Assembly (NCBI GenBank): GCA_905178155.1 | Contig: CAJINV010000003.1 | Location: 5,547,985-5,611,984 of the forward strand | Length of the DNA: 64,000 nucleotides | Direction: 5' to 3' | Origin: Amoebophrya sp. A120 | Taxonomy: Eukaryota > Protista > Dinoflagellata | In this document: piece by piece, positions 1-64,000 of the stretch | Position numbering within the stretch: position 1 is the first letter of the stretch | How the letters are laid out: the number at the start of each line of letters is the position of its first letter | Translations under genes and position numbers: made by a program | Notes under the pieces: generated by a model | Told to the model about the DNA's origin: nothing | Seen by the model: only the letters and a program-made list of their open reading frames with translations | The model's database searches: none

Positions 1-170
1 CCCACTCTCAGCTGCCTCCTATCATGCTGAAGATGCAAGGCTTCCCCACGCCACCCAGCACTACAGTCCGCATCTTTTCCCGTGTAGCATGACAAAGCTG
101 ATTTGTGACAACAAATCTGCATCACAGATTTCCGTTTTGATATGGGGAGAGGGGATTTTTCCTTTTGATA
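1..170 (-). mobile_element. Introner-like intron, truncated by window edge (TIR family D)
   Basis: 121-170 (cacagatttccgttttgatatggggagaggggatttttccttttgata) resembles the ends of element 16040-16371; contains GCATGACA/GCATCACA; ORF 61-702 runs into it after ...VPYPD. Confidence 0.55.
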
Positions 171-3100
171 TGTCCGGATACGGCACCACGCGATGGCTCT
201 CGCCCTGTCCGGCGTACACCGTAAGACTCTTCAAGGCCAGCCGGCTGTACCGGTTCGCAGTGGGGGTCGTAAAGCCCTCTTTTGTCAAGGATTGCCGCCC
301 GAACTCGGGCGGGATAGCAGGCTGCTCCACGAACAAGTAACGGCCTTGCCGCGAGGAGCATTCGACAGACAAGTGGTCGCTTTGTTGGTTGTGGTCGGTG
401 GCCATGTCCTTGATACGGGTGTACCAATAGGCATCACTACCGTCGCCATTCAATTTCTGCCGAACCGACTCGCACTCCAAAAAATCCACGCCGCGTGTGC
501 CCTGCTGACAACCGCTGACCGCATCGCCCTGGTAACCAGACATGCTTGCGCTACCGCAGGGCGTGTCCGTGCGCAACCCGACTGCCAGGTTACCCCGAGC
601 GGTGCCCATGGGATTGCTGCATTGCCCCAGCTCGCTTTCTGTTACCGTCCTTCGGTCGAAATATAACGACCAGCAGTCGCCTTGCTCCAGACCCAGAATC
701 ACTTGCCCAACCGAGAACGCCGCTGATCCAAAGTCGACTTGGTACCAAGTATGGAAGCGTCAGGTTTGAAATCGACACAGTTGAAATGATTTGTCATGCA
801 TACCCGACTGCACCACATCAAAAAACTTTGCACCGTCGCCGCAAGCAGCTTCGGACGCAGTTGAAATGATTTGCCATGCATAAAATGCAAGGCACGAAGT
901 GACGGGCTTGCAGGGATGGCAAGTGAGGCCGATTATGAGCCTGTTTAGGGTTTGCAATAAAGCTGCTAAAGTAGCATGACAAAATCAGTCATCTGTGCCC
1001 AAACAGCGCGACAGACTGGATTTAGACGGTGCCGAAATTTGTCATACATGTACCGCTTAGAAATTGGGCTTCCAACTGGTATCGATTTTATGCATTACAA
1101 GTTATTTCAACTTTGTCGATTTCAATCCTGACACTCCCATACCAAGGCGCTCGATCGTACTGGCTGGTGTGAAAGGATCCAAGTTGCTGGAATGGTAGGG
1201 CGGCGATAATAGGTCGCAGGTTTGTTGTCGCGCTGCTCCAGGACGAGCTGGAAAACGCGCCCTGTACCACAAGCGCATCGGTATCGCGGCGGCGAAAGTG
1301 ATAGCTCCAACTCCCGGACGCCACCGTTTCGGATACGCTGGTGCCGCTCCCAATGTCCTCAACTTTGCAACGCATACCAGAATCCCGTGCTGTCAGGGTG
1401 CGGGTCTCACGAAGGCGGAGGCTGATCTGAGACCGCATCCAGCAGTAGCACCTCGCAATGAACCCGCTGTCATGCGACGACTGCCCCATAATTTCTTCTC
1501 CCCGTGTGTCCGCGCGATTCAGAACGGCAAGCTCCAGGTTGTCCGCACCAACGGAAAGGCACAGCCGCGCACAGGGCTCCATGGCAATCCCGTCCAACGA
1601 AGTGCCCTTGGGGTCCCCGAAGAGAACATCGTGACGGGTGCGGATCTCCGGCAGGTGGGCCAAAGGGGTGAGCTCTGTGTGGTCGTGGTAGCAGTGCGTA
1701 CCTTCATATGCCCACCGGAACGACCCCGCTGTGTGGAAATTTTTTAGCGTGCTTGCCGGTGCGTTGAAGAGCAAAGAGGCTACGCATCGCGCCTTGACTA
1801 GCGTCGCCAACCAGCGATCCGTAACGTTGCTGGTGCTGTAGCGCGGTGTGGCGTCGTCGGGGTCATATTTGAACCTGACCCTCACAGAATTCAGGGTCAC
1901 GTCTGCGAGGGCACCTCCCGCTTTCGTGCCCCACGTCTTCCCAGAAAGTTCATTTCCCGGGCCCTCCAGCTTTTCCCCCCGTATACGGAGTCTCTGTATG
2001 CAGCATCTTGTTGATGTGGTACAGCTATGCGCCCCATCATGCAGAAAGGTATTATCCATCTCATTATCGCGCGCGCCTGAAAGGGAACCAAGCTCCGCAG
2101 TGGCGCCGGTAGAAGGAGAAGCTTGGCAAACCGCGTTCAAATAATTATCCAGTGCCCACAACATCTCGTCACCCCCTTGCTCTTCGTTCACTCGCACGTC
2201 CTTAAACATGCTTTGCATGTCGGTCACTTTTCCCATTTTCATCACCGTTGGCGCATATTTGGTGTTGTAGCCAAATTGCAACTGCCTTCCTGCGCCTTCG
2301 AACATGCTTCGCGTTTCTGCCAAACTGTCCCACCCCCCCCCTCCCTCCCCCACCGTATACTCCAGGTTGCCAATAAACTTCAAAGATCGGCAGCCGTAGA
2401 ACATGTCCTTGGTCGACACGATCCCGATCGTGTTCATATAGTCCATCTCCAAATATTCCAGGTTCTCGCACCCTCGAAAAGCAGCCGTAAGGGATACGGT
2501 GCGCGCTGTGAGAAGTGCAGGAGTCACCGAGGCTCCTGAGAATTGCGGTCTCCAGAGTCGTTTCATTCTGCTGGCTCCAAAGAACGCTCCATCAAGGAAA
2601 TTAGCCGGTGTGCGGTGAAAATGCACCTCGATAATGGAAGACTGAAACCGAAGCATTTCGGGATCTGGATCATCACAGGAACGAGTGTCAGCCAAAACGT
2701 CACCCGCCACAAGGGCACCGCAATAGCGGGACCCTGGTCGGAGGCCCCAACCGATTTCTTTGTGCGCATTGTTTTTGTGGTTGTTACCGAGATCATAGCA
2801 CTGCCAGCTACCGTCTTTGTAAAGCTGCCAACCTTTTATTTGGAAGACCTGCTGGTTTTTATCCTTCGACTTAGGATAGTAAGTTAGCTTATCTTTCCAC
2901 TCCTGCTGGGTGTCACCGTATCCTGATTAAAAACGTCCCCACACCAGAGTCGAGATGGAAAATCTGCTAGACAAATCAACTAGCTTTCGTTGTTTGGCAT
3001 GACAAGCTTGTCCTCATACTGTAATCCTGTTTAGCTAGTTCAGAAGCATCACAGATCTAGCATAGCGTGCTGATCCTAGCATCACAAATTCCAAAACGCG

Positions 3101-5374
3101 AAAAGAAAATGCTTCTCATAGAGCTCCGCATGAGAAACTTTCTTGGCATGCAGAATTGCATGACAACTATGGACGAGTGGGGATGATTTTACACGGGATA
3201 CACCGTCTGCCTTATATATCCAGCCCCCGCCGTCACCATCCCCCCAATCCACGTAGAACCTTATCCCTATGGGAGTGTCAGGATCGACATCGACAAAGTC
3301 GAAAAATTTGTGATGCGTAAAATGTAGGGCACTCAAGGCCTGTATTGGGGAGCAGGCAAATGAGACCCATGGCAAGCCTGTGTAGGGCTATACAATATGC
3401 TGCCAGAATAGCATGGCAGGAGCAGTCTTCTTTGCCCAAACAGCATGACAGACTAGATTTGGGTGCTCCCGAAATTTCTCATGCGCCACTTGGAAACTGA
3501 GGCTCTAACTGGCGCCGGTTTTGTGCATCATTTTTCGATTTTGTCAATTTCGATTCTGACATTTCCATAATCCCGCCAGTGTTTGTATTGGCCATGTAGG
3601 TGTCCACGGGGACCGCCACTGGGTCACGCGTTTGGAAATCTATTAAAGTGAAAAATGCCCCCACCCCCGAACCTGGGAGCATTTGCATTGCAAACCTTTC
3701 CAAGTGAAACACTCGCCCTGTTGCATCTATCAGTATCACAGGTTATTTCCAATCGTAAATGGCAAAAATTTGCATTGCAAAAGACCCAAGCAAGAGTGGC
3801 GCTTGTCATGCAAGCGATGCGACATAAGCCTAGACTCTGGATCAGAAAGATTCATACTTCTTTCATGCGTGACAGTTTTCTTTTGGAAACTTCGCATCAC
3901 AAATCTTTGCGATTGCGACTTTGGGGGTGGGGGTATTTTTCACGGTAATAAACTCCATGATAAACTTACTCGTGACGTCACCGCAGCCAGAACCGTTTAC
4001 CACCGCGAACAGCAGGGACGGAATGAGAAATAAAGCGACAGTGCGTACTAAATGTATCAGACCACGTAGCCGCGTTCGAAGGGCCCCTGGGAGGACGTGA
4101 AGCTGCGCGAAGGCGGTAGATGTAACGTGTGAAAACGTCCCCGCCGCGAAACCAAGTTGGGAACTCTTGGCGTGCTGCAGCTGCACAAAATATAAAAATC
4201 CCCTTTTTGTAGAGTCCTCACGGGTTGCAAATTTCTATCTGCAGTGATGCACTTGCGCTGGTTGGCAAGGACAGCCGCATCGCCGAGACCACGCGTGCTC
4301 ATCCTCAACATCCCGTTTACAAGATTTACAAAAGGCGACTAGAAGAAAGGCCCCTGATAGAAATAAGCTCTGCCACTGCCTCTGGTGTCTCTGTGTCTGT
4401 CCCTGTCGGTGTCGACACAAAGAAATCTGCATGACAAAACTGGGGTGGGGAAAACTTTTACTCAGGATAGTGCACCTCGAACATTTACGCCGTGTTGCTG
4501 TCGACGCGGCGAGACAGAGCGGCGAAGGGTCCTCGTAGCACGTCCTTTTGCGATGAAGCCGCACCACTGGAAGATTGATGTCCGCAAAAATCCGACGAAA
4601 CAGAATTATGGCGCGGTGCAAGTAGACGAGTACTAGTACGTGCAACGAGGCCGCAACTCCAGATGAAAGCCAGGTTCGTACAGCCTGCAGCTGGATGTTG
4701 GAACAACAAAAAAGGCGATAGCGAACCTCGTCAGGAGCTAAAACGGTCGTCGAAGGCACCGATGCGGTGGCAGCCGAGTCGCGGTGCAAACAGGTGATTG
4801 CAATAATGCCACTATAATTGAGCAGACCACTCGTCTGCGGCTTCGGTAGAAGTGCTGTCCACGTTTTTACCAATCTGTGCCAACACACCACGTTGGCGCT
4901 CCTGCTCCTCCGCACGCACACTGCAACTCGACATATAATTCGACGGAGCTGTTCCACCTCCTGGTACAAATGGAGTGTACTGATCTCTCGCAGAGTGACG
5001 ACAAGGAGAAGCCCTCGTCTCGACGACGTCGAGGACTTCAGTAGCGACCCCGTCCTTTTGATCAGATCGATACTGTGGCCATCTCTTGCCGCGCAACGCC
5101 TCTTTTTCCGCCTTCCTGGTGTCATTCCGTAGTTATTTCCGGAACTAGAAGCACAATGGCGTAGCACCCTGTAGCAAGCTCTGTAGACGCAGCTGTGCCA
5201 ACGGAACCACAAAAAACGGCTAATCCTCAGTAAAGATAACGTCCCCACCCGCCCATAGTCAGGATGCCGATGCGAACTCCGCAACACAAAACTAGAATTC
5301 GAAAGTGTTGCGGTGCACCCACGGCGAACTTGAAATTGTAGCAAAGTGGTGGCTAGCGAGTCTAGACGGATCAC
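1..5374 (-). CDS. Multi-exon secreted/surface protein with VDWGDG motif, DUF285/BspA-like repeats, Cys-rich PAN/WSC-like segment and F5/8C (discoidin/F-lectin)-like motif; continues beyond window start; start codon uncertain
   Basis: ORFs 4235-5374, 3863-4186, 3479-3739, 3082-3375, 1088-2710 and 61-702 join in frame when five IR/DR introns are removed: ...CSRC|TAFAQ...VALFLIPSLLFAVVNG...IME|FQTRDP...NTGG|IRFYVDWGDG...ADG|DTQQEW...; STKDMFYGCRSL / TRSMFEGA / VTDMQSMF; FHTSQYDRAPW|YQVDFG. Confidence 0.7.
750..1141 (-). mobile_element. Non-canonical introner intron, TIR family B
   Basis: About 38-bp TIR (tatggaagcgtcaggtttgaaatcgacacagttgaaat / atttcaactttgtcgatttcaatcctgacactcccata); DR ccaag at 745-749 and 1142-1146; removing 397 nt gives APW|YQVDFG. 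Confidence 0.9.
2919..3200 (-). mobile_element. Non-canonical introner intron, TIR family C
   Basis: TIR tatcctgattaaaaacgtcccca / tggggatgattttacacgggata; DR caccg at 2914-2918 and 3201-3205; removing 287 nt gives an open frame into ORF 1088-2710. Confidence 0.85.
3268..3569 (-). mobile_element. Non-canonical introner intron, TIR family B (homologous to 750-1141)
   Basis: TIR tatgggagtgtcaggatcgacatcgacaaagtcgaaaaa / tttttcgattttgtcaatttcgattctgacatttccata; DR atccc at 3263-3267 and 3570-3574; internal similarity to 750-1141; gives TGG|IRFYVDWGDG. Confidence 0.9.
3641..3950 (-). mobile_element. Non-canonical introner intron, family C-like
   Basis: TIR tattaaagtgaaaaatgcccccacccc / ggggtgggggtatttttcacggtaata; imperfect DR aaatc/aactc; gives IME|FQTRDP. 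Confidence 0.8.
4121..4469 (-). mobile_element. Degenerate introner intron, family C
   Basis: tgtaacgtgtgaaaacgtcccc / ggggaaaacttttactcaggata; DR gtaga/gtgca; removing element+5 joins ORF 4235-5374 to ORF 3863-4186 in frame. Confidence 0.7.
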
Positions 5375-5534
5375 AGACCCACACTCAGCGTCTCAACAGC
5401 CTCCTGGTTAGAGCATTTAACATCACCTCGCCCAACGTGACCACCAGGAAAGAAAACCAGTCATGAAGAGCCGTATCATGACAAACATCCTGAGAATGCA
5501 GATTTGCAGCACGGGGACGATTTTAGTCAGGATA
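5222..5534 (-). mobile_element. Possible degenerate introner, family C
   Basis: aatcctcagtaaagataacgtcccc / ggggacgattttagtcaggata; DR not conserved. Confidence 0.45.
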
Positions 5535-6188
5535 CTAGCCCCAGAGTAGCTACTGATGGGCACGTCGTGCTGTGGTGGCACCTCCAAACCATCTCTAACA
5601 GGTGCGCGACGCAGTGATTTTTGTATTTTCCCCGTGCTGCTCGAGGGACGACCAACGCCGACGACCCTGATATATCGCAAGAAAAAACTGTTTCACTCTG
5701 AACCTCTGATGCAGAGGGCGCAAGAACGCAGGAATCCTTGTCTTGCTTCACAAGCTTACTTGATGCAAGACAGTGGAGCTTTTTCGTTAGGGACATCGCA
5801 TATCAATTTGATAATTCCTGTTCGGTTTATTCATGTCCTTACAATCAATGAACTTGCGGTGCGGTTGAAATCCTACAACGCGTGAAACGCGTTTTTCGTA
5901 CAATAAGATAGCGGGGAAGAGGAATATCGTTCCGAGATCGTCCTCTCCGTTCACCCCACAGCCTCCGCGTCTCCAAGATCGTCTACTTCCGAAGAAAGCC
6001 CGTCCGAAGAAAGCAGCAGCTTGCGGGGACGGACGGCGCGTTATCGCCTCTTCCGGATACCTCCACCCCTCTGCCCAACATCTTAATATCTCCAATGAGA
6101 ATACGTCCAGGTCGGGAGAAATTCAGCATTTTAATTTTTTGCTGGCAGCAACATGCACAGAAGTTATATATTATTTTACAACATGACC

Positions 6189-6423
6189 CATACTGTAAAT
6201 GTCTGTGTTGTATTAAGCCCGAGCACCATGGTCGTCTCTTTGAGTACATCTTGATCCGTATTGTGCTGCAGGAGAACGAGAAACTACGCCTTTTCCGCTT
6301 TAGCACAAATTAGACTCCTTTTGCTGCTCAGGGTGTACTACAGATTTTGTTTTTTGAGTTGTCCAATAGCAGCATCACAGGTTAGTTGCGCTCTTGCAGA
6401 CCCCGACATATTTGCAATGCGTA
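6189..6423. mobile_element. Degenerate introner, family A
   Basis: Right end tgcagaccccgacatatttgcaatgcgta matches the family A TIR; left end is decayed (catactgtaaatgtctg); DR tgacc/tgatc. Confidence 0.5.
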
Positions 6424-6750
6424 TGATCTTAGTGGGTGGAGGTACTATCCTGTGTAAAAGCAACGTGTCTTGCAAATTTTGCGCCCAGTGCATTTTCCGC
6501 GCAGTGCGACGAGAAGGAGGGTCATCCATGACGAATGCCAACGATTGAAATACCCTAGCCCGGAACAAGCCGGTTGCTCCACAACTAGCAAAAAGTCTAC
6601 TCTCGCACTCGCTAAAGAATTTCTATAACCTTCCCTCTCGGCTCCTGCTAATATAACACGATATTCATCTTACCACAACGAAATGTAATGTGGCACTACC
6701 TCCATATCAAAGCGCATGTCCATCTTGCTCGCATCGCGCATGCAGGGCCG

Positions 6751-9444
6751 TACCACGACAACGACACTTTCCAATCCGAATCCAGAGAGTGATGTGGTAG
6801 AGGTAGGAACCAGGTACCCTTGGACCAGGTACCCTTGGACCAGGTACCCTTGGACCAGGTACCCTGGGACCAGGTACCCGGGACCAGGTACCCTGGGACC
6901 AGGTACCCTGGGACCGGGTACCCTGGGACCAGGTACCCGGATGTGGGCACCCGGACCGGAGATGCGGATACCCGGGTGTGGGCACCTTTTCAACTTTGAG
7001 TTGAAAAAAAAAAGTCACACGAAAACTCAAGCGGTTTCACGTCTGGACGTCCACACCTGGGCACCGGCTGCCCGCATCTCCGTCCCCGGGTTCCCGGATG
7101 TGGGCACCCGGTACGCAGATGTAGATGGCCGGATATGGGTAGCGGTGCCCGCATGTGGGCACCCGGTGCCCAGATGTGGATATCGGCTGTGGCTTTGGGC
7201 GCCTGGTGCCTAAATGTGAGTACCAGGATGTGAGCACCTCGCGCCCGCCGGATGTGGGAGCCCACCTCTTCAACTTTAGCTAGCAGAAAGTGACGCGAAA
7301 AGTCAAGCGCTTTCACATCTGGATATCCACATCGGGGCACCGGGTGCCCACATCTCCGGACCCGGGTGCCCGGCGAGGGGCACCCGGTGCGCAGATGTGG
7401 ATGCCCGGATGTGGGTACCGGTCCGGGTGCCCACGTCCGGATACCCGGATGTGGGCACCCGGTACCCAGACGCGAATGCCCGGACGTGGGCCCCCCGTAC
7501 CTCTTCTCATAGGGTGCCCAGCCCTTGTAGGCACCCACGGAACATGGTACCCCGGTCCGCCGTTTTTAAAGCCGGGGGAGGCCGCTTCTTTCTTCATGCT
7601 AAATGATACAGCGCAACCCAGTACGCCGCTCTGGCCGCCCGGGAGCGAGCACCCTGGTACGCGAAAAACGAACCCACCCACCAAACTGTCAACCCGAGCG
7701 CCGCTGGTCAAGCATGGCAACCTTCCAGACCCAGACAAGTTTGCAGCGCAGACATACTCGGCAGCGCAGACTACTGCGACGGAGTGTGTCGATTTTGGTT
7801 TTCGCGACAACGACACTTTCCAATCCGACAACGACACTTTCGGGCCGTACCACGACAACGACACTTTCCAATCCGAATCCAGACGGCAGGGGGGCTAGAT
7901 GTGTCTGGCCCCACGAGCGCCCTCCGCCGGATTTTGTTGCCGGGGGCTTGCTCCTACGCTCGGCCTCCGCCTTTCGAAACAATATCGCGACCCAAATCCC
8001 CAAGGGCTTTCGGCCTTTCCGCCGTTTATCGGAAATACTCCGGGCGCGTGCCGCGGTGCCGCCTTTATGCGGGCCGGGCCCGCCCGAGGTGGGTCGGGCC
8101 GGGGCCCACCGCGGCAGGGCCTAGCGAATTCCCCTGCCGAAGCCGGGAAGCGAAGGCGAAACATTTGGGGGCCTGTTTGGGGGGCATCATTCGCCGCGGT
8201 TTCGCGCTTTTTTGGGGGGCATCTTTACCCCCTTCCGGGGGCCTTTCCGGAGGGGGCCTAGCCGCCGCGGCTTTTCCGGGCGGGCCTGTTCCACCTTTGG
8301 CCGCCTGGGCAGCCGCGCGGCCCCCCAAAGGCATCGGGGGGCGCTTGGGCCCGCGAAAGGCATACTGCCACTTTTAGCCGCCCGCCACATAAATCAAAAG
8401 GCCGCCCCGGGGTCTCCCGCCTGAATTCTCCGGGGGCCCACGGCCGGGGCTGGGGGTGGGGGTTTCGCAAAAAGAGCGCGCTATGGGCTAGCCGGGTGGG
8501 CAGGGCCCGGCACGCGCGATCCGGCGGGCCATTGTCGAGCCGCCGCAACCAGTTCACCACGGCTGCCCTGCTAGGGCCCTGGGCAAGGCTGCTGGCCCGG
8601 CCTGCCCAACTACGCACAGGAGGAAAGATTGTTAGCCCATGACAGAACGCACGCCGGCGCGCGCTCGCCCCCTGCTTGTAGTGGCGGGGGCGGGGGCGCG
8701 GCGGCCTCGGCTTGTATTCGTGGCGGCCCTGGCTTTCTTCCGGGGCCTACACCTCTTGCCCATGCTTCGGCTTCGGCTTTCGGCCTTCCGCTCGGTGGGG
8801 CGAGCGTACGGCGGCCCCGCCCCCCATGGTGCGCGCCCGTGGTGGCGCCCTGCGTAAGATCCTTGGCGACAAGCAGCGCCGCGGCGTCCCAACTTTAAGG
8901 GGCGCTGCCTCTGTGATTGGCCACGGAGCCATCGGGTGCGTCTGTGTGCCCGCAACCACAGAGGGGGCGGCGGCAAGTCCCTCGCCAGGGAGGCGGCGCG
9001 CCAAATCCCTGGGAAAGCGAAAACGCGCCCTGATGTGGCGCGGCATCGTCGGCGTCTTGGCAAGCTGTTCCCGGCCTCGGTTTGCTCTCAGTGTGGCAGC
9101 TTGGCGGGGCGCGGGCACCTACAACACTCAGGACCGTGCTCCCAGTTGCACCTGGGGAGGCCGCGGCGCCTGGCTAACAGCGAAGGCCCCGCGGCGGGCC
9201 CGCGAAAAAGTGGGGCTCGGAGGAGCTGGGCACGGCCGGCCACCAAGCTGACAGAAACACGCCTTGCAGGAATGGGGCGCGATGTCTTCGAGTGTTGCCG
9301 GGCTGCTCGGATCCCCACTCGTGATGGGGAAAAAATTTCACATCAAAATTTTCAGCATACTTGAGAAAAGCGCACCTGACGCCGCCATATGCAAGGCCAT
9401 ACCACGACAACGACACTTTCCAATCCGAATCCAGAGAGTGATGT
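6751..9444. repeat. Segment bounded by an exact 45-bp direct repeat, with stuttered internal copies at 7805-7883
   Basis: taccacgacaacgacactttccaatccgaatccagagagtgatgt at 6751-6795 and 9400-9444. Confidence 0.9.
6808..7560. repeat. Palindrome-rich tandem/degenerate repeat (15-bp ccaggtacccttgga units, then atgtgggcacccgg units)
   Basis: About nine GGTACC-centred units at 6808-6940, followed by many ggatgtgggcacccgg variants in both orientations. Confidence 0.9.
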
Positions 9445-10209
9445 AGCGGCTCAACATACCTTCGCAACCACCAGTGCCAAATGCAAATCGTGCCCCCCTC
9501 TTCCAAAAGCCGAGCCTTCGAAGACGGCCATCCTTTTGCACCCTCGTCTGGCACTGGGAGGGGTAGGGAACGACAACGACATGCTGCAAAAGGTGCATTT
9601 CTAGCACACACCACGCAACGGGAACGTTTGATGTACACAGGATAGTACAACTGGTGCTCCCTGTATGCAACGGAAAAAGTGCTACAGTTAGATCACACTG
9701 TGTTGCAGGCAACGCAAGACATGATCCCACCACATAATAAGTATGTGTAGCAGCCTAGTGGTGCTACTAGCTTCACACATGTAGTTGATTTCCCTTGTGA
9801 TCTCTGAATTTTCCTTGCAAGTTTATTTCTCATTCTCTCACTCTGGTGTGATACAAACTTGCTAAGGGTACCACACATGATGTCCTCGTGTAAGTGTATA
9901 TACTTTTTTCTTGGGATACCCCGCTGGTGATTCTGCGGACCGAGGGGTAACATCCAACCGGGTCTTTTCCGTCCCCCTATCAAAGAAAAAAAGTTCGTCA
10001 CGATCACTCATGCGCATTTTTGCAATTGTTTGTCATGCGTAAAAATGCATCACAGCCAAACTTCATTAAGGATTTCCCTAGTGTTTCTGCAATATAAGGA
10101 AAGTTTGTGATGATTTGTAATGCAAAACCTGCAAGTTAGTGACTGTGACAAACTTTTTTCTCTCCATACCCCCGGCTCATTTGCTACTCAAGGGGCAGAC
10201 GAGCTCGTG

Positions 10210-10543
10210 TGTCCGCTGTAAATATGTCTGGGTCTAGAACAAACTCCTGATGCTGAGGGGCGACAATTGAGCATGCCCTCGAGCTCGGTGTGGGTGTCGT
10301 GTTGAATACAGCTGCGCTGCATGACAAACTTTTTTCAAGATGATGCTCATCATGCTTTTATTTTGTTTGCTACGCATCACGAGGAACTGTTTTATATTCA
10401 TTAATTTTGCATATCGAAATAAAAGCGACCGCGCTCCGCCTCCTTCTATCTTTTGTTCTTCTTGGTCAACTACATGCAAAACAGCTTTCTAGTCTGCAAG
10501 ACAGGTTCCAATTTTCCTCACCCAGACAAGTATGCAGAGGATA
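10210..10543. mobile_element. Degenerate introner, family A
   Basis: tgtccgctgtaaatatgtctgggtctag / cccagacaagtatgcagaggata; internal GCATGACA; DR not conserved. Confidence 0.5.
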
Positions 10544-10580
10544 CACTGCCTGACTTGGCTGCAAAAGCGCCACTTGCTGC

Positions 10581-10841
10581 TATGGATTGCAAAAATGTCT
10601 GGGTCTGGATGAAGCTTGTGATGCTAAAATGTGGATGATGGAAACAGTTCCGAATGTAACACAGCATGACGACTTTTCAGAACGCTTTCTCATAGGAAGG
10701 CCGCGTGAGAAACTGCGTTTTTGCGTGTACGAAAGAGGCTGCGACTTTTGTTGGCTATGACATACCGATTTCCTAGGTATGGAGAGCTAGCATTACAAGT
10801 TGCAACCTTCCAGACCCAGACATTTATTTTTGCATTTGATA
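10581..10841. mobile_element. Introner, family A (reverse-complement homologue of 63176-63435)
   Basis: TIR tatggattgcaaaaatgtctgggtctgga / tccagacccagacatttatttttgcatttgata; DR ctgc; whole body aligns to the reverse complement of 63176-63435. Confidence 0.85.
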
Positions 10842-12410
10842 CTGCTGATCTACTGCAAAAGCGCCGCGTCCTGCTTGCACGCAGAGGTGGCGGATTTCAA
10901 AGCCCTCCTGGTCTTAAAAAACAAGCTGAAGCTTGCTTGTTCCTCTTCACGTCAGTGCCAGTTGCTCCGTTCGTACAACTTCCCGCACGCGGATGGTGAC
11001 GGAGGCTGCCGCGTGATGTCGTGTAGGCTTCATTGACCACTTCTCAAACTTCCTTCGGACCTTCGGCCATGACACGACAGCAATGTTGAATGGCGCCTGT
11101 GGCCAGCTTGTTGTAGTCGGTCTGCACATACATGTACTTTTTAAATCCCTCGATTAGTAGTTCCACTCCACTGAACCAAACACGTAGATCATCGGAAGAC
11201 TAGCTGCAGCTAGGCCTTAGGTCGTTGCACCACTCAAATACAACTTGGATGACAAGGGGAATGAACACGATGCCGATGCTGGTGAGCTGGGTATATAAAA
11301 AGAAGATGAAGAACGCAAACACTCCGAACACATGAGGGCCCTCGGGCTCGGGCGTCGGCTCTGCATGAGAGTAGAGAATGACGTAGAGACATAAATGGAG
11401 CATACTTCATATCCATGTTGTTCCTCAAAGAACATACAAGCAGGAGGGAAGACCAGCACGACAACGTCGCATCTACATGTTGTTCATCTACCATCTTCGT
11501 GCTGTAGTGTAGTTTGCGCACTCTGTGGAGTAAGGTCGGCGTGCCGTTCAAGACTGCTGCCGCCCTCTCAACAAAGCAGCCAAAAGCAAAACGCCGACCC
11601 CCTTCCGTAAGTATCCAGTTCCGGACGGCCAGTCCAATATTCAATAAGCGTGCTTGTTGCTACGATACACTTGCTTCCCGACACGTCACTAAATTCCTAT
11701 TCCAAGAAAATTTTCATCAGCCTAGTCCGAGCAGCAAAGCATGAATTTGAATTGCAAGCTGCCACGTGGCAATTACAAATCAAAAACAAAATCATCATCA
11801 TGTCCAGATCCGCTCCTGGGCCACACGATTTTGAAGACGGCAATAAATGAGTTAGTAAATTCAAATTCCGCTACTCGCATGTGGATGAAATGGCGGTGAA
11901 ATCAGTGCAATAAAGAATGAATATGGCCAATTACTGCACTGCAATGCAGTTCGGCGACGTTTCGCGTTCTATTCTCCTTCGTTCCTGCCTTGTGGGTCCA
12001 ACTGTATCTGTTGTCCTTGTTGCGAGAAAATAAATAACTCCCATTGGCACCAAAAATCATCCTGATATTAAGTCATGCTCATGACTGCAGGCCGCAGTTT
12101 CTTGGGCGACAGCAAAGCTTGATTTCGGAATGATACGAGAGGTCAACAATTTCGGTCGGTATCCCTTTGCGACCTTTTTCTTGAGATTCCATCAAGGTGT
12201 AACATCTTCAGGTCGGTGCCCTGCTGATTTAAAAGAGAGCAAAAACTTGCGAAGTCCCACCTTGGCGAAGAACGCGCACCACCCTTGTCGTGTGAAGATG
12301 AGTGCCACCTTCTTTAATATTCCCTCGGTGTTCCGAGACTTCCTTGCCGCCCAATCTTTAATTTCTTTCCCGAGCCACGTCTCGCTCTCGTCCCTCCTGT
12401 GGTGCTACTG

Positions 12411-15400
12411 CTAGCACCACCAAATGCCTTTCCCTCTTTGGACGCCGGGGGGACATACTTCTAGCCAAGATTCTTTCCTGTAGACCGCGTTCCAGAAGGA
12501 GCCTGCGACCCCCTGTCTTCCTTCCGAAAACGTCGCGTCGTGCAGTTTGCGGTCGATTTCGAGAATCTGTTCTTCGCGGTCTACTGCACCCGAAGATCCG
12601 TCAGTTTCTTTCTCCGTCAGCACTTGATGACGCACCACCGGCGCAAGCACTTCCGCAAGAAAAACGCGCTCACCGTCGCGCTCGTGGCCCGCCCGCCTGC
12701 GGTCGTTGCCTCGCGTTGTCTCAAAGCTCCGGTCAAGGAGGAAGAAGAGCACCCGCTGCGTGAGGTGCACAATCAAAGTTTCTCGAAGTTGCTTCGGATC
12801 CCCCTCGGGCCACTCGAGCGTCGCGAAATCCGCAGAAGGGGTTGCAGCCAACACCTCCCGCGCGCAGGGTGTCAGTTGCCGGCATTCTCTGAAATAAACA
12901 GAGTTCCCAAAGGAGTCGAAGCCGGTAAAACCGGCTTTTGTAGTTGTCGCCCGAAAATCATATGGACTATCATTAAACCCTGCCAGCGGTGGTGCAAGCT
13001 CAAATTGCTGACCATGATGAACAACTACCTTCTCGGACGAAATAGTACCAGTGCTCGAGGACGAGGACTGAAAACTCGCACCTCTCGCCGGAGCTTCGGC
13101 AGAAGAAGCTGAGTGAGCGTGATGCTCATGCACGTCGCGGCCGGAACGGCACCTCCCCTTCCCTCCCTTGCGCATCAGCTTGTATTGCCGGTGGAGTACC
13201 GGACAGAAAAGAGCTAGCATGATGTCACATCCTTGAAAGTGAGAGTGAAGCCACTTGCTGCACAGTATATGTAGATGTATAATAAGTCTTGGAGGACTTT
13301 TTGAAATCACTATCACGCTACTTAACGGCATTAGCGTGATTTCAAGACATACCAAGGAGAGGACAGAGAGAGAGAAACTGTGAAGCGTGGCGTGCCATTT
13401 CAGGTCCAAAAGCAGGAGATATTAAGCATAAGCTTTTTACTATCACTAGACTAATAAACTCGTCACAACTCGCATGACATAGAGACAGACATCACGCCGT
13501 CGAATTTTCTGTACGATAGAAAGAGGAAGAACCACCTCTGGCAAATACCACGTACCTATCAGATTCAGAACGTCCATGCGAGGCTCGTCTCCTTCGACGT
13601 AAAGTCGGATGAGGGCAATCCGTAGCTTCTTCATCCACAAGGGCACCCAGTACTGCTGTATTGTAGCATCAGGGTCAAAAACGTCAAACGTGGGCTCTTG
13701 CATGCGGCCGGGCGGGGTCAGAACCTCACACGATAGAAAACACGACGATGCCGGTGCTGTAATATCCTACAGAAATAAACTACAGCCCCGCGGCTCAGTG
13801 TAAAATATCACATCAGAATACCGTTGGTACTGCAATTTTTGGCATAATTTCTCCTGTGAAAATGGCACATGCCCCGGTCGGAAGAGCGGTTGAACTTCCC
13901 CTGATTCCGAATGTACAGGGGCACTAAGAGTGATGCAATTATATTTGTGGCATCTGCACAAACATGACAATTTCTTTTGATGCCCTCCCATCTGCTCGAC
14001 AACACAAATTTTTTTGATGCCCTTACCATGTATAGGCAAATTGCATATATTTCGCGTCAAAAGGAGCGTCCATCGCAGATTTTTTATTTGGCGACGCTTA
14101 CATCTGGTCGATAGAGCAAACATTTTCTGACCTGGGTGTAATTAGTCTTCTGTAGGATCATACGCTTGTTCTTGCGCAGGCGCAGCTGGCACCGATGCTC
14201 TACTTGGGGTCGTGCCAGTGGCGTCCCCTCCTGATGCTGGAGGACGGGCTGCAACCGTTGGTGGCAACTGGTAAAAACCGCACGACGTCGACGGCCGTCG
14301 TGGATCGTCCGGGCTGCGAGGTGAAGAGGGTGAGGGTGTTTGGATGAACGTACCAGTATCATCGTCCATTTTATGTTCTCCATGATCTGCTGCTTCCAAA
14401 GGCGGAGGAGGCTGCTGCTGCGCGCAAAAATGGTCGACGCAGTCCACGATCTTGACGCTCCCGTTCTGGAATTGCGCCATGTAGTCCGCCCGGCCGCTGG
14501 GGTCCGCTAGAGCTTTAACACCCGTTAGCATGAGAAGTGGTGAATTTGTAGTAAATTTTGCATGCCAAATTGCAGATGAGTCCGCCGGGACATTGTCCCT
14601 CTTGGCCCTGTTCTGGGAAGTAGAAGGCCCTGCACCGCGCAGCAGCCGCGGGCTTTTGTGCAGTGGGCAGCCAGAGGACATGGCCCGGGCGCCGTTCTTT
14701 GGGCAGATTTTTGCGCCTCCGCGTTCCCGCAGAAGAGCACTGCAGCAGCGGCGGCAAAGACGCCAGAAATAAAGGCTGCGAAGCGCATACAACTAAGCAA
14801 GAAGGCAGGCAAGGACGAAAGGACCCGGCCGAGAGCTTTGACGCATTTTCCCGGCAGGCATGTGAAATCATCTTGCGGCATTTTCAGCAGAATACAGACG
14901 GGCTTAGGGCAACAGAGGACTCCGCTTTTTCCCCCTTTGCGTTCCTTCTCATGGCCTATCTGTGCACTTTTTTGAGCACTTTTCTGCGCTAAAGTTTGCT
15001 TATCACGGTCGAAAATGGGCGCCCGGTGAATTTTGGGGTGAATTTTGAAAAGGGCGCCGGTGAATTTTGGCCTCCGGCTCCTTTTCAAAATTCGCTAGCG
15101 TGTGAGAAACTCCGGGTTTGGGGGCTTTAAAAAAGTGTCGCAAAAACAAAAAGCCTCAAAATTCACCAAGAGAATTCTTGACCTGAGAGCCACGTCGAAA
15201 AAGACTTGCTCCGGGGGCAAAAACACGCCTGGGGAGTTGTAAGCCGAGCACACCAGGCCAAGCAAGCTAGTGCCCGTAGCCGAGTCGTGCCTTCCCTTCC
15301 ACCAGAGGGGGCTACTCCCAGATATCCAATTCCAAGCCACAACCACAACTCGTGAGAGCGCACGTGTTGAACTAGTGCCCCTGTGTTCAGGCGTCGCCCT

Positions 15401-16799
15401 CCCTCCCGACCATTCCGGAGAGGAACTTCTGAGGCAGACGCGCAGATGAACAAGAGCCCCACGATCCACCTTCTTTGGTTACATACGCACTACACAGCCC
15501 GGCGAGCCCCCGCAAGACCACCTCGTCTTTCGGTGCTGCAAGCGCCACCACGCGACGAGCAGCCCTTCACGCTCTGTGGGATGCTTGGGCTCGTGTCCAT
15601 ACGTAGCGCACTTTTCTTTTAAGTAAATGCAAGTCATGCAATACAAATTCACCCTTCTGTACGCTAACGACCGTCCAAGGCGTAACCCCTTCTGGAATTG
15701 CGCCATGTAGTCCGCCCGGCCGCTGGGGTCCGCGATCGACGGCATGATTGGGGGGCTAACTACGTCAAGATCAACTTCTTGGGCGGCGCTGTCAGAAGAA
15801 CTCGACACCGGTCCTCCCCGTGGTCGTTCCACACCACGACCTGAGCGCACAGAGGGTTCTTGATCTGGTCGGCGCCTTGGTGAGAATACATGTTGCCCAC
15901 GCGGGCTCTCTTCCTCGTACAACCGCACACCGCCGGGCAAACCGGGGTCCAACGAAATACTCAGTCCGCGAGTCGTATCATTTTTGGGCGAAATCATGTA
16001 GACCAGTGGTGGTCCTCGAACAATGAAGTCTCTCCATGCTCCTGTCAAAATAAAAACTCCCCCCTCCCCATATCAAAACGGAGATTTGCGTAGCATGGTT
16101 ATCAAGTGAGTAGTCATGCTAGAAGGCAAAAGATGCAGACTGTCGTGCTGGATGGCGTCGGAAAGCCTTGCGTCTTGCTTCAGCGTGACAGGAGGCAACT
16201 CCACTGGAAGTGGGAAACAGCATGACCAATTGCCTGCAAAACAGGCCAAGACTGCGTCTCTTGTTGGCCTTCTAGCGAAGATACATACAAGTCGATTGGT
16301 GTAGTACGCAAAGAGAGCATCACAAATGTCCTTCTCGATATGGGTAGGGGGGATAATTTTTCTTTACAATACATGCCCGGCTTTCATCATGCCCCTGCTG
16401 CTGCGGCGACCGCGATGAGCAGCTCGCGGAGCTCTCCATACCGGGCGACGAACCCGGTGGTCCTGTGCTGGCGGCGCCGGGCGACGGATCAGCTCCGGGT
16501 GGTGACTCAGGACCTGAGTCGTGGTCAAAAAGGGGCCGCTTTCCTCCTTCTTCTGGATCTGGGATATTTGTGGTATAATTATTCGCTGTCCCTCCGTGAC
16601 AATCATTTGCCGGCAACGTCGGGGGTCGGGGCTCTTCTAAACTCGAGCTGTACATGCGCACAGCTCCGACCCGCCAAATGCAGCTGCATAATAGCGGAGT
16701 AATTCTCTTTCGGCAGAGCCACGACATCTTCGATCTTAGGGTTACAGACGGTGATGTAGAAGATGCTGTTTCGGATTCAACAAAAAAAATGCGTATCAA
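12411..16799 (-). CDS. Hypothetical multi-exon gene(s), possibly partly decayed
   Basis: ORFs 16320-16799 and 15479-16048 join across introner 16040-16371 (ESRA|WRDFIV); 15479-16048 and 14142-14792 share the duplicated ADPSGRADYMAQFQ; further minus ORFs at 13446-13703 and 12411-13409; no recognisable domain. Confidence 0.4.
13763..14159 (-). mobile_element. Possible degenerate introner
   Basis: IR tatcctacagaaataaactaca / tgtaattagtcttctgtaggatc; DR not conserved; ORF 14142-14792 terminates inside it. Confidence 0.45.
14464..15733. repeat. Segment bounded by an exact 44-bp direct repeat of coding sequence
   Basis: ttctggaattgcgccatgtagtccgcccggccgctggggtccgc at 14464-14507 and 15690-15733. 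Confidence 0.9.
16040..16371 (-). mobile_element. Non-canonical introner intron, family D
   Basis: Imperfect long TIR (aaaaactcccccctccccatatcaaaacggagatttg / caaatgtccttctcgatatgggtaggggggataattttt); perfect DR catgc at 16035-16039 and 16372-16376; restores frame. Confidence 0.8.
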
Positions 16800-19636
16800 G
16801 AAACAAACTGAAGTGGTACTTTATTTGGAGCTGGTAACGACAAACGAACGGCGCGATTGTGCAATAAGAATAAACAAATTTGATTTCAAACTAAAAACCA
16901 CAATGAAGTCTAACTGGAGCTAGACGCAATCGATTTTCTTGGACAATCGCCACCAGCGTGACGCAGGTCTTGCATGGATGTGACACCGAGCCTCTTAGTG
17001 AAATAAAAATTGAGATTATATTTATGCAGCCCCCTGCAAAGTATATAAGAGCACCGATCTTCTAGAAGACGTGTTAGGTTCCGCTGTCAGTTAGGTTGCG
17101 GTGCGTCGCAGTGCCGTTGAAGCCTCGTAACTATCATTAACCTTTAGTATTCATATTGTCCGTTCTGCCGAATACGACAGAAATCGGTTTCTCAAGCAAA
17201 CTCTAAGCAAGTAGGAAGTGAATAGGAGACAAGATCTGTTGGAAATTGCCGAGGCAGACAGCCGGACCACGACCACCGACCCCGCTGCTCAGAAAATGAT
17301 TTGTTAATGCGGTGGTGCGGGTTCTCCATACGTCTATCACGGAGTGAGATCTTTTCTGGTGAAGTTTGTTTGTTTGTTGTGACTGATCTATCATGTGGAA
17401 CCTGTTGAAGTTTTTCCTTTAGCCTCACGTCGTTAGCGCTGCTTTATCTTTAACAAAAAACACACGCTGGCTAAGCGACTTGTGGCTTAGACCCGAGGAG
17501 AAGGCGCCGCTGCTTAAAAAGTGAAATTTGCGTTTCATTTTCTCTCGATGAATTTTCAGGCACCTCGTCTTCAGTCCACCTGTCGCCAGCTCTTTGCGAG
17601 TCCGTGTCCTTGGCCATTGAGCTTCATACATCAACATCGTAAGTTGGTCCTGACGTTGCATGCTGGTCTTCACGCTGCAGCACCGTGCCCACGCAGGCCT
17701 TTCCCTATTCCGCGAAGCAGCCCCGGTTAAGTAAGCACGTCCCCACCAAGCTGCGCAGCTTCCTGGTGCGGACGAGCCCGAACCTGTCAGGAAGGTTGTA
17801 GCTGTACCTTCGCAGTGGCTCCTGTGCTGTCCGTTCCCCGCTCTTCAGTTCCTCGTCCCGTTCGTTCGTATAATCTGCTCGCGCTCGTCGTCGCGACGGC
17901 GCTTGTCCTCCTTTCTAACATTGCTCCATAGGCGGTCGCCAGCATATGAACGGACAAACTCCGAAAAGGTAACATAAATACGGCGAAACGATTCGAGGAG
18001 TTGCAGCATGGCCCCGAAATGGGTCGAGAATTTGACAGTTCTCGACTTGGGTCATTCGAGATTTTGGGACGGTGCAAAAAAAACGACTCGAGATTTTGCG
18101 CAGGTGCCTCTGAATCGATTCGAGAATTTGAAGGGGAGCAAAAAAAACGACTCGAGATTTCGCGAAGGTGTCTCTTGAGTCGAGTCGATTTCTGCGAGAA
18201 CGGGCAAGTGGAGAAGCGCTTGTGGGGCCTTCTGGGTGTCGCAAAAGGCGTCCCGGCCGCAGTATGCGCGGGGCCCCCGAGTGCCCGAACAAATGGCCCG
18301 GCCGGAACCATTCGAGGGCCCGAAGTGGCCCCGGCCGGGGTGCTTCGGGTTTTTGAGAGGCTTCGGCCGCCTTTTTTTGTTGAGAATCTATCTCGGAGGA
18401 GCAGCCCGGCCGCGGCAACGAACTGTCTGTTGCCTGCCTTTCTAACATTGCTCCATCGGCGGTCGCCAGCACGAACTCACCGACAACGCACCGAGGTAAC
18501 TCACCGACATTGCTCCATCGCCGCCCTGGTACCGACAACGTGAGGCTTTGCCTGCTCCAAAATCTCATGCCCTTGTGGCCAAGGGCATGAGATTCCGGGC
18601 TCCGAAGCCTCATGCTCTGGTGCCGAGGGCATGAGATTTTGCCTGCTCCAAAATCTTACGCCCTTGTGGCCAAGGGCATGAGATTCCGGGCTCCGAAATC
18701 TCAGCGCTCGATATTAATAACCTTCCCCCGACGGGTTCACGCCTGTGACGCCTGCCGCCGCCACCCCATCTCGACCTTCCTCTGCCGGAACCGTTTTGCT
18801 GCCCTACTCGAGCACCGTGCCACAAAAGCCACACCAATCCCCTGCGTGTGCTGCTTCTGCTCTACCCCGGTTCCCCTGCAGGGGATGGCCGGACGTGCTG
18901 CGTGCCAGCATTGTGATGCCATGGGCAGGCAAGTACGACGCTCATCCCCCTAGCCTGCTGGCCCCACAGTCGGCGCGGCCGTTGGACTTGGGAGGGCAGT
19001 CATGCCATAGCTTCGCAATTCGGTAGCTTTGTATTTGTTTTATACGATAGGAAGCAACCTGCGGCGCGCTGAAAAACAAAAAACAAGTTGCCTGGGTATC
19101 TTTCGGGCCGGCAACCTCCCGGCGTGGATATCTGCGGCCTCACGCTCTCCGTCTTGTCCAGGACAAGAACCCACTTCCGGAAGGCCCTCGGCTTTGCATT
19201 TTGTCCTTTTTGGCGCAGCCGCTGGCCCGGCGGCTTCCACGATGCGCATGCTCCTCGATTTCCCTGCTAATCTTTTGCGGTTTTTTAAAAGTGCCCACAC
19301 AACACATGATCACTCACCCTGTGTTTTTTTTTGCTATGGTAGGCGATGGCACAAAAATTAATTCCATCACTACGCGCGCATCGTAAACATTTCACAGGAC
19401 TAACATCAGACAATGTCAGGCAAACTGCGGTTTTCGTTTCTCTGGGTAACATTGCTCCATAGGCGGTCGCCAGCACGAACTCCAATACAGAGAGCGCGAA
19501 CAAAAAACACTCATCGGTTCTTTTTGGTAAGATGTAAGATGGCTGCGGTCGGTGTCAGTATCCATCGTGACTGGAGCGCGCAGAAGTGACGTAGAATTCG
19601 GTTTCAAGTTACACGACGAGGTTCATCTCATGATCG

Positions 19637-19678
19637 GTCACTGAGAGTCACTGAGAGTCACTGAGAGTCACTGAGAGT
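19637..19678. repeat. 10-bp tandem repeat (gtcactgaga) x4
   Basis: Directly visible. Confidence 0.9.
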
Positions 19679-20005
19679 TCTTTACATCGCGCCTGCACCC
19701 AGCGCGCGTTTTGATCTGGGGAAGATGTTTTGAGCTGTCGACGAGTCCATCGAATTCCAGTGACGAATTTAACGTTTTCCGCGTGGGCCGCACAACGGTA
19801 TTTCCTGTGCTCCGTACATCGAGTTCCAGCGACGAATTTATTGTCTTCCGCATCTGCCGCACAGCGATAAATTCCGCAGCCGCCAAGAAACGCTGACGCC
19901 TGTTCCGTTGCGGGCGGTGAAACTTCTATTCAGCAAAGAAGCCTCCGCCGACTTCCCCCAGCAAAAGCCTCTACTCATCAACAAAGAAATGCGGCAACAA
20001 AGAAG

Positions 20006-20629
20006 ATGGCGCAGTCCATAATTGTCGCAAGTCTAGATGAAGCTGAAGCCCTGCTACAAAGCATCGACGGCGCTCAGCCTTTTACATGGATCAAGGGTAA
20101 CAACCAGTCGCTCCCGTTTGACGACGACCCAAGCACCGGTGAGAAAAGGCGAAGGATCTTTGAGTACATCGCTGAAGATGGGGCTACGGCTGCAGTGCAG
20201 GTCGACTATAGTGCGTTCAACGTTGATTACTCGGCGTTCAACCAGCAGCAACAAAAGCAGAAACCTAGTGGAGCAAAAGCAGGCGAACAGCAGCACTCGT
20301 CCAAGAAAGCAATCTCCAATGGCACTCCTCCGCCCACTACCTCTTCATCGCCCAATGACGACGAGGACGACGGTGCCACAGATTTTGCGACGCTGGACTA
20401 CGATACGCTGTTTCTGAAAATCCTCACTCAGAACGTGAAGGCCGCGCAGCTCTCGGAGGGGCACCAGGATGCCTACAGACATGCCGATGGGTATGACATC
20501 GTTTTCCAGACCGAGACAAATTTGCTACGTTCCGCTGACCGCCTTGCATACAAGAAGTTGCTTCCCGATGAAGCGCAGCCGGCACCAGAAGATGACGCTG
20601 CTCAAGGGGTAAAAAGAATAACTTCATAA
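20006..20629 (+). CDS. Hypothetical 207-aa protein, intronless, on the strand opposite to all other genes
   Basis: ATG after an A-rich leader; protein-like composition (MAQSIIVASLDEAEALLQSIDG...); TAA is the first three bases of the 44-bp repeat. Confidence 0.55.
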   Translation: MAQSIIVASLDEAEALLQSIDGAQPFTWIKGNNQSLPFDDDPSTGEKRRRIFEYIAEDGATAAVQVDYSAFNVDYSAFNQQQQKQKPSGAKAGEQQHSSKKAISNGTPPPTTSSSPNDDEDDGATDFATLDYDTLFLKILTQNVKAAQLSEGHQDAYRHADGYDIVFQTETNLLRSADRLAYKKLLPDEAQPAPEDDAAQGVKRITS

Positions 20630-21485
20630 CATTGCTCCATAGGCGGTCGCCAGCACGAACTCCAATACAGCGATTGATCGCCGAACTACAATACAGAGAT
20701 CGCTCAAACCGCTCGAGCCCGACTTGGTGAACCTCGCCAAAAGCCGTGCCGATAATCGGCTCGCAAGTGCTTCGCCCCCAAGTGCCGCGGATGTGATCTC
20801 GCCGCAAGACCGGATCAACCCGACCATGCGTTGTTCCGCTCGATTATCCATGTAGTCTTTCAAAAAGACCACTACTTCAGATCCTGCTAAACCTGCCCCC
20901 GGACGTCCTTTTTTTCGTCTGTGCAGCGATACCACAAGCGACCCGCGCCGTATTCTTGGCTTTCATATTCATCGTGGTGTCCTCGATTTTTGTCTTTGCT
21001 CTTTGTCTTTCCTTCGCACAATTTTTATATGATAGGGACGCGCTGGGTGTCGGCGTTCGACTTCGAGTTCGTGTTCGCCTGCGTTGGATTATGCGTATGC
21101 TCGCTCAGGCTAATTCAGATGTGGCAGTCAGCACCGCGTTGTTCGGCTTCTCCTTGGTCGTCGTCACGCCCAATTACAACCAGTTCAGGCAACGACTAGT
21201 CATTGTCGCCGTGCCGCCCCAGCTACTTACAACTTCTTGCGCGAAGATGAGCAGTAGATCTTCGACACCGGGGTGAACAACTACCTACTTACTTACACCA
21301 TTTTCTTCTTTTTTGCGTCGTCCAGAGAGCACGAGCACCACCTCGTCGACTACGTAAAGTCATTAATTTCAGGGGCACGACCTCCGCTCCTCGTCTGAGC
21401 CAGCCCTGCTTCCGTATTGGTATAATTGCATTCGTATTCCAAATCCAATCCATAGATCCGCCATCATTCGGTCAGAGCCCCGCAG

Positions 21486-24400
21486 TCACCTGAAATTTAG
21501 GAGCGCCCAGCCGGCCGCGGCGACATACACGGCGCCAGCAGCTGCGGTGACCGCCTGCACCGTCGTTTGAGCCAGCGCTAGCGTTTCACACAGAAAAGGA
21601 CTACACCCATAGTACTTAAGTATCTCCATCCTTTGAAAAATGATTGTTGCAGCTTATCGCGCAGCACGCGCCACTCTGCCTTGCATGTTCCGCAAGATAA
21701 ACGTATTTGGTCAGTACACATCGCCACCTCGTAATGAGCTATCATCATCATCATCATCATCATGTAGTGGACACCCGCACCGAGCGCCACAGGTCAAGGA
21801 TCCCCTCTCCGGTGGGTGGGCGAGGAAGCACTTTCGGCCTGGGCCTGCAAGTTGCGTTTAGCATGACAAGGAAGTGCCGCCATAATCGCGGTTCTCCCAT
21901 TTTCTATACATAGATGAACATGAGGTACAATTTATATATATCGCAACAGAAATACACTTTTTTTGTTTATTCCTGGCATGGGTACGGGTACTTTTCTTTG
22001 GATATCGCGGATTTATGGTGGTGGTCGTGGTGGTGGTCGTGGTGATGATCGGCTCCGTGTCACATGCAAATATGTCTTGGTCTGGAAAGTCAAAGTTGGA
22101 ACTGGTGCTGGCAATGCTGGTTATATATTCCTCAGAAATTTGTATTGCATGAGACCAACAGAAGTCGCAGCCTCTGTTGTGATGCAAAGCCGCAGTTTCT
22201 AATGCGGACTGCGCATGAGAAAGCTTTCTACACACTTCTTTTCTTATGCTGGGCTGCATGCGAAAGTGTTTCAATCGTCCACAGTTCAGCATCACAAGTT
22301 TCCAGAGCCAGACACATTTGCACTGAATACTCCGGAACGATCTGCCCCACCTCAACGCCCGGCACCCCGGTCGCAGTGACGGCTGCGTTGTATGACAATG
22401 CCCAACTCCCGCCCCTCTGATGCCGGAACGGCAACACAAGCAACGGCAGAAATGGGCGTTCCGCGTGACGAACCTACATACGGACTGTAGTACTGTTTCA
22501 GGTTTCGAAATTTGTCATGCAAACAGTGCTTCAACGCAAGTGGTGGATTCGGTATTTATTTCCATCACAAAAAATGAGGGGGAGGGGGAGTTGTGCACCG
22601 TCATACATTGATGTCGTTTTTCAGAACCTCCGCACGATCGGCGCTCAGCCCTGTCTCGCTAGGCCAGAACGTTTCCAGAAGCGCAAAGTCGTCGACACTC
22701 CCGCGCAGAGCGAAGGCAAAGTTCAACGTGAGAAACATATTCTCTCGGCGCCCCCGTGTTGTTTGTTCCACAGCGCTGGAAGGGGCAACTACCCCCACCG
22801 CGTACTTTATGCACATGAAAAGAAACGCCTCCTGAAGAACAAGAAACGCCTTGGTGATATAAAGAATCTTGATCTTCATCCCAATAAGGTACACAGACTG
22901 GGCAACGACCGGAGCAGAAAAGCACATCAGACTGGTCCATCAGCAGCATGGGAGGAAAGTCGGAACAGGACCAATCAGGCAGTGTCGTGCAAATTCGAAC
23001 ATTTTTCTGCATGTGCCAGCAACACAAATCGAAATCCTTGATGCATAACAGCAAAAAAAAAATCCGTGTCGCGAAAAGGCAGCCACGCGGTCCTGCTTTG
23101 ATTCAACTACAGAGTCTGAGGCTGCAAAATGTGCCTTAGTCATTCAGAATCTCTCTCATGCAAGAGAGAGAGAGAGAGAGAGAGCGAGAGCAGGTCCGGT
23201 AGTTGGAATAAACTTTCCACTCCAGCAGGCACATTTCGCATGTCGGAGGGCGGGGCACTTTTCATTTCGATACGTTGCCTGCGGTCTCCTTTATTATGCG
23301 CGTCGAAGAGCTCGGGCAGCAGCAGCAAACCCGGTGGTGGAGTTGTTGTTGTGATGAGTTGCGCAGAAACGACGGACAGAACTGGATTCTCCAGGTCGGA
23401 AATGGTCAAATTGGAAAGCCCCGACTGCTGCAGGAATGCTAGCGTGCCGTCCGCCATGGAACTTAGCAGGTCCGGGTCTTGCACCAGTTCCGTTTGGTCG
23501 ACGGTGTCGCTCACGGTCAAAATTTCCACGAATTGCCGCGGCGCGAGCCCTGGAGTCGTGGTCGTGGTCGTTGTCGTCGTGTCTTCCGCGCACCCCACAA
23601 AGTCTACCTCGGCCCCCGCGTCCGGGCAGAACAGGCGCGGGGCTTCGCCAGTGTACTGGGTCGTGTTGCACACTCTATCCCACAGAAAAAAGCAGGCAGG
23701 GTATATTGGTATTGGTATTGGTATTTGTAATGCAACAATAAACACACAGAAAGTTGTAGATCTGCCATGGGCGGCACCATAGCATTCTGTTTCGGATGAC
23801 CATGCGTGTATTCATGATTTTCATTTTTCTTTTTGCATATACGAGTATGACCTGCCTGCTTTTTTCTGTGCGATACACTGCACCCACTACCGCGAGCGCG
23901 TCCGAGCCGTTCATCGGCGGCAGCATACTATCGCTGGCCAGGAGCTGCTTCCAGTCCACACCTTCCACGTCGAGCCGGTCGCTTAGATACGAGTCCCCCC
24001 CGGGTTCCGTGCACCCCTGCTGGCAACACCCCAACAGGCAGCTCGCCGTTGGAAAACTGCCGTTTGCTAGCGCTTCGGCTTCCGAAAGGGCGATGCAGTA
24101 AGTATCCGGAAGTCTGCTGATATAGTACGCGTGGTCTGTCTGGTTCGGGGTGGGGCAGGTCACGCCCGCACATGTCGGGTAGCAGCTTTGCTCGCCACGG
24201 GAAGGCCAGCCGGACCGCAGTCGATAGTTGGCGTCGCAGCTTTTGCAGTATTCCGCTTCGTGCGCAACGCAAAACCCGGAGGTCTCCAGCTCGCCGTTGT
24301 GGCAAACGCACACGGTGGTCGTCGTCGTAGTTGTCGTCGTGGTCGTGTTCTCACCACACCCGACAAACTCCACCGCACTTCCGGCGGCGGGGCAAAAAAA

Positions 24401-27400
24401 CCGCGGCGGGTCTCCCGTATACTTCGTTTCATTGCAAACGGCCCCCGCGAAGGCCAGGGCCGCGCCCTCGTTCATGGGCGGCAGCATGGCATCGGCGGCA
24501 AGCATCTGCGTCCAATTCACTGAGGTCGTGTCCACCCTCCTGCGCAGGTTCGAGTCACCGGCTGGCTCGGTGCAGCCCTGCTGGCAACATCCGGAAAGGC
24601 ACCCGCTTTCCGGATAGGTCCCCTCGGCGAGCGCAGCTGCCTCCGGCAGCCCCAGGCAGTAGGTATCGCCCAACCGGCTGATGTAGTACGCTTTGTCAGT
24701 GATATTCGGGGTCGGGCACGTGACGCCGCTGCAGACCGGATAACAACTCTCTTCCCCCCGAGAGGGCCAGCCGCTCCGGAGGCGATAATGTTCGTCACAA
24801 CTCTTGCAGTATTCGGCCTCGTGCCCAACACAAAACCCCAAAGTCTCAAGCTCGCCATTGTGGCAGACACAAACGGTGGTGGTGGTCGTTGTGGTGGTAG
24901 TCGTGGTATTGTCAGCGCACCCAACAAATTGGATCTGGCCCCCGGCGGCAGGACAAAAAAACCGCGGCGGGTCACCAGTGAACTGCGCCCCGTCACAGAC
25001 AGCCCCTGCAAAGGCGATCGCGTTGCCGCTGGAGACAGGAGGAAGCATTGCGTCACTAGCTAGCGTCTGAGTCCAGTTTACTGCCGCAGTATCCACCCTG
25101 TGATATAAAAAAAAGTCGTTTTTTCGCAACCAAAAACTAGTACTCTGTTTGTCAGCATCAGTTTTAAGGCATTTCAAGCAGATTTACTTCACCATCCAAG
25201 TCAAGGCCAAAAAAAAAGACTCAAAGCACTCACATACCTCTTTTCCAGCTCTGAGTCCGCAGCAGGCTCAGTGCACCCTTGCTGGCAGCAGCCGGCAAGA
25301 CAGCTGGCCTCTGGAAAAACGCCTTCCTGCAGAGCTTCTGATTGGGAAAGGCCAATGCAGTAGGTGTCACCCAGCCTGCTTATGTAGTATGCGCTGTCCG
25401 TGAGGTTTGGCGTCGGACAAGTAACTCCCTCGCAAATGGGATGGCATCCATGTTCACCGGTCTCGGGCCAGTCCATTCGCAGGCGATAATGTTCGTCGCA
25501 ACTCTTGCAGTATTCCGCCTCGTGCCCAACACAGAACCCCGAAGTCTCAAGCTCGCCATTGTGGCAGACACAAACGGTGGTAGTAGTCGTTGTGGTGGTA
25601 GAGGTAGTCGTGGTATCGTCAGCGCACCCAACAAATTGGATCTGGCCCCCGGCGGCAGGACAAAAAAACCGCGGCGAATCACCAGTGAACTGCGCCCCGT
25701 CACAGACAGCCCCTGCAAAGGCGATCGCGTTGCCGCTGGAGACAGGAGGAAGCATTGCGTCACTAGCTAGCGTCTGAGTCCAGTTTACTGCCGCAGTATC
25801 CACCCTGTGATATAAAAAAAAGTCGCTTTTTCGCAACCAAAAACTAGTATTCTGTTTGTCAGCATCAGGTTTAAGGCATTTCAAGCAGATTTACTTCACC
25901 ATCCAAGTCAAGGCCAAAAAAAAGACTCAAAGCACTCACATACCTCTTTTCCAGCTCTGAGTCCGCAGCAGGCTTAGTGCACCCTTGCTGGCAGCAGCCG
26001 GCAAGACAGCTGGCCTCTGGAAAAACGCCTTCCTGCAGAGCTTCTGATTGGGAAAGGCCAATGCAGTAGGTGTCACCCAGCCTGCTTATGTAGTATGCGC
26101 TGTCCGTGAGGTTTGGCGTTGGACAAGTAACTCCCTCGCATATGGGATGGCATCCATGTTCACCGGTCTCGGGCCAGTCCATTCGCAGGCGATAACTCTC
26201 GTCACAACTCTTGCAGTATTCCGCCTCGTGCCCAACACAGAACCCCGAAGTCTCAAGCTCCCCATTGTGGCAGACACAAACGGTGGTGGTGGTCGTTGTG
26301 GTGGAAGTCGTGGTATTGTCAGCGCACCCAACAAATTGGATCTGGCCCCCGGCGGCAGGACAAAAAAACCGCGGCGGGTCACCAGTGAACTGCGCCCCGT
26401 CACAGACAGCCCCTGCAAAGGCGATCGCGTTGCCGCTGGAGACAGGGGGAAGCATTGCGTCACTAGCTAGCGTCTGAGTCCAGTTTACTGCCGCAGTATC
26501 CACCCTGTGATATAAAAAAAAGTCGCTTTTTCGCAACCAAAAACTAGTATTCTGTTTGTCAGCATCAGTTTTAAGGCATTTCAAGCAGATTTACTTCACC
26601 ATCCAAGTCAAGGCCAAAAAAAAAGACTCAAAGCACTCACATACCTCTTTTCCAGCTCTGAGTCCGCAGCAGGCTCAGTGCACCCTTGCTGGCAGCAGCC
26701 GGCAAAACAGCTGGCCTCCGGAAAAACGCCTTCCTGCAGAGCTTCTGCCTGGGAAAGGCCAATGCAGTAGGTGTCACCCAGCCTGCTTATGTAGTATGCG
26801 CTGTCCGTGAGGTTTGGCGTCGGACAAGTAACTCCCTCGCAAATGGGATGGCATCCATGTTCACCGGTCTCGGGCCAGTCCATTCGCAGGCGATAATGTT
26901 CGTCACAACTCTTGCAGTACTCCGCCTCGTGCCCAACACAGAACCCCGAAGTCTCAAGCTCGCCATTGTGGCAGACACAAACGGTTGTAGTCGTAGTGGT
27001 CGCATCGCGCAAAAATACTGCATGGTCACCATATACTATTTACAGTGCCTTTTTCTGTTACGTCTCTATTCGTCGGCTTTCCGCCTCCGTGGCGTCGTTT
27101 GAGCAAACACCTCGCATGCCAGACCAAATTCGCTTCCAAAATGCGTATGCAAAAGAAACGAAGACCTTCTATACACACTCTACAAAAAAACATTACACAA
27201 TGCCAATGCGTCCCTCTGCATTTCAAGAAGATCACGGTGACACTAGCGATTTTTCTTTTTGCGGATAGGTTGTAGTTGTCGTGGTGTTTTCCGCACATCC
27301 AACAAATAACACCTCGCTCCCCGCCGTTGGGTATCATGACAAAAGCTATTCTCTTCTCGAACTTTCAATGGAGTATTTGGAATTTCCCACGTCAAATGCT

Positions 27401-30400
27401 TATTTGCGTCCGGACGAAGCCAAACATTTTAAGTGCGATTCGAAATCGACGCAAGGGCAAGTCAGACCGCGGTTTTCACTGCGTGGTACCTACTTGCTCC
27501 ACGTATGAATGAGAATACGCTTTCAAGACGCAAACTCCTTCATCTCCATAAGGGGCAATAAAACTTCGGAGTGTGGAATCAGAATGACACAAGTGAGTCG
27601 CATTATTTTCTTTACAACTTCGCTTACGACTTAGCACCACACTTCGTAGACGTTGCTAATCGTCGCACGAAAATGCCCACGAACTTTCATGTGACGGCAC
27701 AAAAATTAAAACTCGGTGCAAATTAATGCATCTTCATGCAAATTAAGTTGCGACCGTAGTGAGCTCCTTTCACTTTACACACAGAGCGACTCGGCCAATT
27801 CGCGATGAGCCAGAGCAAAAGAAAATGTGTGTGCAGGAGCTTAATTGCGATTCATTGTGACGAATGTTCTCGTGTGATATGGAACGCTTCCCGTGTACTG
27901 CGTATCATTGCAGACGGCTCCAGCGAAAGGGATTGCTTCGTCGACGTGCCATTAACACGAAAACTACTGTCGCTCAGCTTTAGTTTTGAAGATGCACAAT
28001 TATAAGCATAGATGATACAAATTGAGCATGAGAAGGCGTCTTGCGTCTGCGACTGTAAAAGAAAGACTTCATCGTCAACAAGCTAGAAATAGGATGTGAC
28101 ATCAGTAGCAAAGTGGATACTTACGCAGAAAGCAGCTACGTACTCACACGCGACTCCTGTATTAAACTCCTTTACAAGCAAGTGACATTCTGCCAAATGG
28201 AAGCCGTCACGGTTACTATTCTGGCTGCAGCGCCAATCATTCAAATCATGCAAGTCCGCATTTTTGAAAGCACCAGGTGAGAAAGCGTCAATGTGCTGGT
28301 AGAATGACGAGCGCACGCTTCTTAGTTGTGCCATGTGCATAGTACATTACTCATCTTCAAGCATTTGATGCACAGCCGCGGGGCATCTGCGACTGGGAGC
28401 AAGAGGAAAAACCTTATCAGGACTGCTGCGACACCTGGCGTTTCCACCTTGTGCTTTTCGCAAAGCCACCAGCAGTTTTCGTTTATTGCTTTCCTCTCTA
28501 CTTCATAAAGCCATGGGTGGAAGCATACTGTCGCCCGTGAGAAGCTGGTGCCAGCTGAGTCCCGAAACATCCACTCGTTTTCGAAGATCGGATTGTGCGT
28601 CCGGTTCTTTGCACCCCTGGCGGCAGCATCCCGCTCGGCAGCCGGCTACCGGAAACTATCAAATGTAAAAATGTCTGGGTCTGGAAACTTGTGATGCTGG
28701 GTGGCGTCTCATGATGAGGCCAGAAATGCTGGCTCAGCATCACAAGTTTCTGAGCTTCTAGGTGTTGCCTATTCTGCATGACAAACTGCGTTTCTGCATC
28801 ACAGAAAAATGGAGCTCTTGGGTAACTTGCATGACAGATTTAAGAGTCATGCCAGACAAGCATGACAAACATGCATTCTTCCAGACCCAGACATTTTTAC
28901 ATTTGATAGAAACACGCCGGGCGCAAGAGCGTCGGCAGCGGAAATGCTCATGCAGTACGTATCCTCTAGTCTGCATCCAGAGTAAAAACGTCCCCACCTG
29001 ATAGTCATGTCAGATTCGCATACACAAGCCAAAAAAATTCTGGCTGTGTGCTGCGCATGACATAGTACACAGACTGTGCTAAAACTGCGGCAAAACTTCG
29101 CGCGCCAGATGGTTCATTGTGCAAGAAGACTTTCCTATGGGTCTGTGGTGTAGTCATGGTTTTGGTTATTCTTATTTCGTGCAATCAAGTTCCTTCTATA
29201 TCTTGTTTCAAGCAGCATAACAAATTCTCAGATATTGACATCGGCGAGCGCTTCGCATGGAGTCCTCCTCTTCCCGCATGAGGAACAATTTGCATTTGGT
29301 TTTGGGCACGGCACTTTAGTCGTAGATCCAGACTTGCATGACAAAAAATATTGGGTGAGGGCGTCGTTTTATTTACACAGGATATTCTGCTCACATAGTA
29401 AGACCCATCCGAGGGATCCGGTGCGAGGCAGGTCGCCCCCCCGCACGTGGGGAAGCAGCTTTTCTGCCCGTCAGCTGGCCAATTCTCCCGGAGGCGATAG
29501 TTGTCGTGGCAGCTGCTACAGTATTCCGCGAGCTGCCCTGGGCAGGTGCCCGTGCTCTCCAGATCCCCGTTGTGGCAGATGCAGACCGTGGTACTGGTAG
29601 TGGTGCTCGTGGATGTGGTGGTGGACGTCGTTGTGGTGCTCATACACGTTCCAACAAGCTGTTTCTGTTGTGGTTTCTATTTTTCTCAAAATGCCGCGCC
29701 GGCCTCTGAAACGCACTCGCAGAAAGCCGCCCCCGCCCCGTTCGATCAATACTAGCAACCGCGTCCACGACCTTCTCGATAGTGTAGTTGCAGCTGAAGA
29801 TGTCTGTACAAATACATGTACATCTCTCGGAACCTACAAAACCGCAAGCGGTGGCCCAGTTCGTTCGGAGAAATTCGGTTGGGTTGATCTTGTTGAGGGG
29901 TTGCGGAAAGCAGGGGTTGCGGGATCATAGGGTAGGGCGGGCTACTTGAGAGGCGGGCAGCTTGCGAGCGGTGGTTCGTGTGAGGGCCAGCTGTGAGAGA
30001 TCGGTGGCTGCGAGCAGGCCGGTCGCTCCCGAACGCCGCGCCTGCGGAATAGATCTGGCAGCAACAAACATTTGACGGCGGCGGCGATTTTTTTTTAGGC
30101 GTACTATGGCTCGCAGTGGACTTTGAAATTGTAAAAAGATAAAGAACATCAAGGGTGCATTTTGAAAAAGCGAGAACGCCTGCTACAGAAACAGATTTTT
30201 GGACGCTCATAGTCGTGCTCGTGGACGTCGTTGTCGTTGTGCTCGTCACGGCCTCGTCGCATCCGAGGAACTGTACCTCGCTCCCCGCCGCCGGACAGAA
30301 GAACTTGGGCGCGTCGCCGTGCCACACCGTTTCATTGCACACCGCACCCGAAAACGTCATCGCCCCGTTGCTGCTCATGGGCGGCACCATGTCCTGCTTT

Positions 30401-33400
30401 GTCAGGAGATCCTTCCACTCGATGGCACTCACGTCCACCTTCCGCAACAGGTCCGAGGATGCTGCCGGGGCCGTGCAGCCCTGCAGACAACACGAAGCCC
30501 TGCACGCCGTCACGGGAAACGCCCCGGCCGCGAGCGCCTCCGCCTCCGAGAGGTTATCACAAAAGGTATCAGCGAGACGGCTGATGTAGTACGAACCGTC
30601 GCTGACATCCGGGGCCAGACAATCAGCTCCCCCGCACGTGGGGTAGCAACTTCGCTGGCCCGCAGTTGGCCAGTCCACCCGCAGTCGGTACGTGGTGTCG
30701 CAGCTCTTGCAGTATTGCGCATCGATTCCCAGGCACAGACCACTGGCGTCTATGGCCTTCTCAAGTAGTTAGTACATTCCCGACCGCTCCTGCATGAATT
30801 TGGGATGCTAAAACAACCGCGCCGTGGTCTGTCCCCTCGTCCATTATCGCTACGGAAGCAAGCGGCCTCCGCAGGCGCTGGAAAGGAATTGTAGCAAACG
30901 TGAAAGGATGGACCGTGCGTGGCTTACATAATTACTTAGTTACAGATGATTCGGTGCGTTCTATACCCTATTTAGCGCGTCGAGAACTTGCTACGCGAAG
31001 AAACTTGATCGTGTGCAGTGTGCTAGTGCAGCTCCTGCGTGACGATTTCATGCAACAGTTAAGCATGTAACGTTTGAGAATCTCATAGTTTCCACGTCTC
31101 CGTTGTGGCAAACGCAGGGCGTCGTGGTGGTCGTGGTCGTGGTGGTACTCTCTGCACAGCCAACGAACGCAACTTCAGCACCCGCACTGGGGCAGTAAAA
31201 CGCAGGAGTGGCACCGGTGTATTTTGTCTCGTCGCACTGGGCGCCGGCAACTGCGATCGCGTCGCTGCTGTTCATACCAGGAAGCATATCGTCGCCCGCT
31301 AGCGGCTGCGCCCAATCAATGGCAGTTGTGTCCACCCTCTCCTCAAGCTCAGACGCAGGGGCCGGCGCAGTGCATCCTTTCTGGCAACACGCGTGCACGC
31401 ACCCTACTTCCGGAAAAGTGCTTTCCTTGAGCGCGTCTACGGTGGAAAGGCCGCTACACTCGGTACTGTTTGACTTCCTTATGTAATAAGCCTGGTCCGG
31501 TGCATTTGGCGCTGCGCAGGTAACGCCTGCACAGGTGGGGTAACAGCTTGTCTCGCCCGTCGCCGGATAGTCCACTTTCCGGACGTAGTTCGCGTCGCAC
31601 TCCTTGCAATGCTGCGCTTCGTGGTGCGCGCACTGTCCTGAAGTCTCAAGCACCCCGTTGTGGCACACGCACACTGTGGTGGTGGTGGTCGTAGTCGTCG
31701 TGGTCGTGGTGGTTGACGTAGTGGTAGTGGTGGTCGTAGTAGTCGTGGTAGTCGTGGTGGTACTCTCTGCACAGCCAACGAACGCAACTTCAGCACCCGC
31801 ACTGGGGCAGTAAAACGCAGGAGTGGCACCGGTGTATTTTGTCTCGTCGCACTGGGCGCCGGCAACTGCGATCGCGTCGCTGCTGTTCATACCAGGAAGC
31901 ATATCGTCGCCCGCTAGCGGCTGCGCCCAATCAATGGCAGTTGTGTCCACCCTCTCCTCAAGCTCAGACGCAGGGGCCGGCGCAGTGCATCCTTTCTGGC
32001 AACACGCGTGCACGCACCCTACTTCCGGAAAAGTGCTTTCCTTGAGCGCGTCTACGGTGGAAAGGCCGCTACACTCGGTACTGTTTGACTTCCTTATGTA
32101 ATAAGCCTGGTCCGGTGCATTTGGCGCTGCGCAGGTAACGCCTGCACAGGTGGGGTAACAGCTTGTCTCGCCCGTCGCCGGATAGTCCACTTTCCGGACG
32201 TAGTTCGCGTCGCACTCCTTGCAATGCTGCGCTTCGTGGTGCGCGCACTGTCCTGAAGTCTCAAGCACCCCGTTGTGGCACACGCACACTGTGGTGGTGG
32301 TGGTCGTAGTCGTCGTGGTCGTGGTGGTTGACGTAGTGGTAGTGGTGGTCGTAGTAGTCGTGGTAGTCGTGGTGGTACTCTCTGCACAGCCAACGAACGC
32401 AACTTCAGCACCCGCACTGGGGCAGTAAAACGCAGGAGTGGCACCGGTGTATTTTGTCTCGTCGCACTGGGCGCCGGCAACTGCGATCGCGTCGCTGCTG
32501 TTCATACCAGGAAGCATATCGTCGCCCGCTAGCGGCTGCGCCCAATCAATGGCAGTTGTGTCCACCCTCTCCTCAAGCTCAGACGCAGGGGCCGGCGCAG
32601 TGCATCCTTTCTGGCAACACGCGTGCACGCACCCTACTTCCGGAAAAGTGCTTTCCTTGAGCGCGTCTACGGTGGAAAGGCCGCTACACTCGGTACTGTT
32701 TGACTTCCTTATGTAATAAGCCTGGTCCGGTGCATTTGGCGCTGCGCAGGTAACGCCTGCACAGGTGGGGTAACAGCTTGTCTCGCCCGTCGCCGGATAG
32801 TCCACTTTCCGGACGTAGTTCGCGTCGCACTCCTTGCAATGCTGCGCTTCGTGGTGCGCGCACTGTCCTGAAGTCTCAAGCACCCCGTTGTGGCACACGC
32901 ACACTGTGGTGGTGGTGGTCGTAGTCGTCGTGGTCGTGGTGGTTGACGTAGTGGTAGTGGTGGTCGTAGTAGTCGTGGTAGTCGTGGTGGTACTCTCTGC
33001 ACAGCCAACGAACGCAACTTCAGCACCCGCACTGGGGCAGTAAAACGCAGGAGTGGCACCGGTGTATTTTGTCTCGTCGCACTGGGCGCCGGCAACTGCG
33101 ATCGCGTCGCTGCTGTTCATACCAGGAAGCATATCGTCGCCCGCTAGCGGCTGCGCCCAATCAATGGCAGTTGTGTCCACCCTCTCCTCAAGCTCAGACG
33201 CAGGGGCCGGCGCAGTGCATCCTTTCTGGCAACACGCGTGCACGCACCCTACTTCCGGAAAAGTGCTTTCCTTGAGCGCGTCTACGGTGGAAAGGCCGCT
33301 ACACTCGGTACTGTTTGACTTCCTTATGTAATAAGCCTGGTCCGGTGCATTTGGCGCTGCGCAGGTAACGCCTGCACAGGTGGGGTAACAGCTTGTCTCG

Positions 33401-34413
33401 CCCGTCGCCGGATAGTCCACTTTCCGGACGTAGTTCGCGTCGCACTCCTTGCAATGCTGCGCTTCGTGGTGCGCGCACTGTCCTGAAGTCTCAAGCACCC
33501 CGTTGTGGCACACGCACACTGTGGTGGTGGTGGTCGTAGTCGTCGTGGTCGTGGTGGTTGACGTAGTGGTAGTGGTGGTCGTAGTAGTCGTGGTAGTCGT
33601 GGTGGTACTCTCTGCACAGCCAACGAACGCAACTTCAGCACCCGCACTGGGGCAGTAAAACGCAGGAGTGGCACCGGTGTATTTTGTCTCGTCGCACTGG
33701 GCGCCGGCAACTGCGATCGCGTCGCTGCTGTTCATACCAGGAAGCATATCGTCGCCCGCTAGCGGCTGCGCCCAATCAATGGCAGTTGTGTCCACCCTCT
33801 CCTCAAGCTCAGACGCAGGGGCCGGCGCAGTGCATCCTTTCTGGCAACACGCGTGCACGCACCCTACTTCCGGAAAAGTGCTTTCCTTGAGCGCGTCTAC
33901 GGTGGAAAGGCCGCTACACTCGGTACTGGTTGACTTCCTTATGTAATAAGCCTGGTCCGTTGCATTTGGCGCTGCGCAGGTAACGCCTGCACAGGTGGGG
34001 TAACAGCTTGTCTCGCCCGTCGCCGGATAATCCACTTTCCGGACGTAATTCGCGTCGCACTCCTTGCAATGCTGCGCTTCGTGGTGCGCGCACTGCCCTG
34101 AAGTCTCAAGCACCCCGTTGTGGCACACGCACACTGTGGTCGTATCAGTTGTTGTCGAGTCAGTGCCACGAACGCAGTGCAGCGACTGCGGTATCAACAA
34201 ACTGAGCAGTCCAAGCAGCACAAGTGAGGAACAACGGCCTCGGATATTGAAACTCTGCGTCAACAGACGACGCGAATGCCCCCAGCAACCACTTCGCGGC
34301 GCACCTGAACCGCGTATCGAAAAGACAAAAAAACTTTTCGGCAAAAATCCCACGACGCATGCGCGTCTTTTTGCATACTTACGGAGGTAGTTTGTATACT
34401 TTATTTTCGACAT
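21486..34413 (-). CDS. Giant mucin-like surface protein: N-terminal hydrophobic segment, 12 copies of a 16-Cys domain (about 175 aa) with poly-Thr linkers, C-terminal hydrophobic anchor
   Basis: Repeat VCVCHNG.LETSG.C...C..CD..Y......P..G..SCYP.C.GVTC...YYI......C...GC...CC..GC...F.CP.AG..V.FVGC; SLVLLGLLSLLIPQSLHC near the N-terminus; reconstructed end INPR|ALAQTTVQAVTAAAGAVYVAAAGWALLNFR*; junction at 22740-23270 unresolved. Confidence 0.85.
21584..22004 (-). mobile_element. Degenerate introner intron
   Basis: IR cagaaaaggactacacccat / atgggtacgggtacttttctttggata; DR tagcg/tcgcg; element+5 removal yields the hydrophobic C-terminal exon. Confidence 0.7.
22058..22329 (-). mobile_element. Non-canonical introner intron, family A
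   Basis: TIR tgcaaatatgtcttggtctggaaa / tttccagagccagacacatttgca; DR ctccg at 22053-22057 and 22330-22334; gives QIVPE|PIITTT; body similar to 63176-63435. Confidence 0.9.
22391..22605 (-). mobile_element. Non-canonical introner intron
   Basis: TIR tatgacaatgcccaactccc / gggagttgtgcaccgtcata; DR cgttg/cattg; gives KNDIN|AAVTAT. Confidence 0.8.
23676..23875 (-). mobile_element. Non-canonical introner intron, family E
   Basis: 25-bp TIR with 1 mismatch (tatcccacagaaaaaagcaggcagg); DR cactc/cactg; restores repeat consensus GAV|CNTTQY. Confidence 0.9.
24800..26990 (-). repeat. Three approximately 700-bp tandem units, each with the same canonical GT-AG intron (25098-25237, 25805-25943, 26505-26644)
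   Basis: Near-identical units; AAGAG|gtatgt...tcacag|GGTG gives ELEKR VDTAA. Confidence 0.92.
27003..27267 (-). mobile_element. Degenerate introner intron in poly-Thr linker
   Basis: catcgcgcaaaaa / tttttgcggata; DR ggtcg/ggttg; joins TTTT|TTTT. Confidence 0.75.
27332..27550 (-). other. Non-canonical TAT...ATA intron (decayed introner)
   Basis: DR ttggg/agggg; joins micro-exon KFYCP to (S/T)AGSEVLFVGC as required by the repeat consensus. Confidence 0.65.
27572..27879 (-). other. Non-canonical intron (decayed introner)
   Basis: DR cggag/tggaa; joins YTGSVP|KFYCP. Confidence 0.65.
27950..28507 (-). other. Non-canonical intron (decayed introner)
   Basis: Subterminal IR acgaaaactactg / cagcagttttcgt; element+5 removal joins LPPMA|VDEAIPFAGAVC. 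Confidence 0.6.
28657..28908 (-). mobile_element. Non-canonical introner intron, family A (perfect TIR)
   Basis: Perfect 30-bp TIR tatcaaatgtaaaaatgtctgggtctggaa; DR gaaac at 28652-28656 and 28909-28913; removing 257 nt gives GVF|PVAGCRAGCC. Confidence 0.95.
28974..29384 (-). mobile_element. Non-canonical introner intron, family C
   Basis: catccagagtaaaaacgtccccacc / ggtgagggcgtcgttttatttacacaggata; DR gtctg/ttctg; gives YYVSR|LEDTYC. Confidence 0.85.
29641..30211 (-). mobile_element. Degenerate introner intron in poly-Thr linker
   Basis: IR cgttccaacaagctgtttctgt / acagaaacagatttttggacg; DR gtgct/gtcgt; joins Thr runs in frame. Confidence 0.6.
30751..31087 (-). mobile_element. Non-canonical introner intron
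   Basis: IR tatggccttctcaa / ttgagaatctcata; diverged DR; element+5 removal gives consensus HNGDVE|TSGLC. Confidence 0.8.
31140..34140 (-). repeat. Five nearly identical, intronless 615-bp coding tandem repeats
   Basis: Identical shadow ORFs recur every 615 bp (31208, 31823, 32438, 33053, 33668); only a few substitutions in the last unit. Confidence 0.97.
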
Positions 34414-36120
34414 ACATGTTTTTGAAAGTACAATCCCTTGGTCGCTACGATTGGAGTTCGACGATGGTCCAAATCCTTTATGTTTACCATTTCCGTTCGA
34501 CAGGAGTCTTTAATCCTTCATGGAAGCGGAAATACTTTCCGTAATCCAGCAGAAAGTAGTGCAAGACGAAACCTCCAAGAAGGAATCCCGCGTATTAAAT
34601 GCGGCTTATGTATGGAAAAGGGCTTATGTGCAAAACCTCCGTGAGTGCCACTTCTACAGAGTTCTAGGTTGTCTTTTCCAGCATAGCAGCACATCCGCAA
34701 ATATCCGCAGCGCCATGCACCATCTGTGTCGTCAGGTACAATTTGGGAAAATGCTCCTGCGGTCGGGTCCCAGGGTGAAAAATACGGCGAACACTACGGA
34801 CCTCGTGCTAGTAGTGCTGGTAGAAAGATACTTACTCCAAGAGGCAGGGCGAAGGGCGCAGTCAAAATCTTCTGTCAGCGTATCACAGCACTCGAAAACG
34901 CTGATATTTCCGTGCAGCAGCCCGGCCGCAGCTCTCGTCGGTATTAAAATGTCACGCCGATGAAAAGATACTGCGTAGTACACGCGACCACCGTTCTGCT
35001 CGACGAGTAAGAAAAAGGCTGTGGCTGAGCAAACGCTGCCGCTGCGTTACGAAACGACACTGACTCCCTGCTGGTCCCAGCAGCATCAGTTGTACATCAT
35101 CAAGTGGGTCATTATGTTCGAAAGAGCTGTGACGCAGTCCAAACAGAAACATCTTGCGGTGACAATTGTAAACAGGCTGATAATATCGTCGATCTGGTAG
35201 TACATACAACTACCGGTCCGATGGTGTACAACGCGCGTACTTAATGCAGCTGACGAAAGGTTGCCGCCTCCAGGTGGGAACTGATGGGCCCATCGGGGCT
35301 TCGGATTCATGCTCGGAGACTACTTACCGTGACGCTGAGCGTTCCTGTTGCACTTGCAACGAGGCACAGACCTGTACTATGGAAGATCAAGAGATCATAG
35401 GTGCATGCAAACCGAACAGTTTTCCCAGCACCCCCCTGCGCAGCGTCAAGCGGTCCCGTGACGCTCATCCGTCTATAACCTTCGACCGCTTGGTCTTGGT
35501 GCTAGCTCACCGGTGGTATCCATTTGCCATTCAGTTCTTTGGACTGCGCAGTCAAGACAACAACGACGTGGACAAAAATCTATCCATGTAGCTGCCACAT
35601 CATGATTTGATTTTGAAATGTCCACATAGCAAGCAAGCGTATTATAGCAAAGATATATTCAAATCATGGAGATACTTACCTGTATACCGTATTCTGTATT
35701 CTTATTCTACATGTAATCATATTAAATCAAGCCTACTTCTTGGAAGACGGTGTGCACGTGTAGTGCATCATACCTAGATTGTATAATATCTCGAGTGTCC
35801 TAGTAGCACCATCAGGGCTTTTTCATTCTTGTTCTGCAGTCCAAATTCGGTCGAGTTTTAACTTGTCGAAGCCGCGCAGAGCGATGAAGAATAACCCGCG
35901 CAATCAGCGGCGAGAATTTCAACATAATAAAAATAGATTTTAGACTTGACATTCTTGTTTTCCTGGCGACCGCGACTTCAAAAATTTTGATTTTACACAG
36001 AATATTTTCGATATTTTTTCCCCCTACCTAGTCTAAGCATCCCAACAACCATGTACTCATCTTCATGGACATGCCACGACAACGCGGAGCTTTGTATCTT
36101 GATTGAATTGCGGCGGTCGT

Positions 36121-39100
36121 TCAGGCTTTCTTTGGGCTTGTACCGATTGGTGGGGTTGTCGTAGCACTGCTCTGCAGCATATCCAAATGAAGAATCTCCC
36201 CTTCGCAGACTCCTATTTCCTTACGCAAACAGCACCTGTGCTGCGCAAGGGGATTCCACGCATGTTCATCTACATGGCTCGTTGAGGTCTGCAGTAGTGC
36301 AGCTGCGAAGAATTGGTCTCTTGTAGAGGCACACGTGTTTTTACAGATGACCGCCAGAAAAATCTATAACTCCTTGCGTACATAAATCCAGCATCATAAC
36401 TTCCTTTTTGAGTACTTACGTATGGGCAAGTGGGAGGATTTTTCCTTACGATACTGCACTGTTGTGAAGGTCTGACTGAAACGCGTCGTCAAGCCTTCTG
36501 CTTTTTCCTCCACAACGTCTGCTTTGTCCAGAACAGACACCGCTAGGTCATGTCCCCGTTGTCCAAACCTTCCCACGAAAACGTCTTTGCTTTCGCCGCT
36601 GTCCACTAGGTGTCGCACTACGTCTTTGGCCTCCTGGACGGTCTGCACCTTCTGAAACCTCTCACTGTGGTCCATAATGACGGTAAGCTCGTCGGTACTC
36701 AGCTTTTGAGTCGAGAGTCTGGCAGACGCTTCCTCTGCGGCAATCTGTTCTATCAGGTCGGTCATGCCCGGCAGGCCCCGTTGCAGTTCTTCTTCCGTTA
36801 GTTGCTTCACTTTGTAGGTGCCTCGAACTTTCAGCGCAATACCGGTCCAGATCGGAATGATCACGCACACGAAGACGGCCATAATCGCAATTGCGTGCAG
36901 GTGCACCGGTATGCAACCGGGCGACCACGACAGCTCTTTGTGCTGCGACCTGCACTTCTGCTCCGATAAGCGAGAGCTCAAGAAAACCAAATGCATTTCG
37001 AACTGCGGTGCATAGTCTCATCTGCTACCTACTTACTTTTCAACAACTATGTCTATTCACGGTTCTGTAGCAGGTACGTGGCTACTAGTTGGAGATCTGT
37101 TGTAGCCACAAATCAGCATCATTTGAGTAAGGGAAGGATGCATTTCTGTTCATGATATGTCATGTTCGCCAACATAAGCCACCACGTTAGGTTGCTCTGT
37201 CCTACCTGAATCACGGGACGACCGGGCTCCGGTACAACAGTCGGATACCCTGTGTAAAAACGTTCCGCCAATCCCAGACTTGTATGTAATGCAGCTGCAC
37301 ATTTGCACGTCGAACGTGTGCACTTACTTACTTACTTAATTTCGTCCTGCAATCGTCAAGATAGACAAGTGACTCTGCTGCAGCACCGGCGTGCTGCTCC
37401 CCGGTCGGCACTACATAATAAATTGCAGGCTGACGCCTGTCATGCGCAAGCGCAACTCGCAAAAGTTCTGCATTAGTGTAGCAGAGGCAGAGCTCCCATC
37501 CTGATTATGGGGCGGATACACTGTTACACAAGGTATCGGAAAGAACCGATCTACCGGTCGCTGCTTCATGATATACCAACGACCCGGCGTGTCCATCGAA
37601 TCATAATACAGCTGCGTCGCTGCCTATCAAACAGGAAAAGTTCGTTCTTACGATCACTCATCAACGATCTTGCACCACAACAACGTCTGTGCTGCATCAA
37701 AAGGCACCACGGTCCTACTTAATTAATACGTATTTTCGTTTTCGTTTTTCCTTGTTGTGTTTGTGCGACCTGCAAAATTACTAGTGACCCCCCCGACGAA
37801 CTTTTTCCTCTCCATACTACCACTGCTATGACCAAAATAGTCGCGTACCACGCGACTTCGAGCTGCGGTTGCGGATGTGTTTTTTCGTGATTTACCCATG
37901 CGAACATGATAAACGTCTGAGTGCTATTGCTGTCAGTGTCACCAGATTCTTTTAGATTAACCTCTGAGTGTGAACAACCAAGGAAGGCGAGATGACATCA
38001 AGCTCAACGACAATACGGAGGCACATATGATTTCGTTGGAGCATTAGACCCACTGAAACACAAAACAAAAATTGATTGGTATACTATAATGACGAGTACT
38101 ATTTGCTTAAGGTATACCAGATACAGTCCTTTCATGTTGAAGTCGTAGTAGACAAGGAAGATCCAAAGGTCGCGCTTCCACCCGCTTCCCCCCGCATTCT
38201 TCTTCTTTTTCTTGTGGCTCCCGTTCGCGCGAAGCCGTGAATCCTCCTCGCGAGCAAGCTGCTCCTCCGCAGCGCGAGCCTTGCGGCACTTATTCCCTTG
38301 CAAAACGTCACCACTTCCTTCATTGCCATGATGCACATCTCACCATATTGATGAAATTCGCGAGGGAGCACAGGAACACATGCATGTGACCTCTGGAAGA
38401 AAAACGTGCACGCGTGCGCACCTCATGTGGCCCCACAGAAGACACGAGCTTCCGGTCATCGTCCTCGGGCGAGGTCTTTGGTAGAAGTATTGAAAAGGCT
38501 TCCTTCGCCACTGTGATGCCTAGTTTCGATTTCCTTCCGAGCCAGAGATTCCCACGCAATGCAACCAAAACCGCGGAGATCACACTTCAAACGTACCGCC
38601 CAGATTGAAATTTGCGTCAAAACAAATCATAGAAACTTGTTTCGTTTCGCAGGGTGGAAGTAAGCGGTGGCCCTCTTGACAGGGCAGGGCTCCTCTGCCC
38701 CATTACCCCATGTGCACAAAACATACCTGATGGCAGTGTGAGCGCTGAACAAACTGGACGCGAGCATAAGTCACATACAAACCTTTTTCACCATCTAAAT
38801 CTCACTTGCTTCATCTTTTGGTGGCAAGCCCAAGCATCTCTTAGCCAACCACTGGGCCGAATAAGTATGCAACTCGGCTGGTGCTTCGGATATGTTGGAA
38901 TGGGAACGTTTTCACACAGGGTAGCACTCTTGGCGTAGCCAGTCAATGTCAATAACGGTATACTTGTCCGCTACAAGAGCCTTCGCCAGGACCAGCAGCA
39001 TACTGGAGAGGTATACCCACACCCCAAACGAAGCCACGGTGTGGAACTCGCTTTCCCTTGCACGGTAGCGGTCGTCTTCGTGAAACATCACCTGTAGGTA

Positions 39101-42100
39101 TCACAGTACAAAAACAGAGAACTACTCGCACTGGTTTGTCAAGTGTCGTCCTTGTTCGTGGTTCTTCCCTTCGATGTGAAAATACGCTAGGCCGATGTTG
39201 TAAATTAACTCAGAGCTTTATCTATATAGCATCAATCTCATCTAAAGCACGCGCCGGCTTGAACCAGACCTCACAAGACCACGGTCGAAGCGAACCCGTA
39301 CTTGTTTTGATTTTGTTTGCACGAGCAGGAGCAACTACGTGAGCTGTACGCTCTGCACACACAGGACAAAAGCAGGAGCGTTGCTCGTGGCGAAGAAGTT
39401 CCCAGGGATAGCGCATACACCCCATACGCATACCAGCAGAACACAAATTGCACCAGGCACACGGCAAGAAAGCACAGCAAGTATGCGAAGGCCACTCCAA
39501 AGACTCGGATGATGAACGCGCACATCATCCCGCAACAGCCACCTGCGCCTTCGTCACTGCTGTCCGAACTACTAATGGTGCCGCGCGCACTCCGTGCGGA
39601 TGATCCCTCGTCGCTTCTTGCGGCGAGAACGTCAAAACCTCCACTGGAGTAAATTTCTGCATCCGCCGCTTCTCCCTCACCAGCCTCGGCCTGTGCTCGT
39701 TTGTTTCGCTTGTTGTTGAGATCTCCTGCTGACTCAATGTCCAACCGATCGACGTCAGCTTTCAGCTCTGTTGCGACTTTAACTAGGTCCTCGACCTCTT
39801 CTTCGATTTCGTCGAGTTCTGGCACAGCAGCCTCGCCTTCCCCCTCCGCAATCGCCGGTCCACTTTCTTTACAAAGGTGAAAAACTGCTCATACTCTATA
39901 ACAAGAACTGTGTTCCAAGCAGCTAGAAGCGGCCATACCCACGGGGATGATGAAATCACTCCCGAGTGTCAGTTGTACTTGCTTCCATGCGTAGTAGCGC
40001 TCCATAAAAAAGATGCATTTGCGGTGCCATGCCCAGCTCTAACTCCGTCGAGCTCTTATGTGACGTTATTTCCGATAATCTGCTGCCACGAAGCAAGCCT
40101 TCATGTTTTCAAGAACTAAGCCGCAGCGCTACCCCTAGTACGGTAGGGGCCCTACCGCTGCTTCTTGCGCATTAGAGTACGACATGGCAGTCTCGGTCGG
40201 TCCAGCTACCTACGTCGTGTGCACACGGCTCTGCTCTGCATCGCAATCATGGACGCCATTGCAGAAAAGCAGGCCCGCCTCGAGGCCGCCCTCACGATCA
40301 ATCTTAATCTAGAGCGGAGAGAAGATTTTTCACCTGCGAAAGTAAGCTTATTTGCCTTTGACGACAGGACGACGTTCAGGTTGTTCACTTCGTCCGGATC
40401 TTGCTCTCCGGGGCCGGCAAATGACAGCTTAGCTTTGCTGAGTTGGGCCGCGGCTTCGGCCCGTGCGCGTTTCTTGATCTCTTTCTGGAGACGTTTTGTG
40501 CGCTGCTCGAGCTCCTTTGCAGGATCTTCGTCCTCCTCCTTCGAAATCACATCCCTGATGCAAGGTTCCAATCGTGCTCGACAGAAAACTTCTAGCGTCT
40601 GCATGCGCACGAACTAATATTTCACGGTCCATCCAAAGCTTTACAACGTCCTCGATCAACATGAAAAAAGGCAACACCTCCACGGAACCTCCTCGCCGAC
40701 AAAGAAATGCTCATAACAAGTACTGTCCTGAACTTACAATTGGACGAGTAGCAGGTCCTCCTCTAACTGATACATATTTATGTATCGAAAACTAGTTGTA
40801 GTTTGTTGAATGTTCTTCTACGATTGTGGAGCCTGTCTGCGTGACATAAAACGACAGAGACTGCAACACGGCACTCCCGAGCGTCTTATCAAATGTAAAA
40901 ATGTCTGGGTCTGGAAAAGTGGAGCTTGTAATGCGTGTCATGCATTCCTGGAAAATCTGTGTTGCATGAGCAGCAAAAGAGAGGCTTTCTTTGTCATGCA
41001 AGAACGCAATTTGCAATGCGTGCTAGGCATCAGAAGGCCTCTCAAAAACTTGTCATGCTTGGCTGCCATTGGAAGCGCTTCAATCATGCGCAATTCAGCA
41101 TCACAAGTTTCCAGACCCAGACATTTTTACAATCCATACGTCTCAGCCATGCGCAACTGGATCGCGAGGGTGTCCGAGCCCGAGAAGACGAAGTTGACGA
41201 AGCCCCCCTTGTACCGCGTCTGCACGTCCCCCAGTGGGCCTAAGGCAAACTGCCCCTTGTGCTCGGGATACACGTCCAGGTCGGCCTCCTCAAAGCCCTC
41301 CATGTCCATCCCGAGCGACTGCATCTGCGAGAGACCCTCTACGTACTTGAAGAATGCCGTTGCTGCGGGTGGTGCGGCTTCTCCGAAAGCCGGCGTGGCA
41401 GAGGCTGGCGCTGGCAAAGTAGCCTCACCAGCGCGAGGAGGACCCCCTGGCTCAGGAGGAGGAGGTGCAGGAACTTCTACATCAGAATCCTTTACTACAT
41501 CGGCCGCAGCTCGTTTCCTTGCTGGGCGTCCATCCGAGAGCAATGGAACTCGCTCTGCGCTCGCACCAGCTTCGCCAAACACCGCATCTTCATCGTCATC
41601 CTCTGGCTCTGCGCGCGCTCGTGCATCCTCATAGTTTCCATTACTTGTCCGACCGCTCGAGAGTGCACTGTCTGCAGATCTTACAAAACCGAAAACAATC
41701 TTCGACATACAAAAACTGAAGAGAATCGATAAGCTGTGGTCGAATCTCCATACTCAAAATAGCTACCCGCCAAGCCGGAGAAAAACAAATCTTCATTAGG
41801 AATGAGTTTCAGCACGAATGAAATCAAATTGGGCGAGTGAACGGCTTCAAATTTTGAAAATTCGAATTTAAGTTTCAAATCTGCAACTGCATACTTAAGC
41901 AGAAAATTCTTGCATGACAAAGATATTTTCAGGGCGATAGAACCGCTCTCTAGTACTGAAAAAAACCGCTGCTCCGCTGCGACAGCGTCGTCCTTGTCCG
42001 ATGCGACTTGCTGTGCGAACGTCGGGGGAACAGCAATTGATTTTCTGTCCCCGTCGCCACCTGTGATGCTGGGTCCACCCTTGACGAAGGTAGTGCTACT

Positions 42101-42526
42101 CAAACTCGACCGGTCAACATCACCAGCTGTGCCGGGGACGACAATTGTGTTTGGGACGGATGTGGAGAGGTTTGATGTTGACGTGTCGACCGCTCCTAAC
42201 GGTTCCGCGGGGGCAGCACCGGCGGCGCCAGTGGGTGCAGCACCGGCGGGGTAGATCGACGGGCCAAGCGGATTGTTGGCATTGTGTGCGAAATCGCCAC
42301 TGGACGTAGTACCTACAGCACCGGTACCACCCGTATTGGTATCTGCTGGATTCTTGCTCTGCAAAAAGCTCGCCTGGTCGCCACCATCCGCATCTCCCGT
42401 GCCAGCCTGGCCGGGACTAGGTTTGCGTTTTGGGAGGTTCGCAGTCAGGCTCGGGCTCGGATCATCCATTTTAAGCCCCGCCGCATCGGCATCATTCACC
42501 CGCCCACATTTTTCCTTACGCCCCAC
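36121..42526 (-). CDS. Hypothetical multi-exon polytopic membrane protein(s)
   Basis: Chain of minus ORFs (41681-42526, 41127-41708, 40206-40610, 39271-39825, 38004-38336, 36394-36996) with hydrophobic segments (FGVAFAYLLCFLAVCLVQFVFCW; IVLVIIVYQSIFVLCF; IAIMAVFVCVIIPIW); three junctions restored by introner removal; may be more than one gene. Confidence 0.55.
36180..36453 (-). mobile_element. Degenerate introner intron
   Basis: tatccaaatgaagaatctcccc / gggaggatttttccttacgata; DR cagca/ctgca; gives TTVQ|QSSATT...KKA*. Confidence 0.6.
37246..37535 (-). mobile_element. Non-canonical introner intron, family C
   Basis: taccctgtgtaaaaacgttccgcc / ggcggatacactgttacacaaggta; perfect DR tcgga at 37241-37245 and 37536-37540; gives RFFP|TVVPEPG. 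Confidence 0.8.
40887..41138 (-). mobile_element. Non-canonical introner intron, family A
   Basis: TIR tgtaaaaatgtctgggtctggaaa; DR cgtct at 40882-40886 and 41139-41143; removing 257 nt joins MAET|LGSAVLQ. Confidence 0.93.
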
Positions 42527-42997
42527 AAAAGAAAGAACCTCATAAAGAACCTCAACCTCCTCACATCAGAAAACCAAGGGAAGAACCAAAGCCGCGCAAG
42601 ACGAATGCGTCTGTCACTTTTCGCTTCATCTGTCGGCTCTTTCTCAACATCTAAATTCCGTGTGGTTGCATGCTCAACTTTCCAATCGCATTGACTTGGC
42701 GTCCCTCGAATTCCTCTCCTCGCCCTGCCACACATCTTTGTCGTAAGTCGACTATTCCAATACAAAAGCTGTACTAGCGGTTTTTGACAAGAACCTACTA
42801 GCAGCGCACAAATCCATGACTCCGCATGGATTATACTTTGTAGCTGTACCAAGCAGCGACACGACTCGTGGAACACATATTTGGCCAACTCTTGCCATCG
42901 ATGTCAGATTTTAAATCCGTTTATTTCAAGCGCACAAACGCTCGCAATTTGTGTATGACGCCATAAATAGAGAGCACAAAGTCGCTAATACTTCCTG

Positions 42998-45469
42998 TTA
43001 GTCACACCTGGTGGTCGCTTGTTTTCTTCTTTTGAAAGAGAGCGGCTTCCGCACCCCGGACCAAAAGCTGCTCTGCTCTTCAATTTCCGGGCCGCGACCG
43101 GGTCCTTGGCCCAGCCCACTTGCAGTTTCGCCACTGGATTGCGCAAGATTGGAAGTGGTCGGTCCAGCACTTTTACCTTCCACCTGGGCTTCGTCGCCTT
43201 CCACTTTCCCCCCTGCCGCGCCGTCGGCGGTACTCGGACAGCTGTTGCTTCCAATCGCATCTCCCTGTTCGGGGGCAGTCCTCTTGTTCATCCGCTGCGC
43301 CAATGGTGCGGCTTCTACAGTCCTCGTGAGGCCACTTGTGCAACTTTTCCGCCTCTCCTCGCCTAGACAAAAATCGTCCTCGCCCAGCTGCCCCGCGTGA
43401 CGCAGAGCCGCATCGAATTCGGCAGCCATCGTGTCCCGCAATTCGCACGGAATCCCACTGATTTGGTCCGGCTTCTGGTGCAGAAACTTCCGCACGTCGG
43501 GCAATATAGCGCTGGGACAAAAATTCTCGGTCACCGCGATAGTATCGTCCTCGAGGTTGACCACGGCGTGCCACCATCCCTTCGGCACGAATACGAGCTC
43601 GCCGGCACGACACACGCCCTCGCGTGGGCCACCACAACTTCGTCCTGGCTGCGAACAGGAAACACCACCCCACGACCCGTCCGCGCCGCGAGGTCCTCGC
43701 ACAGGCGGTTTAGTGGAAATATCGCTCGACATCATCGTAGTGCCCTGTCCGGAAGATGATGAGGAGGTGCAAAGCCCGGCGCCGGTTTGCGCTGCAACCT
43801 TGTTGCTGCTGGTGGTCCTTCCCGCCTGGTATAACTCCTCGAATTCCCGGTAGAAATTGATGAGCCACTCCATCAGACTCACAGGCTGGCAAACCTCCGC
43901 GCCATCGGTAGATTGCTTCACCCCGGGAGGCTCCACGTGCGGTGGCAAGAAAAACCACTTTTTGGCTCCGGAAAGAACCAGGTTCACGGCAGAGGTAAGA
44001 TTGGGATCCTTGTGCCACTTGCTTCCAGACCGCGCATTGCCAACCAGAAGCCAGCGGTTATCGGGTCGGTAACAACGCCGCGGACCTGAGGAGGAAAGTT
44101 TCCTGCAATTGCTTGTGGATGTGGTCTCCCCCTGATTATAATTTTCGTTAGAAGTACACGCGTGCCGTGTATCCATTTCCGTGGCGAAGCTGCACGGTTT
44201 CTCACCTTCTAACACGTCAAATAGGTCGGTCCACAGGTGCGGCGGCGGCGGCCTTTGGTCATCGCAATCTTCTCGTCCTGCTGCGCTTTCCGAAGTTACT
44301 GCCATATCGCGCAGATATTTGCCGGACGCCGCTCGGCTGAGCTGCGGGCATTTGCGATTCAGATGCTTGTCAAACACAAATAGCGGTGTCTCGTCCGAGG
44401 TGACGGTCTTTGCGTAGCAACGCCACTGCCTCAGCGTCATTTGCACCCCGCCACAGATGAAAGTTTGCTCAGCGTGCCTGGCAAAGAAATCCTCCTTCGA
44501 AAACACGTTTCCCTTCGTGTCCGTGGAGTTATTTGTCGTCGTGGCGCATTCTTCTACAAGAACAGCATCTCTGTTGTAGTCGTGCGCGTCGCGGATAAGT
44601 TCCACCGGACAGTCTTCCAGAACAAAGGGCTCGCTACACTCAAAGTGCTCCCGACGCACGTCGCAGTACCGTATGCGCCGCAGCGTTTGCTTTGCGATCC
44701 ACTCAGGCCGCATCTCCAGCGACGCGCAAAAGTACGGCTGATACAGGAGATCTGAAAACAGTGGCTGCCCTGCGAATCTTCGTTCCAGCGGAAGCGCAGG
44801 AACTGGAGTGGCAGTCGCCGCCGCCGTGCTGGCAGGAGAAGGCGGAGTCGAAGTGCAGCCGGAGGCCTTTTCATCTATATCGGCACAGACGCAGCTGTCG
44901 TCGGGTTGAGCGACCACTGCCGAAGCACCCTTTGTCCTTTTCACAATTGTGTCGCGCCAGGTCCGGCCCCACTGATTGCTTTCCGGCCACGCGGTCCGCA
45001 AGTTTTTCGCTTTGCCATGATGCGTTGCCGCATCTTTCTTCGCTTTCCTCGTCACTACGGGCGCCGCGCTTTTCACGTCATTTCGGCTGTTCAGCCGGTT
45101 GAGCTCAGCGTGACCAAACTGACGCCAAGGCTCGTCATTGGCGTGCACGTACTGATAAAGCACGCTTGAGGCGGGTGCCAACGCGGTCGCGAGGTCTGGC
45201 AAGGCCAGAAACTCCAGGACATGGCTCAGCAACACCTCCTCGGGTAGCCGGCCAAGGAAAGGCCCGAGCCCCGCACGCTTTCGGAGGCGATAACTTTTCC
45301 CGCCGTCCTCCAGAAAAAACGCGTTGCCAGCCGGCTGGACGTTGCACCGGTTCGTCACTGAGACGCTTGCATCCAACTCGTGACCACCCTCGTGTGATGC
45401 TTCACCGTCTGACAGCCCCACGCCTACATCGTCCGCAGCGGGGGCCTGCTCCCCTGATGGAAACGCCAT
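42998..45469 (-). CDS. F-box + JmjC domain protein (JMJD6-like 2OG-Fe(II) oxygenase family)
   Basis: F-box LGRLPEEVLLSHVLEFL; FSDLLYQPYFC; JmjC RWLLVGNARSGSKWHKDPNLTSAVN (HxD) and GELVFVPKGWWHAVVNL; 823-aa uninterrupted ORF. Confidence 0.9.
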   Translation of the reverse strand: MAFPSGEQAPAADDVGVGLSDGEASHEGGHELDASVSVTNRCNVQPAGNAFFLEDGGKSYRLRKRAGLGPFLGRLPEEVLLSHVLEFLALPDLATALAPASSVLYQYVHANDEPWRQFGHAELNRLNSRNDVKSAAPVVTRKAKKDAATHHGKAKNLRTAWPESNQWGRTWRDTIVKRTKGASAVVAQPDDSCVCADIDEKASGCTSTPPSPASTAAATATPVPALPLERRFAGQPLFSDLLYQPYFCASLEMRPEWIAKQTLRRIRYCDVRREHFECSEPFVLEDCPVELIRDAHDYNRDAVLVEECATTTNNSTDTKGNVFSKEDFFARHAEQTFICGGVQMTLRQWRCYAKTVTSDETPLFVFDKHLNRKCPQLSRAASGKYLRDMAVTSESAAGREDCDDQRPPPPHLWTDLFDVLEGEKPCSFATEMDTRHACTSNENYNQGETTSTSNCRKLSSSGPRRCYRPDNRWLLVGNARSGSKWHKDPNLTSAVNLVLSGAKKWFFLPPHVEPPGVKQSTDGAEVCQPVSLMEWLINFYREFEELYQAGRTTSSNKVAAQTGAGLCTSSSSSGQGTTMMSSDISTKPPVRGPRGADGSWGGVSCSQPGRSCGGPREGVCRAGELVFVPKGWWHAVVNLEDDTIAVTENFCPSAILPDVRKFLHQKPDQISGIPCELRDTMAAEFDAALRHAGQLGEDDFCLGEERRKSCTSGLTRTVEAAPLAQRMNKRTAPEQGDAIGSNSCPSTADGAAGGKVEGDEAQVEGKSAGPTTSNLAQSSGETASGLGQGPGRGPEIEEQSSFWSGVRKPLSFKRRKQATTRCD

Positions 45470-46478
45470 TTGCTCTTCGATGCTCGACTCAGAAGATGTC
45501 CCTCAAGGAGAGTTAGAATGTCGTGTCGCTGTGAAGATGCTTGTAGTTTGCTGTTGAAGGAGTCGATAGTACACCTATTTGATCATCAAATATCATCTGT
45601 AATGTCTACATTTCTCCAAAAAAGTATTTGAGCATCAAATGTCTACTCTACGTATCTCGGTCGAGCGACTGCAACACGCACGACAGTGATTAACATACAG
45701 TGTTCCACCTTCACCAAAGGATTCCCTGTTGAAGCATCGCCTGCAAATTATCGACACACTCCGTGTGTCCTAGATCGAAGATGATCCAGTGTCTTTCTTG
45801 GATCCTTTGACCTCTTCCACTATGTTAATACTCTGTCGGGTGGATCGCAGCTCATTTAAAGATCCATTTAGATCTGATTGATTTGCAGATTGAAACACAG
45901 TCTACTATTCTGCTTTGCTCAGAGGGTGTTTTTTGCACGTATGCAGTTTTGGGACCTAGGGCAGGAGACAGCTATAGCTTCAGAACCCGACGCATCTTTC
46001 TGTTTCTATGTCTTGTACATACGCTCAGTACATTTCGATGGACCGTTTGACCTTGCGCGAGCTTAGAACCAGTGAACCAAGCGTGAAGACAAGAAGGCAA
46101 AAAACGCAAACCGCACGGTTTTCTTTCACGCCCTCCACGGAGTAGCGGCGCTTCGATCTTTGAACGAGGAAATTGGCTACTGGCCTGATGAATTGCTGCT
46201 CCTTGTTGAACATGCGTGCGCACACATTCAGCATGTATGACTCAATTCACACTCATGGCGGGGACGAGAATGCTTTTCAGAGGCCGTAATCATGGTTCGA
46301 AACTTCAATTGCAATGCATCTGAAAAAGTGAAGAGCTGACATCTTACACAGGGTACTTTTCATCCTGCAGAAGCAGAAGCACGGCTGGCTATGTAGTAGG
46401 TGAAGTGGATCCGTCCCCGAGCCGGCGGCCTGTCCCACCAAAAAGTTGATTGTTCGGGTTCTTTTTGGCGTGCACTCC

Positions 46479-47027
46479 TCACTGCCACGACTGCTCCGCC
46501 GTGTCGTTTGCTTCCTCCGCGGCTGCGGGTGTACTGCCGTCGGACGACCACGGAAAACTGCTGAACCAGGATGGCTGGTCGTCTCCTTGCGCGCCGCCGG
46601 CAGCTGCGCCTGTGGTTGTTCCTAGTTGATCCTGCTCTCCTTGTTCTCGTCGTCGGTCCTCACGCTCGCGGCACTCGGGGCAGAGGATATCGCTGTGGCT
46701 TTCGACCGCGTCGCAAATCCCGTCACTGGCCGCTGCCCCCGCCACACTGCCGCCGATGGCGCCGGTGATGGCGCCCGTGAGGGCCCCAAACAGCGTGCCG
46801 ACGCCCGGAAAGATCGCCGTTCCCACAGCCGCACCCGCCATCGAACCGCCGTAGGACGTCGCTAGAGACCCGCTGATGGCGGCCCCCGTGCGCCACCCCT
46901 CCCGGTGCTCCACCGCTTTTGGCAGCTGTCGGCCGCACCGCGCACACACCTTCCGCGTCTCGGTCACCGTCACCTGCCGCTCCACCGTCACGTACCGCGG
47001 GCCGCTACTGTCGTCTGAAGAATACAT
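46479..47027 (-). CDS. Glycine-zipper membrane protein flanked by two CxxC motifs
   Basis: CARC ... GGSMAGAAVGTAIFPGVGTLFGALTGAITGAIGGSVAG ... CPEC; ATG start; GC-rich codon usage. Confidence 0.75.
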   Translation of the reverse strand: MYSSDDSSGPRYVTVERQVTVTETRKVCARCGRQLPKAVEHREGWRTGAAISGSLATSYGGSMAGAAVGTAIFPGVGTLFGALTGAITGAIGGSVAGAAASDGICDAVESHSDILCPECREREDRRREQGEQDQLGTTTGAAAGGAQGDDQPSWFSSFPWSSDGSTPAAAEEANDTAEQSWQ

Positions 47028-48326
47028 GCTATGACGTGCGTGGAATAAAGAGCTTGGGGTGAGGGCTTTCTTTACAGCTATTTACATTCTGGCTTGGGCT
47101 TCGCTAGAACGTAGTACAGGGGCTGCAGCTATCTGCAGATTTCTTTTCTTTCGAGAGGGGAAGAAGCACAGCGTGTATTTGAGATTGCTTACTGGGAGGT
47201 CGCTGTCGTAATTTTTTGTAAGCAGCCCAAAGTTCAGCGAATTTTTCTCACAGAAACAGCTGCTGCCCTTGCTCCGCAGAGGAGCACCATGGACACAGTA
47301 GAACCGCAATTGCTACGTCTACGAGCCTATGGATTCGGGATCGGTGAAGCCAGGGGATCGATTCCTATTTGCAGCAATTCGAATTTGCAGGCCGGAGATC
47401 TACTTTCGAGTTCTTTGATCCCGATGACCTTGACCGAATCAAAACAACTTTTAGCCCGATCATCCTCGGGACTCCGCTACTCCTTAAGGATCTGTCGCGG
47501 TTTCGTGTTGTGCGAACACATGCCACCTGCATTAGGCCGATATCACAATTAAAAGTGAGGCACTGGCACAACGCGCATGCTCATTTACTCTCTTTCGGTC
47601 TCGATGAGCTTTTGTACAGGCACTGGTGAAACCAAAACAATGATCTCCACCATCAAGAGGCGGCTCGTCTCACCAAACTTGTATACACAAGGAAGCGCTT
47701 TAGGGCGTACAAAATTCGCAAGAGCTTGAGCCTATATCTTGATAAAAATCACGATTCGTCGGTGGCACACGCGAACGCGCACCTCCGTCATATCAACATA
47801 TAAACTTTTCTTTGAAAACAACAAATCAAATATTCGATCGGAAGGCAACTAAACGAAGTGGATGGCGCGTCTCTGAAAATGTTGGAAACTGTGAAGAATA
47901 AGATAACATGTAAACACATGTAGAAACACAAAAAAATGCGAAAAGTCAAACAGATACAAAAAATCTTTCCAAACTGGTGTATTATCGCCTGTGGTTTCCG
48001 GCCACTGACTCCAAACAAGAAAATGCAAACTCATACTCACGTTCTGTCAAACAACAAAAAAGAGAAAAAAGTCATAGGTACGTACTGATACTAGTCAAAC
48101 AAAAAATGCTGATGCAAAGAAAGAGAAATGCGTAAACTATGTTGTTAATCAAACAAAGCATAAACCGAACAAACTGTCCATGAGAACTCTAATTTTTCGT
48201 CTGCCCTCCTGCTTGGCGCGGCCCCACCCAACCGCTACGAAGAAAACATCTTGGAAATTGCGCGTCTCCTAGCCGTACTTCTCATCGTCTCTGACGTTCA
48301 GACACAGCGATTATAGCCGTATCTCC

Positions 48327-49232
48327 TCACTTGCTCGTACTTTTCTCCTCGTTTTTGCCGTACCGAGCAGCGCGCTTCTGTTTCAGGTGGATCAGTTTGT
48401 CGGTGAGCTCGGCCATGCGCGACCGGTCGTCGTGCCACTTTCGGTACGTGACCAGCATTCGCTCCTTCAAATACGGGTTCTGGTTGTTACCTTTAGTGTG
48501 TGTTGGTAACTCATCAAATTCGTGCTAGTACATATTCTCAATATTTGAAAACTGCAACTAGCTGCCACAGCACGCAGTCACTATCTTTGTGCCTATAGAA
48601 GAAACTGCAACAGGGGGAGGCACGCAATAGCAAGAAACAACTGTGAGAACACTATAAATACAGTAGGTGTTGAACGCCCCTTCCGGCCAGAACTGAGTTT
48701 TGTCTTCGGCGTTCGGTGGTAGTTTCATGCCATAGAGCTGCTCGATCTGCTCGTGATGCACTTCGTTGAACGCCGGCTGGCACTTTTCGACCCGCAGAAA
48801 AAACGAGTTGTCCTTCCGCATCACGCCCAGTGGGATGCCTTGCTCCGCAGTGAAGGTGATGAGCTTATGCAGATGAAAAAAGGCCATAGTAATGCTGCGA
48901 GTGCTGCACTGCTTCAAATTGCAAACCGGTACGATCTCTCTACGTTTCTTATTCTTTTTCTTTCCATTCTCAGACACATTAATTGATGCCTCTCCCTGGT
49001 CGTGGTCCTCTCTCCTAGGCGGAAATGAGGAAGAATGCCAAAGACAATGGTGCAACTACTGGCTCTGGGCCCGGCTGTGCCGTTGTGCTAAAAAAATGCA
49101 GTCGATTGTTGCATGCAGCAAATTCATCTTGCAGGACCCGCAGCTGTCTATAACTTTTTTATCCCATGATAACTTCCGAGCGCCATCTTCAGGGACTTCG
49201 GTCCTACAGTTGGGCACGGGTCTGCTCGCCAT
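48327..49232 (-). CDS. Hypothetical multi-exon protein
   Basis: Coding-like segments MASRPVPNCRTEVPEDG..., ITFTAEQGIPLGVMRKDNSFF...AFNTYC and EFDELPTH...NPYLKERMLVTYRKWHDDRSRMAEL; junctions unresolved. Confidence 0.5.
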
Positions 49233-49277
49233 TCCTTTGTGTAGGTTTTTGTTTTCTTTTTTTTGGAAACTGATGAG

Positions 49278-49804
49278 TGTTAGTGGACTTGAGAACACTC
49301 GCACACACTTACACACGCTTGCTCCACTGTGCTCGTTATCAACAGCAATTCGATGAATTCTCTCAATTGCAAGTAAGCAAGCAAGTGACGCAAGTCTCTT
49401 GCTGCGTTACATCCTGTAGGTTCAATTCATCCAAATTCATCACATTCATATGGACCAATCGGGTCCAGAGTCAAGTGGCAAAACAGCATGGGAGTCCACT
49501 CCTCAACCTGCTCAGATTGGTGCTCGACCCTGGCGGGAGTCAAGTCCCCCAGGGTGACCACTCTGAACGTCTGGACCGAGCTGAGTCCATTCATTTCACT
49601 ACGATCCTGATGGCTTTGCCTTCGTAGTATTTGGGGGATTCGCGGAACATGGTGAAGAGTTTCCTTTAGGATCTAGATAGATTCTGACCATTTCCCTAAG
49701 GATCTAGCTAGTTCAGGTCATTCAGAGCTGTCATTTCATTGGGAACAGGCGTCATTTGGGGCGATCGTGTTACGTGTGTGCGGGATCGATTTCCATGACC
49801 AACA
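49278..49804 (-). repeat. 3' LTR (527 bp)
   Basis: Direct repeat of 54942-55462; by eye about 13 substitutions and 2 indels. Confidence 0.97.
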
Positions 49805-49897
49805 CCCCTCCTCAATCGCTGCGGCGGTGGTGCTAATCTGGATAGCGTCCTACCACACTCCCCTCCTGAGCGCGCTGTGGTGAACTAGCTATCCCCT

Positions 49898-52800
49898 CTA
49901 GAAACCAAAATAAATCGAATAAGTATAGCCTACTTTAGCCTTGCCCTTGTGATTCCCCTCTATAAACGTGTCTAAATCATCCTCATCGTCAGAGGAGTCA
50001 CAAATAAAAGACTTAGGGTCGGGGTTATCAATATGGTGCAAGAGTAAGCGTCTCTGCGGCACACTACACTCGAGCTTCGTGAGACCGTCTGCCTTCATTA
50101 GGTAGGTCGGGCAGAACATGATCTGGCTCGCTGCGTCTCTCACGCGGAGATATCGCAGTGCGTAGTGCCTCGATTTCGGTTTGTTGTCTGTGCTCTTAGC
50201 TGTAGTTATCGCGGACTGGTTGTCGATCCACAATATGGCATCATCCAGGGAGGGAGATAAGCCATTCTGCTTTTCCACCATGACAGTGGGTAGAGGTTTG
50301 AAGAACTCTGTAAAGTCATTCTGCTCGCTCAGCACAATAGTGTCGGAAGCAGCTATATACTCCGCCTCCGCCGTGGAGTACGCCCTCACGGTCTGCCGGT
50401 TGCTACGCCAACAGATCGGGAAGCCGCGGAAGTACATAATGCTACCACTAGTGCTTCGCATGGTCTTGCAACAGTTCGCAAAACTAGCATCCGAAAACAG
50501 ATTCACATCAGGCAAGTCTCTCCCGTCGGGCAGTAGCTTGCTGTAGATTCTGTTGAATTCTTCCTCAATTTCCGGACTATACGACAGACCCTGCTCTTTC
50601 GTTGTCAATAGATACTTCAAAATCTTCTTACAGGCGTTTACGACAGGCCGAGTCGCCGGCTTGCCTACGTATCTCGCGACAGTGGCAACCGGGACAACAA
50701 TGTCTACCCTGCAGGTGGTTGCAGCCCACTGCAGAGAGCCAACGACCTCTCGAAGGGGAAAACCTGCAATAACTTTAGCTCCTTCAACTTCTTTAGCGAG
50801 TTCAGACTCATCGAAGTTTGGCGAGTGGACCGGCTTGCCCGCTTCTGAGACGTTGAATTTCTTACAAATCTTGGATATGTACTCTGACATCACGATCCTG
50901 ACGGCTCGTAGATTCCAGCTGTAGTACACTACTGACCCTAGGAAGTCAAACTTCTTGGACACAGAGTTAAACTCCGGAACAAGCTCGACGTCGATCATGC
51001 GCCCCCTGACGTGGTGCAAGATCTCCGCAAGTTCTCCAGCCAACTCGGACCCAGTCGGAGGACCTGTGTTAAGATTATCGTCGACATACACTGCCAACTT
51101 CAGAAACTTCCCAGGGAGTTCCAAGCTCGGTTTCTTCCACAGACCTGGCGCAGAGGGACAGGGTTCCCAACCTAGCTTGGTCAGTACTTCCCCATACTTC
51201 TTATACCAGAGCCTGGGGGCGTCTTTCAAGCCGTAAAGCGCTTTCTTGAGCTTGACGATCTCCACGCCGTGCTTCTTCGCCCAGATGGGTGGCAAGCGGC
51301 AGAAGACGTCGCGATCAAGTAAGGCACTGAGAAACGCACTATCAAGGTCGAACGGGATCACATCATCACCGTCTGCGGCTGCACCGGCTAGAAGTAACCT
51401 GTTAGCGGCATGGGACACAACAGGAGCGAAAGTGTCCAGCTCGCCCGAACGATCAAGATTACCGAGTGCTACTGCTCGCGCTTTCTTCGTACCGTCACGC
51501 TTCTCGGTAAGAAGGATAGCAATAGGCAAAACCTGTTTTGCGGTCGCTAGCTCCTCGTCAGTAGCTGGCTCCCACACTTTACAGGCTTCAAGTCTACAAT
51601 CTTCCTTGTTGGTTGCTGCGTTCCATTCGACTGAGTCTTTGCAACGAGCAGGATCCAACTTGGCCGATGTAGTCAAATAACACTGGACGTCGAGGAATTC
51701 CTCACCTTCCTCTCGATCATCCTGTGCTGCTATTGCTGCGGCAAACGCACTCGCGTCCTTCTTCAGTGCGTCGAGCTCTTTTCGTGTACGTCTCACGCGC
51801 TTTCTCTTGTCCTTTCTCCCCTTGGGACGGCCACGACCTCGCGGCTTGGAGGTGCGGTTGCCAGCCACAATCCTTGCCGGAGACGGGCTCGCCTTTCTTG
51901 GACTAGATAAGCTGCTGTGAGTGGGGTGATCGTCCAGATTCCCCTCCTCAGGTTTAACACCTTCAGGCTCGGGATCTATCTGGCCCGGATCATCTTCCCT
52001 ATCCAAACTCTCAATCACTAACGTCTCAGGACCGTCAGGCTGCCTACTAGCGTGCTCCGAGACATCCACCCCCAGCCGACGCACAGCCCCGATTTCAGGA
52101 CCGACGCACGGGAGAGATGGCGCACACGACGCTCCACTAGGTAGGGCCTCGATTGCGTCACACTCGACATAGATACCTTTCGAGTTAGGAACTAGGTCCT
52201 CAATATTCTTCACGAGGCACTCCTCACGGAACTTGACGTCGATGGTAGAATACTCTATCCAACGATGTCCCGCGGCGGACCGGCCGTCCATGACATACGT
52301 CCCAACCCGCCAGCCCGAAGACTTAGGACAAAGGCCGAGAAATACACCACGACGAAATGGCGCGGCCAGCTTTGGAGCTACCACTGCTACTCCCCCCTCA
52401 GGAGCTTCATGAACTTCGCCTTTCTTGACTTGTTCACGAAAATAAACGAGACAACCAAAACGCCTTAGCATCCTTGTGCCAACTTTGGAACTATTTCTTC
52501 CAGTTCTCTCATCCAAAATCTCTGCAGGAGTCTTTCCGTCGTACTCAGGCATTTTGCTATACTTATGCGGAAGGCGGTCCCAGCATGCTGCAGCGTACTC
52601 GACCGAGTAGCACCACAGACGCTTGTCCACGTTCACCAACATCGCACGCACAGCGCCGAATATGGTCCGCATAAAGCGTTCGCAGGTTCCGCTCTGCTCT
52701 GGGTTGTAGGGAACCGTAGGAGCATCACCGACCCGCAGCGATTGCATGACCTTGGTCATGGAGTCACTGCCCAGAACTGGCTCACTGTCCCTACGGACGA

Positions 52801-53713
52801 ACCACACCACTTTGTCCTCGAGGGTCAAAGCGTAGCTCTGGCGAATGCCTTTTATCACTTCTTCCAAAACCTCAACGCAGTCGCTTTTCAGCTTAAGAGG
52901 GACACAGAAACACTTCTTGATGGCATCACAGATGACCACAAGCACGCAGGTGCGTGACCGAATCGATACAGGTTTAATACCTACCGCGAAGTCCATCGCG
53001 AGTAGTTTCAATGGCTCAGGTTTGTAATTACTAGTGTCTCGCTCTTTTGCGTGAGAGCTTCTCGCGCCTTTCGCTTTGTCGCATTCAGGGCACTGGACAT
53101 TCAGACCATCTACATGAAAGTGTCCGAATCCTCTATGTTGTTCTAGACGCGTAAGGTGACAACTAGCAATACTTTCTTCGATTGTAATGCATGCAATATC
53201 CTCCGCGGTGTCTCTAGTCGCCTGACCCCGGAGGCCCATCACGAAAAGATCACACCCAAGGACTGGGAGGGTCAACCTCTCGTGGTTCTTGATTGGTAGC
53301 ATCTGACCGGATTCCCTGTTGACTAAGGAACCGCCAGAGCTGTTGTAGTTCAGATCCCACCCACGATCACTGAGATTGTCCTCACCGAGCCACGGAAGAA
53401 TACGATCAATATCTCTTGGCAAGTGTTTGAAGTAGACGCCATAGGGCAAACCTAGAGCGTTTTCCTTCAGTTTTCCTACAAAACCATCACGAGCCCCGGC
53501 CGTGCCGCTGATGCGACAGACGTTGCTCGAGATGTCAATAAAATCCGATTTGTGTCTAGATAAATACTTGTTTGCACATGAATCGACCAAGCTCACTTCG
53601 TCCTTGGTCTGTGCAGTAAAACAGCTAGAAGAATCTACATCGAAATCTTCTAAATTCTCGAAATTTAGCATACAACTACCATACTCCGAGATATAGACAC
53701 CTCCTTCATCTTG
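49898..53713 (-). CDS. pol: Copia Pol polyprotein (protease, integrase, reverse transcriptase, RNase H)
   Basis: LVDSCAN; H-x4-H...CPEC; AMDF/RRDS/CERF (DDE); KARAVALG, DLDSAFL, LKKALYGLKDAPRLWY, YVDD; FSDASFA, STAEAEY, IDNQSAI, ADGLTK. Confidence 0.97.
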   Translation of the reverse strand, partial: QDEGGVYISEYGSCMLNFENLEDFDVDSSSCFTAQTKDEVSLVDSCANKYLSRHKSDFIDISSNVCRISGTAGARDGFVGKLKENALGLPYGVYFKHLPRDIDRILPWLGEDNLSDRGWDLNYNSSGGSLVNRESGQMLPIKNHERLTLPVLGCDLFVMGLRGQATRDTAEDIACITIEESIASCHLTRLEQHRGFGHFHVDGLNVQCPECDKAKGARSSHAKERDTSNYKPEPLKLLAMDFAVGIKPVSIRSRTCVLVVICDAIKKCFCVPLKLKSDCVEVLEEVIKGIRQSYALTLEDKVVWFVRRDSEPVLGSDSMTKVMQSLRVGDAPTVPYNPEQSGTCERFMRTIFGAVRAMLVNVDKRLWCYSVEYAAACWDRLPHKYSKMPEYDGKTPAEILDERTGRNSSKVGTRMLRRFGCLVYFREQVKKGEVHEAPEGGVAVVAPKLAAPFRRGVFLGLCPKSSGWRVGTYVMDGRSAAGHRWIEYSTIDVKFREECLVKNIEDLVPNSKGIYVECDAIEALPSGASCAPSLPCVGPEIGAVRRLGVDVSEHASRQPDGPETLVIESLDREDDPGQIDPEPEGVKPEEGNLDDHPTHSSLSSPRKASPSPARIVAGNRTSKPRGRGRPKGRKDKRKRVRRTRKELDALKKDASAFAAAIAAQDDREEGEEFLDVQCYLTTSAKLDPARCKDSVEWNAATNKEDCRLEACKVWEPATDEELATAKQVLPIAILLTEKRDGTKKARAVALGNLDRSGELDTFAPVVSHAANRLLLAGAAADGDDVIPFDLDSAFLSALLDRDVFCRLPPIWAKKHGVEIVKLKKALYGLKDAPRLWYKKYGEVLTKLGWEPCPSAPGLWKKPSLELPGKFLKLAVYVDDNLNTGPPTGSELAGELAEILHHVRGRMIDVELVPEFNSVSKKFDFLGSVVYYSWNLRAVRIVMSEYISKICKKFNVSEAGKPVHSPNFDESELAKEVEGAKVIAGFPLREVVGSLQWAATTCRVDIVVPVATVARYVGKPATRPVVNACKKILKYLLTTKEQGLSYSPEIEEEFNRIYSKLLPDGRDLPDVNLFSDASFANCCKTMRSTSGSIMYFRGFPICWRSNRQTVRAYSTAEAEYIAASDTIVLSEQNDFTEFFKPLPTVMVEKQNGLSPSLDDAILWIDNQSAITTAKSTDNKPKSRHYALRYLRVRDAASQIMFCPTYLMKADGLTKLECSVPQRRLLLHHIDNPDPKSFICDSSDDEDDLDTFIEGNHKGKAKVGYTYSIYFGF

Positions 53714-54882
53714 TCAGGCTGGTCCTTGCCAGACCCAACCATCCTGCTTTCCACCGGCTCCCTGCCCTTGATTCTGGTTGTTCGTCTGATTCTGGTTCAC
53801 CGGCGGACACCACTGCGGCTGCTGGTTTCCCCAGGCACCACCCCACTGACCTTTCCCTTGATTGTTAGGATTCCAGCGGCAACGGTCCGCCTTATGGTTT
53901 TCCTTGCCACAGATCCAGCATTTGGGTTTGGTCACAGTGTTGTAGGGAGTGCTCTGGTTCCGACCAGTCTCACCACCTTTCTGGCCACTTCCGCCCTTGG
54001 CGTTAGCTTTCGGGGGCAGGCCATGGGCAGCCAAGACACTCGCTTCGGTCTGCTTGCGTAATTTGGCTTTCATGCGTTTCAAGGCTTTCGCCGAGAACAC
54101 CTTGCCAGAAGCAGCATTCTGACCATCATCAGCGGAGTCCGGCTCCTCATCATCAACATCTTTCTGACCTTCTTCTTCTTCGTCTTTTCCTCAACGACCG
54201 GGAAAGCCTTGCCGAAGGACGGACTCTCGATCTTGTAGGAACCTTCCTTGACCAGCTGCGCGAGCTTCTTCTCGAGACGGTCGCCGATCTGCTGGAGGGT
54301 GATGTGATCGGACTCGTCCACGCAGCGGTCGATGGTCTGGCGGAAGGCCGACGCAAACATCTTGGGCAACTTGTCCAGAGTGTTCTTCACATGATGATCT
54401 TCGACCGGACGCCCGGGCTCCGGGACGTAGACACTCGGCGCCATCTCCATCAAGTCGTGGATCTGGGCCAGGAACGTCGGAGCATCCTTCGGCGCGTCGC
54501 GGTTGTCGAAGTGCATGGCGTCGATCAAGGACGTCTTGATGTGCTGCTGGTCACGGGAGGCAACATTGAAGCGACCAACATCACGAATACGCATGAACAA
54601 CTGCGCAGCGTCGTCGTTGATGTAGTGCTGACTGTTGACCCACGTGGACACGGACCCGGTACACGACTTGTAGATGGCATCCTTCAGGTCGCGCCACTTC
54701 TCCCGGATCGCGTTGTTGGCAGCATTGGCCGCCTGCGGAATCCCCGGAGGGTTACCAGCAAGACGATTATCCCAATACTCCTGGAGTCCGAGGCGAGAAA
54801 CCTCGTTCGTGACCCCGCGACGCCAGACACGCCAGTCCTGCGCGCTGGACAACTTCTCCACCAGCTTTGCCTCTTGGCCCAT
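53714..54882 (-). CDS. gag: Copia Gag with zinc knuckle; one frameshift near 54186
   Basis: MGQEAKLVEKLSSAQDWRVWRR; CWICGKENHKADRC (CCHC) in the second frame. Confidence 0.85.
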
Positions 54883-54941
54883 TATTTCAAATAAACTTAT
54901 CTGACTAGAAGAGCCAGTTTGAGTCTCAAGGCGTAGCGTAG

Positions 54942-55462
54942 TGTTAGTGGACTTGAGAACACTCGCACACACTTACACACGTTTGCTCCACTGTGCTCGT
55001 TATCAACAGCATTTCTATGAATTCTCTCAATTGCAAGTAAGCAAGCAAGTGACGCAAGTCTCTTGCTGCGTTTCATCCTGTAGGTTCAATTCATCCAAAT
55101 TCATCACATTCATATGGACCAATCGGGTTCAGAGTCAAGTAGCCAAAACAGCATGGGAGTCCACTCCTCAACCTGCTCAGATTGGTGCTCGACCCTGGCG
55201 GGAGTCAAGTCCCCCAGGGTGACCATTCTGAACGTCTGGACCGAGCTGAGTCCATTCATTTCACTACGATCCTGACGGCTTTGCCTTCGTAGTATTTGGG
55301 GGATTCGCGGAACATGGTGAAGAGATTCCTTTAGGATCTAGATAGATTCTGACCATTTCCCTAAGGATCTAGATAGTTCAGGCTATTCAGATCTGTCATT
55401 TCATTGGGAACAGGCGTCATTTGGGGCGATCGTGTGTGCGGGATCGATTTCCATGACCAACA
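54942..55462 (-). repeat. 5' LTR (521 bp)
   Basis: Direct repeat of 49278-49804. Confidence 0.97.
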
Positions 55463-55552
55463 ATGAGAAAAATAGTCTTTTGGGAGCATTGCTATAGAAG
55501 TACTTATGTGCTTTTCCAATTCATTTCGCTGAAATCTACTACCGCGATATAT

Positions 55553-57470
55553 TTATATACCAGATTTCCATTCGGAAATCGATCGTCGTCCACTTCCGGT
55601 TCCGTGTAGTAACCGTAATATTCGTCGGTTAGTATGGAAAAAGGCATTCATTCCACCACGTATCACGCCCAGGCAACGACAGATCATTTTCGATGCGTCT
55701 TTCTTGTACGAAATATCCTTTTTGTAGGCGATGATAATTGCTCTGATCGCAGCCAAAAACCACAACATTGTGTGTGGCTCTAAGTTTTTGAGTAGCACAA
55801 CTTGATACTGCCTCCACTCATCAATGCACGACACGGAGCATGCTGTACAAAGCTTCTTTGGGTGTGGTGGTGGTGTGCTTTTCTCCTGTCGTAGCTGAAC
55901 TGCTGTCACTGTACACGGGGTCACTGGAGTATCAACTGCAAGCACGTCTGGGTCTAGAAATAAGTTGTGACGCTAAATAGATGAATGAAAATCTGACTCC
56001 CGTGCGCACCCACGCATAAGAAATTTCTGAGTCGTTTCGTAGTGCGTAAGCGTAACCGCAACCCTCATGAGTGCATGACAAAGAGGCAGCGCTTTTCAAT
56101 AACGCACCACAAAGTAAAAGCTCAGGGGCATCGGCATGTTGCGGCTTCAGCATTAAAATCTGGCAACTTGAACTTTCCCGACCCAGTCGTGATTGCAACG
56201 CATATGTAGACTGTGGTTGACATCTCGTAGCTTGGCTGCCGGTAAGCGTCATGCTCCGGATAGCTGTAGACGGGCGGGTTTGAATTTTCCTGCTTCGATT
56301 CTCCTGCGAATGCGCTGCGACCACAACGAGATTCGATCCAACATTTGGAAAAGGTGTGGATTGCGCAATCTCGGCTTTCATCTCAGTACGGACTTTCGTA
56401 ATCTTTATCTTACTTGTTGGACAATCGCGTCCTCATGGTCTCATGCTGATCACATAAGTATAAAGAAAAATGCTTCTAGTACCCATGATGCTGGTAAAAA
56501 TGGTGCGGCCCCACGCCGGACGACGATGAGGACGAAGTAGTATGGTAGGAAAAAGCCTTTCACAAGCAATATGCTGCGCATGCGTTCGGTTTTTCTTTTT
56601 TTGCATCAGAAAAGAACTTCTCTGCATGCAAATCAATGCCTGATGCAGAACCCTTAAAGCTGTACGTGAAAGAATTATACTTATGGGAATCGCCAGGCAA
56701 TTCGCCTTCTGTTCCCAGCATCTATACAGTTGTCCTAAAAATTTGTAAGAACAAAGGCATCTTGTCGTGTGAGAAATTTTTCCTCTGCAGTACGCACTGG
56801 GATGAAAGTAGTAGTCTTTTGCGTCCCGGGTCGGTCTGCTTGATCGTCTCTTTCCGTTCCCGTTGCCGCCCTCGAACTGATCGGAGCTATGCCGAGCAAA
56901 ATTGAAGCCTCTCAGGTAGTTGTATCCTTTCTCCAGCACGTTTTGGTGATACAAACGCGGCACCATGTGTGCTTACGGAAAGAGAAAAGTGCATGGATAC
57001 TGTGACACTAACTAGCCAGAGCCTTGGCTTTGGTCGTGCTGTTCCTGTGGATAGTAGCTTGGGTTTGTGTAGTTGTTGTGATGGTACGGTATCTGCTGCA
57101 GCTGCTCTGGGTGGCTGTAGGGCCGAGTCTTCGCCACGTTACCTGAGTTCAAAATTCCAACATTGACTTTCAATCGCTTCTGATGCACGCAGATGTTGTA
57201 CCTATGCACAGCAGTATGAGAAGTGCCGCTTGGCTCCGCGAAACTAGCAAAAATGCCTGAGTGAATATAATAGATACCCTTGCGCTTCTGCAAGCACGGC
57301 ACGCGAAACATTGTCCCAAGAGAGTCTGGCGGTGGGTCCCAGTTTTGCGTGGCCAGATCAACGAAATCAAATTGCAAAACTTCGTTGACAGTCACCGAGC
57401 GGATAGCTTCCTCTTTTGGACCGTGACCGTTCTCCTTCTCCTGCAGTACAAGAAACGCATGAAAAAAACC
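55553..57470 (-). CDS. Possible hypothetical multi-exon gene
   Basis: Chain of minus ORFs; one junction restored by introner 55930-56204 (QPQST|VTPCTV); no domain recognised. Confidence 0.35.
55930..56204 (-). mobile_element. Degenerate introner, family A
   Basis: tatcaactgcaagcacgtctgggtctagaaa / tttcccgacccagtcgtgattgcaacgcata; DR tggag/tgtag; in-frame join. Confidence 0.7.
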
Positions 57471-59144
57471 AACAGCAAAGACGAATAGTCGATCAAAAGA
57501 TTTTGTACACTTGTGGTCAGTGAGAGTGAGTACTGGCTAGTTATCAATTTTGAATTTTGTACAGTCGTAAAACAAGAACGATTTTTATCCAAATGAAAAT
57601 TTCAACGCGTGCTACAAAAAGTCAATGCTACAAAAAAAGATACAGGTTTCAGTGACCATCCACTTCTGTTGCACAACAACATTCGCTTCAAAAAACACCC
57701 TACAAAAATTTCAGAGTAGGAAACGACATGGTTGGAAAATCAGACTCGAAATCACGAAAGTCAAATAACCCGTGGAATTATTTTCGGATACGCGGCGCGT
57801 AGGAATGAAATGAAATCGCCTCAAATGCTTGCACGTCAGAATATGACGAAAACCCTGACAACGATACTTTTATTTTCACGAGAGTGACGACCACGACATG
57901 CGATTTCTTCTTATTGCGATTCGCAAAAGGGAAATGGAATGATCCAAATTCACGCGAAAATTGATGCGTCACAACGAATTGCGCACCCTGCGACGACAAG
58001 AAGCAAGTTCTACCTGCGCGACAAAAGCGCTGTGAAAAATATTACATCTTGCATCCGTGTACGACCCAACAAAGACTGGAATTCTAAGCTTGCATTCACA
58101 GTGGCAGGACCGTATTTGCAAATAGCAGAAACGCATCGCGACGCTTGTCTTTCATCGGAATGAGAGGCATCAAAGACAATCACGATCGACTACATGTCCC
58201 TAGGTTGATCGATGCTTCAGATCTACGTGCTTCTGCATTGAACCTGAGTTATATCCATCGACATGCTTCTTCTCGTCTTTTTGATATTATAATGAAGTCC
58301 GAAAAAGACCTGAAAGATCGAAGGCATGAACACCTTACATGACCGTACTTAGTTGCCTTTTCTGTTTGCGCGTACTCCTCGTCTGCAAGAATCAGACACG
58401 ACACGCTTGCTCTTTTCTGTGAGTGTGAGTAGAAACTGCGATCCCACCTTCTGCTTCGACGTAATAAAGCTCCAAGGTACTATTTGCGTTTGAAATGCCA
58501 GCTGGTTCGATTTCCCGCGGGGAGTCCCACCACCGCCTTCTTCTACCGCACGACATCTCCCCCAGGTAGCGGGCCAACTGCGACTGAATGTTGTAAGGAA
58601 ACCAATCAGTACCACTACCAAACCAAAACCATCATATCAAACTGAAGAAAGTCAAAGAAGAATAAAATTTTACACGGTTATCCCGAGGTTGTAGGTAAAA
58701 CTGAAGCTATTGATGAAAAGACTCCTTTCATTCTGCTACCCGCTAATTGGGCAGACTGATTAAGTTGTTGACATAGTGCAAGTTCTTGACGCGAAAACTC
58801 ATGAGTATCTGATTGTAAATAGGAATTTGCGGAAACCAATATGTAAGCCAGGAAATTACTTGTGTTTGTAATTGCGCAAGATATTTCTCGTGGTCATATC
58901 GAAAGTGGATGGCTCTTTCAGGATCAGGTCAAGTAGAAGTTCATCTCGCTGTTATTTTCGTAAGCATTTATTTGACTTTTGTGCTCGCTGTAAGAGTAAG
59001 TTTCGTTGAATTCAGAATGTAATAAGCAAGGTTTGTCTAATATTCAGATTCAGTTTCGTACTTTGGATTTATTGCTTTCTTTGATATGAAAATCAAAGCC
59101 ACAGATACAGTTTCATTTTTGATGGTGCAGCCAGTGCTTCCTCT

Positions 59145-62100
59145 TCACACGTCGAGAGATGTGAGCATGGCGCAGCCGCGCTTGACCCAATGCTTGGCCT
59201 CGTGCGTCTCTTGAATGGGCACGCGCATAGGCGTATGCATTGCAACTATCTCCGGGTCTCGAAACTTGGCATGCTAGTTTGTGAAAGGTGGGCGCACTGC
59301 AATGGATGCGTAGCCGAGCACGACAAGTTTTTGACCTCCAATGTGTTTCGTTTCCCGAATGGAAAACTGCGTTCTTGTATGACATTCCACAGGCTTTCTT
59401 TCTGGTTATGCATCACAGAGTTAAAAATCTGCTGTGAAATGCATGACAAACTTCCACTCTTCCAGACCCAAACATGTTTGCAATGCATAAGGCATGACGA
59501 AGTTGGTACTGTGACCGGTTGTCGACAGGACGCCTCTGCGGGTGCTGATCTTGTAGACCGGACAAGAGTAAAAGCGGAACTCGTGCAGCTCGTCCTTTTT
59601 GCAGGGCGTGATGTGCACCATCGGCACGGACGTGAACAGCACTTTAGGCTCCGATTCCGCCAGCGCCCACTCGTCCCAGTCCCATCTCGCTCCCTCCAGG
59701 AATAGCCCATATGTATACACGCCGTCGGCTGTAAGTGTTGCCAGACAGAGCATTAGCGCAGTTCAATCATCTGTCTGTCTTTGTGCGTAGACAATTGAAA
59801 ATGAAATGGACACTGGCGTTGGCATCACAAGTCAAAGCAACATCAGAAAAACACAATTTCTCATGGAAAAGTTCATGCAATGTTCATCTGTACTTAAATT
59901 CATGTGCTCCTACCTCGTGAAGAAGTAAAAATCATATAAAATTACCAGGTGGCTTCGTTGGTTTTTGCTCCTTTGGGTAGTAGAAATCGAAGATCAGGGT
60001 GTCGATGGGGATTGTGTATTTTCGAGCAAAGTTCTGCGACGCGCCGGTGGTGAAAGCCTGCGTGAAGAAAATGCCGGAGATCCAGAAGAGCGCCGGCTTC
60101 CCGCGGTCGATCCAGTTCTGGTAGAATTTGAGGCGCTCGAGGAGGTCGCTCACGTACCCTCCCAGCGGCTTCAGCGAGGGATACGAGGACGCGAGCCACA
60201 TCACCGGCGTCTTCCCATCGAACATGTTGAAGAACGCCTCCTCCAGCTGCGCGCTGAGCAGCGCCAGACCCTTCAGCGCTTTCAGAATCTCCTTCAGGGA
60301 CTCCCGAATCACGTTGGTCAACTTGTTGTACCTGGTCACCTCCTGGAACAGGACCGTGTTCATACTTTCCTCGTACATGACCGGGTACTTCTCCTGGACG
60401 GCCGGGATGTTCCACGGCTTCGGCAACCGTGCCAAAATGTCGTTGGCCACCTCCCGCACCAAGTCCTCCGGACCCGCGCCGCCGCCCCCAGAGGCCTGTC
60501 CGACGGTCTTCAGCAGATCAGACATCATCTGATACGTTTCCCCTTGCTCCTTGGTCAAATTCGCGTTCTCGTGGAACCCAAATACGCCCGGTGGTGTCAC
60601 TGGTGTTGAGAGTACAATGTGATTTTCATTTTTCGAAGTAAGTCTGCAGCGAAAAACGCGCACAAGTGGCTACGCTCTGTTATACAGAGGTCGGAAATCA
60701 AAGTGCTAGAGACGCGCTGTGCAAGTTTCCTTATGGAGGTTATGCACAGAAACCACATAAGCAACAGCGAGCGAGAACCAACTGAGAGAGTGCTTTCATC
60801 TATTATACTTGCGGAATATTTTAGCAAGGCAGTTATGTCTGCTTGTGCGAGAATCAAATAAAGTATCTACCCAATGGCAAAGACTTGATGTGTGCCAGTA
60901 CACCGTCAAACTCCTCGTCTTCTGTCAGTGGGTACAGGGGCTCACCGGCCATGCGGTACTCCCCATCAAAGATGGTTTCGTCAAAGTAGTCCCGTAAAAG
61001 GGTCATGATCAGAATTCGATCATTCCCGTCGGTAACCCTGCCCCCGTAGTTGCACTCGCCCGTCATGTAGGTTATTGCCTAGATACAGGAGTGTTTTAGT
61101 CTTTTTCAGCAACATGGAACGTGATGCAGATTCTGATTCGTCATTTGCTTTTTACAAAATTGATGACTTAAGACGCAGCGACAAGTACAAACAACAATGA
61201 ATACGCTGTCTCAATAAATAAGCCCTTGCTACTTACAAGTACAAATAACATAATAAACGGAGAAAAATCAGAATGCATTGTGTGTACCTTGAACGGCATC
61301 TTCTCTTGTTCGTCTATGAACATCTTGAGCTGCATGACTGAGATGCGCAAGTCGTTTTCTGTAAATTCGTAGGGAATGTTCCATCCGAGAGGGCCGAAAA
61401 GTTTCCGCTCCTGATCCATATCCTGCGAAAAAGTGTACTAGTAGTTGCTGCAAGTGGATTACTATGAGTATCTATGACATACCAGGACCCTAATCGGACC
61501 GTACCACCAGTAGAAACCCTGGCCCTGCAACATGCAAACCTAAGCCTGACGTGTATTCTGGTATGGCCAGCTCACGGTCACGACCACAGCGCCCTGGATA
61601 AATATACCGTCGCCTCTTGGAAGTAGAGAGACAAGAACTCTACTCCGAGCGGAGGACTCCTAGTACCACTGACTAGTACGACTCTTTTTACTCGACTTAG
61701 ATGACTGCGTGGAAGAAGCAGAGACCGTAGAGCAGGCGCTTGAATTCCCGAGGTTTCTTGCACCCGTCAAAGAAGTCCGGATCTGAGATCGGGTTCATGA
61801 GGTACGACCCGGTGAGGTTGGATCGCAGTCCCTTGGGTGCTTCGTTCGTCATTTTCAGCCCGTTCTGCAAGATTGCCACCGGGAACTGGTTTGATGGGTA
61901 CGAGGTGAGCCACAACCGGTATTCCTTGTGCAGCTTCCGCGCGTCCTGCTGGTCCAGCATCTTATCCAGTTTGGGCATCCAACTGGTGGCCAAGTGGCAG
62001 TTCTGCAGCAACACCCAGCCGCCGTCCTTCTTTCCGTCCGCCATCAGCTTCTCGGCCTTGGGCCCCTGCCCCTGCCCCAGCGAGATCGCCTGGATCTCCT

Positions 62101-64000
62101 TGCCCTTCTCCAGCGCAAACTTGTCCAGTGCCGCTTTCGGGTCACTGCCGGGCGACAGCACAAACACCAGCGGAATGCCGTTGCTGCTGTCCGCGAAACT
62201 CCCGGCCAAGTCAAAGGGCGGCGGGTTCACGAAATCCTCGCCCAGCTTGCCGGCGACGTACAGCATAATCGCGGGCACGAGCCGATCTGGCCGGAAGGCG
62301 CGCAGAAACATCAGCTCCTCAAAGTCGTCAAACCCCTCCAGGGTTTTTGGCGCGAGCGCACGCAATTTCTGTCGTATCATTGATATTGTGTTGACGTTGA
62401 CACACAGACACTGTCGCTCAAAATTGCGAACGAGATACGATTCTTCGATGAAAAATCATCGATGCGTTCTTGAATCTTGATACGAGGGCTCCGTGCGATT
62501 GAAATAGATCGATGCTGAATGATGCACAATGAATTATATACTATTTCCAGCTGTGCTATAAAGGAACGGAGACGGAAAAAATGTTGAAACATGAAAGGAG
62601 ATACATTTAATGGATCTGTATCGTCGTAGGCTTGTTTCATCAGTTCCAGCTCCTCGGTAAACTTCGTGTCGACGCCTTCAAATTTCTCTGCAACCTTTCC
62701 CAGCTTGAAGACCTCTGCCCAAGTTCTCACAGGAATCCAAGATGCCGGCATCTCAGGCGGCTGCTCCATACTCACGCCGCCGGTCAACAGATATCGATAG
62801 TTTGACATGTCTATTATGCCATCCGCCAAAAACAGTCGTGCGCACAGAAGGAACGAAAACAGCAACTTGTGCCTGTAAAAATTATCGACCAAGTCCATCA
62901 TGCGCAGCTTGAAGATTGCAAGCACCCCAGATAGCTTTAGCTACACCCTCGAGGACATCTTCGCACAGCACTGACTAACACTCATCTTCAGTAACGTGGA
63001 TGCAGCAACTTCTACGCACCACGACCACCCGGCCTACTATTAATTATAGCTTCCAATGAACAATAGTTCGAAGCTGGTACTACAACGACTACTGCTATTA
63101 GCTTACCTTTCAAACAGACTGCGGCAAATGTTGCGGTAGAGGTTGAGGCGAAAGAAGTCGTTGATGTTGAAGATGTATGCATTGCAAATATGTCTGGGTC
63201 TGGAAGTTTGGAACTTGTAATGCTAGCCTTCCATATCTAGGAAATCTGTATTGCATAACCAACAAAAGTCGCAGCCTCTTTTGTACATGCAGCAAACACG
63301 CAGTTTCTCATGCGGATTGCCTATGAGAAAGCGTTCTGGAGGAAAGTTGTCATGCTAAATTGCAGTCGGAACTGTTTCCATCATCCACATTTTAGCATCA
63401 CAGGTTTCCAGACCCAGACATATTTTCATTTGATAAGATGCGCTGGTCCAGCTCCGAGGCTTTTTCGGCGCGCTCGATGGAGTTGAGGAACAAAGCCGTG
63501 TAGAAGGGCAGGGAGTACTGGTACATGGGATCGATGTTCGCCAAGTCCTGGATACAGAAGAACATCACGCTGGCTTTGAAGGCCACCGGCACGTAGGTCA
63601 CGCGCGCCTCGTCGATCTTGATCTCCGTGGCGGCGCCCACCTCCTGCTTGGCGGCGATGTCGTTGGCGATCACCTTGGACTCCTTCAGAATGTTGATGGC
63701 GGACTCGTCCTCCAGAATGTTGCCCTGGGACTCCGACAACACGCGCAGGATCTCGTTCTCGCAGTCCTCCAGCGCTTTCTTGTTCGCCGCGCCCTCCAGC
63801 ACCAGTTTTTCCTTTTCCTCCGCCAGGTCGGGCCGCTCCTCCTTCACCACGAAGTTGAGAATCTGGTCCTGCAGCCCCACCAGCGTGATCATGAAGTTCA
63901 GCAGCGTCACCTTCACGGCCACGTCAGGGAGGTAGTGCGGATTCCGCAGCTTCGTGGTCATGTAGAAGAAAAAGTCCTTGGAGTACTCGATAATGGACTC
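59145..64000 (-). CDS. Axonemal (inner-arm type) dynein heavy chain, 3' part (AAA5-AAA6-C-terminal domain); 5' part outside window
   Basis: MTTKLRNPHYLP, IDPMYQYSL, CRSLFERHKLLFSF, LSPGSDP, SLGQGQGP, WVLLQNCHL, QERKLFGPLGWNIPYEF, NYGGRVTD, GLFLEGARW, GHSTNFV, HWVKRG; GT-AG introns 62873-63106, 62369-62604, 61079-61287, 60600-60870, 59729-59945 plus three non-canonical introns. Confidence 0.96.
59234..59489 (-). mobile_element. Non-canonical introner intron, family A, in dynein
   Basis: tatgcattgcaactatctccgggtctcgaa / ttccagacccaaacatgtttgcaatgcata; DR aggcg/aggca; gives HSTNFVMP|MRVPIQETHEAKHWVKRG. Confidence 0.93.
61419..61699 (-). other. Non-canonical intron (decayed introner) in dynein
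   Basis: Subterminal IR aaaaagtgtactagt / actagtacgactcttttt; element+5 removal gives the conserved FFHAVI|QERK. Confidence 0.7.
63176..63435 (-). mobile_element. Non-canonical introner intron, family A, in dynein
   Basis: TIR aaatatgtctgggtctggaa; DR agatg at 63171-63175 and 63436-63440; removing 265 nt gives DQRI|FNINDFFRLNLYRNICRSLFE. Confidence 0.95.

Follow-up and report, generated by a model that had tools for sequence, protein, structure and literature searches.

At each of eight joints in transcript contigs, a TAT...ATA inverted-repeat element is skipped together with 5 additional nucleotides, and one cut register only is common to all eight: the intron starts 1 nucleotide before the 5' TAT and ends 4 nucleotides after the 3' ATA (register 1/4). 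These elements lie in a 64,000-nucleotide stretch of Amoebophrya sp. A120 DNA (the window) and belong to the introner class already published for this organism (Farhat et al. 2021, PMC7789003). We consider it probable that they arose as non-autonomous DNA transposons and that a relaxed spliceosome, guided by the hairpin, removes them. In this parasite more than 60% of introns lack GT-AG and no U1 has been detected, which is what gives their recognition its interest.

Results

TAT...ATA elements carry a 5-bp duplication

A catalogue of the window, completed by hand, holds 37 TAT...ATA inverted-repeat elements (Table 1), for which the earlier figure of about 30 was a fair estimate; one further element, ending at 170, is truncated by the window start. 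The target-site duplication (TSD) matches at 5/5 bases in 11 elements, 4/5 in 13 and 3/5 or fewer in 13, i.e. at least four of the five bases are retained in 24 of the 37. Two of the 13 poorest elements (6446-9644 and 10581-10841) have a 4-bp repeat in its place. The elements show the traits of MITEs: terminal inverted repeats (TIRs), a TSD of fixed length, short size, no coding content and many copies.

When TAT..ATA pairs were picked by TIR score alone, without regard to their flanks, 14 of the 16 pairs scoring at least 11 had a 5-bp flanking repeat with at most one mismatch (exact in 7), while repeats of 6-10 bp were found in 0/16 and of 4 bp in 2/16. At a score of at least 9, four or more of five bases matched in 15/25 real pairs versus a single pair over 10 shuffled windows together. 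The sequence-only reading was thus right that most elements have a 5-bp direct repeat. A control on the terminal triplet did not by itself set TAT apart (12 pairs, mid-rank among 64 triplets), because long TIRs are counted at every offset; the flank test is the informative one. Across 168 loci of a second assembly, the 5-bp repeat was exact in 241 of 374 TIR pairs of up to 700 nucleotides and had at most one mismatch in 288, and the duplication showed no target preference. Many of the TIR pairs lacking the repeat in these loci are internal sub-repeats.

Excision of the seven elements at 172-6180 with 5 extra nucleotides yields a frame of 1133 codons, as against 612 codons unspliced and 608-820 with 0, 3, 4, 6, 7 or 8 extra nucleotides. 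This gene (~170-6200) has almost no exon cover in runs X1 and X3, which says nothing on its expression. In the second assembly, where reading frames were called independently on either side of each element, 2 mod 3 extra nucleotides were needed in 112 of 117 callable elements (110/227 were not callable). The claim that removing element plus 5 nucleotides restores frames therefore stands for the 1133-codon frame and for these 112 elements; it does not extend to the elements at 6189, 9978 and 10210, whose joins leave no open frame, nor to three short regions that are indifferent, 5 extra nucleotides being no better there than other lengths.

Table 1 Elements, introns and genes in the window
Feature	Coordinates	Strand	Remarks
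Truncated element	1..170	.	98.8% identity to copy with different flank in locus L037
Family B element	750..1141	.	TSD 5/5
Family C element	2919..3200	.	TSD 5/5
Family B element	3268..3569	.	TSD 5/5
TIR element	3641..3950	.	TSD 4/5
Degenerate family C element	4121..4469	.	TSD 3/5
Degenerate family C element	5221..5534	.	TSD 2/5
TIR element	5673..5905	.	TSD 4/5
Degenerate family A-like candidate	6189..6423	.	TSD 4/5; join leaves no open frame
Family C-like ends, 3.2 kb apart	6446..9644	.	4-bp repeat; contains unrelated 2.7-kb insert; no transposase match
TIR element	9664..9918	.	TSD 4/5
TIR element	9978..10168	.	TSD CCCCC; join leaves no open frame
Degenerate family A-like candidate	10210..10543	.	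TSD 2/5; join leaves no open frame
Family A element, exception	10581..10841	.	4-bp repeat
Non-canonical intron, degenerate element 13197-13518 + 5 nt	13193..13519	-	X1 joint; single register; ends CT-CC
Degenerate candidate, boundary uncertain	13763..14162	.	TSD 1/5
TIR element, decayed 3' end	16040..16371	.	TSD 5/5
Degenerate candidate	21584..22004	.	TSD 4/5
Family A element, variant 3' end	22058..22329	.	TSD 5/5
TIR element	22391..22605	.	TSD 4/5
Degenerate candidate	22808..23272	.	TSD 1/5
Family E element	23676..23875	.	TSD 4/5
Weak degenerate candidate	27332..27879	.	TSD 2/5
Family A element, perfect 31-nt TIR	28657..28908	.	TSD 5/5
Family C element	28974..29384	.	TSD 4/5
Degenerate element	30751..31087	.	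TSD 3/5
TIR element	36180..36453	.	TSD 4/5
Family C element	37246..37535	.	TSD 5/5
TIR element	37625..37816	.	TSD 4/5
Family C-like element, 633 nt	38291..38923	.	TSD 5/5
Family A element	40887..41138	.	TSD 5/5
Non-canonical intron, degenerate element 55633-55893 + 5 nt	55629..55894	-	X1-X4 joint; registers 0/5 or 1/4
Non-canonical intron, family A element 55930-56204 + 5 nt	55926..56205	-	X1-X4 joint
Non-canonical intron, degenerate element 56541-56792 + 5 nt	56537..56793	-	Registers 1/4 or 2/3; common register ends GT-AC
Non-canonical intron, degenerate element 56888-57053 + 5 nt	56884..57054	-	Registers 0/5 or 1/4
Non-canonical dynein heavy chain intron, family A element 59234-59489 + 5 nt	59230..59490	-	Orientation opposite to 63176
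Non-canonical dynein intron, degenerate element 61419-61699 + 5 nt	61415..61700	-	Cut exact; ends CT-GA
Non-canonical dynein intron, family A element 63176-63435 + 5 nt	63172..63436	-	Perfect TSD
Seven GT-AG introns, two genes, all starting GTA	56264-56482, 57143-57277, 59729-59945, 60600-60870, 61079-61287, 62369-62604, 62873-63106	-	
Axonemal dynein heavy chain gene, 3' part	58413..64000	-	958-codon open frame once spliced

Joints in transcript contigs share one cut register

The eight joints come from three genes, one study and two samples, and were read from contigs only, of runs (X1-X4) that are labelled RNA on no more than a tool's guess. In X1-X4, seven elements are skipped with 5 nucleotides, and seven GT-AG introns of the same two genes are skipped in the same records, as expected from the claim that ordinary introns lie alongside. 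The eighth element is skipped in X1 and retained in an X5 contig spanning 10808-14463. At none of the eight joints do the contigs retain the element or use a nearby GT-AG site; GT-AG is absent from every possible cut position, and both precise removal at the RNA level and non-GT-AG boundaries, as previously claimed, are upheld here. Restoration of the dynein likewise holds at three junctions, two without a gap versus 11 homologues and the third versus 10 (one homologue not extending to it); the highest-identity named matches are dinoflagellates (64-70%), none named Amoebophrya. The intron signature, the co-oriented genes and a GC content near 50% point to that genus. A back-joint, as a circle would give, is absent from the contig joint list, and contigs can show presence only.

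Could the elements simply be absent from the DNA, through empty alleles or programmed excision, X1-X4 being DNA? The guessed RNA label leaves room for this, as does the fact that the joined form in DNA runs is not given. We find it scarcely credible and largely refuted, since the same contigs skip seven GT-AG introns exactly, the joined sequence at mismatched duplications follows a single hybrid register, and X5 retains elements.

Register 1/4 has no alternative at two joints (13193..13519 and 61415..61700). The remaining six allow 2-7 registers, and those of the elements at 56541 and 56888 overlap at 1/4 only. The cut might nonetheless slide within the duplication or depend on the family, these eight joints being a lucky subset: six of eight are compatible with several registers, the text and legends of Farhat et al. 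(PMC7789003) describe variable positions, and in the table of Gozashti et al. the part covering 32 of 58 A120 families lists mixed mechanisms and TSD lengths of 2-6. We judge it quite improbable that the cut is not fixed genome-wide. The two exact joints, which are independent, and two others through their overlap all indicate register 1/4, and the one-sided invariance of TA over 227 elements (below) implies that the 5' position is fixed. Mapping alone would make positions look variable, since read mappers have no means of placing a joint within a perfect duplication.

The 5' TA is invariant and the intron ends are predicted to form a stem

Sequence constraint was analysed in 227 oriented elements of the second assembly, 52 of 279 having been dropped as unoriented or too close to an end; the host strand in the loci was assigned by a codon model (93 of 103 neighbours concordant). 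The TIR consensus is TAT at positions 1-3 and A at 11-13 (frequency 0.87-0.96). Deviants at positions 1-2 number 0/227 at the transcript 5' end versus 12 at the 3' end, and at position 1 alone 0 versus 8 (p = 0.008); of the 12 deviant 3' ends, 10 are clean and 2 look like misplaced boundaries. Position 3 is variable at both ends (6 versus 3). In intron coordinates, the elements have TAT at +2 to +4 and ATA at -7 to -5. All seven ordinary introns begin GTA, so that TA at +2/+3 is all that the two kinds share.

Spliceosomes normally use G at +1 and AG at the intron end. Here the +1 base and the last two intron bases are free: G at +1 occurs in 63/188 (55.8 expected), terminal AG in 19 (14.1 expected) and AGG in 8 (4.2 expected, p = 0.075), and 39 mismatched duplications show no drift towards GT-AG. 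A target choice yielding GT-AG sites was rejected, there being no preference for G at +1 or AG, and so was a fixed branch base A at -7, where the intron removed at 13193 has G.

The expected number of pairs between intron ends is 8-21 in all eight non-canonical introns, versus 1.8-6.5 in shuffles; among canonical introns it is 1.5-4.8 in six of seven and 11.9 in the seventh. The predicted stem is kept even where the duplication has decayed, as in four introns with 1-2 of 5 bases still matching. TIR positions 4-7 are loosely paired (0.41-0.76), and family A does not exceed permuted ends there (31 versus 28.6 of 114); as a result the outermost TAT/ATA pairs may not form; in the predicted fold they are unpaired.

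Families share an internal motif and are dispersed

The 227 elements fall into 22 clusters, 12 with at least two members. The TIR families had been called unrelated, which was not borne out, as the end pattern and an internal GCAT(G/C)AC motif are common to all; the families thus have signals in common and probably also a single origin. The internal motif was rejected as a required splice signal, the exact 8-mer being missing from four of the eight spliced introns and a one-mismatch copy from two.

Of 114 family A elements, 61 are oriented one way, 47 the other, and 6 are unclear. The elements at 59234 and 63176 are oppositely oriented and both skipped in the dynein transcript; both orientations are spliced within one gene.

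Dispersed copies are up to 98.8% identical with different flanks, and in X5, a DNA-like run, the summed read-word depth over elements is 10,000-21,000 versus ~20-25 for unique DNA, a depth that is not a copy number. Near-identical copies, 22 clusters and the X5 depth show that dispersed homologues exist. Together, the dispersed copies, this depth and a 5-bp duplication without target preference support the proposed origin from non-autonomous DNA transposons.

No DDE transposase family was found among 18 window ORFs or in the loci, of whose 122 ORFs the 90 longest were searched, and no autonomous partner with the same ends in the window or in 430 kb of loci, a very small fraction of the genome. 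Kilobase-long copies encoding a transposase, as the sequence-only reading had envisaged, were sought and none found: long TIR pairs with a matching duplication are chance pairings, one family A copy of 631 nucleotides (present in two loci that overlap) or the element of 3.2 kb at 6446-9644, which has only an unrelated insert. The TIR patterns are absent from viral contigs (three patterns) and prokaryote genomes (one pattern), and Rfam gave no match in the window. An ORF of 220 amino acids near 19967 has low atlas scores only.

As regards mobility alone, movement in trans by a Ty1/copia-type integrase instead of a classical DNA transposase seems improbable to us. A copia-like element in the window likewise has a 5-bp duplication, no transposase has been detected in A120, and A120 family 38 combines TIRs with copia/gypsy-like ORFs. 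The copia-like element ends TG...CA, however, not TAT...ATA, and is a passenger inside a GT-AG intron, so that LTR-like matches among introner families may reflect nesting. A 5-bp stagger is common to several DDE enzymes.

Discussion

Under the transposon and relaxed-spliceosome reading, a cut-and-paste enzyme with a 5-nucleotide stagger and no target preference would insert an element of 150-400 nucleotides, TAT...ATA, in either orientation, and its two ends are predicted to pair into a stem in the pre-mRNA. The spliceosome would recognise the TA of the repeat at +2/+3 as it does the GTA that opens ordinary introns, whatever the base at +1. Distance from the stem, without need of AG, would place the 3' cut. 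At the eight joints the intron runs from 1 nucleotide before the 5' TAT to 4 nucleotides after the 3' ATA, and the exons keep four bases of the first duplicate and one of the second, so that the pre-insertion message is restored at any target. As the ends are symmetric, both orientations would work, and exon insertions would be nearly harmless and could accumulate. Spliceosomal removal has a precedent, the U2 spliceosome acting on TIR-derived non-GT-AG introns of Fritillaria.

With the same origin and geometry, the hairpin might instead be excised by a separate structure-guided endonuclease and ligase, as proposed for euglenids. The free G+1 and AG, terminal stems in 8/8 introns that outlast decay of the duplication, cuts at fixed offsets from the stem, the failure to detect U1 in A120, and the exit of euglenid TIR introns as circles rather than lariats (review PMC11282704) all point that way. 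We nevertheless think it rather unlikely, because the one-sided TA invariance at +2/+3 matches the GTA with which the GT-AG introns of these genes begin, because A25, with different repeats, again appears to have TA at +2/+3, and because the direct/inverted repeat layout, reported also in 15% of canonical A120 introns by Farhat et al. (PMC7789003), suggests one machinery.

A more general proposal, tentative and as a whole somewhat short of an even chance, is that an intron would be defined by a terminal stem, UA at +2/+3 and a 4-nucleotide ruler to the 3' cut, without G or AG; that one transposon superfamily of undescribed type, with TAT ends and GCAT(G/C)ACAA subterminal sites, exploited this rule; and that A25 arrived at an identical N-T-A rule by way of other ends. 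Such a geometry would cancel a 5-bp duplication exactly, whatever the target and whichever way the element points. The boldest form of the proposal would have the cutting done by a second splicing machine that is not a spliceosome.

With one cut rule, "no clear splicing signature" becomes a code that can be tested, N|TA...stem...NNNN|. The rule predicts correct boundaries for introns, tens of thousands in number, whose placement by mappers is ambiguous, and it names the bases to mutate and the places to look for lariats or circles. The shared DNA motif is a handle for finding the missing transposase.

Comparison with known systems

The main text, legends and tables of Farhat et al. (PMC7789003) that we draw on describe A120 introners as MITE-like, without transposase, with inverted repeats starting TAT followed by seven loose bases and at least three A, and direct repeats of 3-5 nucleotides (a 5-bp example is in the Fig. 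S19 legend). Non-canonical introns of ~240 nucleotides are mixed there with GT-AG introns in one gene, and genes are co-oriented. The window elements match in TAT repeat, boundary repeat, non-GT-AG removal and repeated families. The same source gives the cut as variable or unknown with no clear signature, and its Fig. 3 legend as variable relative to the hairpin, whereas one register fits all joints here. In its Table S4, the nine predominant A120 sites all have T at +2 and the nine A25 sites are all TT. Of the A120 snRNAs, U2, U4, U5 and U6 are present and U1 was not detected. The single register, invariant 5' TA, two-way splicing and shared motif do not figure in these portions of the published text, and Fig. 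3 and Figs S19-S25 of PMC7789003 may already show part of them.

A25 introners, as far as the same portions describe them, are also non-canonical introns with inverted and direct repeats, with TT 5' ends and repeats starting TTA, which we find compatible with the same N-T-A rule; they differ in length (~120 nucleotides), repeat motif and duplication position. Introns derived from MITEs in Fritillaria borealis (PMC11282704; bioRxiv 10.1101/2025.08.15.670264) are likewise TIR/TSD introners with non-GT-AG ends, for which the U2 spliceosome was shown to be necessary; they prefer AG-AC/AG-AT ends and retain U1, whereas the first and last intron bases are unconstrained here. The nonconventional introns of euglenids (PMC11282704) share a TIR stem at fixed cut offsets, TSD-like repeats and coexistence with spliceosomal introns, but have a CAG/CTG stem at +4 to +6 and -8 to -6, as against TAT/ATA at +2/-5, and are known to yield circular products. 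Finally, Micromonas-type introners (PMC11282704) are also non-autonomous TIR transposons that become introns through removal of the element plus part of the duplication; their canonical GT/GC and AG sites are carried or borrowed, so that they need a suitable target, whereas the window elements need none.

Elements, duplications and their removal from transcripts

The elements are TAT...ATA insertions with terminal inverted repeats (TIRs), sorted by TIR sequence into families A-E. Among the 16 top TIR pairs in the window, picked blind to their flanks, 14 carry a 5-bp flanking repeat with at most one mismatch, and none carries a repeat of 6-10 bp. Lowering the TIR threshold gives 25 real pairs, of which 15 pass; 10 shuffled windows yield a single such pair in total. 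Both the inverted repeats and the 5-bp repeats beside them are genuine and above chance. Our hand-completed catalogue of the window holds 37 elements. The duplication persists at 4/5 or 5/5 in 24, as the sequence-only reading had it for most elements; 2 have a 4-bp repeat and in 11 it has decayed. That reading also held that excising element plus 5 nt (element+5) restores reading frames, and this holds up: a 1133-codon frame opens once seven elements are removed with 5 extra nt, other lengths giving 608-820 codons. Three catalogued elements are candidates that show no open frame after removal, and in three small regions of the window the frame test does not discriminate the extra length.

Transcript contigs were taken from four runs of one study, covering two samples, whose RNA status is presumed. 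Of the 14 joints they contain across window positions 55470-64000, seven are GT-AG introns and the other seven skip element+5. At 13193-13519, a contig of one of these runs (X1) skips a further element+5, and a contig of a DNA-like run (X5) reads through that element. The spliced dynein is 958 codons long and stop-free, shows no gap relative to homologues at its three non-canonical junctions and has dinoflagellates as its best named matches by identity. The intron signature suggests a host of the A120 type of Amoebophrya. Short intron-internal pieces are present for both intron classes, the contigs reporting presence and not quantity. Element+5 is removed, at the RNA level by these presumed-RNA contigs; precise excision beside ordinary introns, and skipping with no GT-AG at any possible cut, are as had been predicted.

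A single cut position

Where the two copies of a duplication differ, the transcript reveals the base that is kept and hence the register of the cut. The sole register fitting all eight non-canonical joints is an intron running from 1 nt before the 5’ TAT to 4 nt after the 3’ ATA. It is the only one possible at joints 13193 and 61415, and joints 56537 and 56884 overlap solely there. In this register, which is observed at all eight joints, the intron ends are CT-CC, CT-AA, AT-CC, GT-AC, CT-TC, TT-CC, CT-GA and TT-TC; none of the eight is GT-AG in any register, in line with the non-GT-AG boundaries proposed from sequence. TA occupies +2/+3 in 8/8 non-canonical introns, and 7/7 ordinary introns begin with GTA. 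One fixed register is quite likely to apply genome-wide. At the two elements with 4-bp repeats (see table), this rule would remove one exon base.

Dispersed copies in a second assembly

The family A pattern was searched in JACKZZ01 contigs (11 of 64 parts covered) and matched at least 168 loci, no window locus being among the matches; dispersed homologues, as had been anticipated, are present there. An exact 5-bp repeat flanks 241 of 374 TIR pairs at the 168 loci, where target sites show no base preference. Host strand was assigned by a codon model (93/103 neighbours concordant; 52/279 elements dropped), leaving 227 oriented elements in 22 clusters, a sample skewed to family A (114/227). With frames called independently on each side, the number of extra bases needed is 2 mod 3 in 112 of the 117 callable cases. 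Among the 213 oriented elements whose frame could be called, estimated intron phase shows an excess of phase 0 (99:50:64), which may be a scoring bias. Window 1-171 has a 98.8% identical copy whose flank differs, a sign of recent movement.

The families had been described as unrelated, which is contradicted by two shared features. Positions 11-13 are A in about nine in ten of the oriented elements across families, and the motif GCAT(G/C)AC has 667 copies across 56.8 kb of element sequence, where shuffles give 19 and 15.9 kb of flanking DNA gives 6. The motif is found on both strands, in 207/227 elements and 12/12 multi-member clusters, its commonest distance from either end being 34-35 or 42-45 nt. 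Since several old introns have lost it and still splice, we read it as a putative DNA-level binding site of the mobilising enzyme.

One-sided constraint, predicted stem and likely catalyst

Deviants at TIR positions 1-2 number 0/227 at the transcript 5’ end versus 12 at the 3’ end, 10 of them clean (0 versus 10, hand-worked two-sided sign test, p about 0.002). The third TIR base varies at both ends, which argues against a simple mutational strand bias. Neither G at +1 nor AG at the end is enriched in the oriented elements at the loci. With respect to the transcript, the 114 family A elements occur in both orientations (61:47, the other 6 being unclear). A single dynein message skips two copies in opposite directions; both orientations are removed.

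End-pairing is predicted for 8/8 spliced elements, four of which have duplications decayed to 1-2/5 matches, and is not predicted for 6/7 ordinary introns; pairing is loose at TIR positions 4-7. The two ends of one family A element can carry different variants at these positions, e.g. at window 40887 and 63176, with 31 of 114 identical versus 28.6 when permuted, a random-like pairing that suggests shuffling of ends between copies.

Together, these data are consistent with a model in which the element was very probably inserted by a cut-and-paste enzyme leaving the 5-bp duplication, and its ends would pair into a stem in the pre-mRNA. No transposase or other mobilising enzyme was found among ORFs searched in the window and loci. 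As catalyst we lean towards the spliceosome, given introns sharing TA at +2/+3 with their ordinary neighbours; a separate nuclease/ligase, to which the lack of G or AG enrichment would pose no difficulty, seems rather unlikely. With the cut rule, the splicing question becomes directly testable.

Other features of the window
Position	Strand	Feature	Remarks
6446-9644; 10581-10841		Elements	4-bp instead of 5-bp repeat
6740-9444		GC-rich 2.7-kb insert in family C-like element	56-nt direct repeats (96%) on either side; partial third/fourth copies at 7805-7883; 15-nt tandem array at 6809-6938; no Pfam match in three ORFs tested
14460-14507; 15686-15733		48-nt direct repeat	Around 1.2-kb multi-copy region; raised X5 depth
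17910-20673		29-47 nt repeat, four copies	Last two flank the 252-codon frame
19871-20629	+	252-codon frame	Opposite to host genes; only low atlas scores; no Pfam match
23300-34200	-	Large gene(s): cysteine-rich ~200-residue units, threonine-rich linkers	Likely surface protein; near-perfect 615-nt repeats at 31100-34100
25000-27000		700-nt repeats	Intron-like stretches duplicated with unit
42998-45502	-	834-codon uninterrupted frame	JmjC/cupin match; element-free
49278-55462	-	Copia-like LTR retrotransposon	LTRs of 530 nt with 96% identity; 1271-codon ORF with RVT_2; TG...CA ends; 5-bp duplication
49235-55560		~6.3-kb GT-AG intron holding the retrotransposon	Apparently skipped by transcript contigs, judging from a contig’s loose end

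Relation to known introners

Within the open-access literature covered, we found no paper stating a fixed register, a one-sided TA constraint, orientation independence or an internal motif; the portions consulted of the reviews PMC11282704 and PMC11453091 yielded nothing on register, and those of PMC12787238 nothing relevant. Excerpts of Farhat et al. 2021 (PMC7789003) describe A120 introners as MITE-like, with TAT-N7-AAA repeats and 3-5 nt direct repeats, report no transposase and no U1, and give cut positions as variable or unknown. In their Table S4 all nine predominant A120 sites carry T at +2, and all nine of strain A25 carry TT, a pattern that could owe something to mixed strand assignment and to bias of the mapper; part of the register may already be in their Figs 3 and S19-S23. 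The sections seen of Gozashti et al. 2025 (PMC12130899) list A120 families as mostly unclassified TIR, with duplications of 2-6 nt (32 of 58 rows), and according to passages of PMC12005148 such elements occur in only some of the genus. The overall interpretation of the sequence-only reading was right for a class already published (PMC7789003), to which the cut rule is an addition; the spliceosomal precedent, in the part available of a preprint (bioRxiv 10.1101/2025.08.15.670264), is the tunicate Fritillaria.

Follow-up and report, generated by a model that had tools for sequence, protein, structure and literature searches.

A probable common cut-point spacing in introns of A120-type introner elements from Amoebophrya

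Genes and elements in the window

The window (the whole 64,000-nt stretch of Amoebophrya sp. A120 DNA that was analysed) contains two paralogous repeat genes, host gene A and gene B, and the 3' portion of a gene for an axonemal dynein heavy chain. All three carry non-canonical introns, each built on an element core bordered by two copies of a direct repeat (DR).

27200..34509 (ends approximate), minus strand: host gene A, with Cys-rich units of about 175 aa and Thr-rich linkers
27328..27551, minus strand: further element, core 27332-27550, DR CCCCT/CCCAA; without RNA cover
27568..27880, minus strand: further element, core 27572-27879 (TAT...ACA), DR TTCCA/CTCCG; removal of core plus 5 nt restores the frame; without RNA cover
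27946..28508, minus strand: old non-canonical intron of 563 nt, terminal inverted repeat (TIR) and DR decayed (GGCTT/GCACG), start T-TAT, end ATG plus 4 nt; join 27945/28509
28653..28909, minus strand: young family element of 257 nt, perfect TIR, identical DR; join 28651/28909; same family as loci L001-L147
28970..29385, minus strand: non-canonical intron of 416 nt, 1 nt plus core 28974-29384 (TAT...ATG) plus 4 nt; join 28969/29386
29385-29389 (upstream) and 28969-28973 (downstream), minus strand: DR copies of the 28970..29385 intron, CAGAA/CAGAC
29637..30212, minus strand: non-canonical intron of 576 nt, core 29641-30211, DR ACGAC/AGCAC; join 29635/30212
30747..31088, minus strand: non-canonical intron of 342 nt, core 30751-31087, placed by protein consensus only
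31088-31092 and 30746-30750, minus strand: DR copies of the 30747..31088 intron, GAAAC/GACGC
23672..23876, minus strand: non-canonical intron of 205 nt in paralogous repeat gene B, core 23676-23875, DR CAGTG/GAGTG; k at least 1 (k is defined below)
59145..64000, minus strand: axonemal dynein heavy chain gene, 3' part, with three element introns and five canonical GT-AG introns, all GTA-starting
59230..59490, minus strand: non-canonical intron of 261 nt in the dynein gene, core 59234-59489, DR TGCCT/CGCCT; k at least 1
61415..61700, minus strand: non-canonical intron of 286 nt, core 61419-61699 beginning TAA, DR TCATC/TGGAT, alike at 1 of 5 positions; k = 4 or 5
63172..63436, minus strand: family element in the dynein gene, identical DR

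The original prediction had placed five elements and their DR pairs at the correct coordinates, all on the minus strand; the core at 28974, which it had ending in ATA, in fact ends in ATG.

The elements resemble MITEs in having a TIR (an inverted repeat that fits the 8-20 nt A120 form of TAT, 7 nt and at least three A, decayed in the old copies 27950 and 61419), a target-site duplication (TSD) of constant length, and insertion in either orientation. A window scan blind to DRs returned 33 candidates, of which 19 have DR copies alike at 4 or more of 5 positions, against a permutation mean of 1.25 (maximum 8); block-shuffled windows gave 6-15 candidates each, so that about one third of the 33 are probably false. 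In a second assembly, the exact 5-nt DR lies at a fixed offset in 107 of 132 family copies, and the positions beside it match at background level (22-33/132). The DR length is exactly 5; 4-nt variants also occur (10581-10841, L140). Copies within the window are 68-85% alike, and the 147 loci L001-L147 in another assembly reach 96% identity to them. Family copies lie in genes in both orientations (23 and 23 among the 46 of 95 that aligned).

Judged by sequence, these genome-wide repeated families, whose DRs overlap the exon/intron borders, match the A120-type introner elements already known from Amoebophrya (Farhat et al. 2021, PMC7789003), for which DRs of 3-5 nt at the borders are characteristic. 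The published elements likewise have an inverted repeat of TAT, 7 variable nt and an A run, a 5-nt border DR and lengths of about 150-630 nt, and form repeated families mixed with GT-AG introns in genes on one strand. In contrast to the present analysis, that paper, in excerpt, gives the borders as 'variable' and 'unknown', with no dinucleotide signature and no fixed register. It reports that no cognate autonomous transposase was found in A120. Our Rfam scan of 27000-64000 gave 0 matches.

Splice joins and protein consensus

We describe the splice register by k, the number of DR positions that are exonic from the upstream copy; at k = 4, position 5 comes from the downstream copy. The RNA evidence consists of contigs from runs X1 and X4, which represent one sample and were classed as RNA only by guess; contig depth is 3.8-4.5 and rare variants are dropped. 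Joins in these likely-RNA contigs cross four element junctions, so that non-GT-AG elements are removed from transcripts here as in the A120 type.

The junction that fixes the register, overlooked in the original prediction, is that of the 27946-28508 intron. Its join 27945/28509, present in one X1 contig with a short side of only 30 letters, has zero slide and gives k = 4 exactly, pinning the cuts at 1 nt before TAT and 4 nt after AT(A/G). The proposed intron start 1 nt before TAT and end 4 nt after ATA is thereby supported, with ATG as the 3' motif at this site. The join 28969/29386, found in X1 and X4 contigs, has a slide that allows k up to 4 and keeps the downstream base at position 5 of the 28974-29384 repeat, giving SRL as anticipated; the opposing AGA-ATA join at 29385, which would have refuted the prediction, is not listed. 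The base itself is thus confirmed, and the SRL consensus originally invoked for it rested, in our scan, on one paralogue in the window. Of the remaining joins, 29635/30212 (X1 and X4) has a slide of 2, corresponding to k = 3-5, and 28651/28909 (X1) slides by 5 across an identical DR, so that any register fits. The cut points of the RNA-contig introns all fit one spacing from the terminal TAT motif.

No join was found among the contigs at 30751, and no RNA read crosses 30751, 23676, 59234 or 61419; among the raw-read runs, X9 gave 0 reads and the 92 reads of X8 matched only part of one repeated element. Five joints between family copies and two in Thr-rich repeats (side 20-28) were set aside as spurious.

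Protein consensus provides further constraints. As predicted, positions 3-4 of the DR at 30751-31087 come from the upstream copy, ETSG being present in 9 of 11 intron-free repeat units (non-independent copies), so that k is at least 4. Position 1 also comes from upstream at 23676-23875, where all 10 intron-free units have G-A, and at 59234-59489 (FVMP), where the column is M/I/L/V with 0 T in the 76 of 120 homologues that have the motif. The 61419-61699 junction, previously regarded as neutral (VIQ either way), turns out to be informative: the core begins TAA, the DR copies agree at only 1 of 5 positions, the dynein column holds I/V/L/A/C/T with 0 N or D in the 104 of 120 homologues with the motif, and k of 6 or more leads to a stop; k of 3 or less and of 6 or more are excluded.

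Of nine informative junctions, seven share k = 4 alone, which is pinned at one and allowed at six more, and the result is the same without the pinned one. If k were random, the probability of any common register would be 0.029 for the seven junctions and 0.083 for the two that were new at this stage. Two elements identified after the count that gave 0.029, and excluded from it, lean elsewhere on weak consensus. For 27572-27879 the lean is to k = 0, with A present in 2 of 11 units and V in none; for 27332-27550 it is to k = 5, with S present in 5 of 11 units and T in none. The unit that holds both has 40 of 175 residues unseen in other units. With seven elements removed at k = 4, host gene A is open over 1528 aa; the dynein is open over 958 aa and aligns end to end with its homologues. 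Among the 25 best matches to it, the named dyneins are mostly from dinoflagellates (59-65% identity), with a schistosome protein first by E-value.

Other approaches left the register where it was. Polarising 25 single-mismatch DRs by codon likelihood, to see whether mismatches gather at position 5 upstream and positions 1-4 downstream, favoured k = 4 in 16 (p = 0.11), with k = 1 scoring equally well, and the direction of mutation (GC to AT), tallied informally by eye, gave no clear pattern at DR positions 1-4. Pfam returned no family deciding any mismatch for 25 exon pieces (6 from the window, 19 from the loci). No transcript-derived copy of gene A turned up among 3883 candidates in a protein search, and a dynein search (442-2000 aa) yielded nothing near-identical. 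We did not find the fixed register in print; the elements themselves are known.

Recognition of the intron ends

Because of this register, the element's T and A fall at intron positions +2/+3, matching the canonical introns of the window's dynein gene, which start with GTA in 5 of 5. All nine tabulated junctions start N-T-A, with any of the four bases first and the last two intron bases variable. The GT (or GC/GA) start and AG end of U2 introns are lacking and the U+2/A+3 of the local canonical introns is present; only 7 of 144 oriented copies have GT-AG ends at k = 4. Selection for residual GT-AG finds no support, since neither G at +1 nor single TSD bases are enriched over phase-matched background (p 0.09-0.89). 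Among strong window elements, the 5' T-A is kept in 20 of 20 and the mirrored 3' T-A is changed in 2 of 20. The cores at 27950 and 29641 also end in ATG and, with L044 and L001 added from the confidently oriented loci, six changes are counted at the 3' end against none at the 5' end.

BLAT alignment may slide towards T at +2. We therefore down-weighted Table S4 of Farhat et al. (PMC7789003), in which 9 of 9 top A120 motifs start N-T and 9 of 9 A25 motifs start TT. The A25 inverted repeat starts TTA plus two purines (same source).

The explanation that we favour, with modest confidence, is that these transposon-like 5-nt-DR elements share one register and are excised by a major spliceosome of relaxed specificity, which would read N-UA with the UA as +2/+3. 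Insertion would duplicate a 5-nt target, and the intron would comprise 1 nt of the upstream DR copy, the core and 4 nt of the downstream copy, a split that would restore the message at any target and in either orientation. The element's T-A would serve as +2/+3 of an ordinary 5' splice site, with U+2 and A+3 still required and both G+1 and the terminal AG dispensable, and the 3' cut would be placed at a set distance from two features of the mirrored end, its U-rich tract and its AU(A/G). Excerpted accounts of the yeast P complex describe pairing of G+1 with G-1 and of U+2 with U6 A51; because of the former pairing, +1 and -1 could relax together. A hairpin may aid young copies and be unnecessary for old ones.

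Several observations run against the relaxed-spliceosome explanation: the RNA comes from one sample, in low-depth contigs of guessed RNA status; 27572-27879 and 27332-27550 lean to k = 0 and k = 5; and Farhat et al. (PMC7789003) describe the sites as variable, with U1 not detected. The T-A at the element end could also be kept for transposition, which would leave the 5'/3' asymmetry unexplained.

Folding, computed on naked RNA and thus liable to miss protein-stabilised stems, predicts an in-register paired terminal triplet in three of nine introns and a partly paired one in a fourth, with five unpaired. The perfect terminal stems predicted for the young copies 28657 and 23676 (P about 1.0) would fit a hairpin ruler operating in the same fixed register. 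The paired TIR ends would be recognised as a structure, with one cut 1 nt upstream of the stem and the other 4 nt downstream of it, made by a nuclease and ligase outside the spliceosome or by a structure-reading factor, much as in euglenids. We consider this rather unlikely. In four of the six 3' changes, those to ATG, the first U of TAT can still form a U-G pair, and excerpts on Euglena describe a similarly shaped code, defined genetically, of N3-CDG / CH'G-N5-6 then R; but no in-register stem is predicted at the RNA-supported 27950 (P 0.00) or 28974 (P at most 0.04), at 30751 or 61419, or for the terminal pairs of 63176. Failure to detect U1 in Amoebophrya would suit such a ruler, whereas U2, U4 and U6 are present, as are most proteins of the spliceosome (Farhat et al., PMC7789003). 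A ruler also gives no reason why A120-type and A25-type elements alike should have T-A at +2/+3. A bulge-helix-bulge cut of the tRNA type was set aside on distance, its 3' cut falling 6 nt after the inner helix rather than 4.

It is improbable that the register varies among introns or wanders within the repeat, k = 4 being merely the commonest value or a chance intersection of few cases. The legends of Fig. 3 and S23 in Farhat et al. (PMC7789003) do call the sites variable, with inverted repeats 1-5 nt away, Polarella introners are described in excerpt as using several frames in one family, and the 4-nt DR variants and the two leaning junctions point the same way. Published variability is, however, expected from alignment across identical repeats; the two columns that dissent are themselves variable and lean opposite ways, and k = 4 is common to each of the three informative RNA joins and to four near-invariant protein columns. 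That the joined contigs are instead DNA of an allele or strain without the elements, and so pre-insertion sequence with no splice register, is highly improbable: X1 and X4 are marked RNA by guess and one X1 contig lies inside the 27946-28508 intron, but a single 543-nt contig lacks four successive elements that differ in age, and its two listed exon pieces (143 and 250 nt) contain 0 other letters, which argues for RNA; the copies of the 27950 DR now differ at 4 of 5 positions, and the interior of 28970-29385 is at zero depth.

Implications and comparison with other introns

Farhat et al. (PMC7789003) reported that more than 60% of introns break GT-AG and that U1 was not found, leaving open the cut site and the cutting agent. 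If true, the fixed register would supply a simple rule where the published borders of this intron class were given as unknown, explain how a target-blind transposon could flood coding sequence harmlessly, and correct gene models at diverged repeats. It would also provide testable targets, namely the bases to mutate, the region to search for a branch point, and the changes expected in U6 or Prp8. More tentatively, and at somewhat short of an even chance, the code N/UA...AU(A/G)-N4/ may be common to tens of thousands of Amoebophrya introns. A U1-less major spliceosome would then manage without G+1 and AG-1, keep only U+2/A+3, and use distance to position the 3' cut. Elements of the A25 type, with TTA plus two purines at +1, would have arrived at this +2/+3 signal by convergence, and insertion at any coding site in either orientation would leave the protein unchanged. 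Under a fixed register, the GU/AG pair would be dispensable genome-wide while U+2/A+3 is kept.

Other systems share parts of this arrangement, as far as excerpts of the sources go. Euglenid nonconventional introns (Nomura et al. 2025, PMC12501133; Gao et al. 2024, PMC11170887) are also non-GT-AG, with paired termini, fixed unpaired spacers to the paired triplet and a probable MITE origin. They belong to an unrelated lineage, however, and use CDG/CH'G with spacers of 3 and 5-6 nt, in contrast to UAU/AUR with 1 and 4 nt here (ends N1-TAT / AT(A/G)-N4), where old copies have no predicted pairing and the motif at the 5' end mimics GUA. Introners of Polarella, Symbiodinium, Micromonas and Aureococcus (Roy et al. 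bioRxiv 2020.10.14.339549; PMC11282704) have a TIR and TSD with splice sites straddling the TSD-element border, and Polarella class 12 combines a 5-nt TSD with use of the last TSD base and first element base. Unlike the present elements, with GT-AG in 7 of 144, those introners need G+1 and a 3' AG, which imposes target selection, often with several frames. The non-canonical introns of Fritillaria (Henriet 2019 via PMC11282704; PMC13326754) are likewise MITE-derived, non-GT-AG and removed by a modified major spliceosome, but prefer AG-AC/AG-AT ends in an animal lineage that retains a modified U1.

Direct repeats at the element ends

All genes were modelled on the minus strand, and the core of each putative hairpin intron was taken as the span from TAT to AT(A/G), elements being named by core coordinate. 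The five elements of the original prediction and their direct repeat (DR) pairs are present where claimed; the positions stood, and two details had to be corrected, since the 28974 core ends in ATG and the 61419 core begins with TAA and has a DR alike at 1/5 letters. A scan of the window that ignored the DRs gave 33 candidates. In 19 of them the DR reaches at least 4/5, where permutation gave a mean of 1.25. Windows that had been shuffled yielded 6-15 candidates each, so that some of the 33 are probably false. When metagenome contigs were scanned for the element pattern, 147 loci (L001-L147) emerged, every one from a single other assembly, with identity to window elements of up to 96%. There, an exact 5-nt DR lies at a fixed offset in 107 of the 132 copies with both inner anchors, flanking positions being at background, and allowing one end to slide brought 7 further copies to 5/5 (one of these a 4-nt-DR case). 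The DR has the properties expected of a 5-nt target duplication (TSD).

This anatomy matches the Amoebophrya A120-type introner elements, described in PMC7789003 as having an inverted repeat (IR) that starts TAT, seven variable bases, an A run and a 3-5 nt DR. Assignment to the A120 strain is inferred from the element motif; among the best 25 matches of a dynein search, those with names are mostly dinoflagellates. The elements themselves are already known. The Fig. 3 legend of PMC7789003 describes splice sites as variable relative to the hairpin and their border as unknown, and a fixed register was absent from the literature searched on introners, Amoebophrya and splice sites, which covered few subscription journals. 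Nor did it appear in the accessible portions of PMC11282704, PMC12130899, PMC13326754 and PMC12621601, those of the latter two making no mention of Amoebophrya.

A probable common splice register

We define k as the number of upstream DR letters retained in the message after removal of the core plus 5 nt; the original prediction corresponds to k=4. Contigs of two sequencing runs from one sample, X1 and X4, whose RNA status is a guess, were aligned to 27010-31670 together with runs X8 and X9, which do not contain gene A. Ten joints were listed, of which four connect exons across elements; the other six, which run between family copies or Thr-rich repeats and have a side of 20-28 letters, were set aside. 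The join 28969|29386, found in X1 and X4, takes position 5 from the downstream copy, which limits k to k<=4 and yields SRL in the protein; this was the test set by the original prediction. The join 27945|28509 in X1 (30-letter side) has zero slide and specifies exactly k=4, 29635|30212 in X1 and X4 allows k=3-5, and at 28651|28909 the DRs are identical. A single 543-nt contig bears all four joins, and its two listed pieces hold no other letters. No contig in this alignment spans the 30751 junction. A 165-nt X1 contig at 28161-28325, entirely within intron 27946-28508, may be pre-mRNA, DNA carry-over or excised intron.

Protein columns also constrain k, in two repeat genes and in the 3' part of an axonemal dynein heavy chain gene (59145-64000, minus strand).

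Features of the window
6809-6940: 15-nt tandem array, 8.7 copies
about 23300-27100 (minus) and 27200-34509 (minus): genes B and A, adjacent paralogues with Cys-rich units of ~175 aa and Thr-rich linkers
27552-27567 (minus): 16-nt micro-exon between two gene A elements
42998-45502 (minus): long ORF, weak JmjC/cupin match
49276-55462: Copia-type LTR retrotransposon; 530-nt direct repeats, 96% identity; RVT_2 ORF 49898-53713

The 615-nt units of genes A and B are 98-99.5% identical and the ~707-nt units about 90%; a protein search with one gene A exon found no homologue, and a surface or adhesion role is our guess. Among their units, ETSG at 30751 (9/11) requires k>=4, with positions 3-4 from upstream as claimed, and G-A at 23676 (10/10) requires k>=1. 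Position 1 also comes from upstream, as claimed, at 59234, where none of the 76 homologues (of 120) that carry the motif has T, which implies k>=1. With three elements taken out at k=4, and with them five GT-AG introns, the dynein gene reads as 958 open codons that align end to end. The 61419 junction, said to read the same either way, is not neutral: none of the 104 homologues (of 120) that carry the motif has N or D in its column and a stop arises if k>=6, so k=4-5.

The only value common to the seven junctions is k=4, placing the intron from 1 nt before TAT to 4 nt after AT(A/G). If k took random values, the seven would share some register with P=0.029 (P=0.083 for the two newly added junctions alone). 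At two later-found gene A elements, removal of core plus 5 nt likewise restores the frame. The protein consensus tends to k=0 at 27572-27879 and to k=5 at 27332-27550, both lacking RNA cover and having variable consensus columns, and the unit holding them has 40/175 residues not seen in other units (21/62 in variable columns; gene B units partly parsed). Seven of nine informative junctions fit k=4. Of 25 single-mismatch DRs polarised by codon likelihood, 16 favoured k=4, a non-significant excess (p=0.11), and k=1 scored equally well. We regard the original observation as confirmed and its interpretation as supported.

Recognition of the intron ends

At k=4, N-T-A opens all nine tabulated introns, and G-T-A opens all five canonical dynein introns. 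The 5' T-A is unaltered in 20/20 strong window elements; its 3' mirror is altered in six (22058, 28974, 27950, 29641, L044 and L001), versus none at the 5' end. Starts of TAC or TAA occur at 37246-37535, 38291-38923 and 61419-61699 and in L059, L077 and L079, variants which indicate that change is tolerated at intron +4 and not at +2/+3.

Sliding by aligners is a possible source of bias in tabulated splice motifs. In Table S4 of PMC7789003 the nine top A120 motifs are all N-T and the nine A25 motifs all TT, and that source gives the A25 IR as beginning TTA plus two purines; these starts fit a common +2/+3 signal, to which such sliding may contribute. The post-catalytic yeast spliceosome, as portrayed in part of bioRxiv 10.1101/212811, contains the pairs G+1:G-1 and U+2:U6 A51, which suggests that +1 and the 3' AG could relax jointly. 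We lean towards a relaxed major spliceosome that would recognise N-UA at the 5' end and place the 3' cut by measuring. A hairpin ruler resembling the Euglena code (portions of PMC12501133 and PMC11170887) is the less likely rival; folding predicts no in-register terminal stem at 27950 or 28974, both with RNA support. Two family elements, 10581-10841 (minus) and L140:76-330, have a 4-nt rather than a 5-nt DR, and at these, if they are coding, a measured cut would cost the message one base.

Junction phase and duplicated bases

Strand at L001-L147 came from a codon model that was right for 23/24 window elements, some of them in genes on which it had been trained; the 46 copies that aligned lie 23 one way and 23 the other in genes. 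Phase 0, with the k=4 junction lying between two codons, is seen in 63/121 oriented perfect-TSD copies and 73/144 with a DR of at least 4/5, and pseudo-junction controls are flat (394/374/413). TSD bases equal the phase-matched background, and their composition does not account for the phase-0 excess. Roy et al., in the part of bioRxiv 2020.10.14.339549 consulted, connect phase bias with the recruitment of splice bases, which is not evident in these elements. TSD positions 4-5 are not independent (p=0.007, small counts), with GT 2, AT 1, TT 3, CC 2 and CT 9 among the 121; any shortage of GT there might mean that a rival 5' site, one base upstream, is avoided, or might arise from codon-boundary bias.

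Follow-up and report, generated by a model that had tools for sequence, protein, structure and literature searches.

A fixed splice register and strand-specific selection on U+2/A+3 in the hairpin introns of Amoebophrya sp. A120

Hairpin introns of Amoebophrya sp. A120 share a single splice register, consisting of one base, TA, a hairpin, ATA and four bases, in all eight cases supported by transcripts. Selection on U+2/A+3 is strand-specific among the genomic elements, whose +1 base and 3′ dinucleotide are free. Non-canonical introns make up about two-thirds of the parasite's total, and their removal has been an open question since 2021 because their borders looked patternless. The rule N-TA...ATA-NNNN, together with strand-specific selection at +2/+3, narrows that question to two mechanisms. 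The exact border it defines can be used in gene finding, and it accounts for the spread of a transposon through genes that nevertheless stay intact.

Non-canonical introner introns of strains A120 and A25 were described by Farhat et al. 2021 (PMC7789003). The A120 repeats described there consist of TAT, seven variable bases and an A run, carry short direct repeats (3-5 nt) at their borders and form repeated families; N-T donors head the A120 list of Table S4. The repeat motif of the DNA studied here matches that description, so its introns are of a known kind and the question is their splice code. In section 10 and the Fig. 3 legend of that paper there is no clear terminal signature, and the cut is given as variable or unknown relative to the hairpin.

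Spliced introns of the window

The window is a stretch of 64,000 nt (contig CAJINV010000003.1, positions 5,547,985 to 5,611,984 of the forward strand), whose own coordinates we use below. It is rich in elements of 170-570 nt with terminal inverted repeats. The top named match of its JmjC protein is from Amoebophrya sp. A25 (36% identity over 97%). An Rfam search of the 64 kb gave no match and no snRNA, and the element motif had no match in viral_contigs. Other repeats in the window include 15-nt tandem repeats and inverted GC-rich repeats with a 70% GC island at 6790-9400, a region that differs from the rest; about 40 nt of apparent coding sequence in two copies 1.2 kb apart, in a minus-strand frame (14465-14505 and 15693-15733); and, in gene-poor 17900-20660, several copies of the short motif ACATTGCTCCAT...GGCGGTCGCCAGCA together with palindromic 91-nt tandem units, with no Rfam match.

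Splice joints were taken from transcript contigs of runs X1 and X3, which represent one sample and whose RNA status is presumed; that they skip GT-AG introns supports an RNA origin. The transcript evidence is confined to 44001-64000, one-third of the window. These contigs yielded 21 joints, and our counts rest on the 15 that are shown, of which eight can be slid to GT-AG and seven cannot. Contig piece lengths, which sum to the expected 331 nt, imply two further introns, 62873-63106 (GT-AG) and 63172-63436 (non-canonical). Raw-read runs X8 and X9 (8 and 1 reads placed) gave no joints.

The focal intron belongs to a minus-strand gene for a dynein heavy chain, recognized by PF03028 and PF18199 in the flanking exons. 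Its features, in gene order, are as follows.

61701..62368, minus strand: upstream dynein exon, Dynein_heavy D6 P-loop, PF03028 (transcript contigs and domain match)
61704..61705, minus strand: unused GT (GTC), 5 nt upstream of the true donor
61415..61700, minus strand: focal non-canonical intron, 286 nt, C-TAAGT...ATA-TGGA (transcript joint 61414/61701)
61698..61700, minus strand: N-U-A donor (C+1, U+2, A+3), with the element arm starting at +2 (transcript joint)
61423..61424, minus strand: AG that follows a pyrimidine run (TTTTTCGCAG) and is not used, 8 nt inside the true 3′ end
61415..61421, minus strand: far-end ATA (-7 to -5) and the 4-nt spacer TGGA before the 3′ cut (transcript joint)
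61287..61414, minus strand: downstream dynein exon (transcript contigs)

Joint 61414/61701 has no sliding ambiguity. The intron reads CTAAGT...GATATGGA, the start that an earlier note on this DNA had assigned to it, and its termini are CT...GA, with neither G+1 nor a terminal AG. The spliced frame across the joint is H-A-V-I-Q-E-R. Splicing passes over two AGs, one lying 8 nt inside the 3′ end and the other 4 nt outside it; either would be in-frame. A canonical intron GTC...CAG, made from the GT at 61704-61705 and the AG at 61423-61424, would be in frame too, yet it is absent from the contigs shown; contigs drop rare variants, so minor use of these skipped sites is possible. The focal intron is old. 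Its 5-bp duplication is intact at only 1/5 sites, its arms have decayed, the start now being TAA and the far end TAT, and it has no significant copy among the 171 loci described below; other elements of the window belong to families of up to 167 copies. Its predicted fold is modest (z=-1.74), with the ends pairing into a stem and the outermost pairs left out of it.

Seven more hairpin introns are supported by transcripts.

63172..63436, minus strand: T-TAT...ATA-CATC, perfect 5-bp duplication (contig piece lengths)
59230..59490, minus strand: T-TAT...ATA-CGCC (transcript joint)
56884..57054, minus strand: C-TAT...ATA-GCTC (transcript joint)
56537..56793, minus strand: old intron G-TAC...ATA-CTAC (GT-AC), end-to-end pairing not predicted (transcript joint)
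55926..56205, minus strand: A-TAT...ATA-CTCC (transcript joint)
55629..55894, minus strand: old, C-TAC...ATA-CTAA (transcript joint)
48862..49172, minus strand: old, T-TAT...ATA-AGCT, unambiguous joint, duplication 0/5 (transcript joint)

The earlier note had proposed that the 5-bp duplication is split 4+1, so that the intron starts N-T-A. No other register accommodates the seven non-canonical joints found in the 15 shown (of 21), and a non-slidable joint forces this one in two introns, 48862-49172 and 61415-61700. U+2/A+3 is present in 8/8 hairpin introns. TAT follows the +1 base in only 5/8 (TAC in 2/8, TAA in the focal one). The +1 bases are T, C, A, G, C, T, C and T, so G occurs in 1/8; a terminal AG occurs in none, and the next exon starts with a purine in 1/8. 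ATA stands at -7 to -5 in every one of the eight, old introns included. Their duplications are mismatched at 18/40 sites (45%), four introns being nearly randomized, and despite this not one of the 24 far ATA sites has changed (rough p=0.001).

The nine hairpin-less spliced introns of the same genes are all GTA...AG. These canonical U2-type introns have U+2/A+3 (9/9), as the hairpin introns do, but G+1 and AG are retained in them, ATA is absent from -7 to -5 (0/9 against 8/8) and most have no end pairing. End-to-end pairing is predicted in 7/8 non-canonical introns (7.8-20.9 pairs) and in 2/8 canonical ones (6.2 and 11.9 pairs). Spliced introns come as two discrete classes, eight with ATA at -7 to -5 and nine GTA...AG without it. 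The resemblance of CTAAGT to GTAAGT, which had been offered as a sign of a donor changed only at +1, is weak beyond +2/+3: G+5 is found in 1/9 canonical donors, and because the organism's own donors depart from GTAAGT beyond +3 the argument adds little. A 6.3-kb GT-AG intron at 49234-55559 (minus strand), spliced in transcript contigs, contains an LTR retrotransposon with 96% identical repeats (~49276-49804 and 54940-55462) and an RVT_2 domain.

End decay in genomic elements

A scan with the inner-repeat motif omitting its first ten bases gave 171 loci spanning 274 kb, all of them on contigs of one accession prefix from 11/64 parts of the collection, possibly of a strain other than the window's. 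Element detection ignored the first three bases and used arm pairing with duplication, or a profile of positions 4-28. The strand of each element was called by a codon model applied to the flanks only. This model is right for 14/15 spliced introns, and for 13/13 at a score difference of at least 3, all of them on the minus strand and with the model partly seeded on those exons. Left out of the count were the window elements, 26/270 profile pairs with a duplication of at most 2/5, and pairing hits with TAT at neither end; the left-out pairs were regarded as out of register, and they include non-TA starts at both ends. We kept 244 elements, 204 of them oriented. The duplication is perfect in 205/244, as detection partly required.

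TA was lost at no gene-sense start and at ten far ends of the 204 oriented elements (p=0.002), U+2/A+3 being present in 204/204, and at one start against 11 far ends in the full 244 (p=0.006). The sole start-side exception (L028:985-1251) has A+3 changed to G and begins G-T-G, a canonical donor; it is weakly oriented, its strand is backed by its neighbours and a long frame, and it would be a GT-AC intron. The earlier note had cautioned that its own ends were partly located by looking for TAT; the TAT-blind count is still asymmetric. Splicing selection on the 5′ end, which it had claimed, stands for U+2/A+3 in gene sense and stops there, since the third base decays alike (5 starts, 3 far ends of 204), as does the inner repeat at positions 11-30 (47 vs 49 elements). 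An apparently stronger conservation of the far inner repeat, from summed changes of 117 vs 68, vanished when counted per element. The end asymmetry is real and confined to +2/+3.

Far TA sites change at 10/408, about the background rate in these young elements, whose duplications are mismatched at 4.0% per site pair. The far-end changes fall at A-5 in seven, U-6 in three and A-7 in three (13/204 DNA elements in total), and those at U-6 break the pair with A+3. A general drift of the far end, as once proposed, does not hold: far ATA is intact in 8/8 spliced introns, and the third base and inner repeat are symmetric. With 24/24 far sites kept in spliced introns, the far end appears to tolerate single changes when young and is kept over time.

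That drift had been read from far-end triplets at eight positions of the window. In the DNA the triplet is present at seven of them, with a partner arm starting TAT and a duplication of 3/5-5/5; at 27950 no partner arm with a matching duplication was found. The seven elements are known from DNA only.

4121..4469, minus strand: near TAT, far ACA
16040..16371, minus strand by long open frame: near TAT, far GGA, duplication 5/5
21584..22004, minus strand: near TAT, far AAA
22058..22329, minus strand: near TAT, far ACA, duplication 5/5
27003..27267, minus strand: near TAT, far ATG
28974..29384, minus strand from surrounding gene: near TAT, far ATG
29641..30211, minus strand from surrounding gene: near TAT, far ATG, duplication 3/5

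The strand of the 16040 element is in conflict, minus by an open frame of 148+186 codons and plus by the codon model. A register error was suspected for it, and its 5/5 duplication speaks against one. A further element, 10581-10841, has TAT at both ends and flanks that match as a 4-bp repeat instead of 5. The region 21400-34500 (minus strand) is a large multi-exon gene with many elements, encoding Cys-rich repeats split by Thr runs, and it contains near-identical tandem blocks with a period of 615 nt at 31-34 kb and ~700 nt at 25-27 kb. Its product resembles a surface protein.

The asymmetry could also stem from mutation biased by strand, from miscalled strands or from ascertainment, in place of splicing selection. 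The counts are small (0 vs 10), A-5 to G makes up 6/8 first-position far changes among the 244, which is what an A>G bias linked to transcription would produce, and the codon model has the wrong sign for 1/15 spliced introns and probably for the 16040 element as well. However, detection was blind to the first three bases and orientation came from flanks only. The same bias should hit A+3 at the start (0/204) more than far U-6 (3/204), position 3 and positions 11-30 are symmetric, and miscalled strands would weaken an asymmetry instead of producing one. We hold this origin to be very improbable. Selection on U+2/A+3 is strand-specific.

The elements show no constraint on the +1 base or the 3′ dinucleotide. 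In the register taken from the spliced set, G+1 occurs in 72/204 against a background of 30% (p=0.11), AG ends in 19/204 against 14.3 expected (p=0.21), and 122/204 have neither. An excess of 3′ AG in a smaller set (17/140, p=0.019) was not upheld in these 204. The earlier note's literal model had a spliceosome relaxed at +1 for all introns, with AG dispensable and the far end unconstrained. Such freedom in the elements agrees with it, as do young far ends changing at about the background rate; but G+1 and AG are kept in 9/9 hairpin-less introns, ATA is kept in 8/8 spliced hairpin introns with the 3′ cut at a fixed distance, and at intron positions common to A25 and A120 98.6% of sites are canonical (PMC7789003 section 12). 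A global relaxation is thus improbable. What stands of the model is relaxation tied to the elements.

The main family lies in genes both ways round (54 vs 69), which places the signals in the repeats. Pairs GG and CA are in excess at +1/-1 (46 vs 28.7), with a matching excess (33 vs 22.9) at the duplication's other end; a preference for isosteric +1/-1 pairs was set aside on this ground, and a target-site preference may explain the excess. The duplications in the 171 loci are mildly palindromic, with GG/CA enriched at the end and CC/TG at the start, which suggests a transposase target bias.

Possible route of removal

We give an even chance to removal of the hairpin introns by the ordinary U2-type spliceosome, which would find the donor by U+2/A+3 while the hairpin bypasses the checks on G+1 and AG. 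A TAT-ended non-autonomous transposon would insert with a 5-bp duplication. The last duplicated base would become +1 and the element's TA would become +2/+3, giving a donor whichever way round the element lies, and its excision with one duplication copy would restore the mRNA in both cases. The 3′ cut would be measured from the stem end or ATA, a predicted stem would join the intron ends, and the catalyst would be the spliceosome.

The U2 spliceosome is favoured because the two invariant letters are the same as in canonical donors, and because +2/+3 are constrained where their pairing partners are not. Since the paired far positions change at about the background rate, +2/+3 appear to be read as sequence and not merely as base pairs. 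Strain A25 argues the same way. Its repeats start TTA and its listed non-canonical donors are TT (PMC7789003 section 11, Table S4), from which we infer that it would reach the same U+2/A+3 in a different register. Bypass of the in-frame GTC...CAG pair in the focal intron is also counted for a hairpin-led spliceosome, and contact of +1 with -1 in the spliceosome (bioRxiv 10.1101/2025.08.15.670264) offers a basis for releasing both together. In PMC7789003 (section 10, Table S6) U1 proteins, U2AF, Prp8, U2, U4 and U6 were found, as was U5 in A120; U1 snRNA was not.

Several observations weigh against a hairpin-led spliceosome: neither G+1 nor AG nor isosteric +1/-1 pairs are clearly preferred, the search for a branch point gave none, one spliced intron has no predicted stem, and the fold of the focal intron is only modest. 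An A at -5 or -7 was considered as an obligatory branch point, and neither is invariant (7 and 3 of 204 changed); with no invariant far-end adenosine, no branch point can be named. The outermost pairs (+2:-5) are not predicted in 5/8 spliced hairpin introns, the focal one included, and ATA is still kept, so recognition of ATA may depend on its sequence in addition to structure. We also considered that a far ATG keeps a U-G wobble pair. No other change is as common as ATG, but ACA, AGA and ATC, which break the pair, are seen too, and the point is not decisive.

A wider form of the spliceosomal reading is held more tentatively, at somewhat short of an even chance. Here the donor code would have shrunk to U+2/A+3, and the hairpin would switch off the G+1/G-1 and AG checks and fix the acceptor at a distance of four bases from the hairpin's end. 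Every TAT-ended transposon would then be a ready-made intron in either orientation and at any site, and A120 (N-TA) and A25 (T-TA) would use the same code through different transposons and registers. Should lariats be found, the case would be one of a natural spliceosome dispensing with both terminal checks in response to RNA structure.

Comparison with known introns

The window elements are like the Amoebophrya introners of PMC7789003 in TAT, seven variable bases and an A run, in border repeats, non-GT-AG borders and, outside the focal intron, family copies. They differ from that account, with its variable cut, in a fixed register (1 and 4 nt) and in strand-specific selection at +2/+3. PMC11282704, PMC12130899, PMC11453091, PMC12787238 and the other literature searched describe the introns and the missing U1 snRNA, and in what was searched of them we did not find the fixed register or the strand asymmetry; logos in PMC7789003 (Fig. 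3, Figs S19-S25) may show part of it. New here, as far as we found in print, is a specific splice code for a known and unexplained intron class.

The nonconventional introns of Euglena (PMC12501133) are alike in their non-GT-AG borders, paired ends, fixed-spacer motifs, canonical introns alongside and borders slidable through direct repeats. The Euglena motifs are N3-CAG...CTG-N5 (CAG at +4, CTG at -8), against N1-TA...ATA-N4 here (TA at +2, ATA at -7). Fixed spacers on paired ends are matched here by 1 and 4 nt in 8/8, with pairing predicted in 7/8. Our clean two-class split and fixed spacer resemble Euglena, where a distinct machinery has been proposed, so a second machinery of that sort might read the hairpin with the code N1-TA...ATA-N4 and cut at fixed spacers, the match to U+2/A+3 being a coincidence or due to a shared protein. 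The discrete classes (8 vs 9 introns), the far ATA kept at every site beside 45% mismatched duplications, spacers comparable to those in PMC12501133 sections 7 and 8, and the lack of a branch signal and of a U1 snRNA in PMC7789003 all speak for it. However, Euglena needs both motifs, and single changes in either block splicing, whereas the far motif here, intact in 8/8 spliced introns, is changed in 13/204 DNA elements within apparent coding frames. The two invariant letters are exactly those common to canonical donors, and the Euglena preference for a purine at the start of the next exon is absent (1/8). We consider a second machinery less likely than the spliceosome, yet probable enough to stand as its main rival.

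A spliceosomal route, the reading we prefer, has a parallel in Fritillaria borealis, whose non-canonical introns are spliced by a modified U2 spliceosome with altered recognition (PMC11282704; bioRxiv 10.1101/2025.08.15.670264). There, as here, introns derive from MITEs with inverted repeats and duplications and have varied terminal dinucleotides. In F. borealis donors are mainly AG, ends are AC or AT and U2AF is duplicated, while in the Amoebophrya hairpin introns the host's duplicated sequence supplies both +1 and the final four bases, which are unconstrained.
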